From sequence record NC_047838.1: 64,000 nt of DNA, one strand, 5' to 3'. Below, in pieces: positions 1-64,000 of this stretch. A program made the position numbers and the translations under genes. The notes under the pieces were generated by a model. That model searched no databases and had not been told where the DNA came from. It saw only the letters and a list, made by a program, of their open reading frames with translations. Within the stretch, counting starts at the first letter, position 1, and the number at the start of each line of letters is the position of its first letter.

Positions 1-162
1 ATGAATTATATTGATGCTATTGTTCACTTCTGTGATCAGAATAGTATTGATCTGGAGTCAGTTCCGAAACTGATTTCCAAACCCTTGAAGGAGAAGATCA
101 AATATGAAGCGATGGAACTTAATTTCTTGAAGCGAAGTTCCCGCGCCAAATTGCCTCTTTGA
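1..162 (+). CDS. g33: Late-transcription coactivator gp33 (probably 5'-truncated by window edge)
   Basis: Manual translation MNYIDAIVHFCDQNSIDLESVPKLISKPLKEKIKYEAMELNFLKRSSRAKLPL*; gp33-like motif and the usual g33-g59-g32 order. Confidence 0.85.
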   Translation: MNYIDAIVHFCDQNSIDLESVPKLISKPLKEKIKYEAMELNFLKRSSRAKLPL

Positions 163-214
163 TTTCATTTTTGTCCGAAAAAATTTTCCGGCAAAAAATC
201 CCCTTATTAGTTTT

Positions 215-817
215 TTGATGATGCCGTTTGATGCCTACCGCTGTTACTTGTCGATGAAGAATCACTTCACGAAAGACAAGTATGACTATCACAAATACTG
301 TGGTAAAAGTCGTGCGACCGTGCAAGCATTTTACAAACGCAAAGATAGATTTTGGTTTGAGAAATTTGCACGGTCCAAATCTGATAAAGAAGTAGAAGAG
401 TTCTTTGTATCTAACTTCATCACCTGTACTGATCCAAGTAAACTTTGGATAGGAGAGATGATACGCAACGGTGAGAATAGATACACCGCATGGAAGAAGA
501 GAACTCAGTCTCTATCATATCTTTTCAAAGAGGAAACAGAATCAATCTTCGCAGATAACGATTTTGATTCTATGTTTTCTATGGATGGTTCACGACATCC
601 ACAAATCCTCAAGGAACATTTGAGTGGTAGAGTATCACTTGAAACGATGGTAATCCTGGATGGAATCCTTGGTTACAAAAGTAAGTGGGATAAGTCTCTC
701 ACCGATCCTGTGTGGGAGACAGTCAGTATGAAGATGAGAAAGTATTCTCCATTCCTAAATATTGATGTACCACGTTATAAAAACATTCTTAAGAAAGTGG
801 TTTTAGGAGATAAATGA
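215..817 (+). CDS. g59: Helicase loader gp59
   Basis: N-terminal PFDAYRCYLSMKNHFTKDKYDYHKY and FYKRKDRFWFEK motifs; position between g33 and g32. Confidence 0.9.
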   Translation: MMMPFDAYRCYLSMKNHFTKDKYDYHKYCGKSRATVQAFYKRKDRFWFEKFARSKSDKEVEEFFVSNFITCTDPSKLWIGEMIRNGENRYTAWKKRTQSLSYLFKEETESIFADNDFDSMFSMDGSRHPQILKEHLSGRVSLETMVILDGILGYKSKWDKSLTDPVWETVSMKMRKYSPFLNIDVPRYKNILKKVVLGDK

Positions 818-1158
818 GTTTCTTTAATTCTGAGGTAGTCCGTGCAGAAATGACGGAAATACAAGAACTTCAAGAGGAAGTTTATGGTAATGTCTTCAAG
901 TTTCCTTCGATGGATAAAGAAGAAAAGAAATTTCATGTCAGTCTCTTAGAAAAATTGATCGACAAACAGAGAATTTTATATACTCGTTTAAGTTTGTCTG
1001 ATGATCCCGAAGCAAAGCAGATGAAAGATAACATCTATGAATCTGCTAAGATGATGGGACTCCCTGATGGGACTGATATGAATGTAGTATTCAACAACAT
1101 GTCTAAAATGCTTGATGTGATGAAGGACCAGATTGACAAGACTGGTTCTGACCTATAG
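814..1158 (+). CDS. DUF1825-like cyanobacterial/cyanophage conserved protein
   Basis: MSFFNSEVVRAEM...RLSLSDDPEA resembles DUF1825 as recalled; overlaps g59 stop. Confidence 0.6.
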   Translation: MSFFNSEVVRAEMTEIQELQEEVYGNVFKFPSMDKEEKKFHVSLLEKLIDKQRILYTRLSLSDDPEAKQMKDNIYESAKMMGLPDGTDMNVVFNNMSKMLDVMKDQIDKTGSDL

Positions 1159-1207
1159 AATAACAAGGTACACACAAGCCAAATCCGTACAAATCCGAGG
1201 TAATCCT

Positions 1208-2134
1208 ATGTCTTTCGCAGACCTTAAAAAGCAATCTTCTCTTGGTTCGCTGACTTCTAAACTGGTAAAAGAAGTCGAGAAGATGAACAATACCAGTAGC
1301 GGTGGAGATGACCGTCTCTGGAAACCTGAAATGGACAAGACTGGTAATGGTTACGCAGTCATCCGTTTCCTGCCCGCACCCGAAGGGGAAGAACTCCCTT
1401 GGGCAAAGATGTATTCACATGCCTTCCAGGGTCCTGGTGGATGGTATATTGAGAACTCTCTGACCACTCTTGGTCAGAAAGACCCTGTGTCTGAATACAA
1501 TCGCGAACTGTGGAATAGTGGACTTGACTCTGACAAGGACACCGTTCGTAAGCAGAAGCGCAAACTGTCTTACTATGCCAACATCTATGTTGTGCAGGAC
1601 AAAGCAAATCCTCAGAACGAGGGTAAGGTTTTCCTGTACAAGTTCGGCAAGAAGATCTTTGACAAGATCATGGAAGCGATGCAACCAGAGTTTGAAGATG
1701 AGACTCCCATCAACCCCTTTGACTTCTGGGGTGGTGCTAACTTCAAACTGAAACTGAAGAAAGTCCAGGGTTACTGGAACTATGACTCTTCTGAGTTTGG
1801 TCCTGTTGAACCTCTGCTTGATGATGACGATGCTCTTGAAGCTCTGTGGAAGAAGGAATACTCTCTGAGTGCCATTACCGCCACGGATCAGTTCAAGGAC
1901 TATGATCAACTGCAGAACCGTCTGAAGATGGTCCTGGGTCAGAAGTCTACTCGTCGCTTTGATGAGGAACTGGAGGACGAGAGTGAGGGTCGTGGATCTT
2001 TCACCCCTGACTTCAAGTCAAAGGCACCAGAACCTGCTGCTGACTTCAACGCACCAGACATCACCCCTACTAAGTCTGCTGACTCTGATGAGGATGATGC
2101 TCTGTCTTACTTCCAGAAACTCGCTGAAGAGTGA
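1208..2134 (+). CDS. g32: Single-stranded DNA-binding protein gp32
   Basis: MSFADLKK, DDRLWKP, GNGYAVIRFLPAP, GGWYIENSLTT, acidic tail ending DDALSYFQKLAEE; start moved to ATG 1208 behind GAGG. Confidence 0.95.
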   Translation: MSFADLKKQSSLGSLTSKLVKEVEKMNNTSSGGDDRLWKPEMDKTGNGYAVIRFLPAPEGEELPWAKMYSHAFQGPGGWYIENSLTTLGQKDPVSEYNRELWNSGLDSDKDTVRKQKRKLSYYANIYVVQDKANPQNEGKVFLYKFGKKIFDKIMEAMQPEFEDETPINPFDFWGGANFKLKLKKVQGYWNYDSSEFGPVEPLLDDDDALEALWKKEYSLSAITATDQFKDYDQLQNRLKMVLGQKSTRRFDEELEDESEGRGSFTPDFKSKAPEPAADFNAPDITPTKSADSDEDDALSYFQKLAEE

Positions 2135-2800
2135 TTAACTGAATAGTCTGATATTATCAGCACGTTTGAGGGTTTCACTCATGTATTGGGTGGAACCCTC
2201 TCTGTATGTCATGATATCTTCTAGATCATCACGAACAACTTGTAAATATCTTGGTTGTAGTAAGTAAATATTTCTTTTGCCCTCATTAACACCCTGTTCA
2301 TACTGATAGTTTGTGACTGGAATAGTAGGAGTTACAGTTCTCATTCCACCAGCACGCTCATCAAAAAACGTTACTGAATAATCCGACTCTACTTTGAGTC
2401 CAGCGTTCACGATTTTAACATTCCTGGCATCCTTTACTTCAATCGTTTCATAATGATGAATACCATTAAAGAGGGTGTCATAAGACCCATATTTGTCTAA
2501 CATTAATTCATCAAAATCTACATTAGATAATGGCCATTCATTTTGAATGTTGACAATATTGTTTGCCATTAAAACCAACCAGTCAAGGGTAGAGTCCTGA
2601 TATATTTCAAACGCTACATTATCAGGACGATCATTACCACTAATAGAATACTTTGTAAAGAATGCAAGGTTCTGGAAGATGTCCTCTCTAAGAAATCCTC
2701 TCTTGAAAAAGTTTTTGACGGTGATATAATCAGAAATCTTGGCGTCAGGAAGTCTACTGACGTATTCAAAATTTGGAACTTCTGAAAAATAACTTGACAT
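2135..2800 (-). CDS. g53: Baseplate wedge subunit gp53
   Basis: YF...PNFEY start, RPDNVAFEIYQDSTLDWLVLMANNI...NEWP motif; adjacent to g48. Confidence 0.85.
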   Translation of the reverse strand: MSSYFSEVPNFEYVSRLPDAKISDYITVKNFFKRGFLREDIFQNLAFFTKYSISGNDRPDNVAFEIYQDSTLDWLVLMANNIVNIQNEWPLSNVDFDELMLDKYGSYDTLFNGIHHYETIEVKDARNVKIVNAGLKVESDYSVTFFDERAGGMRTVTPTIPVTNYQYEQGVNEGKRNIYLLQPRYLQVVRDDLEDIMTYREGSTQYMSETLKRADNIRLFS

Positions 2801-4215
2801 TAGAATCCTACTCCTTCTCCTTCATAATCGTCGTTGAATACTGGATCCAGTTCTTTGAATCCTAATGTTAATTCGATTGAAACTGGTGCTCCGTTTGCAA
2901 AAGTTGCATAGTTATTGTTAGGTGTGTAATTTACCCCTACACTCAGCAAAGCACACTCTTTGATTTCATTTAAAAATTTATTTTTTGTGCCTCTATGAAG
3001 ATATTCAATCTGGAATGTATGAGGTGCCTTGATTAACATCTGTGCCTCTGTTCTCTGGGGAGCACTTCCTTGTTTAAAAAATCTAAGGATCTCCATGATC
3101 TGAAGACTATCACCTTCGTTTCTGGCACCCATCTGGAAGGTGAAGTTAAAAGGTCTTAGAGCAGGACCTTTGAAAAGTAACTCAAGGTTGGGGTTAATGA
3201 CTGCACCTTGTGTTCTTGCAAGCACTTCATTTGGATCAAGACCTACTGCACCTGCTGAAAACAAACCTTTGAGTGTTGATTTAGTTTCTTCTTTATTAGA
3301 ACCTAACGCGCTAATAGCATCTCCAGCAGATCTCATACCTGCTTCAAGATTTCCTGAAAGTGCTCTTCCTGCCGCTTCAAGTCCTGCTGCTTGAAGAGGA
3401 TTCATTCTACCATCGCCCCAGTCAGCGTTGTTTTGATCAGTAATACCGCCAGGAACTGGAAGCATGACTGTACCAATACCTTTTCTTCCCTTTTCTCTTT
3501 TTTGAACTTTTCCTAATGCCCCCTGATTTGTAACCTTTCTTGGTTTGAACTCAAGCATGGTAAATTTAATCACATCCATGCCAGTCTCTGCAAGATCTGA
3601 AGGGAAGACCTGATCTCCAAAACTATTTCTTGTGCCTGCTGCTGCCTTAGTTTTTGTGCCACCCTGAGATTTAGGAATTTGATCTAATGGTTTAGTTTCT
3701 GTATTAAGTGGTTGACCTTCTAATCCATTATCTGGTGCTTCCCATGGATCAGCACCGTTTTGATCACCTTGTAAAACAACATCAGTATCACCAGGATAAA
3801 CTTTTCCGTCTGGACCCGTTGCTGATGGAATAATATCTGCTCTCTTACCTAATTCTGCTTTAATGCCATTATTTGTGGTTTTGTTGATAGTCGAACTAGG
3901 ATTTGCTAAATCTTTTTGCAACTCAGCATCTGCCACTCCTGCCATCAAAGGATAGTCTGGATCACTATAGTTCCACTTTCCATCTCTTTTTGATGCAGCA
4001 GGTTGCCAGTTTCCATTCTTTTCAACATACAGAATTGTTTTTGAAGATGTTACTCTTCCAGATGAATCCCTGCCGGTGATCTGTGTTACAGATTTAGTTC
4101 TAGTGGCTGCACCACCTACAGGATTGATAGCATCCTTTGCCACGATGTCGCCAGCAACGTATTGCGCTTGTCCGTTTTTTACTTGCTCTCTCGTGCCAGC
4201 CTTAAACTCAGCCAT
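2800..4215 (-). CDS. g48: Baseplate tail-tube cap gp48
   Basis: INPNLELLFKGPALRPFNFTF and P...IELTLGFKELDP motifs. Confidence 0.85.
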   Translation of the reverse strand: MAEFKAGTREQVKNGQAQYVAGDIVAKDAINPVGGAATRTKSVTQITGRDSSGRVTSSKTILYVEKNGNWQPAASKRDGKWNYSDPDYPLMAGVADAELQKDLANPSSTINKTTNNGIKAELGKRADIIPSATGPDGKVYPGDTDVVLQGDQNGADPWEAPDNGLEGQPLNTETKPLDQIPKSQGGTKTKAAAGTRNSFGDQVFPSDLAETGMDVIKFTMLEFKPRKVTNQGALGKVQKREKGRKGIGTVMLPVPGGITDQNNADWGDGRMNPLQAAGLEAAGRALSGNLEAGMRSAGDAISALGSNKEETKSTLKGLFSAGAVGLDPNEVLARTQGAVINPNLELLFKGPALRPFNFTFQMGARNEGDSLQIMEILRFFKQGSAPQRTEAQMLIKAPHTFQIEYLHRGTKNKFLNEIKECALLSVGVNYTPNNNYATFANGAPVSIELTLGFKELDPVFNDDYEGEGVGF

Positions 4216-4227
4216 TAGATATGGTTT

Positions 4228-4578
4228 TTATTTATTTAGCATGAATTTGCCATAATCTAATGACAATAGATCATCAAGTTCATCTCTCTGAACAATATAA
4301 ACCTGTGTGCCTAATTCTTCCCAGGTATAGTTTCTATACTCTTGGTGATGAAAGTTTATACCACGAAATCCCCACTGGAATAATTCAGTCACCGCCACCA
4401 AAGGGTGTTGATCGTAACTAATGTTTGGAGTCTTTGCAAAGTATTTAAACGTGCAGATATTTCCCTCTTCAGGAATTGGTGTCACAGTATCATTCAAAGC
4501 ATACATGATCAACTCCATTCTATCATCAATATTTTTCTCAGACTGAATGTCTTGTCGTATGGGTTCGATACGATTCAT
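4228..4578 (-). CDS. g2: DNA end protector gp2-like (short form)
   Basis: TFKYFAKT..YDQHPLV..GFRGINFH motif; between g48 and g4. Confidence 0.65.
   Translation of the reverse strand: MNRIEPIRQDIQSEKNIDDRMELIMYALNDTVTPIPEEGNICTFKYFAKTPNISYDQHPLVAVTELFQWGFRGINFHHQEYRNYTWEELGTQVYIVQRDELDDLLSLDYGKFMLNK
4231..4239 (-). promoter_or_regulatory. T4-type late promoter (CTAAATAAA) for g48-g53
   Basis: Reverse complement of tttatttag, 16 nt upstream of g48 start. Confidence 0.55.
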
Positions 4579-5018
4579 TTGATACCCAGTTCTTCTTCGG
4601 TGATTATCTTAAATTCAATTCTTCTGTCTTCACAGAACTCAGTTGCTGCTTTCCATTTTGCCTGGTTGACAGCATATGTTTTACACTCATAGATGTATGA
4701 CTTAGTGACCCTAGATTTTTTCTTGGGTTCCATGGTCTGTCTTTTAGGTTTTACTTCAATCACATAGGTTTTAATTTGACCTGTGCTTTCTTTTACTTTG
4801 ATGATGAAGTCAGGGAAATAACGATGCACTCTTCTATCAACAGGAGACACATAGGGAATCCAGAACTCTTCACTACCCCACTCCATAATATTTTCATTCA
4901 GGTCACACCACTTACAAAACTTGCGTTCCCAACTACTCCGACATATAATATTGTCAGGGTTGCCCTTATATTTCCTAGGGTATGAAGGTTTGTATTTACT
5001 CTTGATGCTTTCTGGCAT
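4575..5018 (-). CDS. g4: Head completion nuclease gp4
   Basis: YKPSYPRKYKG..IICRSSWE, HRYFPDF, IEVKP (PD-(D/E)xK) motifs. Confidence 0.92.
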   Translation of the reverse strand: MPESIKSKYKPSYPRKYKGNPDNIICRSSWERKFCKWCDLNENIMEWGSEEFWIPYVSPVDRRVHRYFPDFIIKVKESTGQIKTYVIEVKPKRQTMEPKKKSRVTKSYIYECKTYAVNQAKWKAATEFCEDRRIEFKIITEEELGIK

Positions 5019-5049
5019 ACATAATATATAAGGTAAAAATTATTTATAA

Positions 5050-5907
5050 ATGCCTTCGGAAATAAAACCCAAGGTCCGTAAAGTAGCGGACATAAAAGCA
5101 AAGTTACTTAACCCTGCTCTCACTTCACACTTTGAGGTGCAGATTCCTCTGCCTAACGGTGCTGTGCGAGCAGAGTTAGAGTCTATTAGACCTGATGGTG
5201 GAGAGCAGCAGGACGCTCTTAATATCAGATGCACGAACGCAAGTCTTCCTGGATCTAATCTTGCCACCCTTGAATTAAACAACACCTATCATGGCGTCAC
5301 TCAACGTCATGCATATCGTAGAGTTTATGATGATAGAATTGATCTTGAGTTTTTAGTAGATGCAGATGACTATCTTCCTATCAGATTTTTTGAGAAGTGG
5401 ATAGACTCAATCATGCTTCAGACACAAGAAGGTGAAGGAAATGAGAGTCCTGTCAGTCAATCATATACTTACAGAGCAAGTTATTCTGACGACTATGTTT
5501 GTCCTTCAGGATTGAAGATAGTTAAATTTGAAAGAACCGGAAAGAATGGTGATTATACAGGTAGCGCACTTGAATATACATTTGTGAATGCCTATCCTTT
5601 TACTATTTCGTCGATGCCTATTTCATATGATTCATCATCTCTTCTGAAATGCACGGTGTCATTTTCATATCTTCGTTATGTTATTAATGATGTAATCAAA
5701 AAACCAAGCACCACACCTGGCACGATTGGTGATCCACAGAGTCCTAAATCTGGATCCAAGCAAACGCCTGCTTTGAATAAGGACTCTAGAAATACGGTTC
5801 ATTCTTCAATTGATTCAATTGCAACCTCTGGCGAGGTAGGAGATACAGTTACTCCACAATTAAGACAAGAACTTCTTGCGTTTGCTCGTGGAGAAACAGG
5901 ATCTTAA
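5050..5907 (+). CDS. Tail-tube initiator/tube-like protein (gp54/gp19-like)
   Basis: SLPG..LAT, YRRVYDDRIDLEF, YTFVNAYP..ISSMPISY, VSFSY tube-fold motifs. Confidence 0.7.
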   Translation: MPSEIKPKVRKVADIKAKLLNPALTSHFEVQIPLPNGAVRAELESIRPDGGEQQDALNIRCTNASLPGSNLATLELNNTYHGVTQRHAYRRVYDDRIDLEFLVDADDYLPIRFFEKWIDSIMLQTQEGEGNESPVSQSYTYRASYSDDYVCPSGLKIVKFERTGKNGDYTGSALEYTFVNAYPFTISSMPISYDSSSLLKCTVSFSYLRYVINDVIKKPSTTPGTIGDPQSPKSGSKQTPALNKDSRNTVHSSIDSIATSGEVGDTVTPQLRQELLAFARGETGS

Positions 5908-5915
5908 AAACCTCA

Positions 5916-5922
5916 ATAAATA
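5916..5922 (+). promoter_or_regulatory. Late promoter ATAAATA upstream of g26
   Basis: Matches T4-like late consensus, 27 nt before ATG. Confidence 0.6.
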
Positions 5923-5949
5923 ATCGTACTGAAAAAATTATAGGATATT

Positions 5950-6669
5950 ATGCCTTTACCAAAGATTGCTGCGCCAACTTACACCCTTGAGTTGCCATCC
6001 ACAGGAGAAGAGATTTCATATAGACCTTTTCTTGTTAAAGAAGAAAAGGTTTTGGTCATCGCTTTAGAAAGTGAGGACACGAAACAGATTACAAATGCTA
6101 TCAAGACTGTAATCAAGAACTGTATCTTGACAAAGGGTATTAAAGTAGAGGCACTCCCTACATTTGATATTGAATATCTGTTCCTCAACATTCGTGGCAA
6201 GTCTGTCGGTGAAGAGATTGAAGTGAATGTATATTGTCCTGATGATGGTGAGACTCAGGTTCCTGTGACGATTGACCTTGACGATATTAATGTTATCAAA
6301 AATGAAGAGCACACTAATAAGATTAAACTTGATGAGAACTTAATGATGGAAATGAGATATCCATCACTTGATGAATTTATCAAAAATAATTTTGATTTTA
6401 CTAGTGAAAATGCGATGGATCAATCATTCAATCTGATTGCATCCTGTATTAATAATATCTTTAGTGATGAAGAAGTCTGGGCAGCAGAGGACTGCACCAA
6501 GAAAGAGATCAAAGAGTTTCTTGAGCAGATGAATTCTGCACAGTTCAAAGATATTGAGAAGTTCTTTGAGACGATGCCTAAGTTGTCCCATAAAATCAAG
6601 GTCACTAATCCAAAGACTAAAGTTGAGAGTGAAGTTGTTCTTGAGGGACTGGCAAGTTTTTTCGCGTAG
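5950..6669 (+). CDS. g26: Baseplate hub assembly protein gp26
   Basis: MPLPKI..PTYTLELPS..YRPFLVKEEK, FDIEYLFLNIRGKSVGE, LEGLASFF. Confidence 0.88.
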   Translation: MPLPKIAAPTYTLELPSTGEEISYRPFLVKEEKVLVIALESEDTKQITNAIKTVIKNCILTKGIKVEALPTFDIEYLFLNIRGKSVGEEIEVNVYCPDDGETQVPVTIDLDDINVIKNEEHTNKIKLDENLMMEMRYPSLDEFIKNNFDFTSENAMDQSFNLIASCINNIFSDEEVWAAEDCTKKEIKEFLEQMNSAQFKDIEKFFETMPKLSHKIKVTNPKTKVESEVVLEGLASFFA

Positions 6670-6694
6670 CCCTCTCTCACATGAGTCTAGAGGG
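6657..6694 (+). promoter_or_regulatory. Putative -1 programmed ribosomal frameshift signal (T TTT TTC, 6-nt spacer, hairpin)
   Basis: Heptamer 6657-6663 in g26 frame; stem CCCTCT/AGAGGG plus CTC/GAG at 6670-6694; -1 frame open into the g51 ORF. Confidence 0.75.
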
Positions 6695-6851
6695 ATATTA
6701 CCGTCTTAACTTTTCGTTGATGCAATACCATAAATATTCATTAACGGAACTTGAGAATCTCATCCCCTGGGAGAGAGACATCTATGTTGCTTTATTACAA
6801 CAACATCTTGAAGATGAAAAGTTAAAACATCAGCAGCAGAATGGCATCTAG
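6681..6851 (+). CDS. g51: gp51-like baseplate hub assembly ORF (56 aa; probably the C-terminal part of a frameshift fusion)
   Basis: Manual translation MSLEGYYRLNFSLMQYHKYSLTELENLIPWERDIYVALLQQHLEDEKLKHQQQNGI*; missing from ORF track; no SD before ATG. Confidence 0.85.
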   Translation: MSLEGYYRLNFSLMQYHKYSLTELENLIPWERDIYVALLQQHLEDEKLKHQQQNGI

Positions 6852-9240
6852 GACTACTACTGATCCAATAGAAATACTCTTAGAGATGGGTGTAGACCTA
6901 GATAATCTCTCTGAAGAGGAGGATTATCTTAGTGCCTTGATGGAGGCGGTTAATTCACTGACAATTAAAGATGCAAGTGATCCTCGCATCGGATTCTTAG
7001 CAGACGAAATAAGAAAGGTAAGACAAAAAAGAAAAGAAGCAGACCCCAAGTTCAAAGCAAAGAAAACAAAGATATCTGCAAATTCCTTAAAGTCTACACC
7101 TAGACTTGCTGCTAAGACCACAAAAATAAGTCCTCAAAAACTTTTACCTGGAAGCACAGAGGTAGGAAAGGAAGAACCTGAGCAGGATTCTATTATAAAA
7201 ATTTTAACTGACATCTCTGAGTCAGTTAAGTCTATCTTATATTCTTTGAAGGCAAGTAATAATATCTCAAAGAACCTTGCTGAGGATGAGAGAAAGAGAC
7301 AAGAGAGTAAGAAAAGATCTGGTGCTGAGAGTAAGTTAGAGAAGAAAAGATTTGAAGGTCTAAAAAAACTTGGCGGTAAACTTATAGAACCAATCAAGGG
7401 ACCTTTAGAAATGCTTTTTAATTTTCTAAAGAATGTCATTCTTGGAAAGATCGTTCTTGGAATTATTGATTGGTTAGGTGATCCAGAAAATCAGAAAAAA
7501 CTTGAGAGTCTTGGTAGATTCTTCATGGACTGGTGGCCAACGATTGTCACTGCTGTATTACTGTTTGGTACAGGACTAGGTGGATTACTAAAATCAATCG
7601 TAGGTATCACTTTTAAATTCATACCAAAACTTCTTGGATTACTTCCTGGTCTATTGAAATTCTTGAAGTCCCCGATGGGGCGTATTGCTGGACTAGCAGT
7701 TGCTGGTGCTGGTTTAGCAGGTAGAATGATGGATGGTGGTGAGGATGATGTTGATCTAACAAAGCAAGATCCTGCACCTCAAAAGATGATGGACGGTGGT
7801 CTTGTTCCTGGTGAAGGTCCAAATAAGGATACCGTGCCTGCCATGTTGGCACCTGGTGAATTTGTTATGAGTAGGGGTGCTGTGCAGAAGTATGGAGCAG
7901 ACACCATGGCATCGATGAATGCTGCTGGTGGCGGAACTAATCTTCCACAGAGGATGAATGGTATAACTTATGCTGCTGGTGGTGGAATGATTGGTGATGA
8001 CGGAAAAGAGAAGGCATCTCCTAAGTTGGCCAGAGAGATGGAAAAGAGAGATAAAACACTAGGAGTAAATGAAGAAGTAAAATCAGATACTGCGAGTAAA
8101 AGACATGCTGAGTTAATGAAGACCACTAATCCGCAAAGGATTGCTGATTATGATGCCAAACATGGGCAAGGAGCATACTCTAAGAAACTACGTGAGAAAC
8201 TTGAAAAAACATATTCCACTCCATCTCCATCTGCACCAGCAGCGACGGCAATAAAATCAACTGGTAAAGTAGTTGGTAGAGAGAATTTACCTCCTGCGAC
8301 TAGAGCACTTCTTGAAAAGATGGATGCTCAAAGAGCAAGCGGAACTGCCGATATGATGTATTCTAAAAAAGGTGGTGGTTTTAGACAAAGAATATCTGCT
8401 GAAGACTTTAATCGAGTCAAAGGAATGGTGGGTGCGGCAAAAGAGGGTGGTGCTAAAGGTGTGTTAAATCACATGCTCTCAGGTGCAAAGAGTATGTTTG
8501 GTGGGATGATTGGTAAAGTTCAGGGTGCTGTTAATGACCCTAAATCTTTTGTTGAATCCATGGGTGGAACTGTTAGGGATGGAAATGTAGGAAGAATGAC
8601 ACCGCAACTACAGAAAGAATTTGATAAACTTAATGCGGCTAGAGCAAGAGCAGATAAACTAGAAGCAGAAAATAAGGCGATGTCAACTCAAGGGGGTCTT
8701 CGGAAACAACTTGAGAAGGATCCTTTATTTGCGGAGTATGAAAGAGCTTTTGATGATCCAAAACATCCTTTACATGATAAAGTAGCTGGTGATCTTTTTG
8801 ATGATACTGGAACTAAACATCCTCTAAGGTTTGAAGAATTTAAAAAGTTAAAAGCACAACAGAAAAATGGTGGTGGTGAAGTAAAAGAATCATCTGGTCA
8901 AAATTTTGCTGGTGGAACTGCAGATAGACAGTTGATTAAGGCACAACCTGGTGAGTACATGCTTCCCGTTGATACTGTTAATAATCTTGGTGGTCCTGCA
9001 AGACTTGATCAATTGGTTGCTAATACAGATAGCAATTCAACTCCTGCTAAGTTAGGAATGAGGTCAAGAAAGACACCACAGGTAGGACCTCCTATGCCCA
9101 TGCAACCACAAATTAATTTGATTCCCACTCCTACAGGAGGCAGTAAAGGATACGGCGATTCATCTGGATCTGCGCTTCCTAATTTTGATGCTGGCATCGG
9201 TGATCCTAACAAAGCAAAACTTCTTGGAGTGGTTAGATAA
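6841..9240 (+). CDS. Tape-measure-like / hub protein 1
   Basis: Helical K/E-rich N-terminus, hydrophobic helices, GGLVPGEGPNKDTVPAMLAPGEFVM motif typical of tape-measure C-termini; follows g26/g51. Confidence 0.6.
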   Translation: MASRTTTDPIEILLEMGVDLDNLSEEEDYLSALMEAVNSLTIKDASDPRIGFLADEIRKVRQKRKEADPKFKAKKTKISANSLKSTPRLAAKTTKISPQKLLPGSTEVGKEEPEQDSIIKILTDISESVKSILYSLKASNNISKNLAEDERKRQESKKRSGAESKLEKKRFEGLKKLGGKLIEPIKGPLEMLFNFLKNVILGKIVLGIIDWLGDPENQKKLESLGRFFMDWWPTIVTAVLLFGTGLGGLLKSIVGITFKFIPKLLGLLPGLLKFLKSPMGRIAGLAVAGAGLAGRMMDGGEDDVDLTKQDPAPQKMMDGGLVPGEGPNKDTVPAMLAPGEFVMSRGAVQKYGADTMASMNAAGGGTNLPQRMNGITYAAGGGMIGDDGKEKASPKLAREMEKRDKTLGVNEEVKSDTASKRHAELMKTTNPQRIADYDAKHGQGAYSKKLREKLEKTYSTPSPSAPAATAIKSTGKVVGRENLPPATRALLEKMDAQRASGTADMMYSKKGGGFRQRISAEDFNRVKGMVGAAKEGGAKGVLNHMLSGAKSMFGGMIGKVQGAVNDPKSFVESMGGTVRDGNVGRMTPQLQKEFDKLNAARARADKLEAENKAMSTQGGLRKQLEKDPLFAEYERAFDDPKHPLHDKVAGDLFDDTGTKHPLRFEEFKKLKAQQKNGGGEVKESSGQNFAGGTADRQLIKAQPGEYMLPVDTVNNLGGPARLDQLVANTDSNSTPAKLGMRSRKTPQVGPPMPMQPQINLIPTPTGGSKGYGDSSGSALPNFDAGIGDPNKAKLLGVVR

Positions 9241-11636
9241 TGTTAGGTCTCGCACTCAGAGGAGCATCTGCATTATCAAAGGCAGGTAAGGGAGCACAGA
9301 TGGCAAAAGCCATCACAGGTCGGAAGAAAAAACCAGTACCAGGCATGGCACGACCAGGTGGTGGCGAAGGTGGCGGTGGAGGAGGTTCTGCGATCATTAA
9401 AGCAAAGGTGGTCTCTGCTCCCGCATCTGCTCTTGTTCCTGTAAAAAAATCTCCTAATGTTCAGCAGGGAATGGGTTCAGGAATCATTAGTATTCTTGAA
9501 ACTATTAGAGCAAATGTAAAAGAGATTGATGATTTTTATAAAGGCACAGTTGCTGCCAAAAGAGAAGAGATAAAGAAGAGAAAGAAACAAGAGAGTGATC
9601 AGAGAAAAGCAGAGCAGGAAACAAAATTAGAAAAACCAAAGGTTGATAAAAAACCCGACATGAACTTGAAGGGTTTGAAGATGCCAAAGACTGGCATTCT
9701 TGACGGAATCTTTAGGTTCATTAGTAATGTATTGATGGGCATGTTGGTCATGAAGTTGATTGACTTTGCTGATGCCCTTGAGAAAAGTGGTATTCTCCCT
9801 CTACTTGGAAAGATAGGTGACTTTATTTTAGATATTGGTGGCAAGATACTTAACGGGTTAATAACTTTTATTGATAAAGGGTATGAAATTTATGATGGAC
9901 TAAGAAAATCTATTGGAGATAACTTTGGTGAGGGAGCACAAGAGCAGTTTGATAGTCTTGCTAGCACTCTCAACAAAGTATTAAATACTGTCTTCTCAGT
10001 TGGTCTTGCAATCTCTCTTCTTGCTGGTGCGATACCCCAGAAGAAACCAAAGCAACCAAAGAAACCAAAAAAACCAAAGAAACCAAAACCCAAACCTAAG
10101 ACAAAAGTAAAACCAAAACCAAAACCTAAAGGTTTCTTTGGTAGACTTGGAGCGGGTTTTCAAGCAGCAGGTGAAGGTCTTGCAAAAGCAGGACAAAGTG
10201 CTGTTGATTTAGGTGTTAGTGGTCTCAAGGCAATCGGTGGTGGTCTTAATAAAATTTCTGGTGGTAACTTAGGTAAACTAGGAAACTTCCTTGGAGAGCA
10301 ATATCAAAATGTTTCTAAGGGTGCAAGAGCAGCATTTGACAGAGTTGCTGGTCTTGGTAATTCTTTGAAATCAAAGTTTGGATCTGCCATGGATAGCGTC
10401 AAGGGTGCTATTGGAAACATGGCAGAGTCTGCCAAGAAGGCAGTCATGCAAAAAATTATTGAACCAATAAAACCTTTTCTTGATCCAATTATAGATAAGG
10501 CAAAAAAGATTGGTGATAAAGTTATTGGAATATTGAAAAAGATACCTGGATTTGATAATATACTTCAGGTGCTCAAGAAAAAAGGTGTTAATGGTTTAGG
10601 TGACGCTGCAGGCATTCTTAAAAAAGCAGGATCAAAAGCACTTCCTATAGTTGGTGGTATTTTTAATTTACTTTTTGCATATGATAGACTTGCGGGAGGA
10701 GATACTTTTGGTGCATTATTAGAATTACTCTCTGCTGGTCTTGATATCTCAGGACTTTTTGGATTTGCTCCTGGTCCTGGTATATCCATGGGTATTGATG
10801 CATACATGTTTGCGAGAGATTTTGTTCCTCTGATTCAGGAGGGTGAAGAGAAAGCAATTAATGCTATAGGACTTGGTGGTTTTAAATCTGAGATTGACAA
10901 AATCGCATCAAAACTTCCTGACCTTGGATCTATTGTAAAGATGTTTGGTGGAGAACAAGTTGAGCAAAAATCTGCTGCAGAGATTGCATCAACAACCGGA
11001 GACACCTCTGCTGCTGATGGCACTACACCTGCACCTGCTGCATCAGATTCACCTGCTGCATCAGATACACCTGCATCAACACCTAGTGTGAATATAGACA
11101 CTGTTGATGGAGGATCTAGAGAGCAAAGTGAAGGCACAAAAATTGCTGGTGATCTTGGTAGATTCTTATATAAAGAATTAAGTTCTCCTAGAGATTTCCA
11201 AGCAGTTACTGAGCATCCAGATTTTGGTGGATCATTTAGAAGATCATATGATTCTTATCATAATTACGATCGTGCTATTGATATTGGAGTATATCCTCAT
11301 GAGCAACCAAAAATTCTACAGGCAATAGCGAAATTTAACCAGATAAATGGAGTTAGTCCTGTTGAATTACTTCATGCTGGAAATGATCCAGGTGGTGGTC
11401 ATGATGATCACGTTCACATAGCATATGAGGGTGGTGGATATGTAGGTGGTAAGTATAATATGAAGTCAATTGAAAGACGTGCATCATATGAGGGTGGTGA
11501 GCAAATGATTGACATTCCTATTCCCATGCCTCAGCAACCAACTACCACCCCTCAACCAGAACTCGTCCCATCTGGATCTGGATCGTTCTCTGCAGACTTC
11601 AAAGATGACTTTGAATTCCTTGAGTTCCAGGGTTAA
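9240..11636 (+). CDS. Tape-measure-like / hub protein 2 with C-terminal peptidase M15-like motif
   Basis: Paralogous segment to 6841 protein; SYHNYDRAIDI...HDDHVHIAY near C-terminus. Confidence 0.55.
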   Translation: MLGLALRGASALSKAGKGAQMAKAITGRKKKPVPGMARPGGGEGGGGGGSAIIKAKVVSAPASALVPVKKSPNVQQGMGSGIISILETIRANVKEIDDFYKGTVAAKREEIKKRKKQESDQRKAEQETKLEKPKVDKKPDMNLKGLKMPKTGILDGIFRFISNVLMGMLVMKLIDFADALEKSGILPLLGKIGDFILDIGGKILNGLITFIDKGYEIYDGLRKSIGDNFGEGAQEQFDSLASTLNKVLNTVFSVGLAISLLAGAIPQKKPKQPKKPKKPKKPKPKPKTKVKPKPKPKGFFGRLGAGFQAAGEGLAKAGQSAVDLGVSGLKAIGGGLNKISGGNLGKLGNFLGEQYQNVSKGARAAFDRVAGLGNSLKSKFGSAMDSVKGAIGNMAESAKKAVMQKIIEPIKPFLDPIIDKAKKIGDKVIGILKKIPGFDNILQVLKKKGVNGLGDAAGILKKAGSKALPIVGGIFNLLFAYDRLAGGDTFGALLELLSAGLDISGLFGFAPGPGISMGIDAYMFARDFVPLIQEGEEKAINAIGLGGFKSEIDKIASKLPDLGSIVKMFGGEQVEQKSAAEIASTTGDTSAADGTTPAPAASDSPAASDTPASTPSVNIDTVDGGSREQSEGTKIAGDLGRFLYKELSSPRDFQAVTEHPDFGGSFRRSYDSYHNYDRAIDIGVYPHEQPKILQAIAKFNQINGVSPVELLHAGNDPGGGHDDHVHIAYEGGGYVGGKYNMKSIERRASYEGGEQMIDIPIPMPQQPTTTPQPELVPSGSGSFSADFKDDFEFLEFQG
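10035..10130 (+). repeat. Degenerate 9-nt/6-nt tandem repeat encoding (PKK)n/(PK)n
   Basis: ccaaagcaa ccaaagaaa ccaaaaaaa ccaaagaaa ccaaaa ccc aaa cct aag ... Confidence 0.8.
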
Positions 11637-11657
11637 ATAGTGTAGAGGTAATAAAAA

Positions 11658-13007
11658 ATGACAGCAAACGTAGGAAAGGCAGCAGAAGCAGGGTTTATAA
11701 AAGAGATTTCTATCTCTTCAAATGATGGAGGGAAGGCAGTTAGTCTTCAGGGTGGATTTTTTGAACTAAAATATTATGAAAGTATCATGTCTAATACTGT
11801 CAAAGCAACTTTAATCTATACTGATTCTGGTGATACAGTTGATGGTAAGACTGCAAGATCTGGTCTCCCTATTGTGACGGAGGAGATGGTTACACTTAAG
11901 TTTGAAGACAATAATAAAAATACTCTTGAGTTTAGTGAGAAGAAAAACAATGAATTGTATGTCAAAAAAGTTACACCTTTATTGGAGGATACCAGAAGTG
12001 AGACAATTGGATTGACTCTTGTATCTGCAGAAGATATTATGAATACAAAGGTCAATCTAAAAAATAGATTTGATGGTAAGATATCTGATTCAGTCAATCG
12101 TATTTTGACTGAGGGAAACTTCAAAGGTCTTGGTACTAAAAAGAAAGTTGATATTGAAACAACAACCAACTCCCTTAACAAAATTCCTAATAATAAGCAC
12201 CCATTTTACTGGTTAAATAAGTTCTCATCTCAGGCGGTGTCTGAGACCACACAGAAATTGGGTGAGAGTGCTGGATACTTTTTCTATGAAACTTCTGAGG
12301 GATTTTTCTTTAAGTCAATCGACACACTTTTAGATCAAGAACCTAAGAAGTCTTTTGTTTATAATGAAACTCCTGACTCAAGAGGGACCGATGTGCCAGA
12401 GTCTTATGATGGTAAGGCACTTGATATGAAGAGTGATAACAGGATTGATGCTGTGCAGAAAAGCAAGATGGGAACAACCAGTAATAGAATTGTGACCTTT
12501 GATCCTTTCACCACTTACTACGAGGTTTCAAAATTTAAGTCAGAGGACTTTGGATCTGGTTATAAAAAAGCAGGTAAAAAACTCCCACAACAAAATACAA
12601 AATTTAAAAATCCAGATACGAATGAGGAATATTCTAGAACCACTTATTATATCTTAGATACTGGCACTTTACCTACAGGAAATGATACAAAGGATCAAAT
12701 CAAAAAGTCTGCAGATCAAAACTTTGAAGTTGCTAAAATCGCAAACCAGTCTAGTATGAGATATAATTTGTTGTTCTCACAGCAAATTACCCTGACAATT
12801 CCTGCTGATCTATCACTCCATGCGGGTGATGCCATCTTTGTTGATACACCTGAAATTAAAGATAACAAAAATGATACGGTTGACCGTCAACAAGGTGGAC
12901 TATATATTATATCAGACCTTTGTCATTATATCGCCTCAAATAAATCTCTAACCAAAATGAATCTCGTCAGAGAATCGTTCGGTAGAAAACCAAAATCAAG
13001 TAACTAA
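11658..13007 (+). CDS. Baseplate hub protein (gp27/gpD-like)
   Basis: Position between tape-measure-like genes and gp5; FYETSEGFFFKSID and C-terminal LTIPADL.LHAGD..GGLYIISDLCH; late-promoter-like TTAAATA at 11633. Confidence 0.55.
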   Translation: MTANVGKAAEAGFIKEISISSNDGGKAVSLQGGFFELKYYESIMSNTVKATLIYTDSGDTVDGKTARSGLPIVTEEMVTLKFEDNNKNTLEFSEKKNNELYVKKVTPLLEDTRSETIGLTLVSAEDIMNTKVNLKNRFDGKISDSVNRILTEGNFKGLGTKKKVDIETTTNSLNKIPNNKHPFYWLNKFSSQAVSETTQKLGESAGYFFYETSEGFFFKSIDTLLDQEPKKSFVYNETPDSRGTDVPESYDGKALDMKSDNRIDAVQKSKMGTTSNRIVTFDPFTTYYEVSKFKSEDFGSGYKKAGKKLPQQNTKFKNPDTNEEYSRTTYYILDTGTLPTGNDTKDQIKKSADQNFEVAKIANQSSMRYNLLFSQQITLTIPADLSLHAGDAIFVDTPEIKDNKNDTVDRQQGGLYIISDLCHYIASNKSLTKMNLVRESFGRKPKSSN

Positions 13008-13009
13008 AC

Positions 13010-13237
13010 ATGGAAAGTATAGAGAAGCACATCGAGAAGGACAAAGAAATCCTTCAGGATCCAACCACCAATCCACAAATGCGTCGTCATATTGAAGGTG
13101 AACTGCATGACTTAGAGGAATATGTAGAGCACCACAAGAAAGAAATCGAGGAGGGGGATCATCATGACCCCAGTTATCTTGAATTATTTTGTGATCAAAA
13201 TCCCTCTGAACCAGAATGCCTGGTATATGACGACTGA
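13010..13237 (+). CDS. cp12: CP12 Calvin-cycle inhibitor (auxiliary metabolic gene)
   Basis: C-terminal LELFCDQNPSEPECLVYDD is the CP12 signature. Confidence 0.92.
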   Translation: MESIEKHIEKDKEILQDPTTNPQMRRHIEGELHDLEEYVEHHKKEIEEGDHHDPSYLELFCDQNPSEPECLVYDD

Positions 13238-15114
13238 TGGAGGGAGGTTCATTATTTAATCCAGGATTTTTAGGTTCTAGTTTTCTCTGGTGGGTAGGTC
13301 AGATTGCTGACGATGCCACTTGGAGAGATAACATCCTGCCTGGCCCTCATAAAGATACTAAAAAACCTGATGGTTGGGGTAGAAGATATAAGGTAAGAAT
13401 CATCGGTCTTCATGATCAAGGTGAAGAAGAGATTGATTCCAACGATCTGCCCTGGGCACAAATAATGTACCCTGTGACAGGTGGAGGTGGACAAACATCT
13501 GCATCTCAAACCTCTGCCTTGAGACAAGGCATGATGGTGTTTGGGTTCTTCCTTGATGGACAGGAGCAGCAAATACCAGTCATCATGGGTGTGCTTGGAC
13601 ATAATGTTCAGGTTCCACTATCTGCAAAGATTGGTGACAATAGAGTCACTAATAATACACCTGGTCCTCTTGCTGCAAGTGGATATGCGGAGGGTAGAAA
13701 TCCACCTCCCAATACACCTGCTGAAGGTGGTCCTAATCCAGTTGTGCCTGATGATGATCTTAAGGTTACTAAACCAAAGTCAGAGGCACAGCAGCAGGAA
13801 GAAGCAGAACCATCTCCTGGAGCACAACTTAATCAGTATGGGTTAGACCCCAGCAAACCTCTCACAAAAGAGCAATTTGCTGATATGCGAAGTGCAGTTG
13901 CTGAGGCAGAGGCACTTGGATATGAGAAGGGGAGTCCAGAATATGAGGATTTAAAACAGAGGAGAGTTGCTGAGGGCATCCGTAACCGTAAGAAAGCAGC
14001 AAATTCTCCAATTGCACCAGTTCAACCTGGACCAACACTTGAAGGTGTTGATGACGTAACTGTCATCTCTGCTGCTGATACTAAGAGGAACGATCATTAC
14101 CGACAGAAGAAGGTGATGTTGAGTGTTTGTAGTTTCCCCCAATCAAACTCCAAGGGATTACAGACAGTTCTTGACAATCTTGTTAAGAAAATTGAGAAGT
14201 ATGTAAACACATTTCAAAGTTATATTGATAAGGTATCAAGCACGATTGAAGACATTCAGCAAATTCTAAGGAATGCTGCATGTGAGATTGCAAAGTACAT
14301 CAAACCCATGCTGGATAAAGTCATGGAGTTTGTGTTGAAAAAATTGAATGAAGCACTTACAACTGTGGTTGCTGCTTTGCCATCTAGTATGAGATCTCTT
14401 TTTATAGACATGAAGAAGATGCTCACCGAGTTAATTCTCTGTCTTTATAATAAGATTACTCAAGGGTTATGTGATTTAATTCAGGCAATTCTTGACAAAG
14501 CACTTGATCTTGCTGGACTTGAGAATAAGGCAAAGGCAGCTGCTGCTAATTCAAATGGCGATGATGAAGCATATAGAAGGTTAGCACCTAAAGTTCCTCC
14601 TTGTTATGCAGAGGATATTACAGCACAAGTCTTTGCTGTAGCAGCACCAGAAATTAATGAGGCAAATAATTCACTCATCCAAAACCTTGATAACTTCTTA
14701 GAAGATATTCAAAAACAACTTGCTGGGGTCAGCGGAGCACTTGATGGACTTATGAATAAGATTCCAGATATCTCAGGTAGTCTTACCGCAGCACTTGGAT
14801 TTGAGAATATCAAAATAAATTTATTTGGTTGTGAATTAGAACCTAACTGTCCCGTTGATGATTACTATACCATTCAAGGTGGTGGTGCAGGTCAACCAGA
14901 CGCCAAACTTCCTAGTGACACAGCAGTTGAGAAGGCAGCAGCAGCACAGGATCCTGGTGAGGTTGCAGCACCTAAAGAAGATGTTGGATATATTCAACCA
15001 ACTAGCGGTCAGCAAGATACTAAACCAAGTGGATCTGATTCCTCTGCTGTAAGTGTCGATCTTGATCCTGGAGCTCCAGACGAAGATGTCTCTGGTGCAT
15101 TAGATATAGCGTGA
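13237..15114 (+). CDS. g5: gp5-like baseplate hub protein, N-terminal OB-fold part
   Basis: WWVGQI..D, GRRYKVRIIGLH, DLPWAQIMYP, G.MVFGFFLDG..QQIPVIMG (Gp5 OB-fold). Confidence 0.8.
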   Translation: MEGGSLFNPGFLGSSFLWWVGQIADDATWRDNILPGPHKDTKKPDGWGRRYKVRIIGLHDQGEEEIDSNDLPWAQIMYPVTGGGGQTSASQTSALRQGMMVFGFFLDGQEQQIPVIMGVLGHNVQVPLSAKIGDNRVTNNTPGPLAASGYAEGRNPPPNTPAEGGPNPVVPDDDLKVTKPKSEAQQQEEAEPSPGAQLNQYGLDPSKPLTKEQFADMRSAVAEAEALGYEKGSPEYEDLKQRRVAEGIRNRKKAANSPIAPVQPGPTLEGVDDVTVISAADTKRNDHYRQKKVMLSVCSFPQSNSKGLQTVLDNLVKKIEKYVNTFQSYIDKVSSTIEDIQQILRNAACEIAKYIKPMLDKVMEFVLKKLNEALTTVVAALPSSMRSLFIDMKKMLTELILCLYNKITQGLCDLIQAILDKALDLAGLENKAKAAAANSNGDDEAYRRLAPKVPPCYAEDITAQVFAVAAPEINEANNSLIQNLDNFLEDIQKQLAGVSGALDGLMNKIPDISGSLTAALGFENIKINLFGCELEPNCPVDDYYTIQGGGAGQPDAKLPSDTAVEKAAAAQDPGEVAAPKEDVGYIQPTSGQQDTKPSGSDSSAVSVDLDPGAPDEDVSGALDIA

Positions 15115-15149
15115 TAAATACAAAATATGAAGACAAGATATAATCAATA

Positions 15150-18100
15150 ATGTCATTCAACCTCTTCGGACCTGCCACTATTTGTGACATCAAAGTCGGA
15201 TATATTTCGACTGATAGAGGGTACGTTGATGGTATCAGCAGATATGAAGCCAATCAATATGCTGCGCTGAATCCTGGCACTCAATTTATTTTTAAGAACA
15301 GAGATCTGATTAGGTATCTCAATATTAATGAGGTAAATGCACTCACTCCCGAAGATCTCTTACCAAACAGAATTCCAACAAACGGTTGTGATCAGGAGAG
15401 TGTCAATACATTTGGATTAGATATTTACAATCCAGATGGTTCTCTTAAACAAGATGCAACTGGTACTCCAGGTTCTCCTAGAGTTTATATTAATGGTGGT
15501 GGTGGAGTAGGTGCTGCAGCAAATGCTGTGATTGGAAAAGACGGATCACTTCTTGCTGTGGATGTTGTTGAGGGAGGTTATGGATATAGATTCCCACCTC
15601 AAATTGACATCGTTGACCTTGAGGGATTAGGATCTGGTGCAGTCGCTATTGCAAGTCTCTGTCCCCCCGATAAGGTAGGAACTCTTCAGACATTTGAGAA
15701 TGAGGAGGACTTTGAAGAGTATGATTTTAGGAATTGTGCTCCTCCTGTAGTCTCTTTTGGTAGGAGACAAGGTGCTAATGGTGAAGATCTAGGTGAATGG
15801 GATCCATCACTTTATGCATCACTTAAAGTTGATCCAATCCGAAGAGAAATTATTGCTTATCAGGCATTCTTAGATAGTATTCGTGATGGATGGTGGAATA
15901 CAAGGAAAGCAAAACCAATTGAAATTATTGCTGATGATAAGAAGGGTAATGTAAAGTATGATGTTCAGCACTGGGCATGGGGTGGATCAAGAGAAGTCAA
16001 GAAAATCCCAAGCAAGAAAGAAAATTTTCAAGAGATCGAGTTCAAAGTCTACACGCACGGTGGCAATCAAGCAGATAGAGGTTTGATGTTCACCTTCGTT
16101 GAGAAGAACGGTGACCATAGATTTAAAATTAAAGCAGAAAGTTTTTCAGATAAAAAAGTCAGTAAGGTCAAAATAAAACTAAAACCTAATGCAGTTTATA
16201 CTGTTAATGCCTCAGGAAGATATAAAGGCAAGGGAGTAGAGCAGGGTCTTATTGAATCTTTTGGTAGAAAACCAAAGGAACGTGATAAAAGATTTACAGA
16301 TGGAAATAAAATCTTTGCAGACTTTGTAAAAAGCGCAAACGATAATGATGATTTACAGATTGAGGCAACACAGGGTAAGTTTAAGACGGATAATAGAAGA
16401 AAACTTGATGGTCACAGCACCTATGATTTAACTTATCAAGTTGTAGACTCTGGTCAATTTAAGGCGGAAGAAAAAACAAAAGTTGTCAAAAAAATTGACG
16501 ACTCATTCATGAATCGTTTTGCAATCTCTCCAGTCCCACCATCTAACGTGAGTGGTAGTGATTTTGCTGGCATTCAGTATGCATTCATCTACGAGGAGAA
16601 CTTTCCTTACGATGGTGAGTATACCTTTAAAGCGATGGCAGATAATGTCGGTGAAGTATATGTTGACAATGAATCAATATTCCAGTTTAGAAGATTTAAG
16701 GGTGGACCAGATGTAGTTAAGAAATTCATCAAAGCAGGTGTCCATAAAATTAGATGTGATTTACTTAATGTTCCCATTAAAGAAAAGATCAAACCCAAAC
16801 CCGATAGTGGTGGATGTCCAACTGAAATTGATTTTAAAGTAACCACAGATGCAGGTTTTGCAAATGGAATTAGAATTCCTGATTTAAATATTGATCTTGC
16901 TAAAAAGCGTGATGGTAAACAATTAAATAAATCTTTCCGACGCACGGTTGAACTTGGAAAAGAGTATGATGTTATCTGCACTAGCAATAGTCAGGGTGGT
17001 GGAAGAAGGAGTAATGAATATAAGATTGAAGTAGCAGACCGTGGAAGTTTAGGTAGAGGAGACAGAGCTGCAGTCAAGGATGTTTCTAATAAGACAATTA
17101 AATTTACGGATTCGACCAGTCAAATGGATACGGATGCTGAATTTAAAATTTTATCAACATCACCTGGAGTTAGTGCTAAGTTTAGAGGGAGTAATGACAA
17201 GGACCTTAAACTAGTTGTTAGCGGTGAGGGTAATGTCACTTTACAATTGAAGTGGGATGATGATCCAAATTCAAACGGAGAGGCAGTTGGTGACATCACG
17301 GTCGCTGGTAAGAGATGGAAACAGAGAGCATTTAGGGATAAGAAAGGAGACTTAACGAAAACTATCAAAGTAAGTGGTGGTGATGGTGGTCGTAACAAAG
17401 CTAATATCAGACTTAGAACTGCTGGAGAAAATGTGCTTCAAATGGAAGAGCACACAGATAAAGACTGGCAAGATTTAGTTTGCACCGTTAGTTGTGGTAG
17501 GTTTATCAAGATTAATGGAAACAGATGTAAATTAATATTTGATGCACCTAAAAAACAAACAGGTAGATCAACACAATCTACTGGTGAAAAACCAAGAGAG
17601 ATTTTTAATACTCTCGACTACATCAACAGAGCAGACAGAAAACTCTATAGAATAAATCCAAACGCTGGAAAAGATTCTAATTTTCTGAATAGATTTGGCG
17701 TGCTGCCATTCAACCCTGCTGCAGTTGAGAGAGAGGAAGTTCTTGTCCCTGTCAAGTCACCACCTCAACCAAAACCAAGAGCAACAATTGAAAGACGCGG
17801 TGATGAACTTTTTCTAAAAGTGACTGGTGGTGGTAGAGTTAAAGTTGACTTTAGATTAAAAGTTGACGACAATCTTTATACATCTGGTGTTTTTGCAAAA
17901 GAAATTATTATCAAGACTGATGATAATGATTTGAAACTTCAAAGAGATATTAGAGAGCTGCAAACACGAAGTCGTTCTGGTAGTACATCTTCTTTCTTGA
18001 GTGGTAAGAAAAAAGAAACTATTACAGGTTCTGGCATCTTTACTGGTGGAAAGACTTATCGTATTAAAGTGATAGGTGGTAGTTCAACATCTGGTTTTAA

Positions 18101-21100
18101 AACAATTGATAAGACCACAGTTGGTTTTGATGATGACATCAAAGGTGGTTATGATCAGAACGGATTACTTAATATTACCAACGTCAAAATTCTTCAGGAG
18201 TCAGATGCTAGGTATGAAACCAAACAGAATCAAGTTACCAAAGTTGTAAAAAAATTCCCCCAGAAACCAAATGCTTCAACTGATGCATACGCTGGTATTC
18301 ATGTCATCAGATGGGAGCATGTAGAATTTCCTGTGGATGGAAACTACAATATTGAGACTATGGTTGATGATAATGCAACAATCTTTATTGGAAATCGTGA
18401 TGGTAATGGAAAGAAAGCAATCGGTAATGGTCTAAGAAGTGTAGAGAAGGGTGGCGATGAAGTTATTATTAGGAAGATAGGATTTACTCAGGGATCTAGC
18501 ACAGGCAAGAGTGTTGACACCAGATTCTTCAGAAAAGGAAAGTATAGAATTAGAGTTGAGTTAGAACAAATTCCAGGAAAACCTCTGGCAAAAGGTAATC
18601 CCATGGCATTTGCTATGAAGATTCAGTCTCCTGGTGCTGAAGAGATTGAAGTAATCTCTGCACGCAGTTGGAATGAAAACCCTATGGGTGTGGCACTTAA
18701 GATTGATCCACCTCTCCCTCCTATTCCTCAGGAACCAGTTCCTAGAGCACCTGGTAGATGTCCAAATAATCCCATCTGGTCCACAAGATTCCCTGATGGT
18801 GAGAAGAAATGGTGGCCAGTAACTCATGCCAATCAAGATGGGTCTAAAACTTGGTCTAAGTTTATGAATCGTTTTGCGGTATCACCAATTCCCCCTCTTT
18901 CTACAAAAGGAACTGCCCAAGGTGGAATTGTATTCAGTAACTCATGGAATGTTGAGGTTCCCTATGATGGTTTCTACGGCATGAAGGGAACCGTTGATAA
19001 TGGTGGTAGAATTTTGGTTGACGATAAAGTTATCATGCAGGGTGGATACTTTAGTGGTGCAAAATTTGCAGGTCCCGATAGAACTCTTGAAGGTTTTGGT
19101 TCTGAAACCCCTCAAACCGTTAAGTTCCCTCTGACTCAAGGTAATCATAAGATCACAGTTGAGGTTGAGAACAGGGCACAAACAAAACAAAAGAGAATCA
19201 AGAAGACCATATTTAATACTGCTGACTGGGCAATAGAGCAAGCAGTCCCTGTGACACAGAACAATACTTATGATGTTGTTTATGTTGATCTTCATCCTAG
19301 AAATAAAAACCTTAAAGTTTCTGGTGATAGAAAAACTGTCAGAATGTTAGATGGGGGTGGTGACGACACTAATGCGAAATTAATTATCACATCTGGTGAT
19401 GCAACATTCTCTGATGATGGAAGAAAAATTTCTGGAAAAGGAGTTGTTAGAGCACGACTTGAGTGGAATGATGATCCAAATAATAAAGGGATTGCTGTTT
19501 CAGGAGTTGTTATTAATGGTGTGAGACTCTCAAGAGATACTAAATCAGTCTCTAAGGAAAAATCTTTTAGAATTACTTATGAGGATTTAAATCCATCAAA
19601 CCTTCCCAGCACAGGTAGAGGATTCAATCCAACCCGTACTGGTATCAAAGTTGTCAAAAATGGAAAGCGAATTGAACTCAAAGATGGTAGAGGTAGTGAT
19701 GCGAATGTTGAGTTTGAAATATTATCAACTTCCCCTGGAGTGAATGCAAGATTCTCTGATGATGGGAGAGAACTCAAGGTAAAAGGTAATGGTGATGTAA
19801 ATATCAGAATTAAATATGATGATAATCCAGGATACGCTGGTGAAGCTGTTCGATCAATCACAATTAATGGTAAAAAGTGGAAGAAAAAGAGAACAGAGTA
19901 TGGTGAGGAAACTCTTACTCTTAAGGTCAATCAAAATAGTGCTGCTTCGACTGCATTTACTGAACGTGGAAGTGATGAAAATAATATTGATCTAGGTGCT
20001 AAACCCTCTGCAGGCAGAGGACTGTCAGGTGGCACAACGAAGAGAGGTGTCAAATATTCTGGACCTGAACTTGCATCTTATAGAAGAGGGACACTAGGAC
20101 CATTCATCACTCCAAGATTTGAGGGTGAAAGAGATTATATCGCTAATTTTATTGGCACTAAGTGGACCATGAAGTGGACTGGTGTCAACTTCCCAATTAG
20201 TTCGAGATATAGGATTAGAACAGAGGCAGATGATATTCTAACAGTCAAAGTTGATGGTGAATTTGTTTCTGAGGTAAAAGTTCGTGAAGGAGTGAGAGAG
20301 GTATTCTTTAATGCCTCTGAGGGTAAGAGAACTATTGAAATGGAACTCACTAATGCCAATATTCAGCAACCATTCCCGATTAACCCGACTGTCTTTAATG
20401 CAATTATTGATGTTGACGCAGAGATTACTGTTCCTGCAGAAAAATCTTGGAGAGGAAACCCTATAGGAATCTCTGCTATTCTTATTCCACCACCTTGTCC
20501 ACTTGAAACAAAGGGACTTGGAAAACTGTGTGATATCTTCCCACTTCAACCAGGAAATGGATACTCTGCTCCACCAGGACCAGGATACCCTGCCGTGCCT
20601 GAAATTATCAGATTGGAACCTGTCAATCCTGGTATTAATTATGGTCCTAATGATCCTGTTTGTATTATTAAAGAAGATGGATCAAAAGTTTGTTTCCCAC
20701 CAAACTTAGGACCATTTGGTTCTAATTTACCGATTGATACTCCACCAATTCCTATCACAGAATATCCAAACATCTCTCAATCCACAGACACAGGTGTTAA
20801 TGCAAGGTTTAGACCTGTGATTAGAGTTCGTAGAGATCCGCTTGATGTTGAACCTGAGGATATCCTACAGGTAACAGACCTGGTTGGTCTGAAGAGAACT
20901 GGTTATGTTGGTGGTCGTGAATACTTTGGTGCTGTCTTCTATAAAGATGGTGTTCGTTTCGCAGGATATTATGAGACACCTGGACAACTCATACAAGTTT
21001 ATGATACACTACAAGAGAGCATCGATGGTGAGGTTACCACTAGACCTTCCGCAATCCTCAGACAGGGTACGGACATAACTAGTAACGATCCTAGACTTAA

Positions 21101-21131
21101 TATTCCAGGAACACCTGAAAATCTAACGTAA
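15150..21131 (+). CDS. Large virion structural protein with PA14-like repeats
   Basis: Four F/V-P-x-DG.Y......D[DN]...[IV].[VI]D PA14-like segments; V..GG.GY..PP.I motif; late promoter ATAAATA at 15114. Confidence 0.7.
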   Translation: MSFNLFGPATICDIKVGYISTDRGYVDGISRYEANQYAALNPGTQFIFKNRDLIRYLNINEVNALTPEDLLPNRIPTNGCDQESVNTFGLDIYNPDGSLKQDATGTPGSPRVYINGGGGVGAAANAVIGKDGSLLAVDVVEGGYGYRFPPQIDIVDLEGLGSGAVAIASLCPPDKVGTLQTFENEEDFEEYDFRNCAPPVVSFGRRQGANGEDLGEWDPSLYASLKVDPIRREIIAYQAFLDSIRDGWWNTRKAKPIEIIADDKKGNVKYDVQHWAWGGSREVKKIPSKKENFQEIEFKVYTHGGNQADRGLMFTFVEKNGDHRFKIKAESFSDKKVSKVKIKLKPNAVYTVNASGRYKGKGVEQGLIESFGRKPKERDKRFTDGNKIFADFVKSANDNDDLQIEATQGKFKTDNRRKLDGHSTYDLTYQVVDSGQFKAEEKTKVVKKIDDSFMNRFAISPVPPSNVSGSDFAGIQYAFIYEENFPYDGEYTFKAMADNVGEVYVDNESIFQFRRFKGGPDVVKKFIKAGVHKIRCDLLNVPIKEKIKPKPDSGGCPTEIDFKVTTDAGFANGIRIPDLNIDLAKKRDGKQLNKSFRRTVELGKEYDVICTSNSQGGGRRSNEYKIEVADRGSLGRGDRAAVKDVSNKTIKFTDSTSQMDTDAEFKILSTSPGVSAKFRGSNDKDLKLVVSGEGNVTLQLKWDDDPNSNGEAVGDITVAGKRWKQRAFRDKKGDLTKTIKVSGGDGGRNKANIRLRTAGENVLQMEEHTDKDWQDLVCTVSCGRFIKINGNRCKLIFDAPKKQTGRSTQSTGEKPREIFNTLDYINRADRKLYRINPNAGKDSNFLNRFGVLPFNPAAVEREEVLVPVKSPPQPKPRATIERRGDELFLKVTGGGRVKVDFRLKVDDNLYTSGVFAKEIIIKTDDNDLKLQRDIRELQTRSRSGSTSSFLSGKKKETITGSGIFTGGKTYRIKVIGGSSTSGFKTIDKTTVGFDDDIKGGYDQNGLLNITNVKILQESDARYETKQNQVTKVVKKFPQKPNASTDAYAGIHVIRWEHVEFPVDGNYNIETMVDDNATIFIGNRDGNGKKAIGNGLRSVEKGGDEVIIRKIGFTQGSSTGKSVDTRFFRKGKYRIRVELEQIPGKPLAKGNPMAFAMKIQSPGAEEIEVISARSWNENPMGVALKIDPPLPPIPQEPVPRAPGRCPNNPIWSTRFPDGEKKWWPVTHANQDGSKTWSKFMNRFAVSPIPPLSTKGTAQGGIVFSNSWNVEVPYDGFYGMKGTVDNGGRILVDDKVIMQGGYFSGAKFAGPDRTLEGFGSETPQTVKFPLTQGNHKITVEVENRAQTKQKRIKKTIFNTADWAIEQAVPVTQNNTYDVVYVDLHPRNKNLKVSGDRKTVRMLDGGGDDTNAKLIITSGDATFSDDGRKISGKGVVRARLEWNDDPNNKGIAVSGVVINGVRLSRDTKSVSKEKSFRITYEDLNPSNLPSTGRGFNPTRTGIKVVKNGKRIELKDGRGSDANVEFEILSTSPGVNARFSDDGRELKVKGNGDVNIRIKYDDNPGYAGEAVRSITINGKKWKKKRTEYGEETLTLKVNQNSAASTAFTERGSDENNIDLGAKPSAGRGLSGGTTKRGVKYSGPELASYRRGTLGPFITPRFEGERDYIANFIGTKWTMKWTGVNFPISSRYRIRTEADDILTVKVDGEFVSEVKVREGVREVFFNASEGKRTIEMELTNANIQQPFPINPTVFNAIIDVDAEITVPAEKSWRGNPIGISAILIPPPCPLETKGLGKLCDIFPLQPGNGYSAPPGPGYPAVPEIIRLEPVNPGINYGPNDPVCIIKEDGSKVCFPPNLGPFGSNLPIDTPPIPITEYPNISQSTDTGVNARFRPVIRVRRDPLDVEPEDILQVTDLVGLKRTGYVGGREYFGAVFYKDGVRFAGYYETPGQLIQVYDTLQESIDGEVTTRPSAILRQGTDITSNDPRLNIPGTPENLT

Positions 21132-21132
21132 T

Positions 21133-21759
21133 ATGGCAACTCACATAAATCAAAATAAAGATCCAAAGGGTGCCGATGGAGGTGGAACAGCGCACAGTAA
21201 TTATACTGCTCAGCGCATCGGAAACGATCATGGCAACATAAAATTTGGACATGTTCATAAGGATGCTGGAACAACCTCTGGCGTCATGCTTGAGACCACG
21301 GATTCATTACATCACATTACTTTAGACAAAGCAGGAGAAAGAAAGGGACACACAATTTCTGTGTCCCCTGGCGATACTGTTATTGAAGCAGGTGAGAAGA
21401 ACACCGTTGATCAAACCACAATTTTTATTAATGCGGTGAATGGTGACATATGTTTAATTGCATCTAATGGTAAAATTAGAATGCAAGCAGATGATATTGA
21501 GATGATTGCTAATGGTGGTGGTGGCAACAAAGGCAACATCGTCATGAGAGCAGTTGAAAATATCAAGACTGACTCTAAAAAATTCTTAGTCAACGCTACC
21601 AATTTTTATAGAATTGCAACACCAGGATATGCAGAAATTGCTGGCAACTCAGGTATGTCTCTTTATGCGTCCATAATTAAAGGTGTTACAGATGCATGTG
21701 CATTAAAAGACTCCAAGACTGGTCATCAAAAAATTCAAAAAGAAAATAATAGTGTATAA
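21133..21759 (+). CDS. Probable gp5 C-terminal beta-helix/spike-like protein
   Basis: Short beta-repeats with regularly spaced G/D/N (GDICLIASNGKIRMQADDIEMIA); position after gp5-N locus. Confidence 0.5.
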   Translation: MATHINQNKDPKGADGGGTAHSNYTAQRIGNDHGNIKFGHVHKDAGTTSGVMLETTDSLHHITLDKAGERKGHTISVSPGDTVIEAGEKNTVDQTTIFINAVNGDICLIASNGKIRMQADDIEMIANGGGGNKGNIVMRAVENIKTDSKKFLVNATNFYRIATPGYAEIAGNSGMSLYASIIKGVTDACALKDSKTGHQKIQKENNSV

Positions 21760-21761
21760 AA

Positions 21762-22556
21762 ATGTCATTTAATCTAGACGACGTAAATACTGGTGGACAA
21801 TTAAAGGTTGGAACAGGCATTTGTCCTGCCATCGGTGAGGGTATATTAAAAGTCAACGGATCTGGCATGATTGAGGGTCCAGTTGTAATGGGAAATCCCA
21901 CCACGTTTCCATTCCCCTATGCAACTGTAAATATTGCTCCACTAACTAATTCTGATAATATAATCCCTCCACTTATTCCTGGACTTTTATGCTCAGGTGT
22001 AAATAATCCTTACTCTTTAGCAGTTAGTGGTGCTGCTGGTTTTCTAGGACCAGTTGATACTGCTATGAATCTTGGTGTAGGAATGAATGTTTTTGCACAA
22101 GGACATGTCGTATCGAATTGTGGTGGACACATCCTCGCTGCTAAAAAGAACTTTGATATTCCTCACCCCACTAAAGAGGGATATCGACTGAGACATACCT
22201 GTCCTGAAGGTCCATCAAATGACGTTTACTTCAGAGGTAGAGTCACTAATAAGACAGAAATCATTCTCCCTAATTACTGGAAGAAACTTGTAGACTTTAC
22301 GACGATTACAGTTAATTTGACTCCTATTGGAGCACATCAGAATGTAATTGTAAAGAGGATTGATGAAGAAAAGGTTTACCTTCAATCAAAAGGAGGTATG
22401 CCTATCAACTGCTTCTACCACATCTATGGGACAAGAGCAGATGGAGAAAGACTTATCCCTGAATATGAGGGTAAGACACCAGCAGATTACCCCGGAAACA
22501 ACGATGAATATTCTGTTTCTGGATACCATTACGACAAAAGAGAGGTTGAATCATGA
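21762..22556 (+). CDS. Tail/spike-associated protein with C-terminal FDIPHP..LRH..EGP domain
   Basis: ORF; C-terminal domain shared with next gene. Confidence 0.5.
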   Translation: MSFNLDDVNTGGQLKVGTGICPAIGEGILKVNGSGMIEGPVVMGNPTTFPFPYATVNIAPLTNSDNIIPPLIPGLLCSGVNNPYSLAVSGAAGFLGPVDTAMNLGVGMNVFAQGHVVSNCGGHILAAKKNFDIPHPTKEGYRLRHTCPEGPSNDVYFRGRVTNKTEIILPNYWKKLVDFTTITVNLTPIGAHQNVIVKRIDEEKVYLQSKGGMPINCFYHIYGTRADGERLIPEYEGKTPADYPGNNDEYSVSGYHYDKREVES

Positions 22557-23215
22557 GCGCAGGCGAATTTATTGAAGCACCCCCAGGTAAAGATTGTACC
22601 AAAAAAGATGGTGGTTGGGGGATCCCCATGACCGACTATGAATTTATTTGGTATGGAAATATAGATGAGGACAAGTATCCAGATGATGCGTGTAAACCTT
22701 ACTATCATAAGTACGCACAGATTGATAATTTCAAAGTCAACACTTTGTTAGAGGGTGCAGCTGATATTACGATAACCGGAAATGTTACTGCTGCCGAGGT
22801 GACTGCTGGTGGCGTTACCCTCACCTCAAGAAAAGCATTTGATATTCCACACCCAACAAAGGAGGGTCATCGTCTTCGTCATATCTGTTTAGAGGGTCCT
22901 GAATCAGCTGTTTATATTAGAGGTAGACTCACCAATAGTGACAAAATTGAACTGCCAGAGTATTGGTCAGGACTTATTGATCCAGAAACCATTACTGTTT
23001 CTTTGACACAAATTGGGTCATCTCAAGATTTAATTGTGGAGAAAATTCCCTGGGGTAAAACTATTCACATTAAATCAGGAAATGCCACAGCGATTGACTG
23101 TTATTATTATGTGCAAGCAGAGAGAAAGGATGGTGAAAAACTCATCGTAGAGTATGAGGGAACCTCTTTTGATGATTACCCTGGCGACAACAGTCAGTAC
23201 ACCTGCAACAAATAG
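22553..23215 (+). CDS. Paralogous tail-associated protein with the same C-terminal domain
   Basis: FDIPHPTKEGHRLRHICLEGPESAVYIRGR nearly identical to previous gene's domain. Confidence 0.5.
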   Translation: MSAGEFIEAPPGKDCTKKDGGWGIPMTDYEFIWYGNIDEDKYPDDACKPYYHKYAQIDNFKVNTLLEGAADITITGNVTAAEVTAGGVTLTSRKAFDIPHPTKEGHRLRHICLEGPESAVYIRGRLTNSDKIELPEYWSGLIDPETITVSLTQIGSSQDLIVEKIPWGKTIHIKSGNATAIDCYYYVQAERKDGEKLIVEYEGTSFDDYPGDNSQYTCNK

Positions 23216-23216
23216 G

Positions 23217-23245
23217 TTGACACGGGGTTCTGATTGCCCTATAAT
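23217..23245 (+). promoter_or_regulatory. Sigma70-type promoter TTGACA-17-TATAAT
   Basis: Perfect consensus upstream of 23268 ORF and tRNA island. Confidence 0.85.
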
Positions 23246-23267
23246 AGGCAGGTAAGCAAAGGACCCC

Positions 23268-23450
23268 ATGCAAGACGATTACCTGACACGCTGCGTCGTT
23301 GATCCAGTCGCCCGTAAGTTCTATCTTTATTCTGAGCAAGGCGACGAGCGTGTCATCGATTGTGAGACCGTTGATCAGTTCATGTCCGTGCTTGAGATGG
23401 TGCGTGACAAGTGTAGCGATGATGTGCTAGCGTATGCCAACCCCCTCTGA
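23268..23450 (+). CDS. Conserved cyanophage hypothetical protein
   Basis: ORF with AAGGA SD behind sigma70 promoter. Confidence 0.7.
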   Translation: MQDDYLTRCVVDPVARKFYLYSEQGDERVIDCETVDQFMSVLEMVRDKCSDDVLAYANPL

Positions 23451-23541
23451 GGAAAAATGACCTTAGATTCCAAAAAAGTCGGAAAAAAAATCCCGGCAAA
23501 AATTTACCCTGAGGGGTTTTATAAAGAAATCTTAGAGTGTT

Positions 23542-23700
23542 ATGAGTATGAGACCAGAAACCCGTCAATCTATGGAAATGTTATTCGCGGCGAAATGGAA
23601 TTTACCCAAAGCAGCGAAGAATGCGGGTCTGACCAACAAGGAGATGAAAATCACCTTTAACGAATATTGCACATTTCACCCTCCTACTTGGGAAGGGTGA
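23542..23700 (+). CDS. Small cyanophage hypothetical protein (52 aa)
   Basis: Manual translation MSMRPETRQSMEMLFAAKWNLPKAAKNAGLTNKEMKITFNEYCTFHPPTWEG*; preferred over overlapping 23457-23660 ORF. Confidence 0.65.
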   Translation: MSMRPETRQSMEMLFAAKWNLPKAAKNAGLTNKEMKITFNEYCTFHPPTWEG

Positions 23701-23706
23701 TTCCTT

Positions 23707-23790
23707 GGGAGCGTGGCGGAATCGGTAGACGCACCAGACTTAAAATCTGTTGAGAATTATCTCGTGGGGGTTCAAGTCCCCCCGCTCCTA
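23707..23790 (+). tRNA. trnL: tRNA-Leu(TAA)
   Basis: GGGAGCG/CGCTCCT acceptor, D-loop GGAATCGGTAGAC, anticodon loop CT-TAA-AA, long variable arm, GGGGG-TTCAAGT-CCCCC T arm; no encoded CCA. Confidence 0.92.
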
Positions 23791-23825
23791 TTCCCTAAAT
23801 AGGGACATAGGGTAAATTTAGACCC

Positions 23826-24098
23826 ATGAAATACCGCATAGACACCAAATATGCTTGGTACGATCATGAGGGGGAACATCTGGTATTATTGTATTGTATT
23901 CAAAATATTCCATTTACCTTTGATGAACTCCCAGAACTTGCTAGGCAAAATCCAAGCGTCATACAACTAGCGAATTCAGGTCCAAGGTGGGATGCAGAGA
24001 AGATGTATAGGTCTTCTATGTACCTAATGGCAGAAGAATGTCATCCCATGTGTTTTGAGTTAGAATTAGAAAACCCAGAACTGTTACCTGTAGATTGA
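23826..24098 (+). CDS. Hypothetical protein
   Basis: ORF between tRNAs. Confidence 0.65.
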   Translation: MKYRIDTKYAWYDHEGEHLVLLYCIQNIPFTFDELPELARQNPSVIQLANSGPRWDAEKMYRSSMYLMAEECHPMCFELELENPELLPVD

Positions 24099-24099
24099 T

Positions 24100-24173
24100 G
24101 CCAACTTAGCTCAGCTGGATAGAGCAGGGTTTTTGTAAAGCTCAGGTCATCGGTTCAAGTCCGATAGTTGGCT
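24100..24173 (+). tRNA. trnT: tRNA-Thr(TGT)
   Basis: GCCAACT/AGTTGGC acceptor, GCTC/GAGC D stem, loop TT-TGT-AA, ATCGG-TTCAAGT-CCGAT T arm. Confidence 0.92.
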
Positions 24174-24187
24174 TATTAGGAGGATTT

Positions 24188-24358
24188 ATGGTCATAAACC
24201 TTTGGTACAACAAACAAATGAAAGAGTGGCGCTGGTCACTAACTGAAACTTCAGTCATGGCACAGCATACCGGTGGTCAAGAAGAACTTCGTGATGCTAT
24301 GAATGATGTTGCAAACACGGTTGAATACATACTTGACAACGAGTTAAAAGAAGGGTAA
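24188..24358 (+). CDS. Small cyanophage hypothetical protein (56 aa)
   Basis: Manual translation MVINLWYNKQMKEWRWSLTE...; AGGAGGA SD. Confidence 0.7.
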   Translation: MVINLWYNKQMKEWRWSLTETSVMAQHTGGQEELRDAMNDVANTVEYILDNELKEG

Positions 24359-24361
24359 TAT
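24333..24361 (+). promoter_or_regulatory. Sigma70-type promoter TTGACA-17-TAATAT
   Basis: Consensus -35; -10 keeps the T,A,T key positions; faces a terminator ~50 nt downstream. Confidence 0.55.
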
Positions 24362-24367
24362 ATAAAG

Positions 24368-24415
24368 GTGTGAAGGAAGTGCGAAAAGGGTGACCCATAT
24401 GGGTTGCCCTTTTTT
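24368..24415 (+). ncRNA. Candidate small RNA (GUGUGAAGGAAGU leader plus terminator hairpin)
   Basis: No ORF between promoter and terminator. Confidence 0.4.
24386..24415 (+). terminator. Rho-independent terminator (possibly bidirectional)
   Basis: AAGGGTGACCC-ATAT-GGGTTGCCCTT followed by T run; A run upstream. Confidence 0.85.
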
Positions 24416-24457
24416 CGTTTGATAAATAATCCATAACAGAACTTATAGTGTAATAAG

Positions 24458-27400
24458 ATGGGTCTTTCCAGATTAGATAATTTTCTGAAATCTACTCGTG
24501 GTACTATTCTTTATGTGGATCCGAATAGTTTAGACGCCACAGATAGTATTGAAAATCAGGGGAATTCGCTGACTCGTCCCTTCAAAACCATTCAGCGTGC
24601 TTTGATTGAAGCAGCAAGATTTTCATATCAGAGAGGTCTTGATAACGATAGATTTGGTAAGACCACAGTCTTATTGTATCCAGGTGATCACGTTGTTGAT
24701 AATAGACCAGGATATATTCCTGATGGATCGAATAATTATAAACTAAGAAACGGATCGACAACAGATAATCTCTCCCAGTTTGACTTATCTTCTAACTTTG
24801 ACCTCGCATCTTCTGACAACCAACTTCACAAACTTAATAGTGTTCGTGGTGGTGTCATCGTCCCAAGAGGCACATCTATCGTTGGTCTTGACCTTCGTAA
24901 GACAAAAATTAGACCAAAGTACATTCCAGATCCAGAGAATGACAATATTGAAGCATGTCCAGTTTTTAGAGTCACTGGTGCTTGCTATTTCTGGCAGTTT
25001 TCATTCTTTGATGGTGATCCAAATGGAAAGGTTTTTAAGGACTATACTTCAAACGAATTTGTACCCAACTTTTCTCACCACAAACTGAGATGTTTTGAAT
25101 ATGCTGATGGTCTTAATAACGTCGAAATCAACGATGAATTTATCAGTAATTTCAATGCAGGTCGTTCAGACCTTCAGATGTATTATGAGAAGGTAGGTAT
25201 TGCTTATGGTCAATCATCTGGTCGTGCAATTGAACCAGATTATCCATCTACAAGTCTTGATATTCAACCTAAGATTGATGAATATCGTATTGTTGGTTCT
25301 ACTGGCGAATCTGTTGGTATCAGCAGTATTAGAGCAGGTGATGGTGCTACACCAACCACTACGATCACCGTAACCACATCCTCTGCTGTCACAGGATTAG
25401 ATGTTGACACACCTTTCCGTATTGAAAACGTCAACTCTGATTATAATGGCGATTTCGTTGTAACTGAAAAGGTAAGTTCTACACAAATCAAATATACAGT
25501 ACAGAATGCTCCCTCTGATGCATTACCAACTGTATCTGGTTCATCATTAGCTCTGGTATCTGATACCGTCACCTCCGCATCTCCATATATCTTCAATATC
25601 TCTCTGAGATCCGTATATGGTATGTGCGGTATGCTTGCTGATGGTGCAACTGCAACTGGATTTAAGTCCATGGTTGTTGCACAGTTTACCGGTATCGGTC
25701 TTCAGAAAGACGAAAAGGCATTCGTCAAGTATAACGAGGACACCATCCCAACTGGTGCATATGACGATTATACTGCTGTAGATAATCTTCCAAGCAATTC
25801 AAAAGCAAGATATAAACCGAATTATAAAAACTTCCATATTAAGGTAACCAATAATTCGTTCATTCAGGCAGTTTCAATTTTTGCGATTGGATATGCTGAG
25901 CACTTTGTAACTGATACTGGTGGTGACATTTCACTTACCAACTCTAACTCTAATTTCGGTGCAGTATCCCTGGCATCTGAAGGATTTAGAAAAGATGCAT
26001 TCTCTCAGGATGATATTGGATATATTTCTCACATCATTCCACCTAAGGAAGTTCCACTTACCGAAACTTCTATTGAATTTGAATCTCTTGATATTACAAA
26101 AACAGATAGGGTTGCAGGTGTAGGATCAACCGGTAATCTCTACCTGTATGCCCAAACGAACGTTGATGCACCACCACAGAACGTTATTGACGGATACAGA
26201 TTTGGTGCAAGAACAAATGATAATCTGAGAGTTCTTGTCTCAGCAGCAGGTTCAGTAACTGAATATACTGCTCGTATTGTGATGGACGGTTCTCAATTAA
26301 CAGCAGAGAAGAAATATACTGTTAAACAGGGACCAACTGGAATTAACAGCATCGGTTCTTACAGTCAGGGTGGGTCTGATAGGCAGATTACACTTAACTC
26401 TACTCACAATCTTCTTAATGGTGAGTCTGTTAGAGTCATTAGTGAAAACGCTCACCTACCAGACGGATTAGACTCAAATACAGTTTATTTTGCGATTACA
26501 GATGCAAACACATCTGGTGGCATTACGACTAATGTTAATATTAAACTCGCTAAAACTCTTAATGATGCAATTAACGGATCACCTGCAATTGCCGTCAACG
26601 AAAAGGGTGGTGTTCTTAGTATTGTAAGTAGAGTTTCTGATAAGAACTCTGGAGAAATTGGTCACCCAGTTCAGTATGATGTAACTGAGAACCAGTGGTA
26701 TGTTAATGTAGCAACTGCTGCTACAGAGAACAACATTTTCTCAACCATCGTTGGACTTGGCACTACAGGACTAGGTGTTGCATCTCCAAGAACTTTCATC
26801 AAGAGAAAGAGTGACAATAGAAATGCTAATGACACTCTCTACAGAATGAGATATGTCATTCCTGCATCTACAGGAGGCACAGTAGCAAGACCACCAACTG
26901 AAGGATTCATTATTCAGGAATCTAACTCGTCAATTGGTATTAGCACCACAGAGATTCAGACATACTTTGGTAGTGGTTCTATTACTAATATCAATCAACA
27001 AAGAAACTTTAGATTTATTAGAGATGTTAGATGGGACGGATCTCAGGTTCACGTTACTACCGAACTCCCTCACAAACTTCAGCAGGATGATCAAGTTCAA
27101 CTTCTTAATATCACCGGTTCTCTGAATACTGCTGGAACAGCAGGAACTGCGTTCAACCGTGAGTATGCTGTTACTGGTATTACAAGTGCGACCACCTTTA
27201 GAGTTGGATTGACCACTAATCCTGGAACATTCACTAACGACACATCTACTAGAAATACCTCTCTCCCTTACTTCAAGAGAAAGAGAATCAAAGATACGAT
27301 GTATGTCTATCGTAACTTTGAGGCACAGCAGTATAAGGCGGGTGAGCAGGACGGTATCTATTACATTACCCTGCTTAACAGCAGCAATAGACCATCAGTA

Positions 27401-30388
27401 AGTCCATTTACCGATCAAAACTTCTCACAACCAGTTACTGCTCTCTTCCCACAAACTAATAGAGATACCCCAGTATCTGACCCACCAGAGACAACCTCTT
27501 TTGCAATTCCTAGTCTGATTGGTGAGGTTGTAATTGATGAACCACAAAATAGTGCAACTAAAGAAAATGTCACCAAGTACATCCGTGATGTAGGTATCGG
27601 TATTGGTATTACTGAACTGACATCTACTATTGCTGGAACTTCACATACTATTACCACAAATATTGATCACGGTCTCAACAGAATTACAACTGTTGGAATC
27701 TCAAGTGGTGGTGCAGGATATGGTTCAGGTGCAGCTGGAAGTCTGTATAATGCTAGATTAGTTTCTATCGGATCATCCATTACTGGTAAGCACGCCACAG
27801 GTAAGATCACCTTTAATGCTAATGGTGAGATTACTGCTGTTAAGATTATGAACGGTGGTAGCGCATATGGCATCGGTAACACACTTGCAGTTGTTGGTGT
27901 TGCAACCACAACTGGATATGTACAGGCAGTTGTTAATGTAAGTAAGATTTATGATAACGTCGGTGATACCATCAGAATTGCTGGTGTCGCATCTGCATCT
28001 TATAATGCATATAATGATGTATTCCGTATCACAGGTGTTGATGTTGGTGCAGCAACCAGTATCACAGTAGAATCACCCTCTGCAATTACTGGTTTCACTA
28101 CAACAGGTATTGGTGCTACAAATGCTGGCAAGGCATACCTCTACTTGACTGGTGGTGCAGTTGGCGTTACCACTATTAACTATGATAATAATAGTGGAAT
28201 TGCTACTGTTAAGACTGGTGTAAATCATGGATTTAGCGTTGACCAGAAGGTAAGACTCTCTGGTGCGACAAATAGCACTTATGTTGGTGACTTTGTTGTT
28301 ACTGAGAATGTTGGTCTTACCACTTTTGCTGTAAGAATTGGTGTAGGAACTGTAGCACCTGGTGTGAATGGAACCCTGTTTGCATTCCATGAAGGTATTA
28401 CATCAAATGATGGTAATGTCACTCAAGATGATGAGAATCTGGCAGGCAGAATGATTGCTCCATATGCTGGAATCACCACTACACTTTCTGCTGCCGTTTC
28501 TGACGCAACAGCAGAAACCATTTCAATTACCAATCTACCTGATCTAGATATCAATATTGGTGATTACTTAACTGTTGATAGTGAACTTGTTCGAGTCAAG
28601 ACTACAGTTGCACCAACTGACAACTCTCTGACTGTGTTTAGAGGTGTTCTTGGAACTAAGAGATCAACTCATGACTCTGGTTCTGTTGTCAGAAGAGTTG
28701 AGGTATCACCTACAGAACTTCGTAGACACTCAATCATTCGTGCCTCTGGGCATACCTTTGAGTATGTTGGTTTTGGACCTGGTAATTACTCTACTGCATT
28801 CCCCGATAAGCACGATAGAGCAATTAGTGCTGCTGAAGAATTGTTATCACAGTCTACAAAGAGAGACGGTGGTATCAACTTCTACACCGGAATGAATGAC
28901 AGAGGTATTTCTTTCGCAGGTAATAAGAAGTTAAGTACGATTACTGGTAAGGAAGAAATCTTTGACACTCCAGTTCAAACTGTGACTGGTGAGGACATTA
29001 GCGATGCACCAGCACTTAATATTACTGCTGCAACTGAGGGTCTGTTCAATCGTGCGATCAGAGTTGAAGGTGGCGATGATGGTAATTCATCCTCTGAATT
29101 CAACGGTCCTTTGATTGTCAATAATAAGTTGACTGTCAACGCTGATATGGAGACTAACAACCTGTTCATTCAGGGTGATGCAACTGTATCCAGAAAGCAC
29201 ACGGTTGGTATTGCTACTCCTGCACTTGCTGGTAACCCTGGTGATGTCATTTACCAAGCAAATCCAGGTGAAGGTTCATATGTTGGATGGGTTTATTCAC
29301 TTCAGAATGATTGGAAGAGATTTGGTGCGGTAAGTCTGAATAAGAATGCCAATATCATGACATTTGATGGTGTTGGTGTAGGAACCACAACTCCAGGTGC
29401 AAGCACATTCAGAGTTGGTTCGGGCACCACTCAGATGTCTGTTGATTCTGTTGGTGTTGGTATCGGAACCACGGCAAATCACTTCAAACTGCATGTAATT
29501 GGTGATACAAACATCGTCGGTACAGTTACCGCTACCACATTTGTTGGTGATGGTTCTGGTCTGACTGGTCTTAATACCTCTCTGTTTGGATGGACAAACC
29601 TTGCTGGTGGTGGATTATATGATACAGATCAGTTTAAAGTTGGTATCGGAACTGAGTCACCAAGGTTCAATCTTGAAGTTGGTGCAGTTGGCATGGGCAC
29701 CACGTCCATGCTGGTCAACGGTGAAGCAAGTTTCGTAGGATTCGCAACCTTTAACGATGTGTTCATTAGCGGTGGAACAACTGCTCTTGGACAATATCAT
29801 CTGGAGAATCTCTCCTCTGGTGTTATCCGTGCATCCTCTATCGGTATTGGTTCTACGTTTGTTCTTCAATCCTTCCAGGTTGGTTCTTCTAACACTCTTG
29901 GAATCTCAGAAGACAAACAGATCTTCACGGTATCTGGTATCGGTTCGGTCGGTGTTGGTACAACCAGCGCAAGATCTAACCTGGATGTTATCGGACACAC
30001 AAGACTTGAAACTGTCTCGCGTAATGTTGATTATGTTGAACCAAGTTCTAATGTTGTCACAGTTGACCTGTCATCTGCACAGAGTTTCATCTGCACCGCG
30101 AGAGCAGATATCAATCACTTCGTCTTAAATAATGCACCTCCAGGATCTTCTGAATTTACATTAAAGATTGATCAGGATTCTGATGGTAATCACTATGCAG
30201 TAGTTGATCACTTCCAGACAGGTGCAGGAACATCAATTCCAGTCTATTGGCCAGGTGGTGGAGTTCTGCCTGGTGTTACAACCACGGCAAGCAGATCTGA
30301 CATCTTTGCATACAGAACATTCGATGGTGAGAATATTACAACTGCTGGTCTATATGCAGTCGTGGTCGGTCAAAACTTCGCAAACTGA
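24458..30388 (+). CDS. Very large tail-fibre/baseplate-anchored structural protein (1976 aa) with C-terminal adaptor domain
   Basis: ILYVDP..RPFKTIQRA N-terminal motif of beta-helix fibre proteins; GIGT repeats; C-terminal ETV..VTVDLS..F domain shared with 50116 and 53758 genes; late promoter 24422. Confidence 0.7.
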   Translation: MGLSRLDNFLKSTRGTILYVDPNSLDATDSIENQGNSLTRPFKTIQRALIEAARFSYQRGLDNDRFGKTTVLLYPGDHVVDNRPGYIPDGSNNYKLRNGSTTDNLSQFDLSSNFDLASSDNQLHKLNSVRGGVIVPRGTSIVGLDLRKTKIRPKYIPDPENDNIEACPVFRVTGACYFWQFSFFDGDPNGKVFKDYTSNEFVPNFSHHKLRCFEYADGLNNVEINDEFISNFNAGRSDLQMYYEKVGIAYGQSSGRAIEPDYPSTSLDIQPKIDEYRIVGSTGESVGISSIRAGDGATPTTTITVTTSSAVTGLDVDTPFRIENVNSDYNGDFVVTEKVSSTQIKYTVQNAPSDALPTVSGSSLALVSDTVTSASPYIFNISLRSVYGMCGMLADGATATGFKSMVVAQFTGIGLQKDEKAFVKYNEDTIPTGAYDDYTAVDNLPSNSKARYKPNYKNFHIKVTNNSFIQAVSIFAIGYAEHFVTDTGGDISLTNSNSNFGAVSLASEGFRKDAFSQDDIGYISHIIPPKEVPLTETSIEFESLDITKTDRVAGVGSTGNLYLYAQTNVDAPPQNVIDGYRFGARTNDNLRVLVSAAGSVTEYTARIVMDGSQLTAEKKYTVKQGPTGINSIGSYSQGGSDRQITLNSTHNLLNGESVRVISENAHLPDGLDSNTVYFAITDANTSGGITTNVNIKLAKTLNDAINGSPAIAVNEKGGVLSIVSRVSDKNSGEIGHPVQYDVTENQWYVNVATAATENNIFSTIVGLGTTGLGVASPRTFIKRKSDNRNANDTLYRMRYVIPASTGGTVARPPTEGFIIQESNSSIGISTTEIQTYFGSGSITNINQQRNFRFIRDVRWDGSQVHVTTELPHKLQQDDQVQLLNITGSLNTAGTAGTAFNREYAVTGITSATTFRVGLTTNPGTFTNDTSTRNTSLPYFKRKRIKDTMYVYRNFEAQQYKAGEQDGIYYITLLNSSNRPSVSPFTDQNFSQPVTALFPQTNRDTPVSDPPETTSFAIPSLIGEVVIDEPQNSATKENVTKYIRDVGIGIGITELTSTIAGTSHTITTNIDHGLNRITTVGISSGGAGYGSGAAGSLYNARLVSIGSSITGKHATGKITFNANGEITAVKIMNGGSAYGIGNTLAVVGVATTTGYVQAVVNVSKIYDNVGDTIRIAGVASASYNAYNDVFRITGVDVGAATSITVESPSAITGFTTTGIGATNAGKAYLYLTGGAVGVTTINYDNNSGIATVKTGVNHGFSVDQKVRLSGATNSTYVGDFVVTENVGLTTFAVRIGVGTVAPGVNGTLFAFHEGITSNDGNVTQDDENLAGRMIAPYAGITTTLSAAVSDATAETISITNLPDLDINIGDYLTVDSELVRVKTTVAPTDNSLTVFRGVLGTKRSTHDSGSVVRRVEVSPTELRRHSIIRASGHTFEYVGFGPGNYSTAFPDKHDRAISAAEELLSQSTKRDGGINFYTGMNDRGISFAGNKKLSTITGKEEIFDTPVQTVTGEDISDAPALNITAATEGLFNRAIRVEGGDDGNSSSEFNGPLIVNNKLTVNADMETNNLFIQGDATVSRKHTVGIATPALAGNPGDVIYQANPGEGSYVGWVYSLQNDWKRFGAVSLNKNANIMTFDGVGVGTTTPGASTFRVGSGTTQMSVDSVGVGIGTTANHFKLHVIGDTNIVGTVTATTFVGDGSGLTGLNTSLFGWTNLAGGGLYDTDQFKVGIGTESPRFNLEVGAVGMGTTSMLVNGEASFVGFATFNDVFISGGTTALGQYHLENLSSGVIRASSIGIGSTFVLQSFQVGSSNTLGISEDKQIFTVSGIGSVGVGTTSARSNLDVIGHTRLETVSRNVDYVEPSSNVVTVDLSSAQSFICTARADINHFVLNNAPPGSSEFTLKIDQDSDGNHYAVVDHFQTGAGTSIPVYWPGGGVLPGVTTTASRSDIFAYRTFDGENITTAGLYAVVVGQNFAN

Positions 30389-30398
30389 GGTAGAGTGA

Positions 30399-32864
30399 AT
30401 GTTTAATAAGCAGACAACCCTGGATCTGGACGGACCAAAACTTGGTTTCAGTACAGATCCTCAAAATCTTACTGTAAATGCCGGGACAGCAGCAACCTTT
30501 GTTGCTATTGGAACGGCAACTTTTCCTTCAAATATTCCTGCAAAATTTGCAACAAACACAGGTATCGTAACTTATCGTTGGTATGTTGATGATGTTGCTG
30601 TTACTGATGACCCTGACACCGATGGTTTTGATGGTGTCAATTTTCTGGGTACAGGCACAACTACACTTCAGATTTTTAACAACACAACAACAAAGACTGT
30701 ATATTGTGAAGCAGACTATATTCCTAGTGCATATGGATTGCCAGGTGTTGCTGTTACCGTAGGAAGTGCAAGATCAACAGGACATGCGATTAGTGAACCA
30801 GTAAGAAGTGCTTCTGCTACTTTGTCACTCAATCCTAAACTTTCAATTGATACTCAACCAGTAGATAGAATTGTAGCAGTTGGTGTTGCTGCAACTTTTG
30901 GTGTTGATGCTAGTCTCACCAGTGGTTCTGCTGAGGGATTTAGTTATCAGTGGCAAATCAACGACTCTGATGTGTCCGATGGAGAACTAGAGGTTGGTGT
31001 CACAAGAACTGCAACTGCAAAATTAACTTATACGAAAGACGGTTCATCAAATGAGGTTGATTTTACAGAACTTTCAACACTAACACTCGGTGTTGGAACT
31101 TATGATATTACAGTAGATAATAATATTACCGCTGATTTAAGAGCACTTGGTGCTGGTGGCGGTGATTCAAATCAAAGATCTGTTGCTGGTGGTGCTGGTG
31201 GTCTTTCAACAGGAGAATTTACATTTTTAAGCGGCACAACTTATAAATTAGTTGTTGGTGGTAAAGGTGACAGCGGCGGTGGCAGAAATAATGGAGGTAG
31301 CGGTGGCGGTGGAAATTCTAGAATCGGATCCGGTGGTGGCGGTGGCGGTGGTGGATACACCGGACTTTTTGTTGGGTCAATTTCTCAGGATAATGCAGTA
31401 ATCATCGCTGGCGGTGGCGGAGGTGGAGCAAACGACCCTGCTGATGGAGGTGCTGGTGGTGGACTTACGGGGGGAGGTGGTGGTAATGCTCCTGGTAGGG
31501 GTGGCGATGGTGGAACACAATCTGCAGGTGGTGGCGCTGGATCTGTTGAAACTGATGGAACTGCTGGATCTGCACTTCAAGGAGGACCTGGTGCCGGTGG
31601 CGGCGGAGGCGGATACTTCGGCGGTGGTGGCGGAGGTGGACATAGTGGTTGTTGTGCTGATGGTGCTGGTGGAGGTGGTTCTGCTTATATTGGTTCATCT
31701 CTTCTGACTGATGGAGCGACTACACAAGGTGGTGGCGCAGCAAATGCGACTGATGGATCTTTTGAAATTACTGCTACCGAAACCTCAGTAGAAGTTCCAA
31801 TCAATCTTACAATTTCTGGATCAACATCTAATGTTCTGACAGTTTCTGGTGACGCTGCAGTCTCTGCTACTACTAAAGTTGTTGTAAGTAATTCAAATGC
31901 CTTCAATTCACCACTTACATCAGAGACAAGAACATTCACATCAACTGCTGCAAGACCATTATTAAAAATAGAACAAATTAACAATACAAATACTGCCACA
32001 CTATCAGAACACAATCTTGATGATGGCGAAATAACTTTTACGGACAATCCAGAGGACTCTTTTAATCAAATTTGTATTTACTCTCCAGAGAGAGATATTG
32101 AGATTGAAATGGATTTATTTGGTGGACATGGAGTTGATTCTGGATCCGGTGGTATTGGAGGACGAGGTGGATATTCTAAGATTAAATTTACTCTTGAACA
32201 AAATGTTGAATATATTATCACAGGATTATACAAAGAAATAAATGCTCCATTTGTATACAGAAAAGCAACTTTAATAGCTGTTGTGGGTGCAGGTGGAGAT
32301 ACTGGAAATGGAACTGCCGGTGGATTTGGTGGAAACGGTGGAGGTGTGAATATAGCAGGTCAAGATGCCAGACCTGGGGATACTGGTGGAGCTGGTGGAG
32401 ATTCAATTGAGGCAGGAACTCTACCATCAAGTGGATATTTTGGAACTTTAACGACATTAACTCCAGTGCTTACAGATACGACATCAGAAGAATTTCTAGG
32501 TGGGGGTAGAACTATTCCTTGTACAAGAGGTGTTTATTGGAGAAATCAAGGATTAAGTGCATGTGAAGATATTCCTTCTGAAAATAAATTTAGATTATCA
32601 GATGGAACTGAGGTTCAAAATACATCCTCTTCAATTACGAGAGGATTCAAAGCAGGATATAATATAATTGAAACAAGAGGAGCAAGTAGTCAAGGTAGTG
32701 GTGCCGGTGGTGCTGGTGCTATGGGCGGAAAAGGAGGACAAAATGGAAATAATACAGCAGGAGGTGGAGGATCAGGTTATACTGATGGATCTGTGACCGT
32801 TGTTGAAACCACACAGGGAGGGGGAGAAACACTTGCAACAGTTGTTATTAGACTTGCAAGTTGA
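30399..32864 (+). CDS. Ig-like plus glycine-rich (polyglycine-II) adhesin-like protein, tip 1
   Basis: Two Ig-like starts (TDPQNLTVNAG.AATF, QPVDRIVAVG.AATF..YQWQ) and GAGGG..GG....EF.F..G.TY.LVVGG.G glycine-rich segments. Confidence 0.65.
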   Translation: MFNKQTTLDLDGPKLGFSTDPQNLTVNAGTAATFVAIGTATFPSNIPAKFATNTGIVTYRWYVDDVAVTDDPDTDGFDGVNFLGTGTTTLQIFNNTTTKTVYCEADYIPSAYGLPGVAVTVGSARSTGHAISEPVRSASATLSLNPKLSIDTQPVDRIVAVGVAATFGVDASLTSGSAEGFSYQWQINDSDVSDGELEVGVTRTATAKLTYTKDGSSNEVDFTELSTLTLGVGTYDITVDNNITADLRALGAGGGDSNQRSVAGGAGGLSTGEFTFLSGTTYKLVVGGKGDSGGGRNNGGSGGGGNSRIGSGGGGGGGGYTGLFVGSISQDNAVIIAGGGGGGANDPADGGAGGGLTGGGGGNAPGRGGDGGTQSAGGGAGSVETDGTAGSALQGGPGAGGGGGGYFGGGGGGGHSGCCADGAGGGGSAYIGSSLLTDGATTQGGGAANATDGSFEITATETSVEVPINLTISGSTSNVLTVSGDAAVSATTKVVVSNSNAFNSPLTSETRTFTSTAARPLLKIEQINNTNTATLSEHNLDDGEITFTDNPEDSFNQICIYSPERDIEIEMDLFGGHGVDSGSGGIGGRGGYSKIKFTLEQNVEYIITGLYKEINAPFVYRKATLIAVVGAGGDTGNGTAGGFGGNGGGVNIAGQDARPGDTGGAGGDSIEAGTLPSSGYFGTLTTLTPVLTDTTSEEFLGGGRTIPCTRGVYWRNQGLSACEDIPSENKFRLSDGTEVQNTSSSITRGFKAGYNIIETRGASSQGSGAGGAGAMGGKGGQNGNNTAGGGGSGYTDGSVTVVETTQGGGETLATVVIRLAS

Positions 32865-32906
32865 CTAAATAATAAAAAGTAGTTTAACGGGGGAGAGTGA
32901 ACCCGA

Positions 32907-34352
32907 ATGGCAGTAAATAAGAATTTTGTTGTCAAAAATGGTTTAGAAGTCAACACTAAACTTATTCGTGCGGATGCAACGAATAATAAGGTTGGCATCG
33001 GCACCTCCGTTCCTAACTATGAACTCCATGTAAATGGAGGAATTGGTGCTACAGATTTATATGTAACTGGTATCACCACAGTTCTTAATGAACTGAATGT
33101 TGGTCTCGGTGGAACAATTTTGACCGTTGTCGGAACCACCGATGGTTCTGATCAATTTGTTGGTATTAATACCGCTAGTCCACAGTTTAGATTAGATGTT
33201 CGTGCTCCAGTCTCAACTGGTCAAACGGCACTATATGTCTACGGTGACATGCGTGTCACAGGTGATATTGATCTAGATGATATCAATCTTGATGATGCAA
33301 GCATCCAAAATCTGACTGTAACTGAAGCATTAAATGTTTCAAACAGCGGTCTCTCTACTTTTAGTGGTAGAGCAGACTTTAATGATAGTGTTGATATTGA
33401 AGACAACCTGATTGTTGCAGGTATTGCAACTGTCACAGGAAATCTTACAGCATCATCTGATGTATCGATAGCATCTAATTTATCAGTAACTGGTTTATCA
33501 ACATTTACTGGTATTTCGACCTTTAGTGGTCGAGTCGGTATTATTTCTGACTTTGTTGTTGATGGTAATGCCACGGTTTCTGGTATCACCACCATCACAG
33601 GTGATTTAAGAACCTCAGCAAACGCATCATTTGCTGGTATCACAACCCTTGCTTCATCTGGTGGTATTACTACCACAGGTGGAGATCTTTATATTGGTGG
33701 AGATTTATTTGTTCGTGATGACATTACATACGATGAGGTAAATGGTAGAAACCTGAACATCACAGGTATTGCTACCATCGGATCTATTGATGTCGGTAGT
33801 TCAGGTACTATTGAAGTAACTGACAAAGAGATCTACACCCAGTTTGATATTACCAATAATGGATCGGGTGCATATGAGTTTGCTGCAACTGGTATTGGAT
33901 TTACTGTTGCAACAAGCAATCCTACATTATATCTGCTTAGAGGTAAGAAGTATAACTTCTCAGTTAATGCCTCTGGACACCCATTCTATATTAATACCTT
34001 AAACGGAACTGGAACTGGTCAACAATTCACTAGAGGTGTCACCAATAATGGTGCTGCTGTTGGTGTTGTTACCTTCGCAGTTCCATTTGATGCACCAGAA
34101 ATTCTGCACTATAACTGCGGAAATCATTCTGGAATGAATGGACCGATTTATATCGGTAATGATGGTGGTCTTGGTATTAGTTCCGAGGGGACAAACCTTG
34201 GAGTTGGTATTACTCAAATCAACTTTGCCTCTTCTAATGGAACTGCTATTGCAGTTGACATGGGAACTGGCAGCGGTTCAAACTCTGGTATTGCAACCGT
34301 GACGTTCACACCAGGTGTTTCGCTTGGTCTCGTTATCGCTCTTGGCGCATAA
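32907..34352 (+). CDS. Fibre stalk structural protein (481 aa)
   Basis: MAVNKNFVVKNGLEV; VTG/SG beta-repeats; cupredoxin-like LYYNC..HSGMNG segment; late promoter 32865. Confidence 0.65.
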   Translation: MAVNKNFVVKNGLEVNTKLIRADATNNKVGIGTSVPNYELHVNGGIGATDLYVTGITTVLNELNVGLGGTILTVVGTTDGSDQFVGINTASPQFRLDVRAPVSTGQTALYVYGDMRVTGDIDLDDINLDDASIQNLTVTEALNVSNSGLSTFSGRADFNDSVDIEDNLIVAGIATVTGNLTASSDVSIASNLSVTGLSTFTGISTFSGRVGIISDFVVDGNATVSGITTITGDLRTSANASFAGITTLASSGGITTTGGDLYIGGDLFVRDDITYDEVNGRNLNITGIATIGSIDVGSSGTIEVTDKEIYTQFDITNNGSGAYEFAATGIGFTVATSNPTLYLLRGKKYNFSVNASGHPFYINTLNGTGTGQQFTRGVTNNGAAVGVVTFAVPFDAPEILHYNCGNHSGMNGPIYIGNDGGLGISSEGTNLGVGITQINFASSNGTAIAVDMGTGSGSNSGIATVTFTPGVSLGLVIALGA

Positions 34353-34385
34353 TTCACAATAAATACACATAACACTTAAAGAAAG

Positions 34386-34925
34386 ATGGCAGAAGCTTTT
34401 TCTAATAAATTAACAAGAGCAGCGGGGATTGTTACCACGTCATCGAGTGGTGCTATTGGTATCACTAGTACAATCATCACCGGTATCTCAACGGTGGGTG
34501 TTGCTGTAAGTGACATGGTGGTAAATTCAAACTTTATTGCTGGAACTAAAGTAACTGAGATTGGTGCAAGTGCTGTTACCGTTGATAGAACATCAACAAA
34601 CACTTCATCAACCACAAGTCAGAACGTAAAGTTCCTTGGACCGACTACTGCATACACTTCAGCATCTGCAACGAAGAGTATTTTGATCGGTGGAACTTTT
34701 GCCAACAATACTGATAACTCAGTCAACTTAACGGTTGAGGTAAGAGACCAAAGCACGGCAGTTTCGGTATCAATCGCGAGTAAGATTCCAGTCCCTGCAG
34801 GAAGTTCCTTTGTTATCTCTGATGTTGGTAAGACACTACTTGAGGGAACTGATGAAATTGTAGTGTATTGTGATTCTGCGAATGCAATTGATGCTAATCT
34901 CAGCATCCTGACAGGAGTTAACTGA
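34386..34925 (+). CDS. Small beta-sandwich adaptor, class alpha
   Basis: C-terminal ~90 aa resembles the 42624 gene; late promoter 34359. Confidence 0.6.
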   Translation: MAEAFSNKLTRAAGIVTTSSSGAIGITSTIITGISTVGVAVSDMVVNSNFIAGTKVTEIGASAVTVDRTSTNTSSTTSQNVKFLGPTTAYTSASATKSILIGGTFANNTDNSVNLTVEVRDQSTAVSVSIASKIPVPAGSSFVISDVGKTLLEGTDEIVVYCDSANAIDANLSILTGVN

Positions 34926-35815
34926 TGGCAGATCGTAACGGTTATATCGGAAGAGCACCGGGAGACTCATCGGTCACCGTTGCAAGGCAGGTTTTTTCAC
35001 CGACTGGTGTTCAAACTAATTTTACTTTTGCATCAGGATATGTTCCTGGTTACCTTGACGTATATTTAAACGGTGCAAAGTTAATTGTCGCACAAGACTT
35101 TACTGCTACCGATGGATCTGTTGTTGGTCTTACAAGTTTTGCACAGAGTGGTGATGTTGTAGAGGCAGTTGCATTTAAGGCATTTAACGCTGCTGCTGTT
35201 ACTCAAGCAGCAGATTTTACTGTAACTGGCAATCAAACAAACAACGGAACACTTTCAGTAACTGGTGGCACTACACTCTCTAACCTTATTGTTACTGGAA
35301 TCACCACGTTATCAGCAGGATCTTCTGTATCATTTGCCACGACTGCATTTGATCTTGGTGCTGGTACTAACCTGAATATTGGTATTGTAACTGTAACCAC
35401 CTTAAGTGGTGGTGAGGTCAACGGATCTGATGCTAACTTTACTGGTATTCTGACTGCTGCATCTGCATCATTTAGTGGTAATGTATCAGTAGGTGGAACT
35501 CTGACCTATGAAGATGTTACTAATATTGATTCTGTTGGAGTCATTACAGCAAGGGAAGGAATCAAAGTTACAACTGGCGGTATTGATATTGCTGCTGGTG
35601 GTATTGAAGTTGGAGGTATCTCAACATTTCAGGGAGCAACAAACACCTTTGCTAATGGACTAACTGTTACGGCAGGTGGAATCAGCGTTGTATCTGGAGG
35701 ATCTTCAATTATTGGTGTTGTAACTGCTACATCTTTTGAGGGAGATGGATCAACACTCTCAAATTTACCTTCAAGTGGTGATGCTAATGATATCACCGCA
35801 TCTCTCTTCACTTAA
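34925..35815 (+). CDS. Fibre stalk protein (GYIGR leader, Ig-like domain, LTYEDVTNIDSVG motif)
   Basis: YLDVYLNG..DFTATDG domain shared with 38708; TYEDVTNIDSVG shared with 45174. Confidence 0.6.
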   Translation: MADRNGYIGRAPGDSSVTVARQVFSPTGVQTNFTFASGYVPGYLDVYLNGAKLIVAQDFTATDGSVVGLTSFAQSGDVVEAVAFKAFNAAAVTQAADFTVTGNQTNNGTLSVTGGTTLSNLIVTGITTLSAGSSVSFATTAFDLGAGTNLNIGIVTVTTLSGGEVNGSDANFTGILTAASASFSGNVSVGGTLTYEDVTNIDSVGVITAREGIKVTTGGIDIAAGGIEVGGISTFQGATNTFANGLTVTAGGISVVSGGSSIIGVVTATSFEGDGSTLSNLPSSGDANDITASLFT

Positions 35816-35837
35816 TAAATAAAGGAAAAACAGTAAA

Positions 35838-36239
35838 ATGGCGCTCAAAAAGACACAGTTATTAGATATACAATCGGTCACTGGTATTGCAACAGTTGGC
35901 ATTTTTACTGTTGGCGTGACTCAGACTGCTGGGGGAGTGGGTGTTGCATCCACCAGTTATATTAAAAACATCATCATGCACAACACCGGGTTGGGAACAG
36001 CGAGAGTTTCCATGTATATTAACCCGAATCTGACACCTGGACCTGCATTAGCAGTAACCGCAAATAGGTTCATGAGAATTGATTTAGCGCCAAACGAAAC
36101 AACATTCTTTGAATCAACATATCCGATTGTAATGACCAATAACGATACTCTTTCTGTGGAAGTAAATGAACCAGATGCAGGTGGAACAGGTATTGGTTCT
36201 GCCGTGAACTTCATCGTCAACGGCGACACGGATGTCTGA
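35838..36239 (+). CDS. Small beta-sandwich adaptor, class beta (MALKKT)
   Basis: Close paralogue of 39825 and 45685; late promoter 35815. Confidence 0.65.
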   Translation: MALKKTQLLDIQSVTGIATVGIFTVGVTQTAGGVGVASTSYIKNIIMHNTGLGTARVSMYINPNLTPGPALAVTANRFMRIDLAPNETTFFESTYPIVMTNNDTLSVEVNEPDAGGTGIGSAVNFIVNGDTDV

Positions 36240-36241
36240 TT

Positions 36242-38149
36242 ATGGGTATCAAAGCATTAGGGAATAACGCAGAGGACTTTGTTAATAAGTTTTTGAGAGC
36301 CCGTGGTGGGGATTCTACAGGACTTGATGCTGTGGCTCCTATATCATCACCATCAGGACTAACAGCAACTGGTGGTGTCATCAGTGATTATACTTCTGGA
36401 AGTGATATTTTTAGAGCACATATTTTCACCTCATCAGGAACTTTTGATGTAACAGAAATTGGTGATTTTCCTGCTGATGTAGATTATCTTGTTATTGGTG
36501 GAGGAGGATCTGGTGGAGGAGCACAACCCTTTAGTGCGACTGATGGTGGTGGTGGAGGTGCTGGTGGTTATAGAACTAGTATGCCAGAGGGACCTGGTGG
36601 ACCTTCACCATCAGCAGAATCTCAAATAACTGTTAGTACATCTCCAGGTTCTTATACAGTCACTGTTGGAGCTGGAGGTGCAGGTATCGGTGCAGGATAT
36701 GGTGGTGATGGTAGTAATTCTGTATTTGGACCAATAACTGCTGGTGGTGGAGGTGCTGGTGCTGGTTCTGCTCCTCCATATAGTGGTAGAAATGGTGCAT
36801 CTGGCGGTGGAGCTTCTGATACCGCTTTTAACAGTGGTGCTGGCGGCGGTGGAAACCTAACTCAAGGTGGAGGAAGTCCAATACCAAATCAAGGATATCC
36901 TGGAAGTGCTGGAGGTGCCTCTCCTGCTTATGGTGGAGGTGCTGGTGGTGGTGCAGGAGGCGCTGGTGGGCCAGTTCCAACATCTGCTGGAGGTAATGGT
37001 GGACCCGGTAAAGCAAGTGTAATATCAGCAGGTCCAGGAAATCCAGTTACAAGATCTGGTGGTGGAGGTGGAGGGGCTGAGGGTAATACTGGAGGCACTG
37101 GCGGACCTGGTGGTGGTGGCACCGGATCTACAGGTTCTGGTCGTGGTGGTGCTGCGACATTTTCAACAGGTTCTGGTGGTGGTGGAGGTTCTACACATGA
37201 TAGTAGTGTTGGTGGTAATGGTGGTTCCGGTATTGTTGTAGTTCGTTATCAAATAGGATCAATTGCTGCATCTGCAAAAGCAACTGGTGGTGTCATTAGT
37301 TTTTATGGTGGCAAAACTATTCATACCTTCACCAATTCTGGCACTTTTGACACAACTTCTGATTGGGATGCTGGAACAAATGAAGTAGAATATTTAATTG
37401 TTGCTGGTGGTGGATCTGGAGGCGGTAAAAATGGTGGTGCTGGAGGTGGTGCAGGTGGATTCGTCCCTGGCACAACTACTTTAAGTCATCCAACTTCTTA
37501 TCCTGTAACTGTTGGTGCTGGTGCTGTAGGTGTTGATGTTGCAGGATCAAACGGTAATCAAGGAACTCCATCAGTTTTTGGTCCAGGACCAATATCTGCT
37601 ACAGGTGGTGGTTATGGTGGTAATGGAGTTAGTAATGGTGATGGTGGTCCTGGTGGCTCTGGTGGTGGAGGAGGAGAAGATAATAGTCCAGGTCCAGCAA
37701 CAAATTATCCCGGTCCAACTCAACAAGGATTCCCTGGTGGCACTAACCCAGGACCCCAGGACGGACCAGCATATGGCGCTGGCGGCGGTGGCGGTGCTGG
37801 TGGTGTTGGAGGAAATGGATCATCAACAGTTGGTGGTGCTGGAGGTATAGGAAAACAAATACCAACAACATTTAGAAATCCTTTATCTGCCTCAGCACTT
37901 GGAACTCCTGGACCTGGTGGATCTTATTATGTTGCTGGTGGTGGTGGAGGAGGAACAGAAAACTCCAACCCTGGTGGAGGTGCTGGTGGTTCTGGTGGAG
38001 GTGGAAACGCCCCAGGAACTGGAGCTGGCGTACCTGGTCTGGCCAACACTGGCGGTGGTGGCGGTGGAGCATCAGTGTATAATGGTCCAGCTAGTAATGT
38101 TTCTGGTTCTGGTGGTTCAGGTATTGTCCTCATCGCATATCCTACTTGA
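36242..38149 (+). CDS. Two-domain glycine-rich adhesin-like protein, tip 2
   Basis: Two ATGG..H.FT.SG.F / YL[VI].GGG / GSGIV...Y units. Confidence 0.7.
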   Translation: MGIKALGNNAEDFVNKFLRARGGDSTGLDAVAPISSPSGLTATGGVISDYTSGSDIFRAHIFTSSGTFDVTEIGDFPADVDYLVIGGGGSGGGAQPFSATDGGGGGAGGYRTSMPEGPGGPSPSAESQITVSTSPGSYTVTVGAGGAGIGAGYGGDGSNSVFGPITAGGGGAGAGSAPPYSGRNGASGGGASDTAFNSGAGGGGNLTQGGGSPIPNQGYPGSAGGASPAYGGGAGGGAGGAGGPVPTSAGGNGGPGKASVISAGPGNPVTRSGGGGGGAEGNTGGTGGPGGGGTGSTGSGRGGAATFSTGSGGGGGSTHDSSVGGNGGSGIVVVRYQIGSIAASAKATGGVISFYGGKTIHTFTNSGTFDTTSDWDAGTNEVEYLIVAGGGSGGGKNGGAGGGAGGFVPGTTTLSHPTSYPVTVGAGAVGVDVAGSNGNQGTPSVFGPGPISATGGGYGGNGVSNGDGGPGGSGGGGGEDNSPGPATNYPGPTQQGFPGGTNPGPQDGPAYGAGGGGGAGGVGGNGSSTVGGAGGIGKQIPTTFRNPLSASALGTPGPGGSYYVAGGGGGGTENSNPGGGAGGSGGGGNAPGTGAGVPGLANTGGGGGGASVYNGPASNVSGSGGSGIVLIAYPT

Positions 38150-38182
38150 TAAATAACCAAAGGATTGCTATAATCCTAAATA
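38149..38182 (+). promoter_or_regulatory. Stacked promoters: late ATAAATAAC (38149), extended -10 TGcTATAAT (38166), late CTAAATA (38176)
   Basis: Direct sequence match upstream of the 38213 gene. Confidence 0.6.
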
Positions 38183-38212
38183 TCTAAAACAAACTTAGTC
38201 AAAAGATAAAAG

Positions 38213-38647
38213 ATGGCTCATTTTGCACAACTAGATGAAAACAATGTGGTAACCCAAGTCATTGTTGTGAGCAACGATGACACATCCGATTCCAACGGTG
38301 TAGAAACAGAAAGTATCGGTGTTGCGTTCTGTCAGAAACTCCTTGGTGCTGATACCAACTGGAAGCAGACCTCATATAATGGAAACATGAGAGGCAACTA
38401 TGCAGGTATTGGATATACCTACATGAGTAATGTTGCTACTTTGGGTGTTGGTTCTACTGACATCTTTATTAGTCAGCAACCTTATGCTTCTTGGACTATC
38501 AGTACAACAGCAGCACAGTGGGAAGCACCTATCACGCAACCTACACTGACTGATGATCAGATTGCAGCAGGTTCTTATTACACCTGGGACGAATCAGCAT
38601 ATCAAGCAGATAATACAACTGGATGGACACTTACCACTCCTGAATAA
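38213..38647 (+). CDS. Conserved small phage protein (MAHFAQLDENNVV), possible tail-fibre assembly factor
   Basis: MAHFAQLD..WKQTSYN...NYAGIGYTY..FI..QPY.SW family, recalled beside fibre genes. Confidence 0.55.
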   Translation: MAHFAQLDENNVVTQVIVVSNDDTSDSNGVETESIGVAFCQKLLGADTNWKQTSYNGNMRGNYAGIGYTYMSNVATLGVGSTDIFISQQPYASWTISTTAAQWEAPITQPTLTDDQIAAGSYYTWDESAYQADNTTGWTLTTPE

Positions 38648-38653
38648 TTACGG

Positions 38654-38676
38654 GGAGGGGCAACCCTCCTTTTTTT
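38654..38676 (+). terminator. Rho-independent terminator
   Basis: GGAGGG-GCAA-CCCTCC followed by T7. Confidence 0.9.
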
Positions 38677-38707
38677 ATTGGCATAAATAACTAAAAATAA
38701 TAATGCG

Positions 38708-39412
38708 ATGGCAATAGGCAATCCTATAACATTAACAAGTAATGTTGCGTCTAAGACCATCAGTGTAATTGCAACAGCATCTCAGACGCTGTTCACAGTC
38801 ACTGGTGGTTATAGGATCAATCAACTCGCAGTATTTCGTAATGGTGTCCGTCTGGTAGATGGTAGAGACTATACTGCTGCTGATGGATCTACTGTAACTC
38901 TTTTATCTGCAGCATCTCTGTCAGATGTTTTAGAGTTTCAAATTTTTGATGACTTTAGAGTTGCTGATGCGATTGTTTCTGCAGCATCAACTCAAACAAT
39001 CCAGGGTAATTTAAAAGTTACTGGAACTCTGGATGTAGAGTCTGGTGGTATTATCGGAATTAGTTCTGGCGGTACATCAGTTGGTGTTGCTAAGACACTT
39101 AACTTTATTGGATCTGGAAATACTGTTGTCCTGTCTAGTGATGGAACAGTTGATATTAGTATCTCTGGTAGTGGTGGCGGTGGATTAGGAACTGCTATCA
39201 ACTATACTGATGGCACATCATCGCCATTAAGTTTCTTTGACATGGAGGCAACGATCACAGCAGATCTTGACCTTAATGCAGAGAATGCTGGTGTATCAAG
39301 TTCTTATGTTGTCTCAGTCATTCCACAAATAAATATTGCAAGTGGAATCGGTGTCACAGTTGGTGCTGGTAAGACTATGATTATTGATGTCCTTCAAATT
39401 TCGGATCTCTGA
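38708..39412 (+). CDS. Connector protein, class gamma
   Basis: Ig-like N domain shared with 34925; C-terminal GLGTA..PL..DVLQ shared with 49665 and 53267; late promoter 38683. Confidence 0.6.
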   Translation: MAIGNPITLTSNVASKTISVIATASQTLFTVTGGYRINQLAVFRNGVRLVDGRDYTAADGSTVTLLSAASLSDVLEFQIFDDFRVADAIVSAASTQTIQGNLKVTGTLDVESGGIIGISSGGTSVGVAKTLNFIGSGNTVVLSSDGTVDISISGSGGGGLGTAINYTDGTSSPLSFFDMEATITADLDLNAENAGVSSSYVVSVIPQINIASGIGVTVGAGKTMIIDVLQISDL

Positions 39413-39804
39413 TGTCAGACTTAAGAGTTAATAATCTAAAAGCAAGGACAGACGGTAACGTTCCAACTATTGTTGGTGGTGCCGTCATTTCTGGTATTAC
39501 AACGATTACTGGAGTATTAGAAGCAGAATCAGGTATTACTGCTGAAAACGTATCAGCAACTGGTATTGCAACTATATCAACAGCAATCGTTGGAGCTGCT
39601 GTTACCATAAATTCATCTGGTGTAGTTGCAACTGGTGTTGTAACTGCTACTAGTTTTACTGGTAATGTAACTGGTAATGCCACAGGATTGACTGGCACTC
39701 CTGATGTAACGGTCGGTAATGTAAATGCTGGAATTATTACCGCAACCACATTTGTTGGTGTTCCTGCTGGATTCACCGAACTCGATGCAGCTCTGTTTAA
39801 CTAA
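39412..39804 (+). CDS. Short stalk protein (MSDLRVNN)
   Basis: MS-x-L-x-V leader; ATSFTGNVTG repeats. Confidence 0.6.
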   Translation: MSDLRVNNLKARTDGNVPTIVGGAVISGITTITGVLEAESGITAENVSATGIATISTAIVGAAVTINSSGVVATGVVTATSFTGNVTGNATGLTGTPDVTVGNVNAGIITATTFVGVPAGFTELDAALFN

Positions 39805-39824
39805 ATAACTAAAAAGATATACCA

Positions 39825-40232
39825 ATGGCACTCAAGAGAACTAAACTATTAGGCATTCAGAATGTAACTGGCATTAACACCGTTGGTATTTTAACGGTTG
39901 GTGTTACCCAGACTGCTGGTGGTGTTGGTATTGCATCGACCACATTCTTGAGAGGTGTGATATTACACAACACAGGTCTTGCAACCTGCACATCGTCACT
40001 CTACATTTATGACGATGGAGAATCAGAGGGTTCAGGTGCCGCAATCACGACTCGCAGAATTGCTAGAGTTGATTTAAATTCTAACGAAACATTTTTCTTT
40101 GAAACACCATATCCAATTACTATGACAAATGGTAGTCAATTATTTGTTGAAGTGACAGCACCAGCAGCTGGAGGAACAGGAATCGGAAGCGTGGTGAACG
40201 TTCAGGTGCTTGGCGACACCGACATCGTTTGA
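39825..40232 (+). CDS. Small adaptor, class beta (MALKRT)
   Basis: Paralogue of 35838; late promoter 39801. Confidence 0.65.
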   Translation: MALKRTKLLGIQNVTGINTVGILTVGVTQTAGGVGIASTTFLRGVILHNTGLATCTSSLYIYDDGESEGSGAAITTRRIARVDLNSNETFFFETPYPITMTNGSQLFVEVTAPAAGGTGIGSVVNVQVLGDTDIV

Positions 40233-40243
40233 GGTAAGTAGAC

Positions 40244-42235
40244 ATGGGAGCAAGATCTACTGGTAGTCATCCTACAACAACAAAAGCAGACGGACATCTT
40301 TTAGAATATTTTAGACAGAACTTTGGTGCTGGTGGAGGAGGAACTAATGCAGCACCACCATCAGGAATGTCAGCAACTGGTGGTATTATTAGTGAATATG
40401 TAGATTCTGGAAAAATTTATAGAGCTCATATTTTTTCATCGTCAGGAACAATTGATTTTACTGAAGGTGGAAGTTTAGGAGACACTGTTGACTATCTATT
40501 AGTAGGTGGAGGTGGAGGTGGTGGATCCGCTAATGGTGGAGGCGGTGGTGCCGGTGAGGTTTTATTTAAGACAAGTATCTCTACACCAGGTACTTTTCCA
40601 GCACCATTTGCTATAACTATTGGTGCAGGTGGAGGGGGACAGATACATGGAGCAAATGGAAATACACTAAATCCTGGAGGTAGCACTACTTTTGCCTTAG
40701 GACCCGTTGGTGCTGCTGGTGGTGGTTCTGGCGGAACAGGTTTTGATCCTGGTCCACAGAATCCAGGAGAAGCTGGAGGATCTGGTGGTGGAGGAGGATG
40801 TAATAATGGTACTGGTGGGACAGGAAGTGGTGTTCTATATCCAGGATCAGGATCATTAGTTTCTCCTGATGACGGATGGGGAGGTGATGGAGGAACTGGA
40901 TCTGCTCCTGGTGGAACAGAACCTGGTGGCGGCGGTGGTGGTGCCGGTGGTAATGGTTTTGATTTTGATGATTCTTCATATGAAGGTGGTGGTGGAACTG
41001 GTATTACAATTCCTGCATCAAGTATGTCCGGCACCGAACTTAAAGTCGCTGGTGGCGGTGGCGGTGGCGGTCCTTCTAGTGGGGGAGCAACCGACAACCC
41101 AGCAGCAACTGCTGCTGGAGGTGCTGGCGTAAAGGTGGGGAATAGTCCATCTCCAGGAAATAATGGCACTGCTTCCACTGGTGGTGGAGGAGGTGGAGGT
41201 GGACAATATTCAAACTCTCCTGGTGGTTCTGGGGGTTCTGGTATAGCTGTCATTCGTTATCAAATCGGTTCTGTTCAATCACCTGGATCAAGTCCAAAAG
41301 GTGCAACTGGTGGTTCTATTTCAATTTACAATAATCAAGTTATTCATACCTTTATCAATTCTGGTACTTTCGCTACTCCAGGATCATTTAGTGAAACAGT
41401 AACTTATGTTCTCGTCGGTGGCGGCGGCGGTGGTGGTGGTGGCACCTATCATGGTGGCGGCGGTGGCGCTGGTGGATACAGAACTAGCACAACTCCAATA
41501 GGAGCATCTCAGAATCTCACCGTAACAGTTGGAGCAGGTGGAGCTGGATCTCACAGTACAGGAAAACCAAGTAGTATTTCTGGAGAAAGTGGTTCTTGGT
41601 CTCAATTTGGTTCTCTATATGTTGGTTCTGGTGGTGGAGGAGGAACATATGGAACTGGTAATGCTATCGCTGGGCAAGCAAGTCCTGCAGGAAGTGATGC
41701 TGGATCAGGTGGTGGTGGAAAAGGATCTAATCAACCACCAAATGCAGGTGGAGGAAGTGGTCCCTATGGAAATGATGGTGGTGATGGAGAGCCTAGTTTT
41801 GATAATGCCATTGGATCAGGTGGCGGCGGTGGTGCTGGCGGCGCTGGTGCTAATGGAAGCAATAGTGCTGGTGGAGCAGGTGGTAATGGAACTAGAATTC
41901 CAACAGTATTCCATGATCCAAGAGTTGCACCAGGTCCAGGAACAGGTCCTAATGTTGGCGGTGGATTGGGATCACCCGGTCCTGCTGGTGGATATTATGT
42001 CGCAGGAGGTGGCGGTGGAAGTGCATATGAAGATGGATCTGGTGGACCTTATGATGGTGGCGCTGGTGGATATGGAGGAGGTGGTGATGGTAGTAATGGA
42101 CAAGGTGAAAATGCTGTTCAAAACACCGGAGGTGGTGGCGGTGGATCTGAAAGAGAACCCAATCCTCCTGGTGTCTCAAATCCTGGCGGACATGGTGCTT
42201 CGGGTATCGTTCTTCTTGCTTACCCATCAACCTGA
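40244..42235 (+). CDS. Two-domain glycine-rich adhesin-like protein, tip 3
   Basis: Same two-unit architecture as 36242. Confidence 0.7.
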   Translation: MGARSTGSHPTTTKADGHLLEYFRQNFGAGGGGTNAAPPSGMSATGGIISEYVDSGKIYRAHIFSSSGTIDFTEGGSLGDTVDYLLVGGGGGGGSANGGGGGAGEVLFKTSISTPGTFPAPFAITIGAGGGGQIHGANGNTLNPGGSTTFALGPVGAAGGGSGGTGFDPGPQNPGEAGGSGGGGGCNNGTGGTGSGVLYPGSGSLVSPDDGWGGDGGTGSAPGGTEPGGGGGGAGGNGFDFDDSSYEGGGGTGITIPASSMSGTELKVAGGGGGGGPSSGGATDNPAATAAGGAGVKVGNSPSPGNNGTASTGGGGGGGGQYSNSPGGSGGSGIAVIRYQIGSVQSPGSSPKGATGGSISIYNNQVIHTFINSGTFATPGSFSETVTYVLVGGGGGGGGGTYHGGGGGAGGYRTSTTPIGASQNLTVTVGAGGAGSHSTGKPSSISGESGSWSQFGSLYVGSGGGGGTYGTGNAIAGQASPAGSDAGSGGGGKGSNQPPNAGGGSGPYGNDGGDGEPSFDNAIGSGGGGGAGGAGANGSNSAGGAGGNGTRIPTVFHDPRVAPGPGTGPNVGGGLGSPGPAGGYYVAGGGGGSAYEDGSGGPYDGGAGGYGGGGDGSNGQGENAVQNTGGGGGGSEREPNPPGVSNPGGHGASGIVLLAYPST

Positions 42236-42258
42236 TAAATACCTAAAAACATAAACCC

Positions 42259-42594
42259 ATGTCAAAGTTACAAGTTGATGATATTGTAAATAAGGATGAT
42301 ACCGGTTCTGTGGGATTCTCCCGTGGAGCCGTTGTAACTGGTGTTGCAACTGCTACTACTTTTAGTGGTGCATTAACTGGTAATGTGACTGGAGATGTCG
42401 TTGGTGGTGTTACTGGTGATGTAACAGGTAATGTCACAGGTAACATCAACTCTGCATCTGCATCTGGTATCAGCACAGTTGGTATTTTGACTGCATATTC
42501 ATCAGTTACTATTGGCAGCACAAATGTGTTAACTGCTATTGACGGCAAAACCTCTCCTGGTAAAGCCATCGCTTTGTCTATGGTCTTTGGTTGA
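42259..42594 (+). CDS. Short stalk protein (MSKLQVDD)
   Basis: MS-x-L-x-V leader; GNVTGDV repeats; late promoter 42235. Confidence 0.6.
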   Translation: MSKLQVDDIVNKDDTGSVGFSRGAVVTGVATATTFSGALTGNVTGDVVGGVTGDVTGNVTGNINSASASGISTVGILTAYSSVTIGSTNVLTAIDGKTSPGKAIALSMVFG

Positions 42595-42623
42595 TAAATA
42601 AACAAAAGAGGTATTGTAAGTAA

Positions 42624-43004
42624 ATGGCTGCACCAAATATAGTAAATGTTGCCACTATTACGGGGATTACAACATTCAAAGCTGGTATCAATACTGAGGC
42701 TGCTGGTGTGTCAGTCATCGTTACCAACCCTGCTTCTAGTGGAAAAGTATTAAAGATTAACTCTCTGGTTGCATCGGGAATCGGAGCAACAACTGATGTA
42801 ACGGTTAAGTTGCATAATTTAGCAGCAGGTGCTGGCGGAACTGTTTCTATTGCAACCTCTGTTTCTGTTCCTACATTCTCAACTCTGGTTGTTATTAGTA
42901 AGGAAAACTCAATCTACGTTCAAGAGAATCAATCAATATCAGCATTTAAACAACCAAACGCAGGAGATATCGACATTATCTGTGGTCTTGAAGACATTAG
43001 CTGA
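42624..43004 (+). CDS. Small adaptor, class alpha (MAAPNIV)
   Basis: Resembles C-terminus of 34386; late promoter 42594. Confidence 0.6.
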   Translation: MAAPNIVNVATITGITTFKAGINTEAAGVSVIVTNPASSGKVLKINSLVASGIGATTDVTVKLHNLAAGAGGTVSIATSVSVPTFSTLVVISKENSIYVQENQSISAFKQPNAGDIDIICGLEDIS

Positions 43005-43015
43005 GGTAATTAAAG

Positions 43016-45151
43016 ATGGGATATCTTGGTAGAAGAATAGGTAAGAGTCAGAACACCGCAAGGGGTGGAGATGGTGCAAATGGAAATTTAGGTGGTGGTA
43101 TTATTGATCTTTTTGATCAGGGATATTTTGCGAGAGAAGGAAATATTAATAGATCTCCTGGAGAAAATAAAGGATTAACGGCAACTGGTGGTATTATTAG
43201 TGATTACTCTGTTAGTGGAACAGTCTACAGAGCACATGTTTTTACAACGTCAGGTTCTTTTGTTGTATCTGAACTTACGGAAGGATCATTCACGAATACT
43301 ATTGAATACATCGTTGTCGGTGGTGGCGGCGGTGGTGGAATGGGTGCTAGTCATGGTGCTGCTGGTGGTGGTGCTGGAGGATTTAGAACTAATGTTTCTG
43401 GGGACAGTCCAGGAGGACCAAGCACATCTACTGAAGCAGCATTTCCTGTAACAACAGCAACTTATTCTGTGGTAATTGGTGCTGGAGGAGGTGGACCTAG
43501 AGGTTCAGAAGCACCAGGTAATGGTGGTGGTTTTTCAAACTTTGACAGTGGTGGTCCCAATCCAATCAGATCGGAAGGTGGTGGTGGTGGAGCAGGCTAC
43601 AATCCTGCTACACCAGTTTCAAATGGTCAAAATGGAGCATCTGGTGGAGGTGGTAATGGATCAGCAGCTGGACCATCAACTGGTGGATCTGCTGGATATC
43701 AAGCAAACACAACAACTCCTGCACCTACACAAGGTTATAATGGAGGTGCTGGATATCCTGGTCCACCTAACTATGGTGGAGGAGGTGGTGGTGGTGCCGG
43801 TGGCGCAGGAGGATCTGTACCATCAACTTCTGCTGCTGGTGGAAATGGTGGAGATGGTAAACAATCAAGCATAGAAGGAACCACTTATTATTATGCCGGT
43901 GGTGGCGGTGGTGGTGGATTCCAGTCGGGTAATGGTGCAGGTAATGGTGGTCAAGGTGGAGGAGGAGGAGGTCAAACTCAAGAAGGTAATTTTGGTACTG
44001 GTGGTACTGGTGGTAGACAAAATGGTACACCAGGCGAATCAGATGATCCAGATGGATCTCCCAACCCAGGAACAAGGGGTGGAAATGGTGGATTTTCCAC
44101 TGGTAGTGGAGGAGGTGCAAGCACATATCTATCTGGTCACCCCACCTTTCCCGAGCATAATCACGGACAAGGTGGTTCTGGAATTGTTGTAGTTCGTTAT
44201 CAAATTAAAGAACTTACCGGAAGTGCAAAGGCAACTGGTGGTAATGTCAGTTTCTATGGTGGAAAAACCATTCATGTATTTACAGGTTCTGGCACTTTTG
44301 CAAACCCAACAGCACTGAATGGTGGTGCATCAAATCCACTCTCTGCTGAATATGTTGTAATCGGTGGAGGAGGCTCTGGCGGATCTGGTGCAAGAGCAGG
44401 TGGTGGAGGTGGTGCAGGTCAATATCTAACAGGACCAACCACAATAGCATCTGGTTCCTCTTTCGCAGTCACCGTTGGTGGTGGTGCAGCAGAGAAATCA
44501 ACTGGATCAGAGAATGCTCAAGGTGATGGAGATGTTGGAACTCAATCTCAAGCAGTTTTCCCTGCAGGAACTGTAACAGCTGGTGGTGGCGGTGGAGGAG
44601 GTGCATATGACCGAAGCGGTTTACAGGGATCTCCAACCGGTGCTTCAGGTGGAGGCGGCGGTAGAGATAACGAGGGTAGTGGTGCGGCTAGTTCCGTCGG
44701 TCCTGGAGGAAATCCTGGTGGAAATAGTGGTCCTGGCGGTGGTTATTCTGGTGCTGGTGGTGGAGGTGGTGCTGGAGGTGCCGGTGGTGATGGTACTAAT
44801 CCAGGAGAAACCACAGAATCATCTGGTCATGGTGGCATCGGAGTTCAAATCCCATCAACATTTAGAAATCCTTTATCAAGAGTAGGTGCTCCTGGTCCCG
44901 GTGGTGGAAATTATTGGGTCGCTGGCGGAGGAGCAGGAGCATGTTCTAGACCTGGTGGTGTTGGAGATGGTGGAGGACCTGGAGGTCCTTATGCGGGTGG
45001 TGGTGATGGAGGTTCTCCACCAGGATCTGGTAACACTAATGCACTACAGAACACCGGAGGCGGTGGTGGTGGAGGTGCAAACGGCGCACCTGGAGCAGGA
45101 GCTTCAGGTAGTGGCGGTTCTGGTCTTATCCTCATCGCATACGACACTTAA
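43016..45151 (+). CDS. Two-domain glycine-rich adhesin-like protein, tip 4
   Basis: Same architecture; MGYLGRR leader. Confidence 0.7.
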   Translation: MGYLGRRIGKSQNTARGGDGANGNLGGGIIDLFDQGYFAREGNINRSPGENKGLTATGGIISDYSVSGTVYRAHVFTTSGSFVVSELTEGSFTNTIEYIVVGGGGGGGMGASHGAAGGGAGGFRTNVSGDSPGGPSTSTEAAFPVTTATYSVVIGAGGGGPRGSEAPGNGGGFSNFDSGGPNPIRSEGGGGGAGYNPATPVSNGQNGASGGGGNGSAAGPSTGGSAGYQANTTTPAPTQGYNGGAGYPGPPNYGGGGGGGAGGAGGSVPSTSAAGGNGGDGKQSSIEGTTYYYAGGGGGGGFQSGNGAGNGGQGGGGGGQTQEGNFGTGGTGGRQNGTPGESDDPDGSPNPGTRGGNGGFSTGSGGGASTYLSGHPTFPEHNHGQGGSGIVVVRYQIKELTGSAKATGGNVSFYGGKTIHVFTGSGTFANPTALNGGASNPLSAEYVVIGGGGSGGSGARAGGGGGAGQYLTGPTTIASGSSFAVTVGGGAAEKSTGSENAQGDGDVGTQSQAVFPAGTVTAGGGGGGGAYDRSGLQGSPTGASGGGGGRDNEGSGAASSVGPGGNPGGNSGPGGGYSGAGGGGGAGGAGGDGTNPGETTESSGHGGIGVQIPSTFRNPLSRVGAPGPGGGNYWVAGGGAGACSRPGGVGDGGGPGGPYAGGGDGGSPPGSGNTNALQNTGGGGGGGANGAPGAGASGSGGSGLILIAYDT

Positions 45152-45173
45152 TAAATAACTAGAAAGTCATAAG

Positions 45174-45656
45174 ATGTCTCAGTTAAACGTCAACACTATT
45201 AAGAATAGAACAGGGACATCTGGACCGGTACTGACTGGATTATCAACGGTTAGTGGCAGTCTGGTTGTTTCTAATGATGCGACTGTAAGTGGTGCTGCGA
45301 CAGTAAGTGGTAATTTATCTGTAACTGGTAATGTATCAGTTGGCGGAACTTTAACTTATGAAGATGTAACCAACATCGATTCTGTTGGTGTCGTTACAGC
45401 AAGACAAGGTATTGTTGTTGTCGGTGGTGGTATTACTGCTGTTGGTGTTGTAACTGCAACTAAATTTATTGGTGATGGTAGTGAATTGTCAGGTGTTGTA
45501 TCTGGTATTGAGGTAAAATCAAACGGAACCTCAGTAGGAACATCACTTACTGCAATTAATTTTGTGCATACTGGAGACATAACCACCGGATCTGGTGGAA
45601 TTACAACTGTCACAACCTGGGAAGTCTTTGACACCTGGTTATATGGTGGCGGTTGA
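45174..45656 (+). CDS. Short stalk protein (MSQLNVNT)
   Basis: MS-x-L-x-V leader; LTYEDVTNIDSVG; late promoter 45151. Confidence 0.6.
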   Translation: MSQLNVNTIKNRTGTSGPVLTGLSTVSGSLVVSNDATVSGAATVSGNLSVTGNVSVGGTLTYEDVTNIDSVGVVTARQGIVVVGGGITAVGVVTATKFIGDGSELSGVVSGIEVKSNGTSVGTSLTAINFVHTGDITTGSGGITTVTTWEVFDTWLYGGG

Positions 45657-45684
45657 TTTACTAAATAACTAAAAAGCATAAGTC

Positions 45685-46047
45685 ATGGCACTGGAAAGAG
45701 GAAAACTTAGTAATGTCGTTCAGGTCGCAGCAGGTGCGACCGTGGGTATTGCTACTTGTGCATCCGGTAAGAAAGTCTATATTAAATCAATCATTTGCCA
45801 TGCTACAGGACTTGGTATTGCCACCGCTGCTGGTCAGGTTTACCTTACGCCTGCAGGTGTGACAACCAGTTCAAACACAAGAATCTTTGATATTAATATA
45901 GCGAGAGGAGAAACAGTATTATTAGAACCAGCATATCCGATCGTATTGGGAGAAAATGGAGATACTCTCGCCGTTGGAACAGGAAATGTAACTGGATTAG
46001 CAGCAACACACATCAACTTTATGATTACTGGCGATAAGGAGGCTTGA
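45685..46047 (+). CDS. Small adaptor, class beta (MALERG)
   Basis: YIKSIICH.TG..ETVLLE..YPIV..GD shared with 35838/39825; late promoter 45661. Confidence 0.6.
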   Translation: MALERGKLSNVVQVAAGATVGIATCASGKKVYIKSIICHATGLGIATAAGQVYLTPAGVTTSSNTRIFDINIARGETVLLEPAYPIVLGENGDTLAVGTGNVTGLAATHINFMITGDKEA

Positions 46048-46050
46048 TTT

Positions 46051-47106
46051 ATGGCACCAATCAAATCGTCACTTTCAAGAAGCGCATCTAAACTTATCGG
46101 TGTTTTTAGAGAAAGAGACTTAAATATAAGAGGTTTGGTTCAGAAAGCAAGAGGAGATTTAGGAGCTTTTAGTGCATCTGGTGGAGATACAACAAGAACT
46201 TATAATGGCAAAACGATTCATACTTTTACAACAACAGGTGCTGCCACTCTTGTCTGTACTGGAAATCCAAAAGAGGTTGAGTATTTAATTGTTGGTGGTG
46301 GTGGACATGGTGTTGGTGGTTCTGGTGGAGGTGGTGGTGCCGGTGGATATAGAACTGGAACAACAACAATAGGAGCAGGAACTATAAACGTTCAAGTTGG
46401 TGCTGGTTCACCAATGGGCACTCCCATTCAATATAAATCTGTTGATTCACCATCTCCTTATGTAGAAAGTCCTAACCCTAAAAACGGCGGAACTCCATCA
46501 TTTTTTGGACCTATTATTTCTGAGGGTGGTGGTAATGGTGGTGGAGAGGCACCTAGTGGTCCAAATATAAGTGGTAGAGATGGTGGTTCTGGCGGTGGTG
46601 GATGGGCTGGTCCTTCAGACTCACCAGCAAACGCAGGAGGACTTGGCAGTTATGTTGTAGAAACTCAGACAGCATCCGGCAATCCACAAGGTAATAATGG
46701 TGGTGAAGCTAATGATGGTCCAGACTTTGACTCTTCTGGTGGTGGAGGTGGTGGTGCAGGACAAGCAGGTCAAAATGCTGGTCCAAATACCGGTGGAGAT
46801 GGTGGTTATGGATTAAGAGCACCAGATACATTCCGAGATCCTGGTGGATGGACTGGTGCTCCTGGACCTGGTGGAAACTGGTATGCTGCCGGTGGAGGTG
46901 GTGGTGGAGTTGATGGAAGGGGTGCTACCACATATGGCACTGGTGGATATGGTGGTGGTGGAAGTGGTGGAACCACAGGTGGTGATGGAACCAACAATAC
47001 TGGTGGTGGAGGAGGTGGATCCAGAGCAGGATTTGCTCCTACGGCTAGCTTGAGAGGAGGAAGTGGTGGACCTGGAGTTGTTCTTATTGCATATACTCCA
47101 GATTAA
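46051..47106 (+). CDS. Single-domain glycine-rich adhesin-like protein, tip 5
   Basis: One ASGG..KTIHTFT / YLIVGGGG / GVVLIAY unit. Confidence 0.7.
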   Translation: MAPIKSSLSRSASKLIGVFRERDLNIRGLVQKARGDLGAFSASGGDTTRTYNGKTIHTFTTTGAATLVCTGNPKEVEYLIVGGGGHGVGGSGGGGGAGGYRTGTTTIGAGTINVQVGAGSPMGTPIQYKSVDSPSPYVESPNPKNGGTPSFFGPIISEGGGNGGGEAPSGPNISGRDGGSGGGGWAGPSDSPANAGGLGSYVVETQTASGNPQGNNGGEANDGPDFDSSGGGGGGAGQAGQNAGPNTGGDGGYGLRAPDTFRDPGGWTGAPGPGGNWYAAGGGGGGVDGRGATTYGTGGYGGGGSGGTTGGDGTNNTGGGGGGSRAGFAPTASLRGGSGGPGVVLIAYTPD

Positions 47107-47108
47107 TA

Positions 47109-47117
47109 TGATATAAT
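47109..47117 (+). promoter_or_regulatory. Extended -10 promoter TGaTATAAT
   Basis: 12 nt upstream of the GTG start of the first oxygenase. Confidence 0.5.
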
Positions 47118-47129
47118 ATATTTTTTGAC

Positions 47130-47675
47130 GTGAAACATATACCATTTCAAACTGATTTTTACTCCTATATAATTCCTTCAAATAAAGAGTATTTGTTGAA
47201 TTTGTGCGAAAATTCTCCAAAAGTTAAAAATCAAACTTTTCTCTGGGGATCTAAATCAGTTTCAGAAAAAATTAGAATTAATCCAAATGGTTTCTGCGAT
47301 GCTTTGAAACCAGCAATAAATGAATTTTTTGAAGAGTTAGGAGCAACTGCACCTAAGATTAATGTGCATGAAGTTTGGAAAAATATTTACAAAAAAGGAT
47401 ACCATCAAGAACTGCATTATCATCCAGGATGTGACTTATCCTGTGTTATTTTTTTAGATGATTACAAAGAGGGACAGTCAAAATTTTATTTTTCCAATAG
47501 ACACTCATGTGAAATAACGAGCGTATGGGAAAAGTATGTAAATATAGATTCTTGGTACATGTATCCAGAGAGAGGTGGAGTAATATTTTTTCCTTCACAC
47601 ATGTTACATGGTGTTACCCCTCACAATTTAAGTGGAGAAAGAAAAACAATTTCTATCAATATCTCTTTTGATTGA
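47130..47675 (+). CDS. 2OG-Fe(II) oxygenase (TIGR02466-like)
   Basis: HYH..DLSCVIFL, IFFPSHMLHGV..RKTISIN. Confidence 0.75.
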   Translation: MKHIPFQTDFYSYIIPSNKEYLLNLCENSPKVKNQTFLWGSKSVSEKIRINPNGFCDALKPAINEFFEELGATAPKINVHEVWKNIYKKGYHQELHYHPGCDLSCVIFLDDYKEGQSKFYFSNRHSCEITSVWEKYVNIDSWYMYPERGGVIFFPSHMLHGVTPHNLSGERKTISINISFD

Positions 47676-47700
47676 CACTCCTCTGAACCTCATATATAAT
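47672..47700 (+). promoter_or_regulatory. Sigma70-type promoter TTGACA-17-TATAAT
   Basis: Perfect consensus upstream of three oxygenase genes. Confidence 0.85.
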
Positions 47701-47723
47701 AGACCTGAATACATTATAGGTAT

Positions 47724-48344
47724 ATGGCATTTCAATCAGTTTGGTATTATACCGACCTGCCCGAAGATATTGTAGATATCATCGAGAGGGACGTATCTGA
47801 AACTTTTGATGAACAAATGGGAGACTCCAAACTTCATGGGGATGCTCTCAATAAAGAGAAAAGGAACTCACAAAATGCCTGGATTCCAACGACTCACTGG
47901 GTCGGTGGTTTCTTGTGGCACTATATTCAACGTGCAAACCGTGAGAACTTCCTATATGATCTAAGGAACATCGACGGAGAGTCGATGCAATACACCCGAT
48001 ATGGTGAAGGTCAATTTTACGGATGGCATAATGATGCAGGACTTGCTACACAATACAAGCCCCAATCAGTAGGCAATCGTAATGATGGTCTGGCACAAGA
48101 CTTTGTGAATGAAAATATTGAGATGGTTCGCAAACTGTCTTTTGCGATGCAACTCTCTGACCCCGATGATTATGAGGGTGGTAATGTGCAACTGTTGGAT
48201 GAAGCAGGCAATAGTTATATTGTTCCCCGTAAACGAGGCACGATTGTATTGTTTGATTCCCGCACACAACACCGAGTTCTGAAAGTCACAAAAGGAACCC
48301 GTAAGTCTATCGTTGGATGGACTGTTGGACCCCGTTGGAAGTGA
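47724..48344 (+). CDS. 2OG-Fe(II) oxygenase, prolyl-4-hydroxylase/PKHD-like
   Basis: YGWHND, RKLS..QLSDPDDYEGG, VLFDS..HRV..VTKGTRKSIVGW. Confidence 0.88.
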   Translation: MAFQSVWYYTDLPEDIVDIIERDVSETFDEQMGDSKLHGDALNKEKRNSQNAWIPTTHWVGGFLWHYIQRANRENFLYDLRNIDGESMQYTRYGEGQFYGWHNDAGLATQYKPQSVGNRNDGLAQDFVNENIEMVRKLSFAMQLSDPDDYEGGNVQLLDEAGNSYIVPRKRGTIVLFDSRTQHRVLKVTKGTRKSIVGWTVGPRWK

Positions 48345-48352
48345 GGTAGAAC

Positions 48353-49090
48353 ATGGCAGAACAAATGAACGAACTGCAGTTGTTGTTTCAGGAGAAGCAA
48401 AACACAGGAACTGCCTGGACTCGTAATGACAAATTTGAAAAAGATGGATATCTGGTAGTCAAAGATCTCTGGGATCCTGAAGAACTTTATCATCCAGTCC
48501 CTGAACAGAAAGGACAATACAACTATTGGGATAAGAACCCTGAACATTTTAATCATGTTCCTGTTGAAAATCAGGTTGAAGGTTCTACTGCACGTTATTG
48601 GCATCCACAATATCGTGCGATTCACTCTGGTGTTCGCATGAAACTGGAGAAAGAAATCGGTCGCAAACTGTATAATACCTATTACTATGATAGGTATTAT
48701 TATCCTGGACAAGAACTGACACGACATGCTGACCGTGATGCATGTGAAATCTCTGTTTCTATTCATGTTAGCACCAACCTAGAAGGCAAGGATGCTGATT
48801 GGCCTTTCTGGATTAAGACACCAGATACTTACACCGACAAAAAGAAGACAACTGTTCTTGTTCCTGGTGAGAATCGTTCCCTGGTTCTGAAACCTGGTGA
48901 TGGTATTCTTTATAAAGGATGTGAAAGACCACACTGGCGTGATGCTATGCCTGGTGTGCAAAAGAAGAAGAATAAGAAACTGTTTGGCAAGAAAACTTCA
49001 GAGACTGAACTTTATTACCACCAAATCTTCTTCCACTATGTTTTGCAGGATGGACAAAGAGCACACTGTGCATGGGATAGAGCACGATGA
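48353..49090 (+). CDS. 2OG-Fe(II) oxygenase
   Basis: RHADRDACEISVS, LKPGDGILYKGCERPHWR. Confidence 0.8.
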   Translation: MAEQMNELQLLFQEKQNTGTAWTRNDKFEKDGYLVVKDLWDPEELYHPVPEQKGQYNYWDKNPEHFNHVPVENQVEGSTARYWHPQYRAIHSGVRMKLEKEIGRKLYNTYYYDRYYYPGQELTRHADRDACEISVSIHVSTNLEGKDADWPFWIKTPDTYTDKKKTTVLVPGENRSLVLKPGDGILYKGCERPHWRDAMPGVQKKKNKKLFGKKTSETELYYHQIFFHYVLQDGQRAHCAWDRAR

Positions 49091-49638
49091 AGGCACCACT
49101 TTTTGAATATCCTACTTATCAATATCAGATTAAAGACTGGGAGTTCAAGAAGAAAGGATTACTTAAAAGGATTAAGGAGGAGAAGTTCGTAAGGACTGAC
49201 CTCCAAACCTTTGAAACTGATAGGCAGACCAATAAGAAATCCTATCTTCATTACTTCCAAGATCTAATCAAAGATGAGTTGTGGGAGTTTGTGCAAGAGG
49301 CACAAGTTACCTGTAGTATGACTGATGTGTGGACTGTCAGGTATCAAAAAGGTGATCACCAAACAATTCACAATCATAAGAGTTGGGGATTTACTGGTAT
49401 TCTTTATGTTGAGTATGACCCTAAAGTTCATACTCCTACCTGTTTTGTAGCACCATGGCAAGATCCTAGAAGTGATACTACATCTCTTGCTTATCCACAG
49501 AACGTGAAAGAGGGAACAATCTTTATCTCTCCATCTTATACCCTACACTTTGTGCATCCTAATCAAGTAAGAAAGCACAGAACGATTATGTCTTTTGACC
49601 TTTTACCTAAACTTCCTGACCACCAATCTGTTTCTTGA
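49087..49638 (+). CDS. 2OG-Fe(II) oxygenase (TIGR02466-like)
   Basis: HNH..FTGILYV, EGTIFISPS..LHFV..RTIMSFD. Confidence 0.75.
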   Translation: MKAPLFEYPTYQYQIKDWEFKKKGLLKRIKEEKFVRTDLQTFETDRQTNKKSYLHYFQDLIKDELWEFVQEAQVTCSMTDVWTVRYQKGDHQTIHNHKSWGFTGILYVEYDPKVHTPTCFVAPWQDPRSDTTSLAYPQNVKEGTIFISPSYTLHFVHPNQVRKHRTIMSFDLLPKLPDHQSVS

Positions 49639-49664
49639 TAAATAACTAGAAACGTATAAGTGTA

Positions 49665-50081
49665 ATGACTAGGGCTCGCGATCTAGCAAGATTTGCAAAT
49701 AATCAAGCATTATCCGTTGATAGTGATTTAGAAGTAGGTATCAACTCTACATCTCCTGCTGCAAAACTTGATGTTCGCGGCAACGTTGTTATTACCGGCG
49801 TATTAACTGCAACCACCTTTGTTGGTGATGGTTCAAACTTGACTGGTGTTAGTGGATTTGCCACGGCACTTAATTCAAGTCAATCATCACCACTTTTTAA
49901 TGTCTTCAAGACACCAGATACATTAACAATAGGAGGAGGAACTTCTATTTCTGTTGAGTCTGATACTACATCAGGAAATATTGCATTTATGAGAAATAGT
50001 AGAGTACATGTAGCAACTGGTGCAACGTTCCATGTTGGTTCGGGAACCACACTTCTTACAAATGTACTGAACATTTTTTGA
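49665..50081 (+). CDS. Connector protein, class gamma (MTRARDLA)
   Basis: GFATAL..PL..NVLN C-terminus; late promoter 49638. Confidence 0.6.
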   Translation: MTRARDLARFANNQALSVDSDLEVGINSTSPAAKLDVRGNVVITGVLTATTFVGDGSNLTGVSGFATALNSSQSSPLFNVFKTPDTLTIGGGTSISVESDTTSGNIAFMRNSRVHVATGATFHVGSGTTLLTNVLNIF

Positions 50082-50115
50082 TAAATAACATATAGCAAAA
50101 GGACTTTAGAATCAA

Positions 50116-51039
50116 ATGTCTGAGATTAGGGTAAATAACATAGCAAATGAGGCAGGAACTGGCGCTCCTACCTTAACTTATGGAGCACAAGTCCCTACCG
50201 GAATGGGCATTACTGGCGCTGGTGGAATCAATATTACTGGAGTAATTACTGCCACGAGTTTTGCAGGAAACGCAACTGGATTAACTGGTTCTCCAAACGT
50301 TACAGTAACAAACGTTTCTGCACAAGATATTCAGGTTGGTGGTGCTTTAACCATCACAGGTAATTTGACAGTTGATGGTACTCAAACAATTGTCAATACT
50401 ACTGTTCTTGATATTCAAGATAAGACAGTAGGTATTGCATCTACATCTGCTGCAACTGATACAACAGCAGATGGCGCAGGTATTGAGATCTACGCAAGTT
50501 CTTCAACACCAAGTAATAATAAGTCAATCCTTTGGCAACAAGAATCAACATACTTTACTTTTAGTGATGGTATTGATATTCCTGGTGCAGTAGAAACTGT
50601 AGGAACAGCAACAACATTTACTCAGAGTGCAGACAAAGTTATTCTGAGTCTTGATGCACAGACAGGTACAGTATTTGAACATAATATTGCAACAAACGGA
50701 TCAGTTGGTATCGTTTCTCTGACTAACTTCCCGAGTGCAGCAGTTAAACCTAATTCACTCACCACATTTACTGTAATCTTTACCTGTGATACTGCATTAC
50801 AAGGTTTAGGTAATACCACAGCAGCAACGGGTATTGGAACTCACTTAACTCTGATTCCTTATAACGGAGTATCAATCGCTAATACTTCAGCAAAAGTTGC
50901 AACTGCATCCACGGTTACACTTTCTACAACTGCTGGAGATGTAGATATCGTCACTTTTGTTGTTAAGTCGGGAACAGCAGCAACCACAGCATTCGTTACC
51001 AACAACGGAAATCTCCGCTTCGGTAGCATCAATCCTTGA
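50116..51039 (+). CDS. Stalk with fused C-terminal adaptor domain (MSEIRVNN)
   Basis: Paralogue of 53758; LTVDGTQTIVNT..DKTVGIAST; late promoter 50081. Confidence 0.65.
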   Translation: MSEIRVNNIANEAGTGAPTLTYGAQVPTGMGITGAGGINITGVITATSFAGNATGLTGSPNVTVTNVSAQDIQVGGALTITGNLTVDGTQTIVNTTVLDIQDKTVGIASTSAATDTTADGAGIEIYASSSTPSNNKSILWQQESTYFTFSDGIDIPGAVETVGTATTFTQSADKVILSLDAQTGTVFEHNIATNGSVGIVSLTNFPSAAVKPNSLTTFTVIFTCDTALQGLGNTTAATGIGTHLTLIPYNGVSIANTSAKVATASTVTLSTTAGDVDIVTFVVKSGTAATTAFVTNNGNLRFGSINP

Positions 51040-51051
51040 GGAGGTTAACTA

Positions 51052-53235
51052 ATGAGTGTATTTAACGAGTTTTTTAAGAAAGAAAAACCACATTTTACTG
51101 GTATTTCTAGAGGATTGGGTGGTTTTGGTTTTGGTGCCGGTGTTGTCGTTTCTGAGGATGGATCTCCTGGTGGATTACTTGTACCAGATAACATGGGGTC
51201 TGGTGGAGTTATTGAGGTAACTGGCGGCACTATTCGTCACGTCTTTATTTCTCCAGGAACATTCCAAGCTGGACCAGAGCATCCAGGAACAGTTCAATAT
51301 CTGGTCCTCGGTGGAGGTGGTGGCGGAGGTGGTGCTCACCACGGTGCTGGTGGTGGTGCTGGCGGATTGGTCATCGATACATCTCACCCCATTAGTGCTG
51401 GAACACCATATGCCATTACTGTTGGTGAAGGTGGTCAAGGCGGAAAAGGTAATAGAAATAACCCCAAGAACCCAGGTGTAGGTGGTAATGGTGCTGCCTC
51501 AACCGCATTTGGTGCTACTGCTAATGGTGGCGGAGGTGGTGGTTGCTCAACTCCTGGTCAACCGCCTGCTTATGATTTAGGACAACCTGGAGGTTGTGGT
51601 GGTGGTGCTGGTGGATCTGGTGCAAATGATTCTCCCGGTACTGCAACAGGAAGCACAGCTGGTCCAGGCACCGTATATGGAAATGCAGGTGGACCAAAAG
51701 GTAGTCCCAATACTGATCCTGGATACTTCGGCGGCGGAGGAGGTGGTGCCGGTGGTGTCGGTGGTACAGGTGGAACTGCTCCACCGGATAAAGGTGCTGG
51801 CGGTCAAGGATATGATGCTCCAGACATATTTAATGTCGGTGATAATGGAACTGGATCTCCTTGGACTGGATGGTCACCAAGTAACCCTGGATCATCTAGA
51901 TTTGGTGGTGGTGGATCTTCAGCTGCATACAGCAGATCCACCATCGGAGCAGGTGGAGAAGGTGGTGGAGGTTCTGCTGGTTGGGCTAATAGCACTAACT
52001 CTAATAATCCAGGACATCCGACTGCCTCTAATGGACACCCTGGTAGAAACTACTTTGGTTGCGGCGGTGGCGGCGGAGAAAGAAATGGAGTTGGCGGTGG
52101 TCATGGAGGTAATGGAGTCGTTATTGTTGCATATGATGCCTCACCAACACCTTTCTGCTCAGGTAGAACCAGTGCCACTAAACTTGTAGAAGCTACAGGT
52201 GGATTTATTTCTGAACACTTAAATCCTGATGGAGTTAGTGTTGATAGAGTTCATATGTTCTCTGCTTTCCAAAATGATGAGGCAGCTCAAGATTCTGGTG
52301 CTGGTAAAGCACAACAACTGTTTATAGTCACCGCAGTTCCTGGTCCTGGTGCTGCTGATATTCTTCTCGTCGGTGGTGGTGGCGGTGGAGGATATAAAGG
52401 TGGCGGTGGAGGTGGTGGTCAAGTTGTGACTGCTCCGGTTACACTTACCGCACAAACTTATATTGTAAAAGTTGGAACTGGTGGTCAGGGTGATATGCCA
52501 ACTTCTTCTCCCACGGGAACGGAGGCTAGTCACAGACCCGGAGGATCAACAACATTTGGACCACCATCAGCAAACTCTACATTCGGAGCAGGTGGTGGAG
52601 GAAAAGGTGGATCTGACAGCACCCCGAATGACCCTGATAAGAGCGGTGACAACGGTTATCAAGATGGATCTGGTGGCGGTGTAGCTGGCGGAGGTTATGG
52701 GTTCGGTTCAAGTGCTGGTTCTAGTGGCACTACTAACCCATCACCAAATCCAGGTGGAACTGGATACTCAAATCCTGGAGGTGGTAGAGGTTCTTCACCA
52801 TATGATCCATATAATAATGGTGGTGGCGGCGGTGGTGCCGGTGGTGCCGGTTCTGCTGGTGGATCTGGAAATGGCAACGGTGGTGCTGGAGTGGAAATTT
52901 CTCTGTTTGATATGTACGGCACCAATAGTTCAAATAGTGTTGCAGGAAGCACCAGTAAAGGATACTTCGGTGGTGGCGGAGGAGGAGGCGGTGATGCTCC
53001 ACCTTCAGGTGCCGGTGGATCAGGTGGTGGCGGATTCGGTGTGAATCCCTCCACCGGTTGGGCAGGTGCTAGACCATCGCCTAGTTGGCCAGATTCCATG
53101 GCAAGTCGTGCTAGAAGCGGACTCCCAGGAACCGGCGGTGGTGGCGGTGGAGGTTCTAATGAAACCGATCAAGCTACCGGTGGTGATGGAGGAGATGGTA
53201 TCTTCTGCATTAGATACAAGTATATTGCTGGTTGA
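51052..53235 (+). CDS. Two-domain glycine-rich adhesin-like protein, tip 6
   Basis: FNEFFKKEKP leader; two glycine-rich units. Confidence 0.7.
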   Translation: MSVFNEFFKKEKPHFTGISRGLGGFGFGAGVVVSEDGSPGGLLVPDNMGSGGVIEVTGGTIRHVFISPGTFQAGPEHPGTVQYLVLGGGGGGGGAHHGAGGGAGGLVIDTSHPISAGTPYAITVGEGGQGGKGNRNNPKNPGVGGNGAASTAFGATANGGGGGGCSTPGQPPAYDLGQPGGCGGGAGGSGANDSPGTATGSTAGPGTVYGNAGGPKGSPNTDPGYFGGGGGGAGGVGGTGGTAPPDKGAGGQGYDAPDIFNVGDNGTGSPWTGWSPSNPGSSRFGGGGSSAAYSRSTIGAGGEGGGGSAGWANSTNSNNPGHPTASNGHPGRNYFGCGGGGGERNGVGGGHGGNGVVIVAYDASPTPFCSGRTSATKLVEATGGFISEHLNPDGVSVDRVHMFSAFQNDEAAQDSGAGKAQQLFIVTAVPGPGAADILLVGGGGGGGYKGGGGGGGQVVTAPVTLTAQTYIVKVGTGGQGDMPTSSPTGTEASHRPGGSTTFGPPSANSTFGAGGGGKGGSDSTPNDPDKSGDNGYQDGSGGGVAGGGYGFGSSAGSSGTTNPSPNPGGTGYSNPGGGRGSSPYDPYNNGGGGGGAGGAGSAGGSGNGNGGAGVEISLFDMYGTNSSNSVAGSTSKGYFGGGGGGGGDAPPSGAGGSGGGGFGVNPSTGWAGARPSPSWPDSMASRARSGLPGTGGGGGGGSNETDQATGGDGGDGIFCIRYKYIAG

Positions 53236-53266
53236 TAACCTAAATAACTAGAAACGACTTGGTATA

Positions 53267-53728
53267 ATGGCAGTCACCCAAGCTACAACTCTTGCTGATT
53301 TTACTAGTGGTATTGGTACTGCTGGTGCTATATTACAAGTAGATAATGCAGATCAGAGGGTCGGTATTGGCACCACCGATCCACAAGCAACTCTGCAAGT
53401 GGGTATTGCCATTACGATGGATGGCACCGCTGGTGTTATCACAGCAACCAAGTTTGTTGGAGAAGGATCACAATTAACAGGTGTATCTGGTCTTGGTACT
53501 GCTCTCAGTAATACCACTACAAATCCATTAAGTAAGATATTCTTTGTCAATCAGACATTAGATATTACATCAGAAACTACAGTTACTGCACCAGACTCTG
53601 CATCCCAAAGTGTAGATGGGTTTAATGTTGCGTACACTAACTTCCAAGACGTAAGTTGTGATGATGGTATTGATTTAATTATTGCTGACGGATCAGACCT
53701 CGTGTTAGATGTGCTCCAACTCCGATAA
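53267..53728 (+). CDS. Connector protein, class gamma (MAVTQA)
   Basis: GLGTAL..PL..DVLQ C-terminus; late promoter 53240. Confidence 0.6.
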   Translation: MAVTQATTLADFTSGIGTAGAILQVDNADQRVGIGTTDPQATLQVGIAITMDGTAGVITATKFVGEGSQLTGVSGLGTALSNTTTNPLSKIFFVNQTLDITSETTVTAPDSASQSVDGFNVAYTNFQDVSCDDGIDLIIADGSDLVLDVLQLR

Positions 53729-53757
53729 CTATAAATAACTAGAAAGATGATAGGGTA

Positions 53758-54771
53758 ATGTCAAGAGTAAGAGCAGACAAACTTGTCAATAGAGCAGCGA
53801 GTGGCGCTCCTGAATTAACATATGGTGCCCAAGTTGTCACCGGTATGGGTATTACTGGTGCCGGTGGAATCAACATCACCGGTGTTGCAACTGCTGGTAG
53901 TTTTGTAGGAAACATTACTGGTAATGTAACTGGTAACGCTACAGGACTGACTGGCACTCCTGATATTACTGTTGATGGCATTACTGCCAACGATATTAAC
54001 GTCAGCGGATCTTGCACCATTACAGGTAATTTAACTGTTGATGGCACTCAGACGATTGTTAATACATCAACTCTTGATATTGCTGATAAGACTGTAGGTA
54101 TTGCATCCACGACAGCAGCAACCGATGCAACTGCTGATGGTGCAGGTATTGAAATCTATGCAAGTTCAACGGAAGCAGATAATAATAAGACAATTCTGTG
54201 GCAGAGAGATACTGGATGCTTTGAGTTTAGTGAACCAACGAAACATAAAGGTGTTGTAGAGACTGTTGCAGCAGCATCAACTCATACAGATACAAGTGGT
54301 AATGTGGTCTTAGAACTAGACATGGCCGCGGCAACCACATTTACCCATACAATTCCTGCTGCAAGTAGTGCAGGAAGAGGATTGAATATTGGTATTGTTT
54401 CGTTCAAGAACATGCCAGCAGATAATGGTGTGGCAAACGGACAATCAGTCACCGTTATCTTCACTCAAGCATCATCTGCACACGGTGGTGCAACTGGAGC
54501 AGGTAATACTGTAGCAACAAATGGTATTGGTGCTACATGTAATATTGCTGCATTTGAAGATGGATCTGTTAAGGCAGGTATTTCAACTAGAGCATTTGTT
54601 GGTGGAGGAACTGGTGCTGCATCAACTGTGACACTATCTCCCGAGAAGAATGATATTGACTTTGTTTCCTTCTTCGTTCAATACACAGGTGGAACAAATA
54701 CTGACCTGAAGAGTTATAAAGTATACGTCACGAAGAACGGTGGGTTCAATCAAGGCAGCGTAGGCGTTTGA
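53758..54771 (+). CDS. Stalk with fused C-terminal adaptor domain (MSRVRADK)
   Basis: Paralogue of 50116; late promoter TATAAATAACT 53730. Confidence 0.65.
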   Translation: MSRVRADKLVNRAASGAPELTYGAQVVTGMGITGAGGINITGVATAGSFVGNITGNVTGNATGLTGTPDITVDGITANDINVSGSCTITGNLTVDGTQTIVNTSTLDIADKTVGIASTTAATDATADGAGIEIYASSTEADNNKTILWQRDTGCFEFSEPTKHKGVVETVAAASTHTDTSGNVVLELDMAAATTFTHTIPAASSAGRGLNIGIVSFKNMPADNGVANGQSVTVIFTQASSAHGGATGAGNTVATNGIGATCNIAAFEDGSVKAGISTRAFVGGGTGAASTVTLSPEKNDIDFVSFFVQYTGGTNTDLKSYKVYVTKNGGFNQGSVGV

Positions 54772-54786
54772 TAGGAGGTAACTAAC

Positions 54787-55803
54787 ATGGGTATCTTCAA
54801 CGAGTTTTTTAAGAAAGAAAAACCAGTTTTTACTGGACTTAAATTTGGTTTTGGTTCTGGTGGTGGTGGTGCAGCTGCACCTTCTCCAGTTTCTGCATCT
54901 GGCGGTACAAGAGAATCTAACGGAATTACACCTGGAAATGGTTACAGATATCATGTTTTTACATCGCCAGGAACTTTTACTGTTACTAGTGGAGGAAATG
55001 TCGAATTCCTTGTAGTTGGTGGTGGCGGTAGTGGTGGAACAGCAGGTACTCCTGGACACGGTGGAAACGGTGGTGCAGGAGGTGGTGGTGTACGAACAGG
55101 AACCGCACTTCCAGTTACAGCTAACGACTACACTATAACTATTGGTGCTGGTTCAGGTAATCCATCTAGAAGTGGAACACCATCTAGTATTGCTGGTCCA
55201 GATATTACTACGGTCACTGGACTTGGTGGCGGTGGAGGTGGGTTAGATTCTGATGATTCAGTTGGAACAAGCACGTCAGTTGGATCTGGTGGAGGATCTT
55301 GGGGTGGTGGTGGAGCGGTGGCGAATGTTCCTGGGGGACAACCATCGCAACCCACCGATTATGGTTCAACTAATTATGGAAATAGTGGTGGTGGTGGTGC
55401 TGATAGTCCTGCTTGGAATGGTGGAGGAGGTGGTGGTGCTGGTGCTGCTGGAAGTCCCAATCCTGCTAATAATGTGGCAGGTGATGGCGGCGCAGGTCAA
55501 CCACTACCTGCATATTCCGCACCGGTATTACAACCCGGTATTCCAACACCCGTCTGGCCTGTATTTGGTCCAACTGTAGGACCAACTGGTCTCTACGCTG
55601 GAGGCGGTGGTGGTGGTAGATCTCACCCCCAAGCAGGTGGTGGTGGTGGCGGAACTAATGGATCAGGTGGACCTGGTGGTGGAGGTAATGCAGATTTTGA
55701 TGGAAAGGTTAATACTGGTGGTGGTGGAGGGGCTCGCAGTCCAGATTCATCCGCTAACCCAACTGGCGGAACAGGTATAGTTGTGATAAGATACCAAGTC
55801 TGA
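54787..55803 (+). CDS. Single-domain glycine-rich adhesin-like protein, tip 7
   Basis: FNEFFKKEKP leader; one glycine-rich unit ending GIVVIRYQV. Confidence 0.7.
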   Translation: MGIFNEFFKKEKPVFTGLKFGFGSGGGGAAAPSPVSASGGTRESNGITPGNGYRYHVFTSPGTFTVTSGGNVEFLVVGGGGSGGTAGTPGHGGNGGAGGGGVRTGTALPVTANDYTITIGAGSGNPSRSGTPSSIAGPDITTVTGLGGGGGGLDSDDSVGTSTSVGSGGGSWGGGGAVANVPGGQPSQPTDYGSTNYGNSGGGGADSPAWNGGGGGGAGAAGSPNPANNVAGDGGAGQPLPAYSAPVLQPGIPTPVWPVFGPTVGPTGLYAGGGGGGRSHPQAGGGGGGTNGSGGPGGGGNADFDGKVNTGGGGGARSPDSSANPTGGTGIVVIRYQV

Positions 55804-55823
55804 TTAATTTTCACTCTCTTTTT

Positions 55824-56366
55824 ATGAAAAAACTTGAAAATCCAAAATTACCAAACTATTATTCTCTTAAAGATTTTATCTTAGGAGATAATTTTCCATG
55901 GTTTTATAATGAACACTTTGTATACAAAGAGAACACGGAGCATTACATAAAATCTGGTGAGGGATTCAGCGATATTTCTTTTTACACTCATTCTTTTTTG
56001 AATAGACCAAAGAATACAGGTATGGGAGAAAAGTATCCAACGGTTAACTCACCCCATACGGGTAAAGTTAGTGATGTTTTAAATTCTATTTTTATTGCCA
56101 ACAATATCGAAGTAAACTGCATTTACAGAATAAATGCAAATTTACTTCATCCATCAAAAACTGAGAAGAAAACTTTTATTCATGTCGATCATCCCTTTCC
56201 ACACAAGAATCTTCTAATATATCTGACAGACGCTGGAGGAAAAACTGTTTGCGGTAAAGATGTTCATGATCCAAAAGAGGATGACATAATCACATTTGAG
56301 GGGGAGCACTACAACTTTTTACCAGAAAATAATCGCAGAATAGTCATAGTCGCAACGTATATATGA
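55824..56366 (+). CDS. 2OG-Fe(II) oxygenase-like protein
   Basis: HVD..HKNLLIYL..GG.T, IITFEG.H..RRIVI. Confidence 0.7.
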   Translation: MKKLENPKLPNYYSLKDFILGDNFPWFYNEHFVYKENTEHYIKSGEGFSDISFYTHSFLNRPKNTGMGEKYPTVNSPHTGKVSDVLNSIFIANNIEVNCIYRINANLLHPSKTEKKTFIHVDHPFPHKNLLIYLTDAGGKTVCGKDVHDPKEDDIITFEGEHYNFLPENNRRIVIVATYI

Positions 56367-56404
56367 ATGACAGACCATATAAATAAGGTGCCCTATGAGT
56401 TTAT

Positions 56405-56560
56405 ATGACACCTCACAAATACGATCACATCCTAATCCAACGAAATCCATTTACCCACAAACCACAATCTATCACATACATCGATCCTAAATTCATCCAA
56501 TTAAGAATCTACTACAAGTGTGAGAGCGAGTTCTTTAAGAAGAAAACGACCAGTCAATAA
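56405..56560 (+). CDS. Small hypothetical protein (51 aa)
   Basis: Manual translation MTPHKYDHILIQRNPF... Confidence 0.5.
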   Translation: MTPHKYDHILIQRNPFTHKPQSITYIDPKFIQLRIYYKCESEFFKKKTTSQ

Positions 56561-56605
56561 AGTGGCACAGAGACCCTCTAGGAGACCCCTAGGGGGTCTT
56601 ATAGT
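56549..56605 (+). promoter_or_regulatory. Early-type promoter element copy 1 (ACCAGT-N6-AGTGGCAC, hairpin, TATAGT)
   Basis: Repeated motif; inverted repeat 56570-56599. Confidence 0.65.
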
Positions 56606-56629
56606 ATGTGCAAACAGACCTTTAGGGGT

Positions 56630-56725
56630 ATGACTGCCACTCACAAGTTAATCTTCGTTGCATCGTTCTTCTGGTTGATGAACTGGGGTGTGCGTGTTAC
56701 CTCATTAGTTCTTGACAAATTCTAA
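56630..56725 (+). CDS. Small hydrophobic peptide (31 aa)
   Basis: MTATHKLIFVASFFWLMNWGVRVTSLVLDKF*; AGGGG SD. Confidence 0.5.
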   Translation: MTATHKLIFVASFFWLMNWGVRVTSLVLDKF

Positions 56726-56739
56726 AAATCCTGTATAAT
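56712..56739 (+). promoter_or_regulatory. Sigma70-type promoter TTGACA-16-TATAAT
   Basis: Consensus hexamers upstream of 56765 gene with GGAGG SD. Confidence 0.7.
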
Positions 56740-56764
56740 TACCTTTGTGGAGGTTAATCAAACT

Positions 56765-56959
56765 ATGAAAACTGAGTTCCTTTGTGTAAAGCCTAAGAGT
56801 TCTAAAGCGAAGAATCGTTTTTCTAACTTGATGGATCAGTTGCACTCTTGTCGTGTGGAACAACGTAAAGATGGCAAAGTATTTCTTGCATCCATCTCTG
56901 GTCGTTACTTTTTCTGGATTAACGAGTCCGCAGACGATCACTGGGAGGTAATTACATGA
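56765..56959 (+). CDS. Conserved cyanophage hypothetical protein
   Basis: MKTEFLCVKPKSSKAKNRF..; start placed behind GGAGG. Confidence 0.7.
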   Translation: MKTEFLCVKPKSSKAKNRFSNLMDQLHSCRVEQRKDGKVFLASISGRYFFWINESADDHWEVIT

Positions 56960-57135
56960 TAGAACTACTTTTAGCATCGGGGTTATCCTGTGCAAGTTCT
57001 CAAGAACTGTTAAATAGAGTCAACGAATATGCAAAAAAAGGCACCATGCCTATGGAACATATTCAGGAAGTCATTGACGTTATCAAAGAAGACAACCCGG
57101 AGTGTTTTAATGAAGGATCAGAATCAAATCCCTGA
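56956..57135 (+). CDS. Small hypothetical protein (59 aa)
   Basis: Manual translation MIELLLASGLSCASSQELL..; GGAGG SD; ATGA overlap. Confidence 0.6.
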   Translation: MIELLLASGLSCASSQELLNRVNEYAKKGTMPMEHIQEVIDVIKEDNPECFNEGSESNP

Positions 57136-57307
57136 CGGCGAAAGTAAACAAGACAAGTGGAATCGTGGTCTTGATATTTTCATCGAGTCTGTAATCAAAC
57201 CTGATCCTGCTTTACGTCAGTGTGCTCACAATCAGTTGTGCTATCATGAATTGATGGATGTCCGTAGGGATGTTCTTGATTATCTCAAAACAAAACGATG
57301 GAACTGA
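57110..57307 (+). CDS. Hypothetical protein
   Basis: MKDQNQIPDGESKQDKWNRGLDIFIESV; start adjusted. Confidence 0.65.
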   Translation: MKDQNQIPDGESKQDKWNRGLDIFIESVIKPDPALRQCAHNQLCYHELMDVRRDVLDYLKTKRWN

Positions 57308-57510
57308 TCAAACCGGAAGATCCGCAGTATTTCACTCACACCTCTGACGATCTTTATGACCGTCATCACTACAAAATCGTCAGTAATTCTGGGGAAACAA
57401 TTACCGTGGATAACTGGGAGGATGCTAGAGTGGTGTGGTGGAATAAAAAGACATTCCTATCACATGTGGAAGTCATTACACCCAAAAAGAAATCAAAAGG
57501 ATTTAGATGA
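57298..57510 (+). CDS. Hypothetical protein
   Basis: ORF track; overlapping neighbours. Confidence 0.65.
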   Translation: MELIKPEDPQYFTHTSDDLYDRHHYKIVSNSGETITVDNWEDARVVWWNKKTFLSHVEVITPKKKSKGFR

Positions 57511-57665
57511 ATCTCACCTCACAAGAAATTGAATATCTTCAGTATGCACTCGAAACTATGAACGGGTGGCACGTTGCAAGAGGTGAACAACTGAACACAC
57601 CTACAGTCAATCATAAAGAACTGCAACGTAAACTTCAGGATTATTACAATCGTCTCCACGCATGA
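57507..57665 (+). CDS. Small hypothetical protein (52 aa)
   Basis: Manual translation MNLTSQEIEYLQYALETM..; ATGA overlaps on both sides. Confidence 0.55.
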   Translation: MNLTSQEIEYLQYALETMNGWHVARGEQLNTPTVNHKELQRKLQDYYNRLHA

Positions 57666-58123
57666 AAGAGTTTGATTATGATCTCGATTACAAATCTCTG
57701 GACTTCACAGATGCAGAAACTCGCAAACTTTATCGTATTGGAAGGGGAGAACAAGGGGTTCTATTGGTACGCCCTTATACAAACGATATTTGTGCTCACT
57801 GGAGATTTGTAGATGAGGAAGCGTCTCTTAAATCTTCTGATAGAATATACTCGATGTTCTGTGAGTATAAACGACGGAAAGATTTCGTTGGAATGGACAT
57901 GGCACGGAAATTCCTTGAGATGGGATTCACTCGTGCCAGACGGTATGCCAATCACTCTTCGGGACGGAAATATGCAGAAAATGGGAGTGTATCTCCCTGC
58001 GAGGAAGATTGCCTCACGAATGTCAAAGCAAGATCAGCAAAGATCTTCAAAAAAGTAAGAGATAAAGCTGCATACGACCCTGAGTATCAAAGTATGCGTA
58101 AAGAATGGAGAGCAAGTGAATGA
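57662..58123 (+). CDS. DUF4385-like protein
   Basis: YRIGRGEQGVLLVRPY..HWRF..DFVGMDMARKFLEMGFTRARRYANH. Confidence 0.8.
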   Translation: MKEFDYDLDYKSLDFTDAETRKLYRIGRGEQGVLLVRPYTNDICAHWRFVDEEASLKSSDRIYSMFCEYKRRKDFVGMDMARKFLEMGFTRARRYANHSSGRKYAENGSVSPCEEDCLTNVKARSAKIFKKVRDKAAYDPEYQSMRKEWRASE

Positions 58124-58479
58124 TTAGATCCAGTATCCTTGACCCTGAGTATCATATTCTGTTCCCATACGTTACATTTCCGTGGCGACTGGAGGTGAAT
58201 AAAGATTGTCATAATGTGAAAGGTATTGCCTTGACAGTATGCCACTTTGAGTGCGAAGAACACTTGCAAAAATACCTGGATAGATATAAACTGAGACCAA
58301 GAGATTACAAAGTATCAAACCGTGATGGCAAATCCCTTAAGTCCAGTAAAAAACACAAGGCAAACGTACAGCAAACAACTAGAAAAAGTAGTAACGGAGG
58401 TACAAGTGCAGTTCGCAGAAGAAAATCCAGCGTGGATTCCACTAGAAACTCTGCTAGCAATTCAAAGCGTAAAAAATGA
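58120..58479 (+). CDS. Hypothetical protein with basic tail
   Basis: ORF; overlap with neighbours. Confidence 0.6.
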   Translation: MIRSSILDPEYHILFPYVTFPWRLEVNKDCHNVKGIALTVCHFECEEHLQKYLDRYKLRPRDYKVSNRDGKSLKSSKKHKANVQQTTRKSSNGGTSAVRRRKSSVDSTRNSASNSKRKK

Positions 58480-58721
58480 CTGAACCAAAAGTACATCCAG
58501 AGATCGCAGAACACGAATGGATTGATGATTGTTTTCGTGTGTTTGAAACTCGTATGGGATTGTGGTCAACTGAGACAAAAGAAGGTCGCAAAATGTTGAC
58601 TGGAATGAAAAAGGAAGATGTTGTCTCTATGACACGTTGGCATCTTAAGTGTGAACAAGAGGGCACACTTGACCAGTACACCAGAGTTATTGGTGACGCA
58701 TATGTAGGAGGAAAACTATGA
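58476..58721 (+). CDS. Hypothetical protein
   Basis: ORF ending YVGGKL. Confidence 0.65.
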   Translation: MTEPKVHPEIAEHEWIDDCFRVFETRMGLWSTETKEGRKMLTGMKKEDVVSMTRWHLKCEQEGTLDQYTRVIGDAYVGGKL

Positions 58722-58867
58722 GTAAGAAAAAGAAAAAGAATGATGAGTGGACATTTGAAAAGACTGCTGAAACTGAAGAGGCAATCAAACGCTTACATGA
58801 AACAATTCGTATGCGTAAACTAAAAGAACATGATGACAAAATGGGTTACGAAACTGGAGGTAAATGA
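58718..58867 (+). CDS. Small basic hypothetical protein (49 aa)
   Basis: Manual translation MSKKKKKNDEWTFEKT..; AGGAGG SD. Confidence 0.55.
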   Translation: MSKKKKKNDEWTFEKTAETEEAIKRLHETIRMRKLKEHDDKMGYETGGK

Positions 58868-59094
58868 TGAGAGACTATGATCCCTTGACACCTGAAGAAG
58901 TGAATGATGCTGCAAAGGAATTCTTTCCGTTGTTTGACATCGTGCATCGTAATATGCCAGAGAACTGTACCGTTGAAGACACAATTAAGGTGATGGAAAC
59001 TGTATGCAGCATGGCACAAAAACGACGTGCCTTTGATAAAGGTGAAGTTGGACCGTTTGGATTCAACAAAAAGACTGAAGAAGTCCCCGCTTGA
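58864..59094 (+). CDS. Hypothetical protein
   Basis: ORF with GGAGG SD. Confidence 0.65.
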   Translation: MMRDYDPLTPEEVNDAAKEFFPLFDIVHRNMPENCTVEDTIKVMETVCSMAQKRRAFDKGEVGPFGFNKKTEEVPA

Positions 59095-59119
59095 CATCAC
59101 CATCTAGGTGATATATACT
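59091..59119 (+). promoter_or_regulatory. Sigma70-type promoter TTGACA-17-TATACT for petF
   Basis: Near-consensus hexamers. Confidence 0.75.
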
Positions 59120-59140
59120 ATTCATACTTAATAAAGGTAC

Positions 59141-59431
59141 ATGGATTATTCTGTAACTCTGAAAACTTCTGAAGGTGATAAGACCATTCAGGTTCCTGAC
59201 GATTCTTACATTCTCGATGCTGCTGAGGAGCAGGGAATTGATCTGCCATATTCATGCCGTGCTGGTGCATGTTCTTCCTGTGCAGCAAAGATTGAGTCTG
59301 GCACAGTAGATCAGAGCGATCAATCTTTCCTGGATGATGATCAGATTGAAGCAGGATTTACGCTGCTGTGTGTAGCTTATCCTACCTCTGATTGTGTGAT
59401 TGAAACAGAGCAAGAAGACGCCCTGTACTGA
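59141..59431 (+). CDS. petF: Plant-type [2Fe-2S] ferredoxin
   Basis: [40 protein letters not shown]. Confidence 0.97.
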
Positions 59432-59461
59432 TAAATATTACATACTGTCAACGTATGTAAC

Positions 59462-59602
59462 ATGGAGGATAAAAAAGTTTGCAAAAAAATCATCAAACGT
59501 GCAAAGAAACACCCTGACTGGTATACTCCAGAGGAAGTCTCTTATGCTAAGTTGATGAAAAAAGCAATCAAAAAAAGAAAAGAGGAGACACAAGATGTCT
59601 AA
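59462..59602 (+). CDS. Small basic hypothetical protein (46 aa)
   Basis: MEDKKVCKKIIKRAKKHPDWYTPEEVSYAK.. Confidence 0.6.
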   Translation: MEDKKVCKKIIKRAKKHPDWYTPEEVSYAKLMKKAIKKRKEETQDV

Positions 59603-59744
59603 CATTTCTGAAGCAACTAATGATGATTGGATTGACTTTTGGTATTATGAAGATCAAATGACTTCTGACTTTGAGAAAGTATGGAAGGAAATGGATCAAA
59701 TTGAACCATTAACTCCTGTAACGCAATCCCAAAGAAAAGATTAA
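59595..59744 (+). CDS. Small acidic hypothetical protein (49 aa)
   Basis: Manual translation; GAGGAG SD. Confidence 0.45.
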   Translation: MSNISEATNDDWIDFWYYEDQMTSDFEKVWKEMDQIEPLTPVTQSQRKD

Positions 59745-59802
59745 ATTACTAACTATTTGTGAAATGCTATGTTAGCATGTCATCACATTCAGGAGATTGC
59801 CC

Positions 59803-59952
59803 ATGACTCTACCCAAAGACAAAAAACTTAAGGATGAACATATTGAGTCTATGAAAATTGCGGTAGAGCAGTATGATATTCGGGCAATTCATCCAGAAAA
59901 AATGGAAGAATTTGCTGAATATCTTGTTCAAAAGGCAAGACAATCTGAATAG
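59803..59952 (+). CDS. Small hypothetical protein (49 aa)
   Basis: MTLPKDKKLKDEHIESMK..; AGGAG SD. Confidence 0.55.
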   Translation: MTLPKDKKLKDEHIESMKIAVEQYDIRAIHPEKMEEFAEYLVQKARQSE

Positions 59953-59995
59953 TGGCACAAGACCCCTTGCAAGGGGTCTTTTTTTATGACATAAT
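59939..59995 (+). promoter_or_regulatory. Early-type promoter element copy 2 overlapping a terminator hairpin
   Basis: GACAAT-N6-AGTGGCAC; AAGACCCCTT-GC-AAGGGGTCTT plus T run; TTGCAA-17-CATAAT. Confidence 0.65.
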
Positions 59996-60013
59996 TATTA
60001 TAGTTGGAGAACT

Positions 60014-60454
60014 TTGATGAAACTTATTGCAGCACTATTGTTGATCGGTGCTACAACTGCTCCCGCATTTGCTGGTGGTCCTAGGACAATGCGACCACGT
60101 TCTTATCAACCTGGGTGGTCACAAGAAGAGAAATGCTATAAAAGAGAGTATCGGGAAGAGTATGTTCCTGGGACTGCAAAGAATCCCGGTTATGTGAGAA
60201 CTTACAAAAAACGTGTTGAGGTTCCATGTGAACGAGATTACATCCCTCAGACTGCTCCTCATCATCACTATGAAGAACCACACCCCAATGTGGGTAATGT
60301 GGATAACAATTCCTGTGCCGAGGGAACTGTTGCCGGAGGATTGTTAGGTGGTGCATTAGGTGGAGTTTTGTCCACTAAAGATAACTGGATCTGGGCAATT
60401 CCTACAGGTATTGTTAGCGGAGCTATGGTCGGTTGCCAGGTGGACGGTGGTTGA
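60014..60454 (+). CDS. Exported protein with signal peptide and C-terminal glycine zipper
   Basis: MKLIAALLLIGATTAPAFA signal; GTVAGGLLGGALGG..GIVSGAMVGCQ. Confidence 0.7.
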   Translation: MMKLIAALLLIGATTAPAFAGGPRTMRPRSYQPGWSQEEKCYKREYREEYVPGTAKNPGYVRTYKKRVEVPCERDYIPQTAPHHHYEEPHPNVGNVDNNSCAEGTVAGGLLGGALGGVLSTKDNWIWAIPTGIVSGAMVGCQVDGG

Positions 60455-60497
60455 AGTGTCCACGGTTCCCCCCACGGGGTTCAGAATCGTGTATATT
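60443..60497 (+). promoter_or_regulatory. Early-type promoter element copy 3
   Basis: GACGGT-N6-AGTGTCCAC then TATATT at 60492. Confidence 0.6.
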
Positions 60498-60522
60498 AAA
60501 AGAGTCAAAGGAACACAACCAC

Positions 60523-60909
60523 ATGGCAACCCGCTCACGCATCGGTATTCAACTCAAAGACAATTCTGTCCTGTCTGTTTATCACCACTGGGATGGTTAT
60601 CCTGAGTGGTTGGGTCGCATCCTGAACACACATTACAACTCTCGCGATCTTGCTTCTGAGTTGATTGATGGCGGCGACATGTCTGCTGCCTGGGGTGATG
60701 AAAACCGTGCAGAGTATTACTCTGAGCGCGGTGAAGATTGTCCTCCTCGCTATGATGATGACATCTTCGATTTCCTGAAAAAAGAGAATAATGAAGAGTA
60801 TGCTTATATTTGGACTGTGAATAACAAGTGGGTAGCATTTGACATGAACGAGTTCAACGATAACGATCCTGAAAAGGTTGAAATTCCCTCTGGAGCACTG
60901 ATGGCATGA
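60523..60909 (+). CDS. Conserved phage protein (YHHWDGYP motif)
   Basis: MATRSRIGI..SVYHHWDGYPEWLG; start placed at 60523 behind promoter. Confidence 0.75.
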   Translation: MATRSRIGIQLKDNSVLSVYHHWDGYPEWLGRILNTHYNSRDLASELIDGGDMSAAWGDENRAEYYSERGEDCPPRYDDDIFDFLKKENNEEYAYIWTVNNKWVAFDMNEFNDNDPEKVEIPSGALMA

Positions 60910-61031
60910 CTGAACAAGAACGCATTATGTATCAAGAACTCGCCTACGAATTCTGGGTTCAAATTGAGAAGGAAGCAGCAGAACTTGAAGTCACGGTAGA
61001 TTACTACCTTGAAGAGTTCTACTGTTCGTGA
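60906..61031 (+). CDS. Small acidic hypothetical protein (41 aa)
   Basis: ..EKEAAELEVTVDYYLEEF. Confidence 0.6.
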   Translation: MTEQERIMYQELAYEFWVQIEKEAAELEVTVDYYLEEFYCS

Positions 61032-61056
61032 TATAATCTAACAAAGGGATTATCTC

Positions 61057-61359
61057 ATGATTGGAAACTTAGAACCAGAGGAACATGTTATGGATGATAG
61101 TGTCATCTATCCCGGTGGAATGTTGGGTCAACTCGCTATTGCTCTGGAGTCCCTAGGTTGGGACTATGGTGATAATGTAGCAGTAGAGATTGCAGGCACC
61201 TCAGTCTATGAGATTGATGGTGCTGGTACTAAGTGGGCACCACTAAAAGGCACCCGTAAGTACAACAAAGATGCGTTCATCGTTATCAAGAACCTTGATC
61301 GCAATCCCACCGTACCATCACAACCAAACCCAGATCTAAAGGCACATCATGCAACCTGA
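61057..61359 (+). CDS. Conserved cyanophage hypothetical protein
   Basis: ORF track. Confidence 0.65.
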   Translation: MIGNLEPEEHVMDDSVIYPGGMLGQLAIALESLGWDYGDNVAVEIAGTSVYEIDGAGTKWAPLKGTRKYNKDAFIVIKNLDRNPTVPSQPNPDLKAHHAT

Positions 61360-61582
61360 TATGAGTATAGGGTGGGAACAACACCTTAAAAATGGCAATT
61401 TGTGGCGTGGTGAGGTAGAACTTACCATGCAAGGTGGTGAAACTGATGAGCAACTCATCTATACTGTGGAAGTTTTTGTAGTGTCACCCACACAACAACT
61501 GGCGCAGTATATTATCACTACGATGTATCCAGAGTACGAATCTGTCTTTATTGATGATGAACCTGTTGGAACTCCCGCCTGA
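61349..61582 (+). CDS. Hypothetical protein
   Basis: ORF track. Confidence 0.6.
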   Translation: MQPDMSIGWEQHLKNGNLWRGEVELTMQGGETDEQLIYTVEVFVVSPTQQLAQYIITTMYPEYESVFIDDEPVGTPA

Positions 61583-61850
61583 TTTTATTCATGAACCACC
61601 AGAAGGATACGCCTACGAAGTTAAACCCTTTAAGCGTAATGTTGTCGCTATTTGGCTACAGCATCCCGATCATTACAATTTTAGTAGTGATCGTGTCTCT
61701 ACGATCTGGGGGTTCTACAATACAAAGTCGCGAACCTATTCAGCGCCTGTTAATGCCACCAAGTGTGGAGATCAGGTAGACATTAAGGACACACGTCCTT
61801 ATACTGCTATGCAGTTAAACCTCAATCCTTTGATGGCAGCGTTCTCATGA
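61551..61850 (+). CDS. Conserved cyanophage hypothetical protein
   Basis: LPPDFIHEPPEGY..YTAMQLNLNPL; exact start uncertain. Confidence 0.6.
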   Translation: MMMNLLELPPDFIHEPPEGYAYEVKPFKRNVVAIWLQHPDHYNFSSDRVSTIWGFYNTKSRTYSAPVNATKCGDQVDIKDTRPYTAMQLNLNPLMAAFS

Positions 61851-62152
61851 AATATATTCCCAGACTGAATGATTATGTCTCTTGGCGTAATGTTGAGGGA
61901 TGGGTATATTTTGTTGATGAAGAATATCTCACGATTGAGATAGCAGTCAAACCAAAAGCAGATGATTTGGTTCCCCTCCATAAGAATCATCACTGCTTGA
62001 TTGTTTGCTACACTCAATTTTGGGACGAGTTAGTGTATGTTCACAGCAGGAGATTTGCTAATGCTTCAAACCTTGAAGAGATGGAAATCTATGTAAGAAA
62101 GTTTGATGATGACACCTACAAATCACAAGAGCACAGATATAGAGATCCGTGA
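61847..62152 (+). CDS. Hypothetical protein
   Basis: YV.W..VEGWVYFVDEEYLTIEIAVKPK. Confidence 0.65.
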   Translation: MKYIPRLNDYVSWRNVEGWVYFVDEEYLTIEIAVKPKADDLVPLHKNHHCLIVCYTQFWDELVYVHSRRFANASNLEEMEIYVRKFDDDTYKSQEHRYRDP

Positions 62153-62358
62153 ATAAGTTATGGAAAGTATGGAAGTATGCAATCGGAAGTTTCAGCGATG
62201 ACAAGACAGAACCTTACGATAATTATGTTGCTGGCATACGCACCATTATATTTGTTAGTTACATGGTCACTAACGCTTTTATTGTATCTGGAGTATTGAG
62301 ACACTGGCATGATGTACCAAGTCAATTACATGAAACCAAAGAAGAAAGGTTATGCTAA
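62149..62358 (+). CDS. Small membrane protein
   Basis: WKYAIGSFSD..IRTIIFVSY.VTN.FIV.GV.RHW; GTG start. Confidence 0.6.
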   Translation: MNKLWKVWKYAIGSFSDDKTEPYDNYVAGIRTIIFVSYMVTNAFIVSGVLRHWHDVPSQLHETKEERLC

Positions 62359-62458
62359 ACAAACAGCAACCTTTCTTAAAATTGAAGATGCTGTATTCTG
62401 GGAAGAGCATGTTAAACAGAACCTAAATGCTACTGACATAAAAATCGTGGTCAAGTGA
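62312..62458 (+). CDS. Small hypothetical protein (48 aa)
   Basis: MYQVNYMKPKKKGYAKQTATF.KIEDA.FWE. Confidence 0.5.
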   Translation: MYQVNYMKPKKKGYAKQTATFLKIEDAVFWEEHVKQNLNATDIKIVVK

Positions 62459-62991
62459 ATAAAACCTTTTGCAGAGAAAATCTAGAAATAGAAATTCATC
62501 ATCACCCACATTTTCATAATCTTAACGAGAAGTTGATAGATGATCTTTCTAAACTTAGTTTTTATTCATATGATGATAATCAAAACTTTACGAATATCAA
62601 AGGTAGTCAATTTAATTTTGTTAGAAATAAACTCTCTTTGAAACCTAGAGGAGTAACTTTAGTTGAAAACTGGGCAAAACAAATTATTCAAAATAAATTG
62701 ATGTTTCCAGTAGAATTTAGATTTGACACCTGGGCGGCAAGATTAGATAGAGATCAGGAAACATTAGAGCATGATCATCTGTATTATGCTACATTTTCTT
62801 TTGTTTATTTTGTTAATACTCCAGAGGGAGCATCACCTTTAGTTTTTTCTACAAGTGGTAGGAAAGTTAAAGCACAACCTGGTAAACTTGTATTGTTTCC
62901 TGCTCCATTAAGACATAAAGTTCCAGTCAACAAATGTGATAATAGGGTCACGATTGCATCGAATATCACCATCATAGAGAAAACTATGTGA
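62455..62991 (+). CDS. 2OG-Fe(II) oxygenase (TIGR02466-like)
   Basis: HDH..FSFVYFVN..PGKLVLFP..LRHKV..RVTIASN. Confidence 0.75.
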   Translation: MNKTFCRENLEIEIHHHPHFHNLNEKLIDDLSKLSFYSYDDNQNFTNIKGSQFNFVRNKLSLKPRGVTLVENWAKQIIQNKLMFPVEFRFDTWAARLDRDQETLEHDHLYYATFSFVYFVNTPEGASPLVFSTSGRKVKAQPGKLVLFPAPLRHKVPVNKCDNRVTIASNITIIEKTM

Positions 62992-63044
62992 CACTCAGAT
63001 AACTGTCCACTAATTTGACACAGACCATCAATCCCGTGTATATT
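62990..63044 (+). promoter_or_regulatory. Early-type promoter element copy 4
   Basis: GACACT-N6-ACTGTCCAC; TTGACA-18-TATATT. Confidence 0.65.
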
Positions 63045-63059
63045 AACAGAGTCAAACAA

Positions 63060-63197
63060 ATGCAACACATGGACGATCTTTGGAGTGAGATTCAAGACAT
63101 GCCCGGTGAGATCTTTGATCTTACTGAACTTGAAGAAAATGACACAGAGATGAACATCAAATGTGATGAGTTCAACCAGTCCGATTACACCGTCTGA
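63060..63197 (+). CDS. Small acidic hypothetical protein
   Basis: MQHMDDLWSEIQDMPGEIFDL; start placed downstream of promoter. Confidence 0.55.
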   Translation: MQHMDDLWSEIQDMPGEIFDLTELEENDTEMNIKCDEFNQSDYTV

Positions 63198-63198
63198 T

Positions 63199-63414
63199 AT
63201 GAAACCTGCTGAAATCATGTACGAAATGCGCGAGATCCAAGATACTTGGAGACAGCAAAATTTCTTCCTATCTGATGCACAGAAGCAGCGATATGCTGAT
63301 CTTTTGAAGATGCGTCGGGATCGTGTTCAGTTCTTCTATGATAACGATATGGTTCAAAAAGGACCGAAAGTTGTCAAAAAACCTGAACCACCACAAGAGG
63401 ACCAAGACAGTTAA
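63199..63414 (+). CDS. Hypothetical protein
   Basis: MKPAEIMYEMREIQDTWRQQNF. Confidence 0.6.
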   Translation: MKPAEIMYEMREIQDTWRQQNFFLSDAQKQRYADLLKMRRDRVQFFYDNDMVQKGPKVVKKPEPPQEDQDS

Positions 63415-63461
63415 ACAAGTGGCACAGAGCGTCTCCTAGGGGTCTCTCTGTGCTTTATACT
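63406..63461 (+). promoter_or_regulatory. Early-type promoter element copy 5
   Basis: GACAGT-N6-AGTGGCAC, inverted repeat CACAGAG/CTCTGTG, TATACT at 63456. Confidence 0.65.
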
Positions 63462-63482
63462 ATTGACATCAACAGAACACAC

Positions 63483-64000
63483 ATGCTTACCCTTCGTCCA
63501 CATCAAGAACGCATCAACGATCGTATGCTTGCATATAACAAGGGTCAGATCATCGTGCCTACTGGTGGTGGCAAAACTTTGACCATGATTGTTGATACTC
63601 AGCGTCGTCACGATGCTATCAACAACGGCACCACCACAGTTGTTGTTGCTCCGCGTATTCTTTTGGCAGAGCAACTGTGCTCTGAGTTTCTGGAGATTAT
63701 TGATACTTCCCACACGCATGTGATGCACGTTCATAGTGGTGAAACTCATCACTACAGCAACACAAAACCCGTGAACATTCATGTCTTCGCTAATACTGCG
63801 CGGAACATGGGTGAGAACTGCATCATCTTTACTTCTTATCATTCCCTGCATCGTGTGATGGAGGCAGATATTGAGGTGAATACTATTTACTTTGACGAGG
63901 CACATAACAGCGTTCAGCGTAACTTTTTCCCTGCGACTGAGTTCTTCGCTAATGATGCAGATCGTTGCTATTTCTATACTGCAACGCCTAAGCATAGTCT
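63483..64000 (+). CDS. Superfamily 2 (DEAH-box) helicase, 3'-truncated by window edge
   Basis: Manual translation LRPHQ (Q motif), PTGGGKT (Walker A), VVVAPRILLAEQ, FDEAH (Walker B), TATP (motif III); absent from ORF track because it has no stop in the window. Confidence 0.9.
   Translation, partial: MLTLRPHQERINDRMLAYNKGQIIVPTGGGKTLTMIVDTQRRHDAINNGTTTVVVAPRILLAEQLCSEFLEIIDTSHTHVMHVHSGETHHYSNTKPVNIHVFANTARNMGENCIIFTSYHSLHRVMEADIEVNTIYFDEAHNSVQRNFFPATEFFANDADRCYFYTATPKHS

What the first reader, a model, noticed from the sequence alone, without database searches (positions are those of the whole stretch)
6657..6851. -1 ribosomal frameshift joining g26 to the g51 ORF: a lambda G/GT-type tail chaperone pair in a T4-like phage
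Seen: g26 ends ...GCA AGT TTT TTC GCG TAG. The heptamer T TTT TTC (6657-6663) is a canonical X XXY YYZ slippery site. Six nt later lies a hairpin (CCCTCT 6670-6675 with AGAGGG 6689-6694, CTC with GAG, loop ACAT). The -1 frame reads F-R-V-A-L-S-H directly into the 56-aa g51 ORF, giving a predicted 300-aa fusion beside the 239-aa gp26. The g51 ATG has no SD (CCCTCTCTCAC precedes it) and is partly sequestered in the hairpin. The locus directly precedes tape-measure-like genes. Established: many long-tailed phages make two tail-assembly chaperones by frameshifting just upstream of the tape measure gene (lambda G/GT). Inference, from my recollection of T4 gp51: it is a gp26-like body plus a tail resembling this ORF (Y.L.....IP.ER). 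T4 would then encode G and GT as two genes, while this phage makes both from one locus.
Basis: partly seen in the sequence, partly recalled or inferred. Interest (0 to 1): 0.88.

Follow-up and report, generated by a model that had tools for sequence, protein, structure and literature searches.

The report
Frameshifted tail chaperone pair, already described
The cyanophage Bellamy almost certainly makes a short and a long tail-assembly chaperone from its g26-g51 locus by slipping back one base at a run of six T's; this is real and very widely conserved, but it was already published for T4-like phages in 2022.

Summary
The window is Synechococcus phage Bellamy, bases 1-64000.
- the in-phase heptamer T TTT TTC at 6657-6663
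- one sense codon, then the g26 stop
- the 56-codon g51 ORF in the -1 frame
- a hairpin at 6670-6694

Comparison with relatives strongly supports recoding. Of 192 non-redundant g26 junctions, 189 carry an in-phase T TTT TTY heptamer 0-24 nt before the stop. These junctions cover 26 of 28 clusters at 50% identity, from cyanophages to Vibrio, Aeromonas, Sinorhizobium, Stenotrophomonas, Acidovorax and Desulfovibrio phages. All 189 then have an open 55-73 codon -1 extension homologous to g51. 70 have no ATG near the start of that extension, and 46 have no start codon of any kind there.

T-even-type phages instead carry two genes.

The hairpin is conserved only in Bellamy's own clade. A Shine-Dalgarno-like GAGG 10 nt upstream is more widespread.

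The idea is not new: Vladimirov, Gautam & Davidson (Virology 2022) identified these genes as the tail assembly chaperones of T4-like phages. I could not read that paper. Still open is whether the shift is ribosomal (which I favour) or happens during transcription.

The parts
5050..5907 (+). Tail-tube-like gene directly upstream (context for the tube - chaperone - tape measure order)
   Evidence: Pfam PF23849 Phage_TTP_2 at 5e-20 and phrog_45 'tail tube' at 3.9e-36. The gene in this position is annotated as tail tube in phiM12 and Vibrio 6E35-1b.
5950..6669 (+). g26, the short chaperone form (TAC-N), 239 aa
   Evidence: Pfam PF12322 T4_baseplate at 1.5e-77; phrog_150 positions 5-232 of 282.
6643..6647 (+). 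Shine-Dalgarno-like GAGGG; its GAGG core ends 10 nt before the heptamer (possible frameshift stimulator; also encodes the conserved Glu-Gly)
   Evidence: A core SD 4-mer lies 8-11 nt (mode 10) upstream in 140/189 junctions, against 7.9% of background windows. The Glu codon here is GAG in 65%, against 32% gene-wide.
6657..6663 (+). Slippery heptamer T TTT TTC, in phase with g26
   Evidence: Present in 189/192 non-redundant junctions and in 26 of 28 clusters at 50% identity. Codon choice is strongly non-random.
6667..6669 (+). g26 stop codon, one sense codon after the heptamer
   Evidence: The same spacing occurs in 170 of 189 non-redundant junctions that have a heptamer.
6663..6851 (+). -1 frame reading after the slip: 62 codons plus stop, the C-terminal extension of the long form (TAC-NC, 300 aa in all)
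   Evidence: The -1 frame is open here. The extension is 55-73 codons in all 189 relatives, and all match a g51-tail HMM. The 11-nt spacer holds a His codon kept in 152/166 junctions (invariant, 110/110, in Bellamy's own group) and shows 3-nt periodicity in the -1 frame.
6670..6694 (+). Hairpin 6 nt after the heptamer; its loop and 3' stem hold the annotated g51 ATG
   Evidence: -11.5 kcal/mol, z = -1.77. In Bellamy-like relatives the inner 5-bp stem is paired in 80% of cells, against 18-48% when slid, and 0 of 1000 column shuffles reach that value. It is not conserved in the S-SM1-like or Melnitz-like clades.
6681..6851 (+). Annotated g51 ORF (56 aa), here read as the distal part of the -1 extension and not as a separate gene
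   Evidence: phrog_634 positions 63-116 of 121 at 1.6e-25, and phrog_150 positions 244-281 of 282 at 4.5e-4. BLASTP 4e-5 to residues 211-245 of a T-even gp51.
6841..9240 (+). First tape-measure-like gene (799 aa); overlaps the end of the g51 frame by 11 nt
   Evidence: Weak matches to tape measure PHROGs, 6e-7 to 3e-4. Annotated as hypothetical.
9240..11636 (+). Second tape-measure-like gene (798 aa)
   Evidence: phrog_1535 and phrog_1272 'tape measure' at 1e-6 and 2e-4; phrog_790 'endolysin' at 7e-55.

Best explanation
g26 and the g51 ORF are one recoded gene for the tail assembly chaperones of this T4-like cyanophage. Most ribosomes read g26 to its stop and make the 239-aa short form. A minority slip back one base on T TTT TTC (6657-6663), with two Phe-tRNAs re-pairing in tandem. 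They then read 62 more codons in the -1 frame and make a 300-aa long form, whose tail is the 'g51' peptide.

By analogy with lambda G/GT, the shared body would coat the tape measure protein encoded just downstream, and the tail would recruit tail tube subunits. Neither product would be in the virion. A Shine-Dalgarno-like GAGG 10 nt upstream may raise the slip rate, and so may the hairpin 6 nt downstream in Bellamy's own clade.

Shown: the signals, their conservation, the homology of the tail to the C-terminus of T-even gp51, and the synteny.
Inferred: that slippage is ribosomal, its rate, and the chaperone function.
For: - The heptamer, its phase and the -1 relation hold in 80/80 close relatives, in 11/12 diverse GenBank phages, and in 189/192 non-redundant junctions, which cover 26/28 clusters at 50% identity.
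- All 189 have a 55-73 codon -1 extension that matches the g51-tail HMM. The +1 frame extension has a median of 7 codons.
- 70/189 have no ATG, and 46/189 have no ATG, GTG or TTG, within 14 codons after the slip. Aeh1, ACP17 and Desulfovibrio phage 7757 are among these.
- A His codon conserved in 152/166 junctions and 3-nt periodicity in the -1 frame lie inside the 'intergenic' spacer upstream of the annotated ATG.
- Codon choice at the site is TTT-TTC 176 and TTT-TTT 13, never TTC-first, and the preceding codon always ends in T. Other Phe-Phe pairs in the gene avoid TTT-TTC (6 of 204).
- T-even phages, which have separate short and long genes, have lost the T-run.
- T-even gp51 is the PF12322 body plus a g51-like tail.
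- The SD-like motif is enriched about 9-fold at a 10-nt spacing.
- The 45 nt after the heptamer fold better than controls: median z -1.53 against -0.69 and -0.07.
- Literature: T4 gp26 and gp51 are listed as hub assembly chaperones that are absent from the particle (PMC3004832). PolyT -1 signals in the TAC-N genes of T4-like phages are cited as known (PMC12846349).
Against: - No expression data were available.
- Six T's could also act through RNA polymerase slippage, which would give the same protein.
- The title of Vladimirov et al. [quoted passage not shown] I could not read the paper, so I do not know whether that means the two-gene solution or slippage in transcription.
- The SD-like motif coincides with a conserved Glu-Gly, so protein constraint explains part of it.
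- The hairpin is weak in Bellamy (z = -1.77) and absent in other clades.
- Bellamy itself does have an ATG 11 nt after the stop, so some independent or re-initiated synthesis of a 56-aa peptide is not excluded.
- There is no sequence homology to lambda-type chaperone families, and the fold model was too poor to test this.
Confidence: 0.68

Rival explanations
1. Transcriptional slippage. RNA polymerase occasionally adds one U while copying the six-T run, so a fraction of mRNAs carries g26 and g51 in one frame. The long protein would have the same sequence as under ribosomal slippage.
For: - What is conserved is a homopolymer run: T6 in 176 junctions and T7 in 13 of 189.
- Selection for a T at the wobble position of the preceding codon lengthens the run, which fits this model as well.
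- The title of Vladimirov et al. 2022 (seen) may point this way.
Against: - The run is short. From general knowledge, productive slippage by bacterial RNA polymerase is usually described for longer runs.
- 93% of junctions keep exactly six T's followed by C and do not extend the run, although the C is also needed for the conserved Arg codon of the -1 frame.
- Neither the SD-like motif at the spacing typical of ribosomal stimulators nor the excess downstream structure has a role in this model.
- Two citing papers read the 2022 work as describing -1 frameshift signals plus a two-gene alternative (PMC12846349, PMC10885494).
Confidence: 0.2
2. Two separate proteins. g51 is translated on its own from the ATG at 6681, for instance by re-initiation after termination at 6669, and acts as a free 56-aa peptide. 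No fusion is made.
For: - Bellamy and most of its clade have an ATG at this place (97 of 110), 11 nt after the stop.
- GenBank annotates g51 as a separate gene.
- In the Vibrio D494-like clade the canonical heptamer is missing and the ATG overlaps the stop codon, so a free tail peptide may work in some phages.
Against: - The ATG is missing in 70/189 junctions, and no start codon of any kind is present in 46/189.
- Codons upstream of the ATG are conserved in the -1 frame, including a His codon kept in 152/166 junctions.
- Conservation of the heptamer at synonymous sites has no role in this model.
- There is no SD, and the ATG is held in the hairpin.
- In T-even phages the tail exists only fused to a body.
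Confidence: 0.07
3. Chance or non-functional. The T-run merely encodes a conserved Phe-Phe, and the -1 ORF is an ordinary small neighbouring gene.
For: Phe-Phe is nearly invariant at the protein level (F237 and F238 in the alignment).
Against: - Synonymous choice at the site is the opposite of that at other Phe-Phe pairs.
- The wobble T of the preceding codon is invariant across seven amino acids.
- The frame relation is -1 in every case.
- The T-run is lost exactly where a fused gene exists.
Confidence: 0.02

Closest known systems
[quoted passage not shown]
   Same: The same gene family (gp26/gp51) and the same reading: a short TAC-N and a long TAC-NC. PolyT -1 signals occur in most T4-like phages, and some phages carry a separate short gene and a fused long gene. 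This is how PMC12846349 and PMC10885494 summarise the paper.
   Different: Nothing of substance. Bellamy is an unannotated instance. I could not read the paper, so I cannot say whether it covers the SD-like element, the clade-specific hairpin or the codon statistics, or which mechanism it favours.
Phage lambda G/GT and the conserved tail-gene frameshift of long-tailed phages (Levin, Hendrix & Casjens 1993; Xu, Hendrix & Duda 2004, both as cited in PMC12859696)
   Same: The position between the tail tube and tape measure genes, a -1 shift a few codons before the stop of the first ORF, and two products with a shared N-terminal body.
   Different: No detectable sequence homology. The body is much larger (239 aa), the slippery sequence is a T-run read by Phe-tRNAs, and the genes were historically named baseplate hub components.
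T4 gp26 and gp51, hub assembly chaperones (PMC3004832, table 2)
   Same: Homologous: PF12322 and phrog_150/phrog_634. gp51 is needed for assembly but is absent from the particle.
   Different: In T-even phages these are two divergently transcribed genes with no T-run. In Bellamy there is one locus with recoding.
Tail assembly chaperone locus of Pakpunavirus and Andersonviridae phages (PMC12846349)
   Same: A conserved -1 shift at a GTTTTT-containing motif at the 3' end of TAC-N, an uninterrupted -1 frame, and a downstream ORF routinely annotated as a separate hypothetical gene.
   Different: A different protein family and different phage lineages.
dnaX-type -1 frameshift sites of bacteria (internal SD upstream, hairpin downstream; from general knowledge)
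   Same: The layout: an SD-like element about 10 nt upstream, a heptamer, and a hairpin about 6 nt downstream.
   Different: A different heptamer. The stimulators here are unproven: the SD-like element overlaps conserved codons and the hairpin is clade-specific.

Membership tests
Frameshifted tail assembly chaperone pair (lambda G/GT type) | Lies between the tail tube gene and the tape measure gene | tested here: met
   The upstream gene matches PF23849 and phrog_45 (tail tube). The two downstream proteins of about 800 aa give weak tape-measure PHROG matches. The order is the same in phiM12, whose downstream gene is annotated as similar to tape measure proteins.
Frameshifted tail assembly chaperone pair (lambda G/GT type) | The second ORF overlaps or abuts the first in the -1 frame and has no conserved start of its own | tested here: met
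   The -1 relation holds in 81/81 and 189/189. There is no ATG in 70/189 and no start codon of any kind in 46/189.
Frameshifted tail assembly chaperone pair (lambda G/GT type) | [quoted passage not shown] | tested here: met
   T TTT TTC at 6657-6663, 3 nt before the stop. It is conserved in 189/192 junctions.
Frameshifted tail assembly chaperone pair (lambda G/GT type) | Sequence or fold homology to known chaperone families | tested here: inconclusive
   No Pfam chaperone family matched at E up to 10 for 16 diverse members, and no PDB sequence match better than E = 0.045. The AlphaFold model was unusable, with mean pLDDT 35.8, so no fold search was run.
Frameshifted tail assembly chaperone pair (lambda G/GT type) | Both products are made, the long one in minority, and both are needed for tail assembly | not testable with these tools
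   This needs expression data from infected cells.
T4 gp26/gp51 family (Pfam PF12322, phrog_150, phrog_634) | Significant match to the family profiles | tested here: met
   g26 matches PF12322 at 1.5e-77. The g51 ORF matches phrog_634 at 1.6e-25 and the C-terminal end of phrog_150 at 4.5e-4.
T4 gp26/gp51 family (Pfam PF12322, phrog_150, phrog_634) | The long member equals the short body plus a g51-type tail | tested here: met
   KaAlpha gp51 has the PF12322 body at residues 2-200 and matches phrog_634 at residues 146-246. BLASTP to the Bellamy g51 ORF gives 4e-5 at residues 211-245.
Ribosomal -1 frameshift site with dnaX-type stimulators | An SD-like element about 10 nt upstream of the heptamer | tested here: inconclusive
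   Present in Bellamy (6643-6646) and in 140/189 relatives, against 7.9% of background windows. GAG is enriched at the Glu codon, but the motif is also the conserved Glu-Gly codon pair.
Ribosomal -1 frameshift site with dnaX-type stimulators | A conserved structure 5-9 nt downstream | tested here: inconclusive
   Conserved with covariation in the Bellamy-like clade only. It is not conserved in the S-SM1-like or Melnitz-like clades.
Programmed transcriptional slippage site | A long homopolymer run, with RNA heterogeneous in run length | not testable with these tools
   The run is six T's in 93% and seven in 7% of junctions. RNA data are needed.

The most novel reading that the evidence does not exclude
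The recoding site may be a true ribosomal -1 frameshift signal with three parts: an internal SD-like GAGG at 10 nt, a T TTT TTC heptamer read by Phe-tRNAs, and lineage-specific downstream hairpins. It would have been kept since the common ancestor of nearly all T4-like phages. It would have been replaced twice by other solutions: gene duplication into gp26 + gp51 in T-even phages, and a stop-start overlapped free tail ORF in one Vibrio phage clade. If so, it would be one of the oldest and most widespread phage recoding signals. It would also be a natural system for studying SD-stimulated frameshifting in marine cyanobacteria, which make little use of SD sequences for initiation. If the 2022 paper argued for a non-ribosomal route in these phages, this would contradict it.
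Probability: 0.35. Interest if true: 0.5.

Novelty: already known. Interest (0 to 1): 0.3.

Why it matters
Two practical points follow.
- It corrects a widespread annotation. 'Baseplate hub subunit' and 'baseplate hub assembly catalyst' in hundreds of cyanophage and other T4-like genomes are in fact one recoded chaperone gene. In several genomes the second part is not annotated at all (Aeh1, ACP17, Acinetobacter SH-Ab 15599).
- It gives a clean comparative data set: 189 junctions, with natural 'controls' that lost the signal. This could help settle whether T-run recoding in these phages is ribosomal or transcriptional.

The biological idea itself, that gp26/gp51 is the G/GT equivalent of T4-like phages, has been published since 2022. 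The finding confirms known biology and does not open a new question.

Tried and rejected
- Structure: an AlphaFold2 run on g26 with 19 close homologues gave mean pLDDT 35.8. The model was too poor for a fold search, so none was run.
- Sequence homology to solved structures and to Pfam chaperone families: nothing beyond chance.
- RNAalifold on whole clades (110, 34 and 11 sequences) returned no consensus structure. A fixed-register pair count was needed to see the clade-specific stem.
- The search for related loci with the Vibrio 6E35-1b protein found nothing. The Aeh1 and Ps15 queries gave only 7 and 2 loci.
- Literature: seven searches did not find the prior work. It surfaced only through a citing paper. 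The paper itself is not held.
- Stop-codon readthrough: rejected, because the two ORFs are in different frames.
- A +1 shift: rejected, because +1 extensions are short (median 7 codons).

Full report
**Identity of the window.** The window is the first 64 kb of Synechococcus phage Bellamy (MF351863 / NC_047838, Kyanoviridae), at 100% identity. GenBank annotates 5950-6669 as 'baseplate hub', 6681-6851 as 'baseplate hub assembly catalyst', and the next two genes as hypothetical.

- g26 (5950-6669, 239 aa) ends AGT TTT TTC GCG TAG.
- The heptamer T TTT TTC is at 6657-6663, in X XXY YYZ phase.
- The g51 ORF (6681-6851, 56 aa) is in the -1 frame.
- The -1 frame is open from four codons before the heptamer to 6851.
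- A slip would give 238 + 62 = 300 residues. I did not build that sequence.
- The hairpin at 6670-6694 folds at -11.5 kcal/mol with z = -1.77, and 15 of 200 shuffles fold as well. Taken alone it is unremarkable.

**Protein families.**
- g26 is a full PF12322 (T4_baseplate) domain, E = 1.5e-77.
- It covers positions 5-232 of the 282-position phrog_150.
- The 56-aa ORF matches phrog_634 'baseplate hub assembly catalyst' at 1.6e-25.
- The 56-aa ORF also matches positions 244-281 of the same phrog_150, E = 4.5e-4.
- So that family contains long members whose C-terminus corresponds to g51.
- Upstream lies a tail-tube-like gene (PF23849, phrog_45).
- Downstream lie two proteins of about 800 aa with weak tape-measure matches.

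**Close relatives.** I took 80 IMG/VR loci whose g26 is 72-96% identical to Bellamy's. In all 80:
- the heptamer is unchanged;
- it is followed by one sense codon and a stop;
- the g51 frame is -1;
- the gap between the ORFs is 11 nt.

The neighbouring synonymous sites vary freely. Three of these loci lack the ATG.

**Distant relatives.** I examined twelve GenBank phages whose g26 is 22-64% identical to Bellamy's:
- cyanophages S-SRM01, P-SSM3, S-SM1 and MED4-213
- Methylophilales phage Melnitz
- Sinorhizobium phiM12
- Desulfovibrio phage 7757
- Stenotrophomonas Ps15
- Aeromonas Aeh1
- Vibrio 6E35-1b and Vibrio D494
- Acidovorax ACP17

Eleven of the twelve have T TTT TTC or T TTT TTT in phase 0-6 nt before the stop. 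They also have a 53-65 codon -1 extension with a conserved g51-like motif. The +1 frame closes after 3-27 codons.

**All loci pooled** (264 loci held, 257 analysable, 192 non-redundant junctions):
- 189 have the in-phase heptamer.
- In 170 of those the stop follows after one codon.
- All 189 have a -1 ORF of 55-73 codons after the slip point.
- All 189 match an HMM of the g51 tail at E < 1e-3.
- 70 have no ATG within 14 codons after the slip point.
- 46 have no ATG, GTG or TTG there.
- By single-linkage clustering, the signal is present in 26 of 28 clusters at 50% identity and in 13 of 15 at 40%.

**Evidence at the nucleotide level.**
- At the site the Phe-Phe pair is TTT-TTC in 176 junctions and TTT-TTT in 13.
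- The other Phe-Phe pairs in the same genes are TTC-TTT 131, TTT-TTT 54, TTC-TTC 13 and TTT-TTC 6.
- The preceding codon always ends in T, although it encodes Ser, Asp, Ala, Asn, Gly, His or Thr. For Ala, only 28% of codons end in T gene-wide.
- The 11-nt 'intergenic' spacer holds a His codon in the -1 frame. It is invariant in the 110 Bellamy-like sequences and present in 152 of 166 with canonical spacing.
- Mean column entropy in the spacer is 0.53 bit at -1-frame second positions and 1.31 bit at third positions.
- The spacer is therefore translated in the -1 frame, upstream of the annotated ATG.

**The T-even comparison.**
- In Klebsiella phage KaAlpha (Tevenvirinae), gp26 (209 aa) and gp51 (249 aa) are divergent genes. 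gp51 is followed by gp27, gp28 and gp29.
- gp26 is the PF12322 body alone.
- gp51 is the body (residues 2-200) plus a tail that matches phrog_634 and the end of phrog_150.
- The Bellamy 56-aa ORF aligns to gp51 residues 211-245, E = 4e-5.
- Neither T-even gene keeps a T-run at the junction. The Phe-Phe of gp26 uses non-slippery codons.
- The fused long form occurs in 1381 phage records, mostly Escherichia, Klebsiella, Shigella and Acinetobacter phages, including T2 and RB6.

**Possible stimulators.**
- A core SD 4-mer, mostly GAGG, lies 8-11 nt (mode 10) upstream of the heptamer in 140/189 junctions. Only 7.9% of windows elsewhere in the gene have one.
- The Glu codon within it is GAG in 65% of junctions, against 32% gene-wide.
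- It also encodes a conserved Glu-Gly, so this evidence is suggestive only.
- The 45 nt after the heptamer fold better than controls: median z -1.53 against -0.69 and -0.07.
- That effect comes mainly from the Bellamy-like clade (median z -1.91) and the S-SM1-like clade (-1.30), and is absent in the Melnitz-like clade.
- In the Bellamy-like clade a 5-bp stem around the ATG is paired in 80% of cells. Slid controls give 18-48%, the column-shuffle mean is 72%, and 0 of 1000 shuffles reach 80%. Several pair types occur at each position.
- In the other clades that stem is not conserved.

**Exceptions.**
- The T-even gp26 is described above.
- In the Vibrio D494-like clade the T-run is only four or five bases, and the ATG of the -1 ORF overlaps the g26 stop. 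A free tail peptide may be made there.
[quoted passage not shown] This is probably a homopolymer length call.

**Prior knowledge.**
- T4 gp26 and gp51 are listed as hub assembly chaperones, and gp51 is absent from the particle (PMC3004832).
[quoted passage not shown] The paper is not in the library.
- PMC12846349 cites it for polyT -1 frameshift signals in the TAC-N genes of T4-like phages.
- PMC10885494 cites it for T4-like phages that carry one short gene and one fused long gene instead of frameshifting.
Bellamy is an unannotated instance.

**Mechanism.**
- I put about 0.9 on recoding at the T-run.
- I put 0.68 on the favoured full account, which includes ribosomal tandem slippage. The support is the phase, the SD-like element at the typical spacing, the downstream structure in two clades, and a run that stays at six T's.
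- Transcriptional slippage gets about 0.2.
- The two routes give the same protein, so only RNA data can separate them.

**Limits.**
- No expression data were available.
- No usable structure model was obtained.
- There is no sequence link to lambda-type chaperones.
- The loci are phylogenetically related, so raw counts overstate independence. The cluster counts are the fairer figure.

Noticed in passing
L094 (Klebsiella phage KaAlpha) 3187-4618: In this T-even-type phage the short and long chaperones are two divergent genes. Both have lost the T-run, and the Phe-Phe of gp26 uses non-slippery codons. This is a natural control showing that the T-run is kept only where recoding is needed.
   Followed up: yes
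L093, L265, L266 (Vibrio phages D494, 207E48.1, K475), g26 3' ends: This clade has no canonical heptamer. Its T-run is only 4-5 bases, and the ATG of the -1 ORF overlaps the g26 stop codon. This may be a third way of expressing the tail part, either by coupled translation of a free peptide or by a weaker single-tRNA slip.
   Followed up: partly
L264 (Stenotrophomonas phage IME-SM1) g26: One frameshift relative to the 99%-identical phage Ps15 makes the g26 frame run on for 29 codons in the wrong frame. It is most likely a homopolymer length error in the assembly.
   Followed up: no
g26 ORFs of 189 loci (window 5950-6669 and relatives): Away from the recoding site, Phe-Phe dipeptides are encoded mostly TTC-TTT (131 of 204) and rarely TTT-TTC (6). 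This looks like avoidance of accidental slippery runs inside the gene.
   Followed up: partly
L090 (Aeh1), L092 (ACP17), L095 (Acinetobacter SH-Ab 15599), L088 (Desulfovibrio phage 7757): The g51-like -1 extension is present but not annotated at all in these records, because it has no start codon. L088 carries no annotation of any kind. In several other records it is called a hypothetical protein.
   Followed up: yes
window 6841-9240 and 9240-11636: Two tandem genes of about 800 aa, both with weak tape-measure matches and a weak match to each other's PHROG. The second also matches phrog_790 'endolysin' at 7e-55 over residues 269-584. This may be a split or duplicated tape measure/hub protein (a gp29 equivalent) with a cell-wall-degrading region.
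   Followed up: no
window 6841-6851: The end of the g51 frame overlaps the start of the first tape-measure-like gene by 11 nt. This suggests coupled translation of chaperone and client.
   Followed up: no
window 6676-6685 and the Bellamy-like loci: The conserved inner stem is built around the palindrome that contains the annotated ATG. The hairpin could therefore serve to hide that ATG from independent initiation as much as to stimulate slippage.
   Followed up: partly

What the first reader, a model, noticed from the sequence alone, without database searches (positions are those of the whole stretch)
24458..55803. Array of seven glycine-rich (polyglycine-II-type) fibre-tip proteins, each on its own stalk/adaptor cassette
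Seen: seven glycine-rich genes (30399, 36242, 40244, 43016, 46051, 51052, 54787). Six are built from one or two copies of the same ~300-aa unit (A[TS]GG...H.F..SG.F / [VI].YL[VI].GGG.GG / GG.G[IV]V[VILA].[RA]Y), ten units in total, with highly variable G/P/S/N loops between fixed glycine runs. Each tip gene lies 2-15 nt behind a gene ending in a small beta-rich adaptor domain, which in turn follows or is fused to a stalk with GNVTG/ATSF repeats. Established: T-even gp38 adhesins and the ALK/LTK glycine-rich domain fold as polyglycine-II sandwiches, and the hypervariable gp38 loops determine receptor choice. Inference: this is a multi-adhesin, probably branched, host-recognition apparatus or a repertoire of alternative tips.
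Basis: partly seen in the sequence, partly recalled or inferred. Interest (0 to 1): 0.85.

Follow-up and report, generated by a model that had tools for sequence, protein, structure and literature searches.

The report
Seven glycine-rich cyanophage fibre tips
A marine Synechococcus phage (Bellamy) carries seven unannotated genes for glycine-rich fibre-tip proteins of a known fold, each coupled to its own short stalk; the tips are far more variable than the stalks in wild relatives, which makes them the best candidates for what this phage uses to recognise its hosts.

Summary
The window is bases 1-64000 of Synechococcus phage Bellamy, a T4-like Kyanoviridae phage. Seven glycine-rich genes sit at the stated starts. 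Six consist of one or two copies of a ~300-aa unit, ten units in all, and each starts 2-15 nt after the upstream gene. The six match Pfam Gly_rich_2 (PF21722); the first gene matches ALK_LTK_GRD (PF12810). An AlphaFold model of one unit (pLDDT 84.5) finds the Bxb1 tail tip, the Pam3 fibre and ALK/LTK in the PDB, but not S16 gp38. Late-promoter motifs precede stalk and adaptor genes and never a tip gene. In 20 environmental relatives the stalk and adaptor proteins are 82-100% identical where the tips are 42-52%, and the number of units behind one adaptor varies from 1 to 3. Published EM shows branched fibres on Bellamy. No invertible segment or DGR-like repeat was found. Most likely the genes encode a multi-tip, simultaneously expressed host-recognition apparatus. 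The domain family is known and very large (37,082 cluster representatives); the array is a new variant. One caveat: the "adaptors" form three sequence-unrelated families. In passing, a trio of two 2OG-Fe(II) oxygenases and an unknown protein accompanies such tip arrays in several phage lineages.

The parts
24458..30388 (+). Long tail-fibre protein (1976 aa), stalk of cassette 1
   Evidence: phrog_529 tail fibre, E=0. RefSeq 'tail fiber protein'. 61% identical to S-SM2 SSM2_030. ATAAATA motif 36 nt upstream.
30399..32864 (+). Tip 1 (821 aa, 21% Gly): conserved N-terminal ~200 aa followed by an ALK/LTK-type glycine-rich domain
   Evidence: Pfam PF12810, 55.2 bits against a 24.5 cut-off, residues 248-435. 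phrog_24848. In L006 the N-terminal 200 aa are 96-100% identical and the Gly-rich part 40-86%. Starts 10 nt after the fibre gene.
32907..34352 (+). Baseplate-wedge / fibre-connector-like protein (481 aa)
   Evidence: phrog_8215 'baseplate wedge initiator' and phrog_677 'tail fiber protein connector'. 84-99% identical in near relatives.
34386..35815 (+). Cassette 2 stalk: two genes, 34386-34925 (179 aa) and 34925-35815 (296 aa)
   Evidence: phrog_26609; phrog_18345/6942 tail fibre. ATAAATA 27 nt upstream of 34386. In S-SM2 the 34925 homologue is the N-terminus of a 919-aa fibre.
35838..36239 (+). Adaptor type 1 (133 aa, phrog_20100)
   Evidence: AF2 model is all-beta, pLDDT 72.9. Foldseek gives only generic jelly-roll matches. 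3,430 90%-identity clusters in metagenomes. ATAAATA 23 nt upstream.
36242..38149 (+). Tip 2 (635 aa, two units: aa 1-339 and 340-635)
   Evidence: PF21722 E=3.6e-38, phrog_2295. 42-52% identical in relatives whose adaptor is 83-98% identical.
38213..38647 (+). Small tip-associated protein (144 aa, phrog_7759) forming its own transcription unit
   Evidence: A sigma70-like promoter at 38146-38174 (11 of 12 positions) and a terminator at 38652-38671. 36% identical to the gene that follows the tip array in podovirus-like contig L023. Function unknown.
38708..39804 (+). Cassette 3 stalk: two genes, 38708-39412 (234 aa) and 39412-39804 (130 aa)
   Evidence: phrog_18345 tail fibre. ATAAATA 25 nt upstream of 38708. 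100% and 87% identical in L004.
39825..40232 (+). Adaptor type 1 (135 aa, phrog_20100)
   Evidence: 60% identical to 35838. 98% identical in L004.
40244..42235 (+). Tip 3 (663 aa, two units: aa 1-342 and 343-663)
   Evidence: PF21722 E=4.6e-23. In L004 the first 50 aa are 78% identical and the rest 30-56%.
42259..42594 (+). Cassette 4 stalk (111 aa)
   Evidence: phrog_30742/6942 tail fibre. ATAAATA 24 nt upstream.
42624..43004 (+). Adaptor type 2 (126 aa); no PHROG or Pfam hit
   Evidence: No family hit. Orthologues in L015, L017, L019, L021 and L022 are each followed by a tip. Not homologous to type 1.
43016..45151 (+). Tip 4 (711 aa, two units: aa 1-398 and 399-711)
   Evidence: PF21722, phrog_2295.
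45174..45656 (+). Cassette 5 stalk (160 aa)
   Evidence: phrog_6942 tail fibre. ATAAATA 23 nt upstream.
45685..46047 (+). Adaptor type 1 (120 aa, phrog_20100)
   Evidence: phrog_20100 E=3.7e-49. 36% identical to 35838.
46051..47106 (+). Tip 5 (351 aa, one unit); the protein that was modelled
   Evidence: AF2 pLDDT 84.5, pTM 0.83. Foldseek matches to Bxb1 tail tip, Pam3 fibre and ALK/LTK. 155 BFVD matches.
47130..49638 (+). Oxygenase island that splits the array: PF13759 (47130/47202-47675), PF13640 (47724-48344), an unknown 245-aa protein labelled 'ferrochelatase' (48353-49090), PF13759 (49087-49638)
   Evidence: Pfam. Perfect sigma70-type promoter at 47672-47700. The same trio lies next to PF21722 arrays in other phage lineages.
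49665..51039 (+). Cassette 6 stalk: 49665-50081 (138 aa, phrog_28668) and 50116-51039 (307 aa, phrog_36132; stalk and adaptor type 3 fused)
   Evidence: PHROG hits. ATAAATA 27 and 35 nt upstream.
51052..53235 (+). Tip 6 (727 aa, two units: aa 1-364 and 365-727)
   Evidence: PF21722 E=2.2e-18. Its N-terminus resembles that of tip 7, which sits behind the same adaptor type.
53267..54771 (+). Cassette 7 stalk: 53267-53728 (153 aa, phrog_28668) and 53758-54771 (337 aa, phrog_36132)
   Evidence: PHROG hits. 50% identical to 50116. TATAAATA 27 nt upstream of 53758.
54787..55803 (+). Tip 7 (338 aa, one unit)
   Evidence: PF21722 E=1.1e-9, phrog_2295.

Best explanation
The region encodes the distal host-recognition apparatus of the T4-like cyanophage Bellamy. 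It comprises seven fibre cassettes, each a short chain of stalk proteins that ends in a beta-sandwich adaptor onto which a separate tip protein docks.

Each tip has a ~40-60-residue N-terminal segment that is not glycine-rich and is inherited together with the adaptor; I infer that this is the docking peptide. It is followed by one or two units of a beta-sandwich from which hairpins of polyglycine-II-type strands project. These strands form a rigid glycine lattice, and the variable loops at its far end would contact the host surface. This follows the Pam3 gp24 / ALK 'TNF-like plus glycine-rich' plan.

Stalk and adaptor genes are read from T4-type late promoters. Each tip gene is co-transcribed and probably translationally coupled with its adaptor, which would give matched stoichiometry.

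All cassettes appear to be expressed together, giving the branched, multi-tipped fibres seen by EM. In the population the glycine-rich bodies, but not the scaffold, are replaced and split or fused (1-3 units behind one adaptor), as expected for receptor-binding parts under diversifying selection.

Shown: gene layout, family membership, predicted fold, promoter layout, and the conservation contrast. Inferred: presence in the virion, docking through the N-terminal peptide, receptor binding by the loops, and simultaneous display.
For: - **Identity and context.** The window is Bellamy bases 1-64000. The neighbours are tail-fibre and baseplate PHROGs.
- **Family.** Pfam PF21722 (six proteins) and PF12810 (one) are above their cut-offs.
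- **Fold.** AF2 model pLDDT 84.5, pTM 0.83, with confident glycine runs that lack regular secondary structure. PDB Foldseek gives Bxb1 tail tip (E=3.8e-4), Pam3 fibre 7ypx_A (1.9e-3), then about 20 ALK/LTK entries. [quoted passage not shown]
- **Use of the domain elsewhere.** Metagenomic relatives fuse PF21722 to the T4 gp9/gp10 N-terminal domain. BFVD relatives fuse it to lectin, FN3, PA14 and collagen-repeat modules.
- **Expression layout.** NATAAATA-type motifs lie 23-36 nt upstream of ten stalk and adaptor genes and of no tip gene. Tips start 2-15 nt after the adaptor, behind GGTA/GGAGG. The motif is documented for cyanomyoviruses (PMC2984593), and Bellamy has a gp55-like late sigma factor.
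- **Variation.** In near relatives the scaffold is 82-100% identical and the tips 42-52%. DNA similarity stops about 200-300 nt inside a tip gene and resumes about 40 nt before its stop. 22 of 26 assessable adaptors in relatives are followed by a tip, with 1-3 units behind the same adaptor.
- **Morphology.** EM shows branched fibres at the baseplate and a similar cluster at the head apex (PMC5646251).
- **No switching device.** No inverted repeats or DGR-like repeats were found.
Against: - No virion proteomics or transcript data for Bellamy were found, so structural status is inferred.
- TM-scores to solved structures are low (0.28-0.46) and the sequence-profile match to Pam3 is not significant (E=4.5). 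The fold assignment therefore rests on Pfam, the AF2 model and the consistency of the hit list.
- The three adaptor types are unrelated in sequence, and only one was modelled, at moderate confidence (pLDDT 72.9). Its matches are generic jelly rolls.
- Nothing shows which cassette attaches where. Some may belong to the head-apex cluster rather than the tail.
- The oligomeric state of the tips is unknown: Pam3 gp24 is a trimer and, from my own knowledge, S16 gp38 is a monomer.
- For polyglycine 'brush' domains of mycobacteriophages a role in lipid contact, rather than specific receptor recognition, has been suggested (PMC13252515, PMC13243795).
Confidence: 0.65

Rival explanations
1. Split deployment. 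Only some cassettes build tail fibres for adsorption. Others build the fibre cluster on the head vertex opposite the tail, which might serve reversible capture, sensing or aggregation rather than triggering infection.
For: [quoted passage not shown] No other glycine-rich or similar cassette exists elsewhere in the genome, so any apex fibres of this kind must be encoded here. The cassettes fall into distinct architectural groups (adaptor types 1, 2 and 3), and the array is separate from the core baseplate module at 76-115 kb.
Against: No sequence feature assigns any cassette to the head. No portal- or vertex-binding domain was recognised. This reading is not exclusive of the main explanation.
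Confidence: 0.2
2. Alternative-tip repertoire. The cassettes compete for a limited number of docking sites, so each virion carries only a subset and the progeny are mixed in specificity.
For: Three adaptors belong to one family (35838, 39825, 45685), as do two stalk-adaptor fusions (50116, 53758). Several stalk N-termini resemble one another and a segment of the long fibre, which could mean shared docking sites.
Against: Every cassette has its own stalk and late-promoter motifs. No invertible segment, recombinase site or near-identical repeat was found. EM describes branched rather than sparse fibres.
Confidence: 0.1
3. Non-virion role. The glycine-rich proteins act as assembly chaperones, as T4 gp38 does according to PMC9608196, or otherwise work inside the infected cell and are absent from the particle.
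For: T4 gp38 is a chaperone not incorporated into mature particles (PMC9608196). No proteomic evidence exists for Bellamy.
Against: The nearest solved structures are virion components (Pam3 fibre, Bxb1 tail tip). A chaperone is not expected to be the most variable gene of the locus while its client is 82-100% conserved. Fusions to baseplate-attachment, lectin, FN3 and collagen-repeat modules occur in relatives.
Confidence: 0.05

Closest known systems
Cyanophage Pam3 tail fibre gp24 (PDB 7YPX, 7YFW)
   Same: A cyanophage fibre protein in which a TNF-like beta-sandwich extends into a glycine-rich lattice with a conserved stem and a variable distal tip (PMC9608196). It is among the top three Foldseek matches (E=1.9e-3, prob 0.99). 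It is also the only phage protein returned by the profile search of PDB sequences, though that match is not significant.
   Different: Pam3 gp24 is a single 3-domain protein with an N-terminal helical bundle that docks directly on the baseplate, and it has a downstream chaperone. Bellamy tips have no predicted helices, are separate proteins behind beta-sandwich adaptors, carry one or two larger units (~300 aa against ~125 aa of glycine-rich domain), and come in seven copies. TM-score is only 0.30-0.40.
Polyglycine-rich ('brush') domains of mycobacteriophage tail tips (Bxb1, PDB 9D93) and the phage LSH1 hub
   Same: Best Foldseek match (9d93_Qa/Qb, E=3.8e-4 and 1.9e-3). These are glycine-rich fingers at the tail tip, regarded as antireceptors (PMC13252515, PMC13243795).
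   Different: They are found on siphovirus central-fibre or hub proteins of phages infecting mycolata or gamma-proteobacteria. Lipid contact has been suggested as their role. They are not organised as an array of separate tip genes.
Salmonella phage S16 / T2-type gp38 adhesin (PDB 6F45)
   Same: The working principle is the same: a separate small adhesin attached through its N-terminus to the end of a fibre, with a polyglycine sandwich whose variable loops choose the receptor (as summarised in PMC9608196). In both cases the gene lies directly downstream of the fibre gene.
   Different: It was not recovered by sequence and is not among the 50 Foldseek matches listed. This is an analogue, not a demonstrated homologue.
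ALK/LTK extracellular TNF-like plus glycine-rich (TG) domain (Pfam PF12810; PDB 7NX3, 7LS0 and others)
   Same: Tip 1 matches PF12810 above threshold. About 20 ALK/LTK entries follow the phage hits in Foldseek (E=0.015-0.8).
   Different: These are animal receptor kinases that bind a protein ligand. The Foldseek probabilities are low (0.07-0.33). The relationship is one of shared fold class only.
Multi-protein T4 long tail fibre (gp34-gp37), and phages with several receptor-binding proteins on branched adaptors (own knowledge: e.g. CBA120, G7C, phi92)
   Same: Fibres are built from a chain of short proteins encoded in order and expressed from late promoters. Several different tips on one virion would widen or layer recognition.
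   Different: No homologues of T4 gp34-37 are recognised in cyanomyoviruses (PMC2984593). The tips here are polyglycine domains rather than tailspike enzymes.

Membership tests
Pfam PF21722 Gly_rich_2 | Whole-protein score above the curated gathering threshold (24.3 bits) | tested here: met
   Six proteins score 37.9-132.2 bits, and the four long ones have two matched stretches each. Nearly all of the 120 listed metagenomic homologues carry PF21722.
Pfam PF12810 ALK_LTK_GRD | Score above the gathering threshold (24.5 bits) | tested here: met
   Tip 1 (30399) scores 55.2 bits, E=1.3e-14, residues 248-435. The other six do not match this model.
TNF-like plus glycine-rich fibre tip (Pam3 gp24 type) | A beta-sandwich whose strands continue into a stacked lattice of extended glycine-rich segments | tested here: inconclusive
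   The AF2 model has 12 strands plus long, confident (pLDDT>90) segments without regular secondary structure at the Gly runs. Foldseek to 7ypx_A gives prob 0.99 but TM only 0.30/0.40. Model coordinates could not be inspected for PGII dihedral angles.
TNF-like plus glycine-rich fibre tip (Pam3 gp24 type) | Significant sequence homology to gp24 | tested here: not met
   Profile A1 against PDB sequences gives E=4.5-5 to 7yfw_a/7ypx_A. Single sequences give no hits.
TNF-like plus glycine-rich fibre tip (Pam3 gp24 type) | Present in the virion as a trimeric fibre | not testable with these tools
   No proteomic or structural data for Bellamy tips were available.
T-even gp38 adhesin (S16/T2 type) | Sequence or fold match to gp38 | tested here: not met
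   No gp38 family appears in the Pfam scan at E<=1. There is no PDB sequence hit. 6F45 is absent from the 50 Foldseek matches listed.
T-even gp38 adhesin (S16/T2 type) | A separate adhesin gene directly downstream of the fibre or adaptor gene, with a conserved N-terminal attachment part and a variable body | tested here: met
   Spacers are 2-15 nt. The first 50 residues are 54-88% identical in relatives against 30-60% for the body. DNA similarity runs from the adaptor into the first 200-300 nt of the tip gene.
T4-type late (structural) gene class | NATAAATA-type late promoter upstream, and a gp55-like sigma factor in the genome | tested here: met
   Motifs lie 23-36 nt upstream of ten stalk and adaptor genes. 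The window holds 19 copies against 12.0+-3.2 in shuffles, 12 of them in spacers of this region. The motif is documented in PMC2984593. The late sigma gene is annotated. Activity was not tested.
Diversity-generating or phase-variable tip systems (DGR, invertible fibre segments) | Template/variable repeat pair, or inverted repeats flanking the tip genes | tested here: not met
   The only inverted pair is 34 nt at 71% complementarity. The direct repeats are GGN-codon runs or paralogues of at most 80% identity.

The most novel reading that the evidence does not exclude
The conserved trio comprises a PF13640 prolyl-hydroxylase-like oxygenase, a PF13759 oxygenase and an unknown ~205-245-aa protein that Bellamy's record mislabels 'ferrochelatase'. 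On this reading it is not a metabolic 'auxiliary' module but a fibre-maturation module that hydroxylates the Pro-Gly-rich loops of the polyglycine tips. That would give a structural role to part of the long-unexplained 2OG-Fe(II) oxygenase complement of marine cyanophages.

The trio sits inside the Bellamy tip array. It also lies within about 3 kb of tandem PF21722 genes in SU10-like podovirus contigs and in a T4-like myovirus contig. The tips carry 4-18 Pro-Gly dipeptides each, against 0-1 in the two stalk proteins counted.
Probability: 0.2. Interest if true: 0.8.

Novelty: new variant of a known kind. Interest (0 to 1): 0.6.

Why it matters
The receptor-binding proteins of marine T4-like cyanophages are still largely unassigned: homologues of T4 gp34-37 and gp12 are missing (PMC2984593). 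Yet these phages control Synechococcus and Prochlorococcus populations.

This locus gives a concrete, testable assignment: seven tip genes with twelve glycine-rich domains, a conserved scaffold, and hypervariable bodies. It also links them to a published but genetically unexplained morphology, the branched fibres at both poles of Bellamy.

The adaptor family alone forms 3,430 90%-identity clusters in metagenomes. Its conserved sequence could serve as an anchor for reading tip diversity, and hence potential host-range structure, directly from ocean metagenomes.

The analysis also shows why the family has been overlooked. Low-complexity filters blind BLAST-based tools to it, and all seven genes are 'hypothetical' in RefSeq.

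Tried and rejected
- **tblastn with a tip against 50,697 phage records.** It found only the query itself, because the low-complexity filter masks the protein. The search for related loci with the unit alignment matched 598 patterns but confirmed none, for the same reason. I switched to the adaptor as the query.
- **Sequence search of the PDB.** Single tips gave no hits. The profile gave only non-significant hits.
- **One common adaptor domain.** Rejected by hhalign: probability <1% between types 1, 2 and 3, and against the C-terminus of the long fibre.
- **A specific fold for the adaptor.** Foldseek returned only generic jelly-roll matches, with none at E<1e-3.
- **DGR, shufflon or invertible-segment mechanisms.** No supporting repeats were found.
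- **More tip genes elsewhere in Bellamy.** None were found.
- **Function of 38213 and 48353.** Pfam, NCBIfam and PDB sequence searches gave nothing usable.
- **Structure prediction of the adaptor with orthologues from loci.** I repeated it with database homologues.
- **Bxb1 structure paper.** It was not held in the library.

Full report
**Identity of the window.** The window is identical to bases 1-64000 of Synechococcus phage Bellamy (MF351863.1 / NC_047838.1), in the same coordinates. Bellamy belongs to Kyanoviridae, genus Bellamyvirus, and its host is WH8109. In RefSeq all seven glycine-rich genes are 'hypothetical protein'.

**The observation.**
- ORFs begin at all seven stated positions.
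- Glycine makes up 21% of the 30399 product and 30-34% of the other six, against 3-18% for their neighbours.
- Self-comparison shows that the four long proteins (635, 663, 711 and 727 aa) each hold two copies, and the two short ones (351 and 338 aa) one copy, of a ~300-360-aa unit. The units are 34-48% identical to one another.
- The ten-unit alignment A1 has 43 invariant columns, almost all glycine, and 64 columns at >=90% conservation. Fourteen indel hot spots lie between the conserved glycine runs.
- Each tip gene starts 2-15 nt after the preceding gene.
- No further unit or glycine-rich ORF exists in the window or in the remaining 141 kb of the genome.
- This is far beyond chance, and the coordinates are right.

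**What the tips are.**
- The six unit-bearing proteins match Pfam Gly_rich_2 (PF21722) and phrog_2295. The first matches ALK_LTK_GRD (PF12810) and phrog_24848. All are above the curated cut-offs.
- An AlphaFold2 model of 46051, built on 45 sequences, has pLDDT 84.5 and pTM 0.83. It shows a disordered N-terminal ~30-40 residues, about 12 beta strands, and long confident stretches without regular secondary structure at the glycine runs.
- Against the PDB, the best matches are the Bxb1 tail tip (9d93_Qa/Qb) and the Pam3 fibre (7ypx_A), followed by about twenty ALK/LTK entries.
- TM-scores are low (0.28-0.46), and sequence searches of the PDB are not significant. The assignment is therefore to a fold class, not to a close relative.
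- S16 gp38 did not come back in any search.
- Pam3 gp24 is a virion fibre with a TNF-like sandwich that extends into a glycine-rich lattice. That lattice has a conserved stem and a variable tip, and the authors proposed that it recognises the host (PMC9608196).
- Polyglycine-rich 'brush' domains are also described on mycobacteriophage and LSH1 tail tips (PMC13252515, PMC13243795).

**Size of the family.**
- The A1 profile finds 37,082 50%-identity cluster representatives at E<=1e-3 and 2,310 at E<=1e-30.
- These include many 620-740-aa two-unit proteins and giants with up to 20 matched stretches.
- BFVD holds 155 viral models at E<=1e-3, from cyanophage S-TIM4, pelagiphage HTVC025P, Halorubrum phage HF2 and prasinoviruses. 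Some are fused to lectin, FN3, PA14 or collagen-repeat modules.
- Some metagenomic members carry a T4 gp9/gp10 N-terminal domain.

**The scaffold.**
- The genes between the tips hit tail-fibre and baseplate-connector PHROGs, or small families of unknown function.
- The genes directly upstream of the tips fall into three families with no detectable relationship to one another:
  - phrog_20100: 35838, 39825 and 45685;
  - a second family: 42624;
  - the C-terminal part of phrog_36132: 50116 and 53758.
- The C-terminus of the 1976-aa fibre matches none of these.
- The phrog_20100 adaptor is predicted to be all-beta (pLDDT 72.9) and gives only generic jelly-roll matches.
It is plausible in fold for one type, and it is not a single domain family.
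- The GNVTG/ATSF motif is real but occurs only 1-4 times per protein.

**Expression layout.**
- The cyanomyovirus late-promoter motif NATAAATA (PMC2984593) lies 23-36 nt upstream of ten stalk and adaptor genes (64 nt for 38213). Close variants precede three more.
- None precedes a tip gene. The tips sit behind GGTA/GGAGG-type ribosome-binding sequences.
- Twelve of the window's 17 plus-strand copies lie in spacers of this region. The window total on both strands is 19, against 12.0+-3.2 in shuffles.
- Bellamy encodes a gp55-like late sigma factor.
- The layout argues that the cassettes are late, structural and expressed together, and that each tip is made from the same message as its adaptor.
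- No invertible segment or DGR-like repeat pair is present.

**Relatives.**
- Using the adaptor as the query gave 20 environmental contigs.
- They keep the same cassette order.
- In the closest ones the scaffold proteins are 82-100% identical, while the tips are only 42-52% identical. That is the same level as paralogues within Bellamy.
- At DNA level, ~88-93% similarity runs from the adaptor into the first 200-300 nt of the tip gene. It then vanishes and returns about 40 nt before the stop.
- The first 50 residues of a tip are 54-88% identical where the body is 30-60%.
- Tips 6 and 7, which sit behind the same adaptor type, share their N-terminal segment.
- This fits an N-terminal docking segment that travels with the adaptor, and a replaceable body.
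- Of 32 adaptor genes in the relatives, 22 are followed within 40 nt by a unit-bearing ORF, and 6 more lie at contig ends.
- Behind the 35838-type adaptor there is one two-unit gene, or one, two or three single-unit genes, or one single-unit gene plus one two-unit gene. Units are therefore fused and split, which suggests that neighbouring units work in one assembly.
- S-SM2, from a different genus, has the syntenic locus: the long fibre (61% identical), a tip-1 homologue and the oxygenase island. It has longer conventional fibres in place of the PF21722 cassettes.

**Morphology.** Hua et al. [quoted passage not shown] They note that the head cluster resembles the baseplate cluster. No genes were assigned in the passages read. 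The seven cassettes are the obvious candidates. Which cassette goes where cannot be told from sequence.

**Mechanism proposed.**
- Short stalk proteins chain up, and a beta-sandwich adaptor closes each stalk.
- The tip docks through its N-terminal segment.
- The one or two sandwich-plus-polyglycine units present variable loops to the cell surface.
- All cassettes are expressed late and displayed together.
- Diversification occurs by replacement and by fusion or fission of tip bodies between related phages.
- Confidence is about 0.65. The steps from gene layout to fold class and to the conservation contrast are shown. Virion presence, docking, receptor binding and simultaneous display are inferred.

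**Rivals.**
- Split deployment between tail and head apex (0.2, not exclusive of the main explanation).
- Competition of alternative tips for shared docking sites (0.1).
- A non-virion, chaperone-like role (0.05).

**Seen in passing.**
- The array is interrupted at 47130-49638 by PF13759, PF13640, an unknown 245-aa protein labelled 'ferrochelatase' but without any family support, and a second PF13759 gene. A perfect sigma70-type promoter lies at 47672-47700.
- In six of the seven assessable metagenomic contexts looked up, tandem PF21722 genes (2-4) lie within about 3 kb of a PF13640 gene, a PF13759 gene and a homologue of that unknown protein. The seventh (L026) has only a PF13759 gene beside its single tip gene. 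These contexts include SU10-like podovirus contigs and a T4-like myovirus contig. Most belong to one podovirus lineage, so there are only about three or four independent lineages.
- The homologues are 30-35% identical to 48353 and 32-34% identical to 47724.
- 47724 weakly resembles PKHD-type (prolyl-4-hydroxylase-like) hydroxylases, below the curated cut-off.
- The tips hold 4-18 Pro-Gly dipeptides each, against 0-1 in the two stalk proteins counted.
- Earlier work proposed nitrogen-stress or DNA-repair roles for these oxygenases (PMC3037559). A role in fibre maturation is an untested alternative.

**Verdict.** The corrections are that the nearest solved relatives are Pam3 gp24, the Bxb1 tail tip and ALK rather than gp38, and that the adaptors are three unrelated families. 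The domain is a known, very large family. The seven-cassette array with hypervariable, fusing and splitting tips in a T4-like cyanophage is a new variant, and a useful handle on cyanophage host recognition.

Noticed in passing
window 47130-49638; L023 13902-15793; L024 12321-14203; L025 8837-10779; L027 3284-5366; L033 11513-13512; L034 12112-14111: A trio of a PF13640 oxygenase, a PF13759 oxygenase and an unknown ~205-245-aa protein lies inside or within about 3 kb of tandem PF21722 tip genes. This holds in Bellamy, in SU10-like podovirus contigs and in a T4-like myovirus contig. It may be a fibre-modifying (hydroxylating) module rather than a metabolic one.
   Followed up: partly
window 48353-49090: RefSeq calls this gene 'ferrochelatase', but it has no Pfam, NCBIfam or PDB sequence match. 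It is 80% identical in S-SM2, and 30-35% identical homologues accompany the oxygenase pair in unrelated phage contigs. The label looks unsupported.
   Followed up: partly
window 38146-38671: Gene 38213 (144 aa, phrog_7759) has its own sigma70-like promoter (11 of 12 positions, with TG) and a strong terminator. A 36%-identical homologue follows the tip array in podovirus-like contig L023 (12944-13393). It may be a tip-associated helper; its function is unknown.
   Followed up: partly
database hits P0241-P0390: Metagenomic proteins of 2,000-7,300 aa carry up to 20 matched stretches of the same glycine-rich unit. Their hosts and their roles are unknown.
   Followed up: no
window 23706-24173; L031 5523-5985: tRNA-Leu and tRNA-Thr genes lie directly upstream of the long fibre gene, in the same arrangement in Bellamy and S-SM2. 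Bellamy also encodes a tRNA-Gly outside the window (record 155539-155609), while the tips use mainly GGT and GGA codons.
   Followed up: no
L015, L016 (IMG/VR contigs): In two environmental relatives some orthologues are split into several ORFs. The tip-1 orthologue has one break in each contig, and the long-fibre orthologue in L016 has two breaks. Whether these are real or assembly errors is unknown.
   Followed up: no
window 15150-23215: Upstream of the array lie a 1993-aa 'virion structural protein' with five stretches matching a major-head-protein PHROG, and a pair of paralogous genes (21762, 22553; 52% identical over 132 aa). Both arrangements are conserved in S-SM2.
   Followed up: no
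(tools): BLAST-based tools with low-complexity filtering cannot see this family at all, not even the paralogues in the same genome. This probably explains why the genes are annotated as hypothetical.
   Followed up: yes
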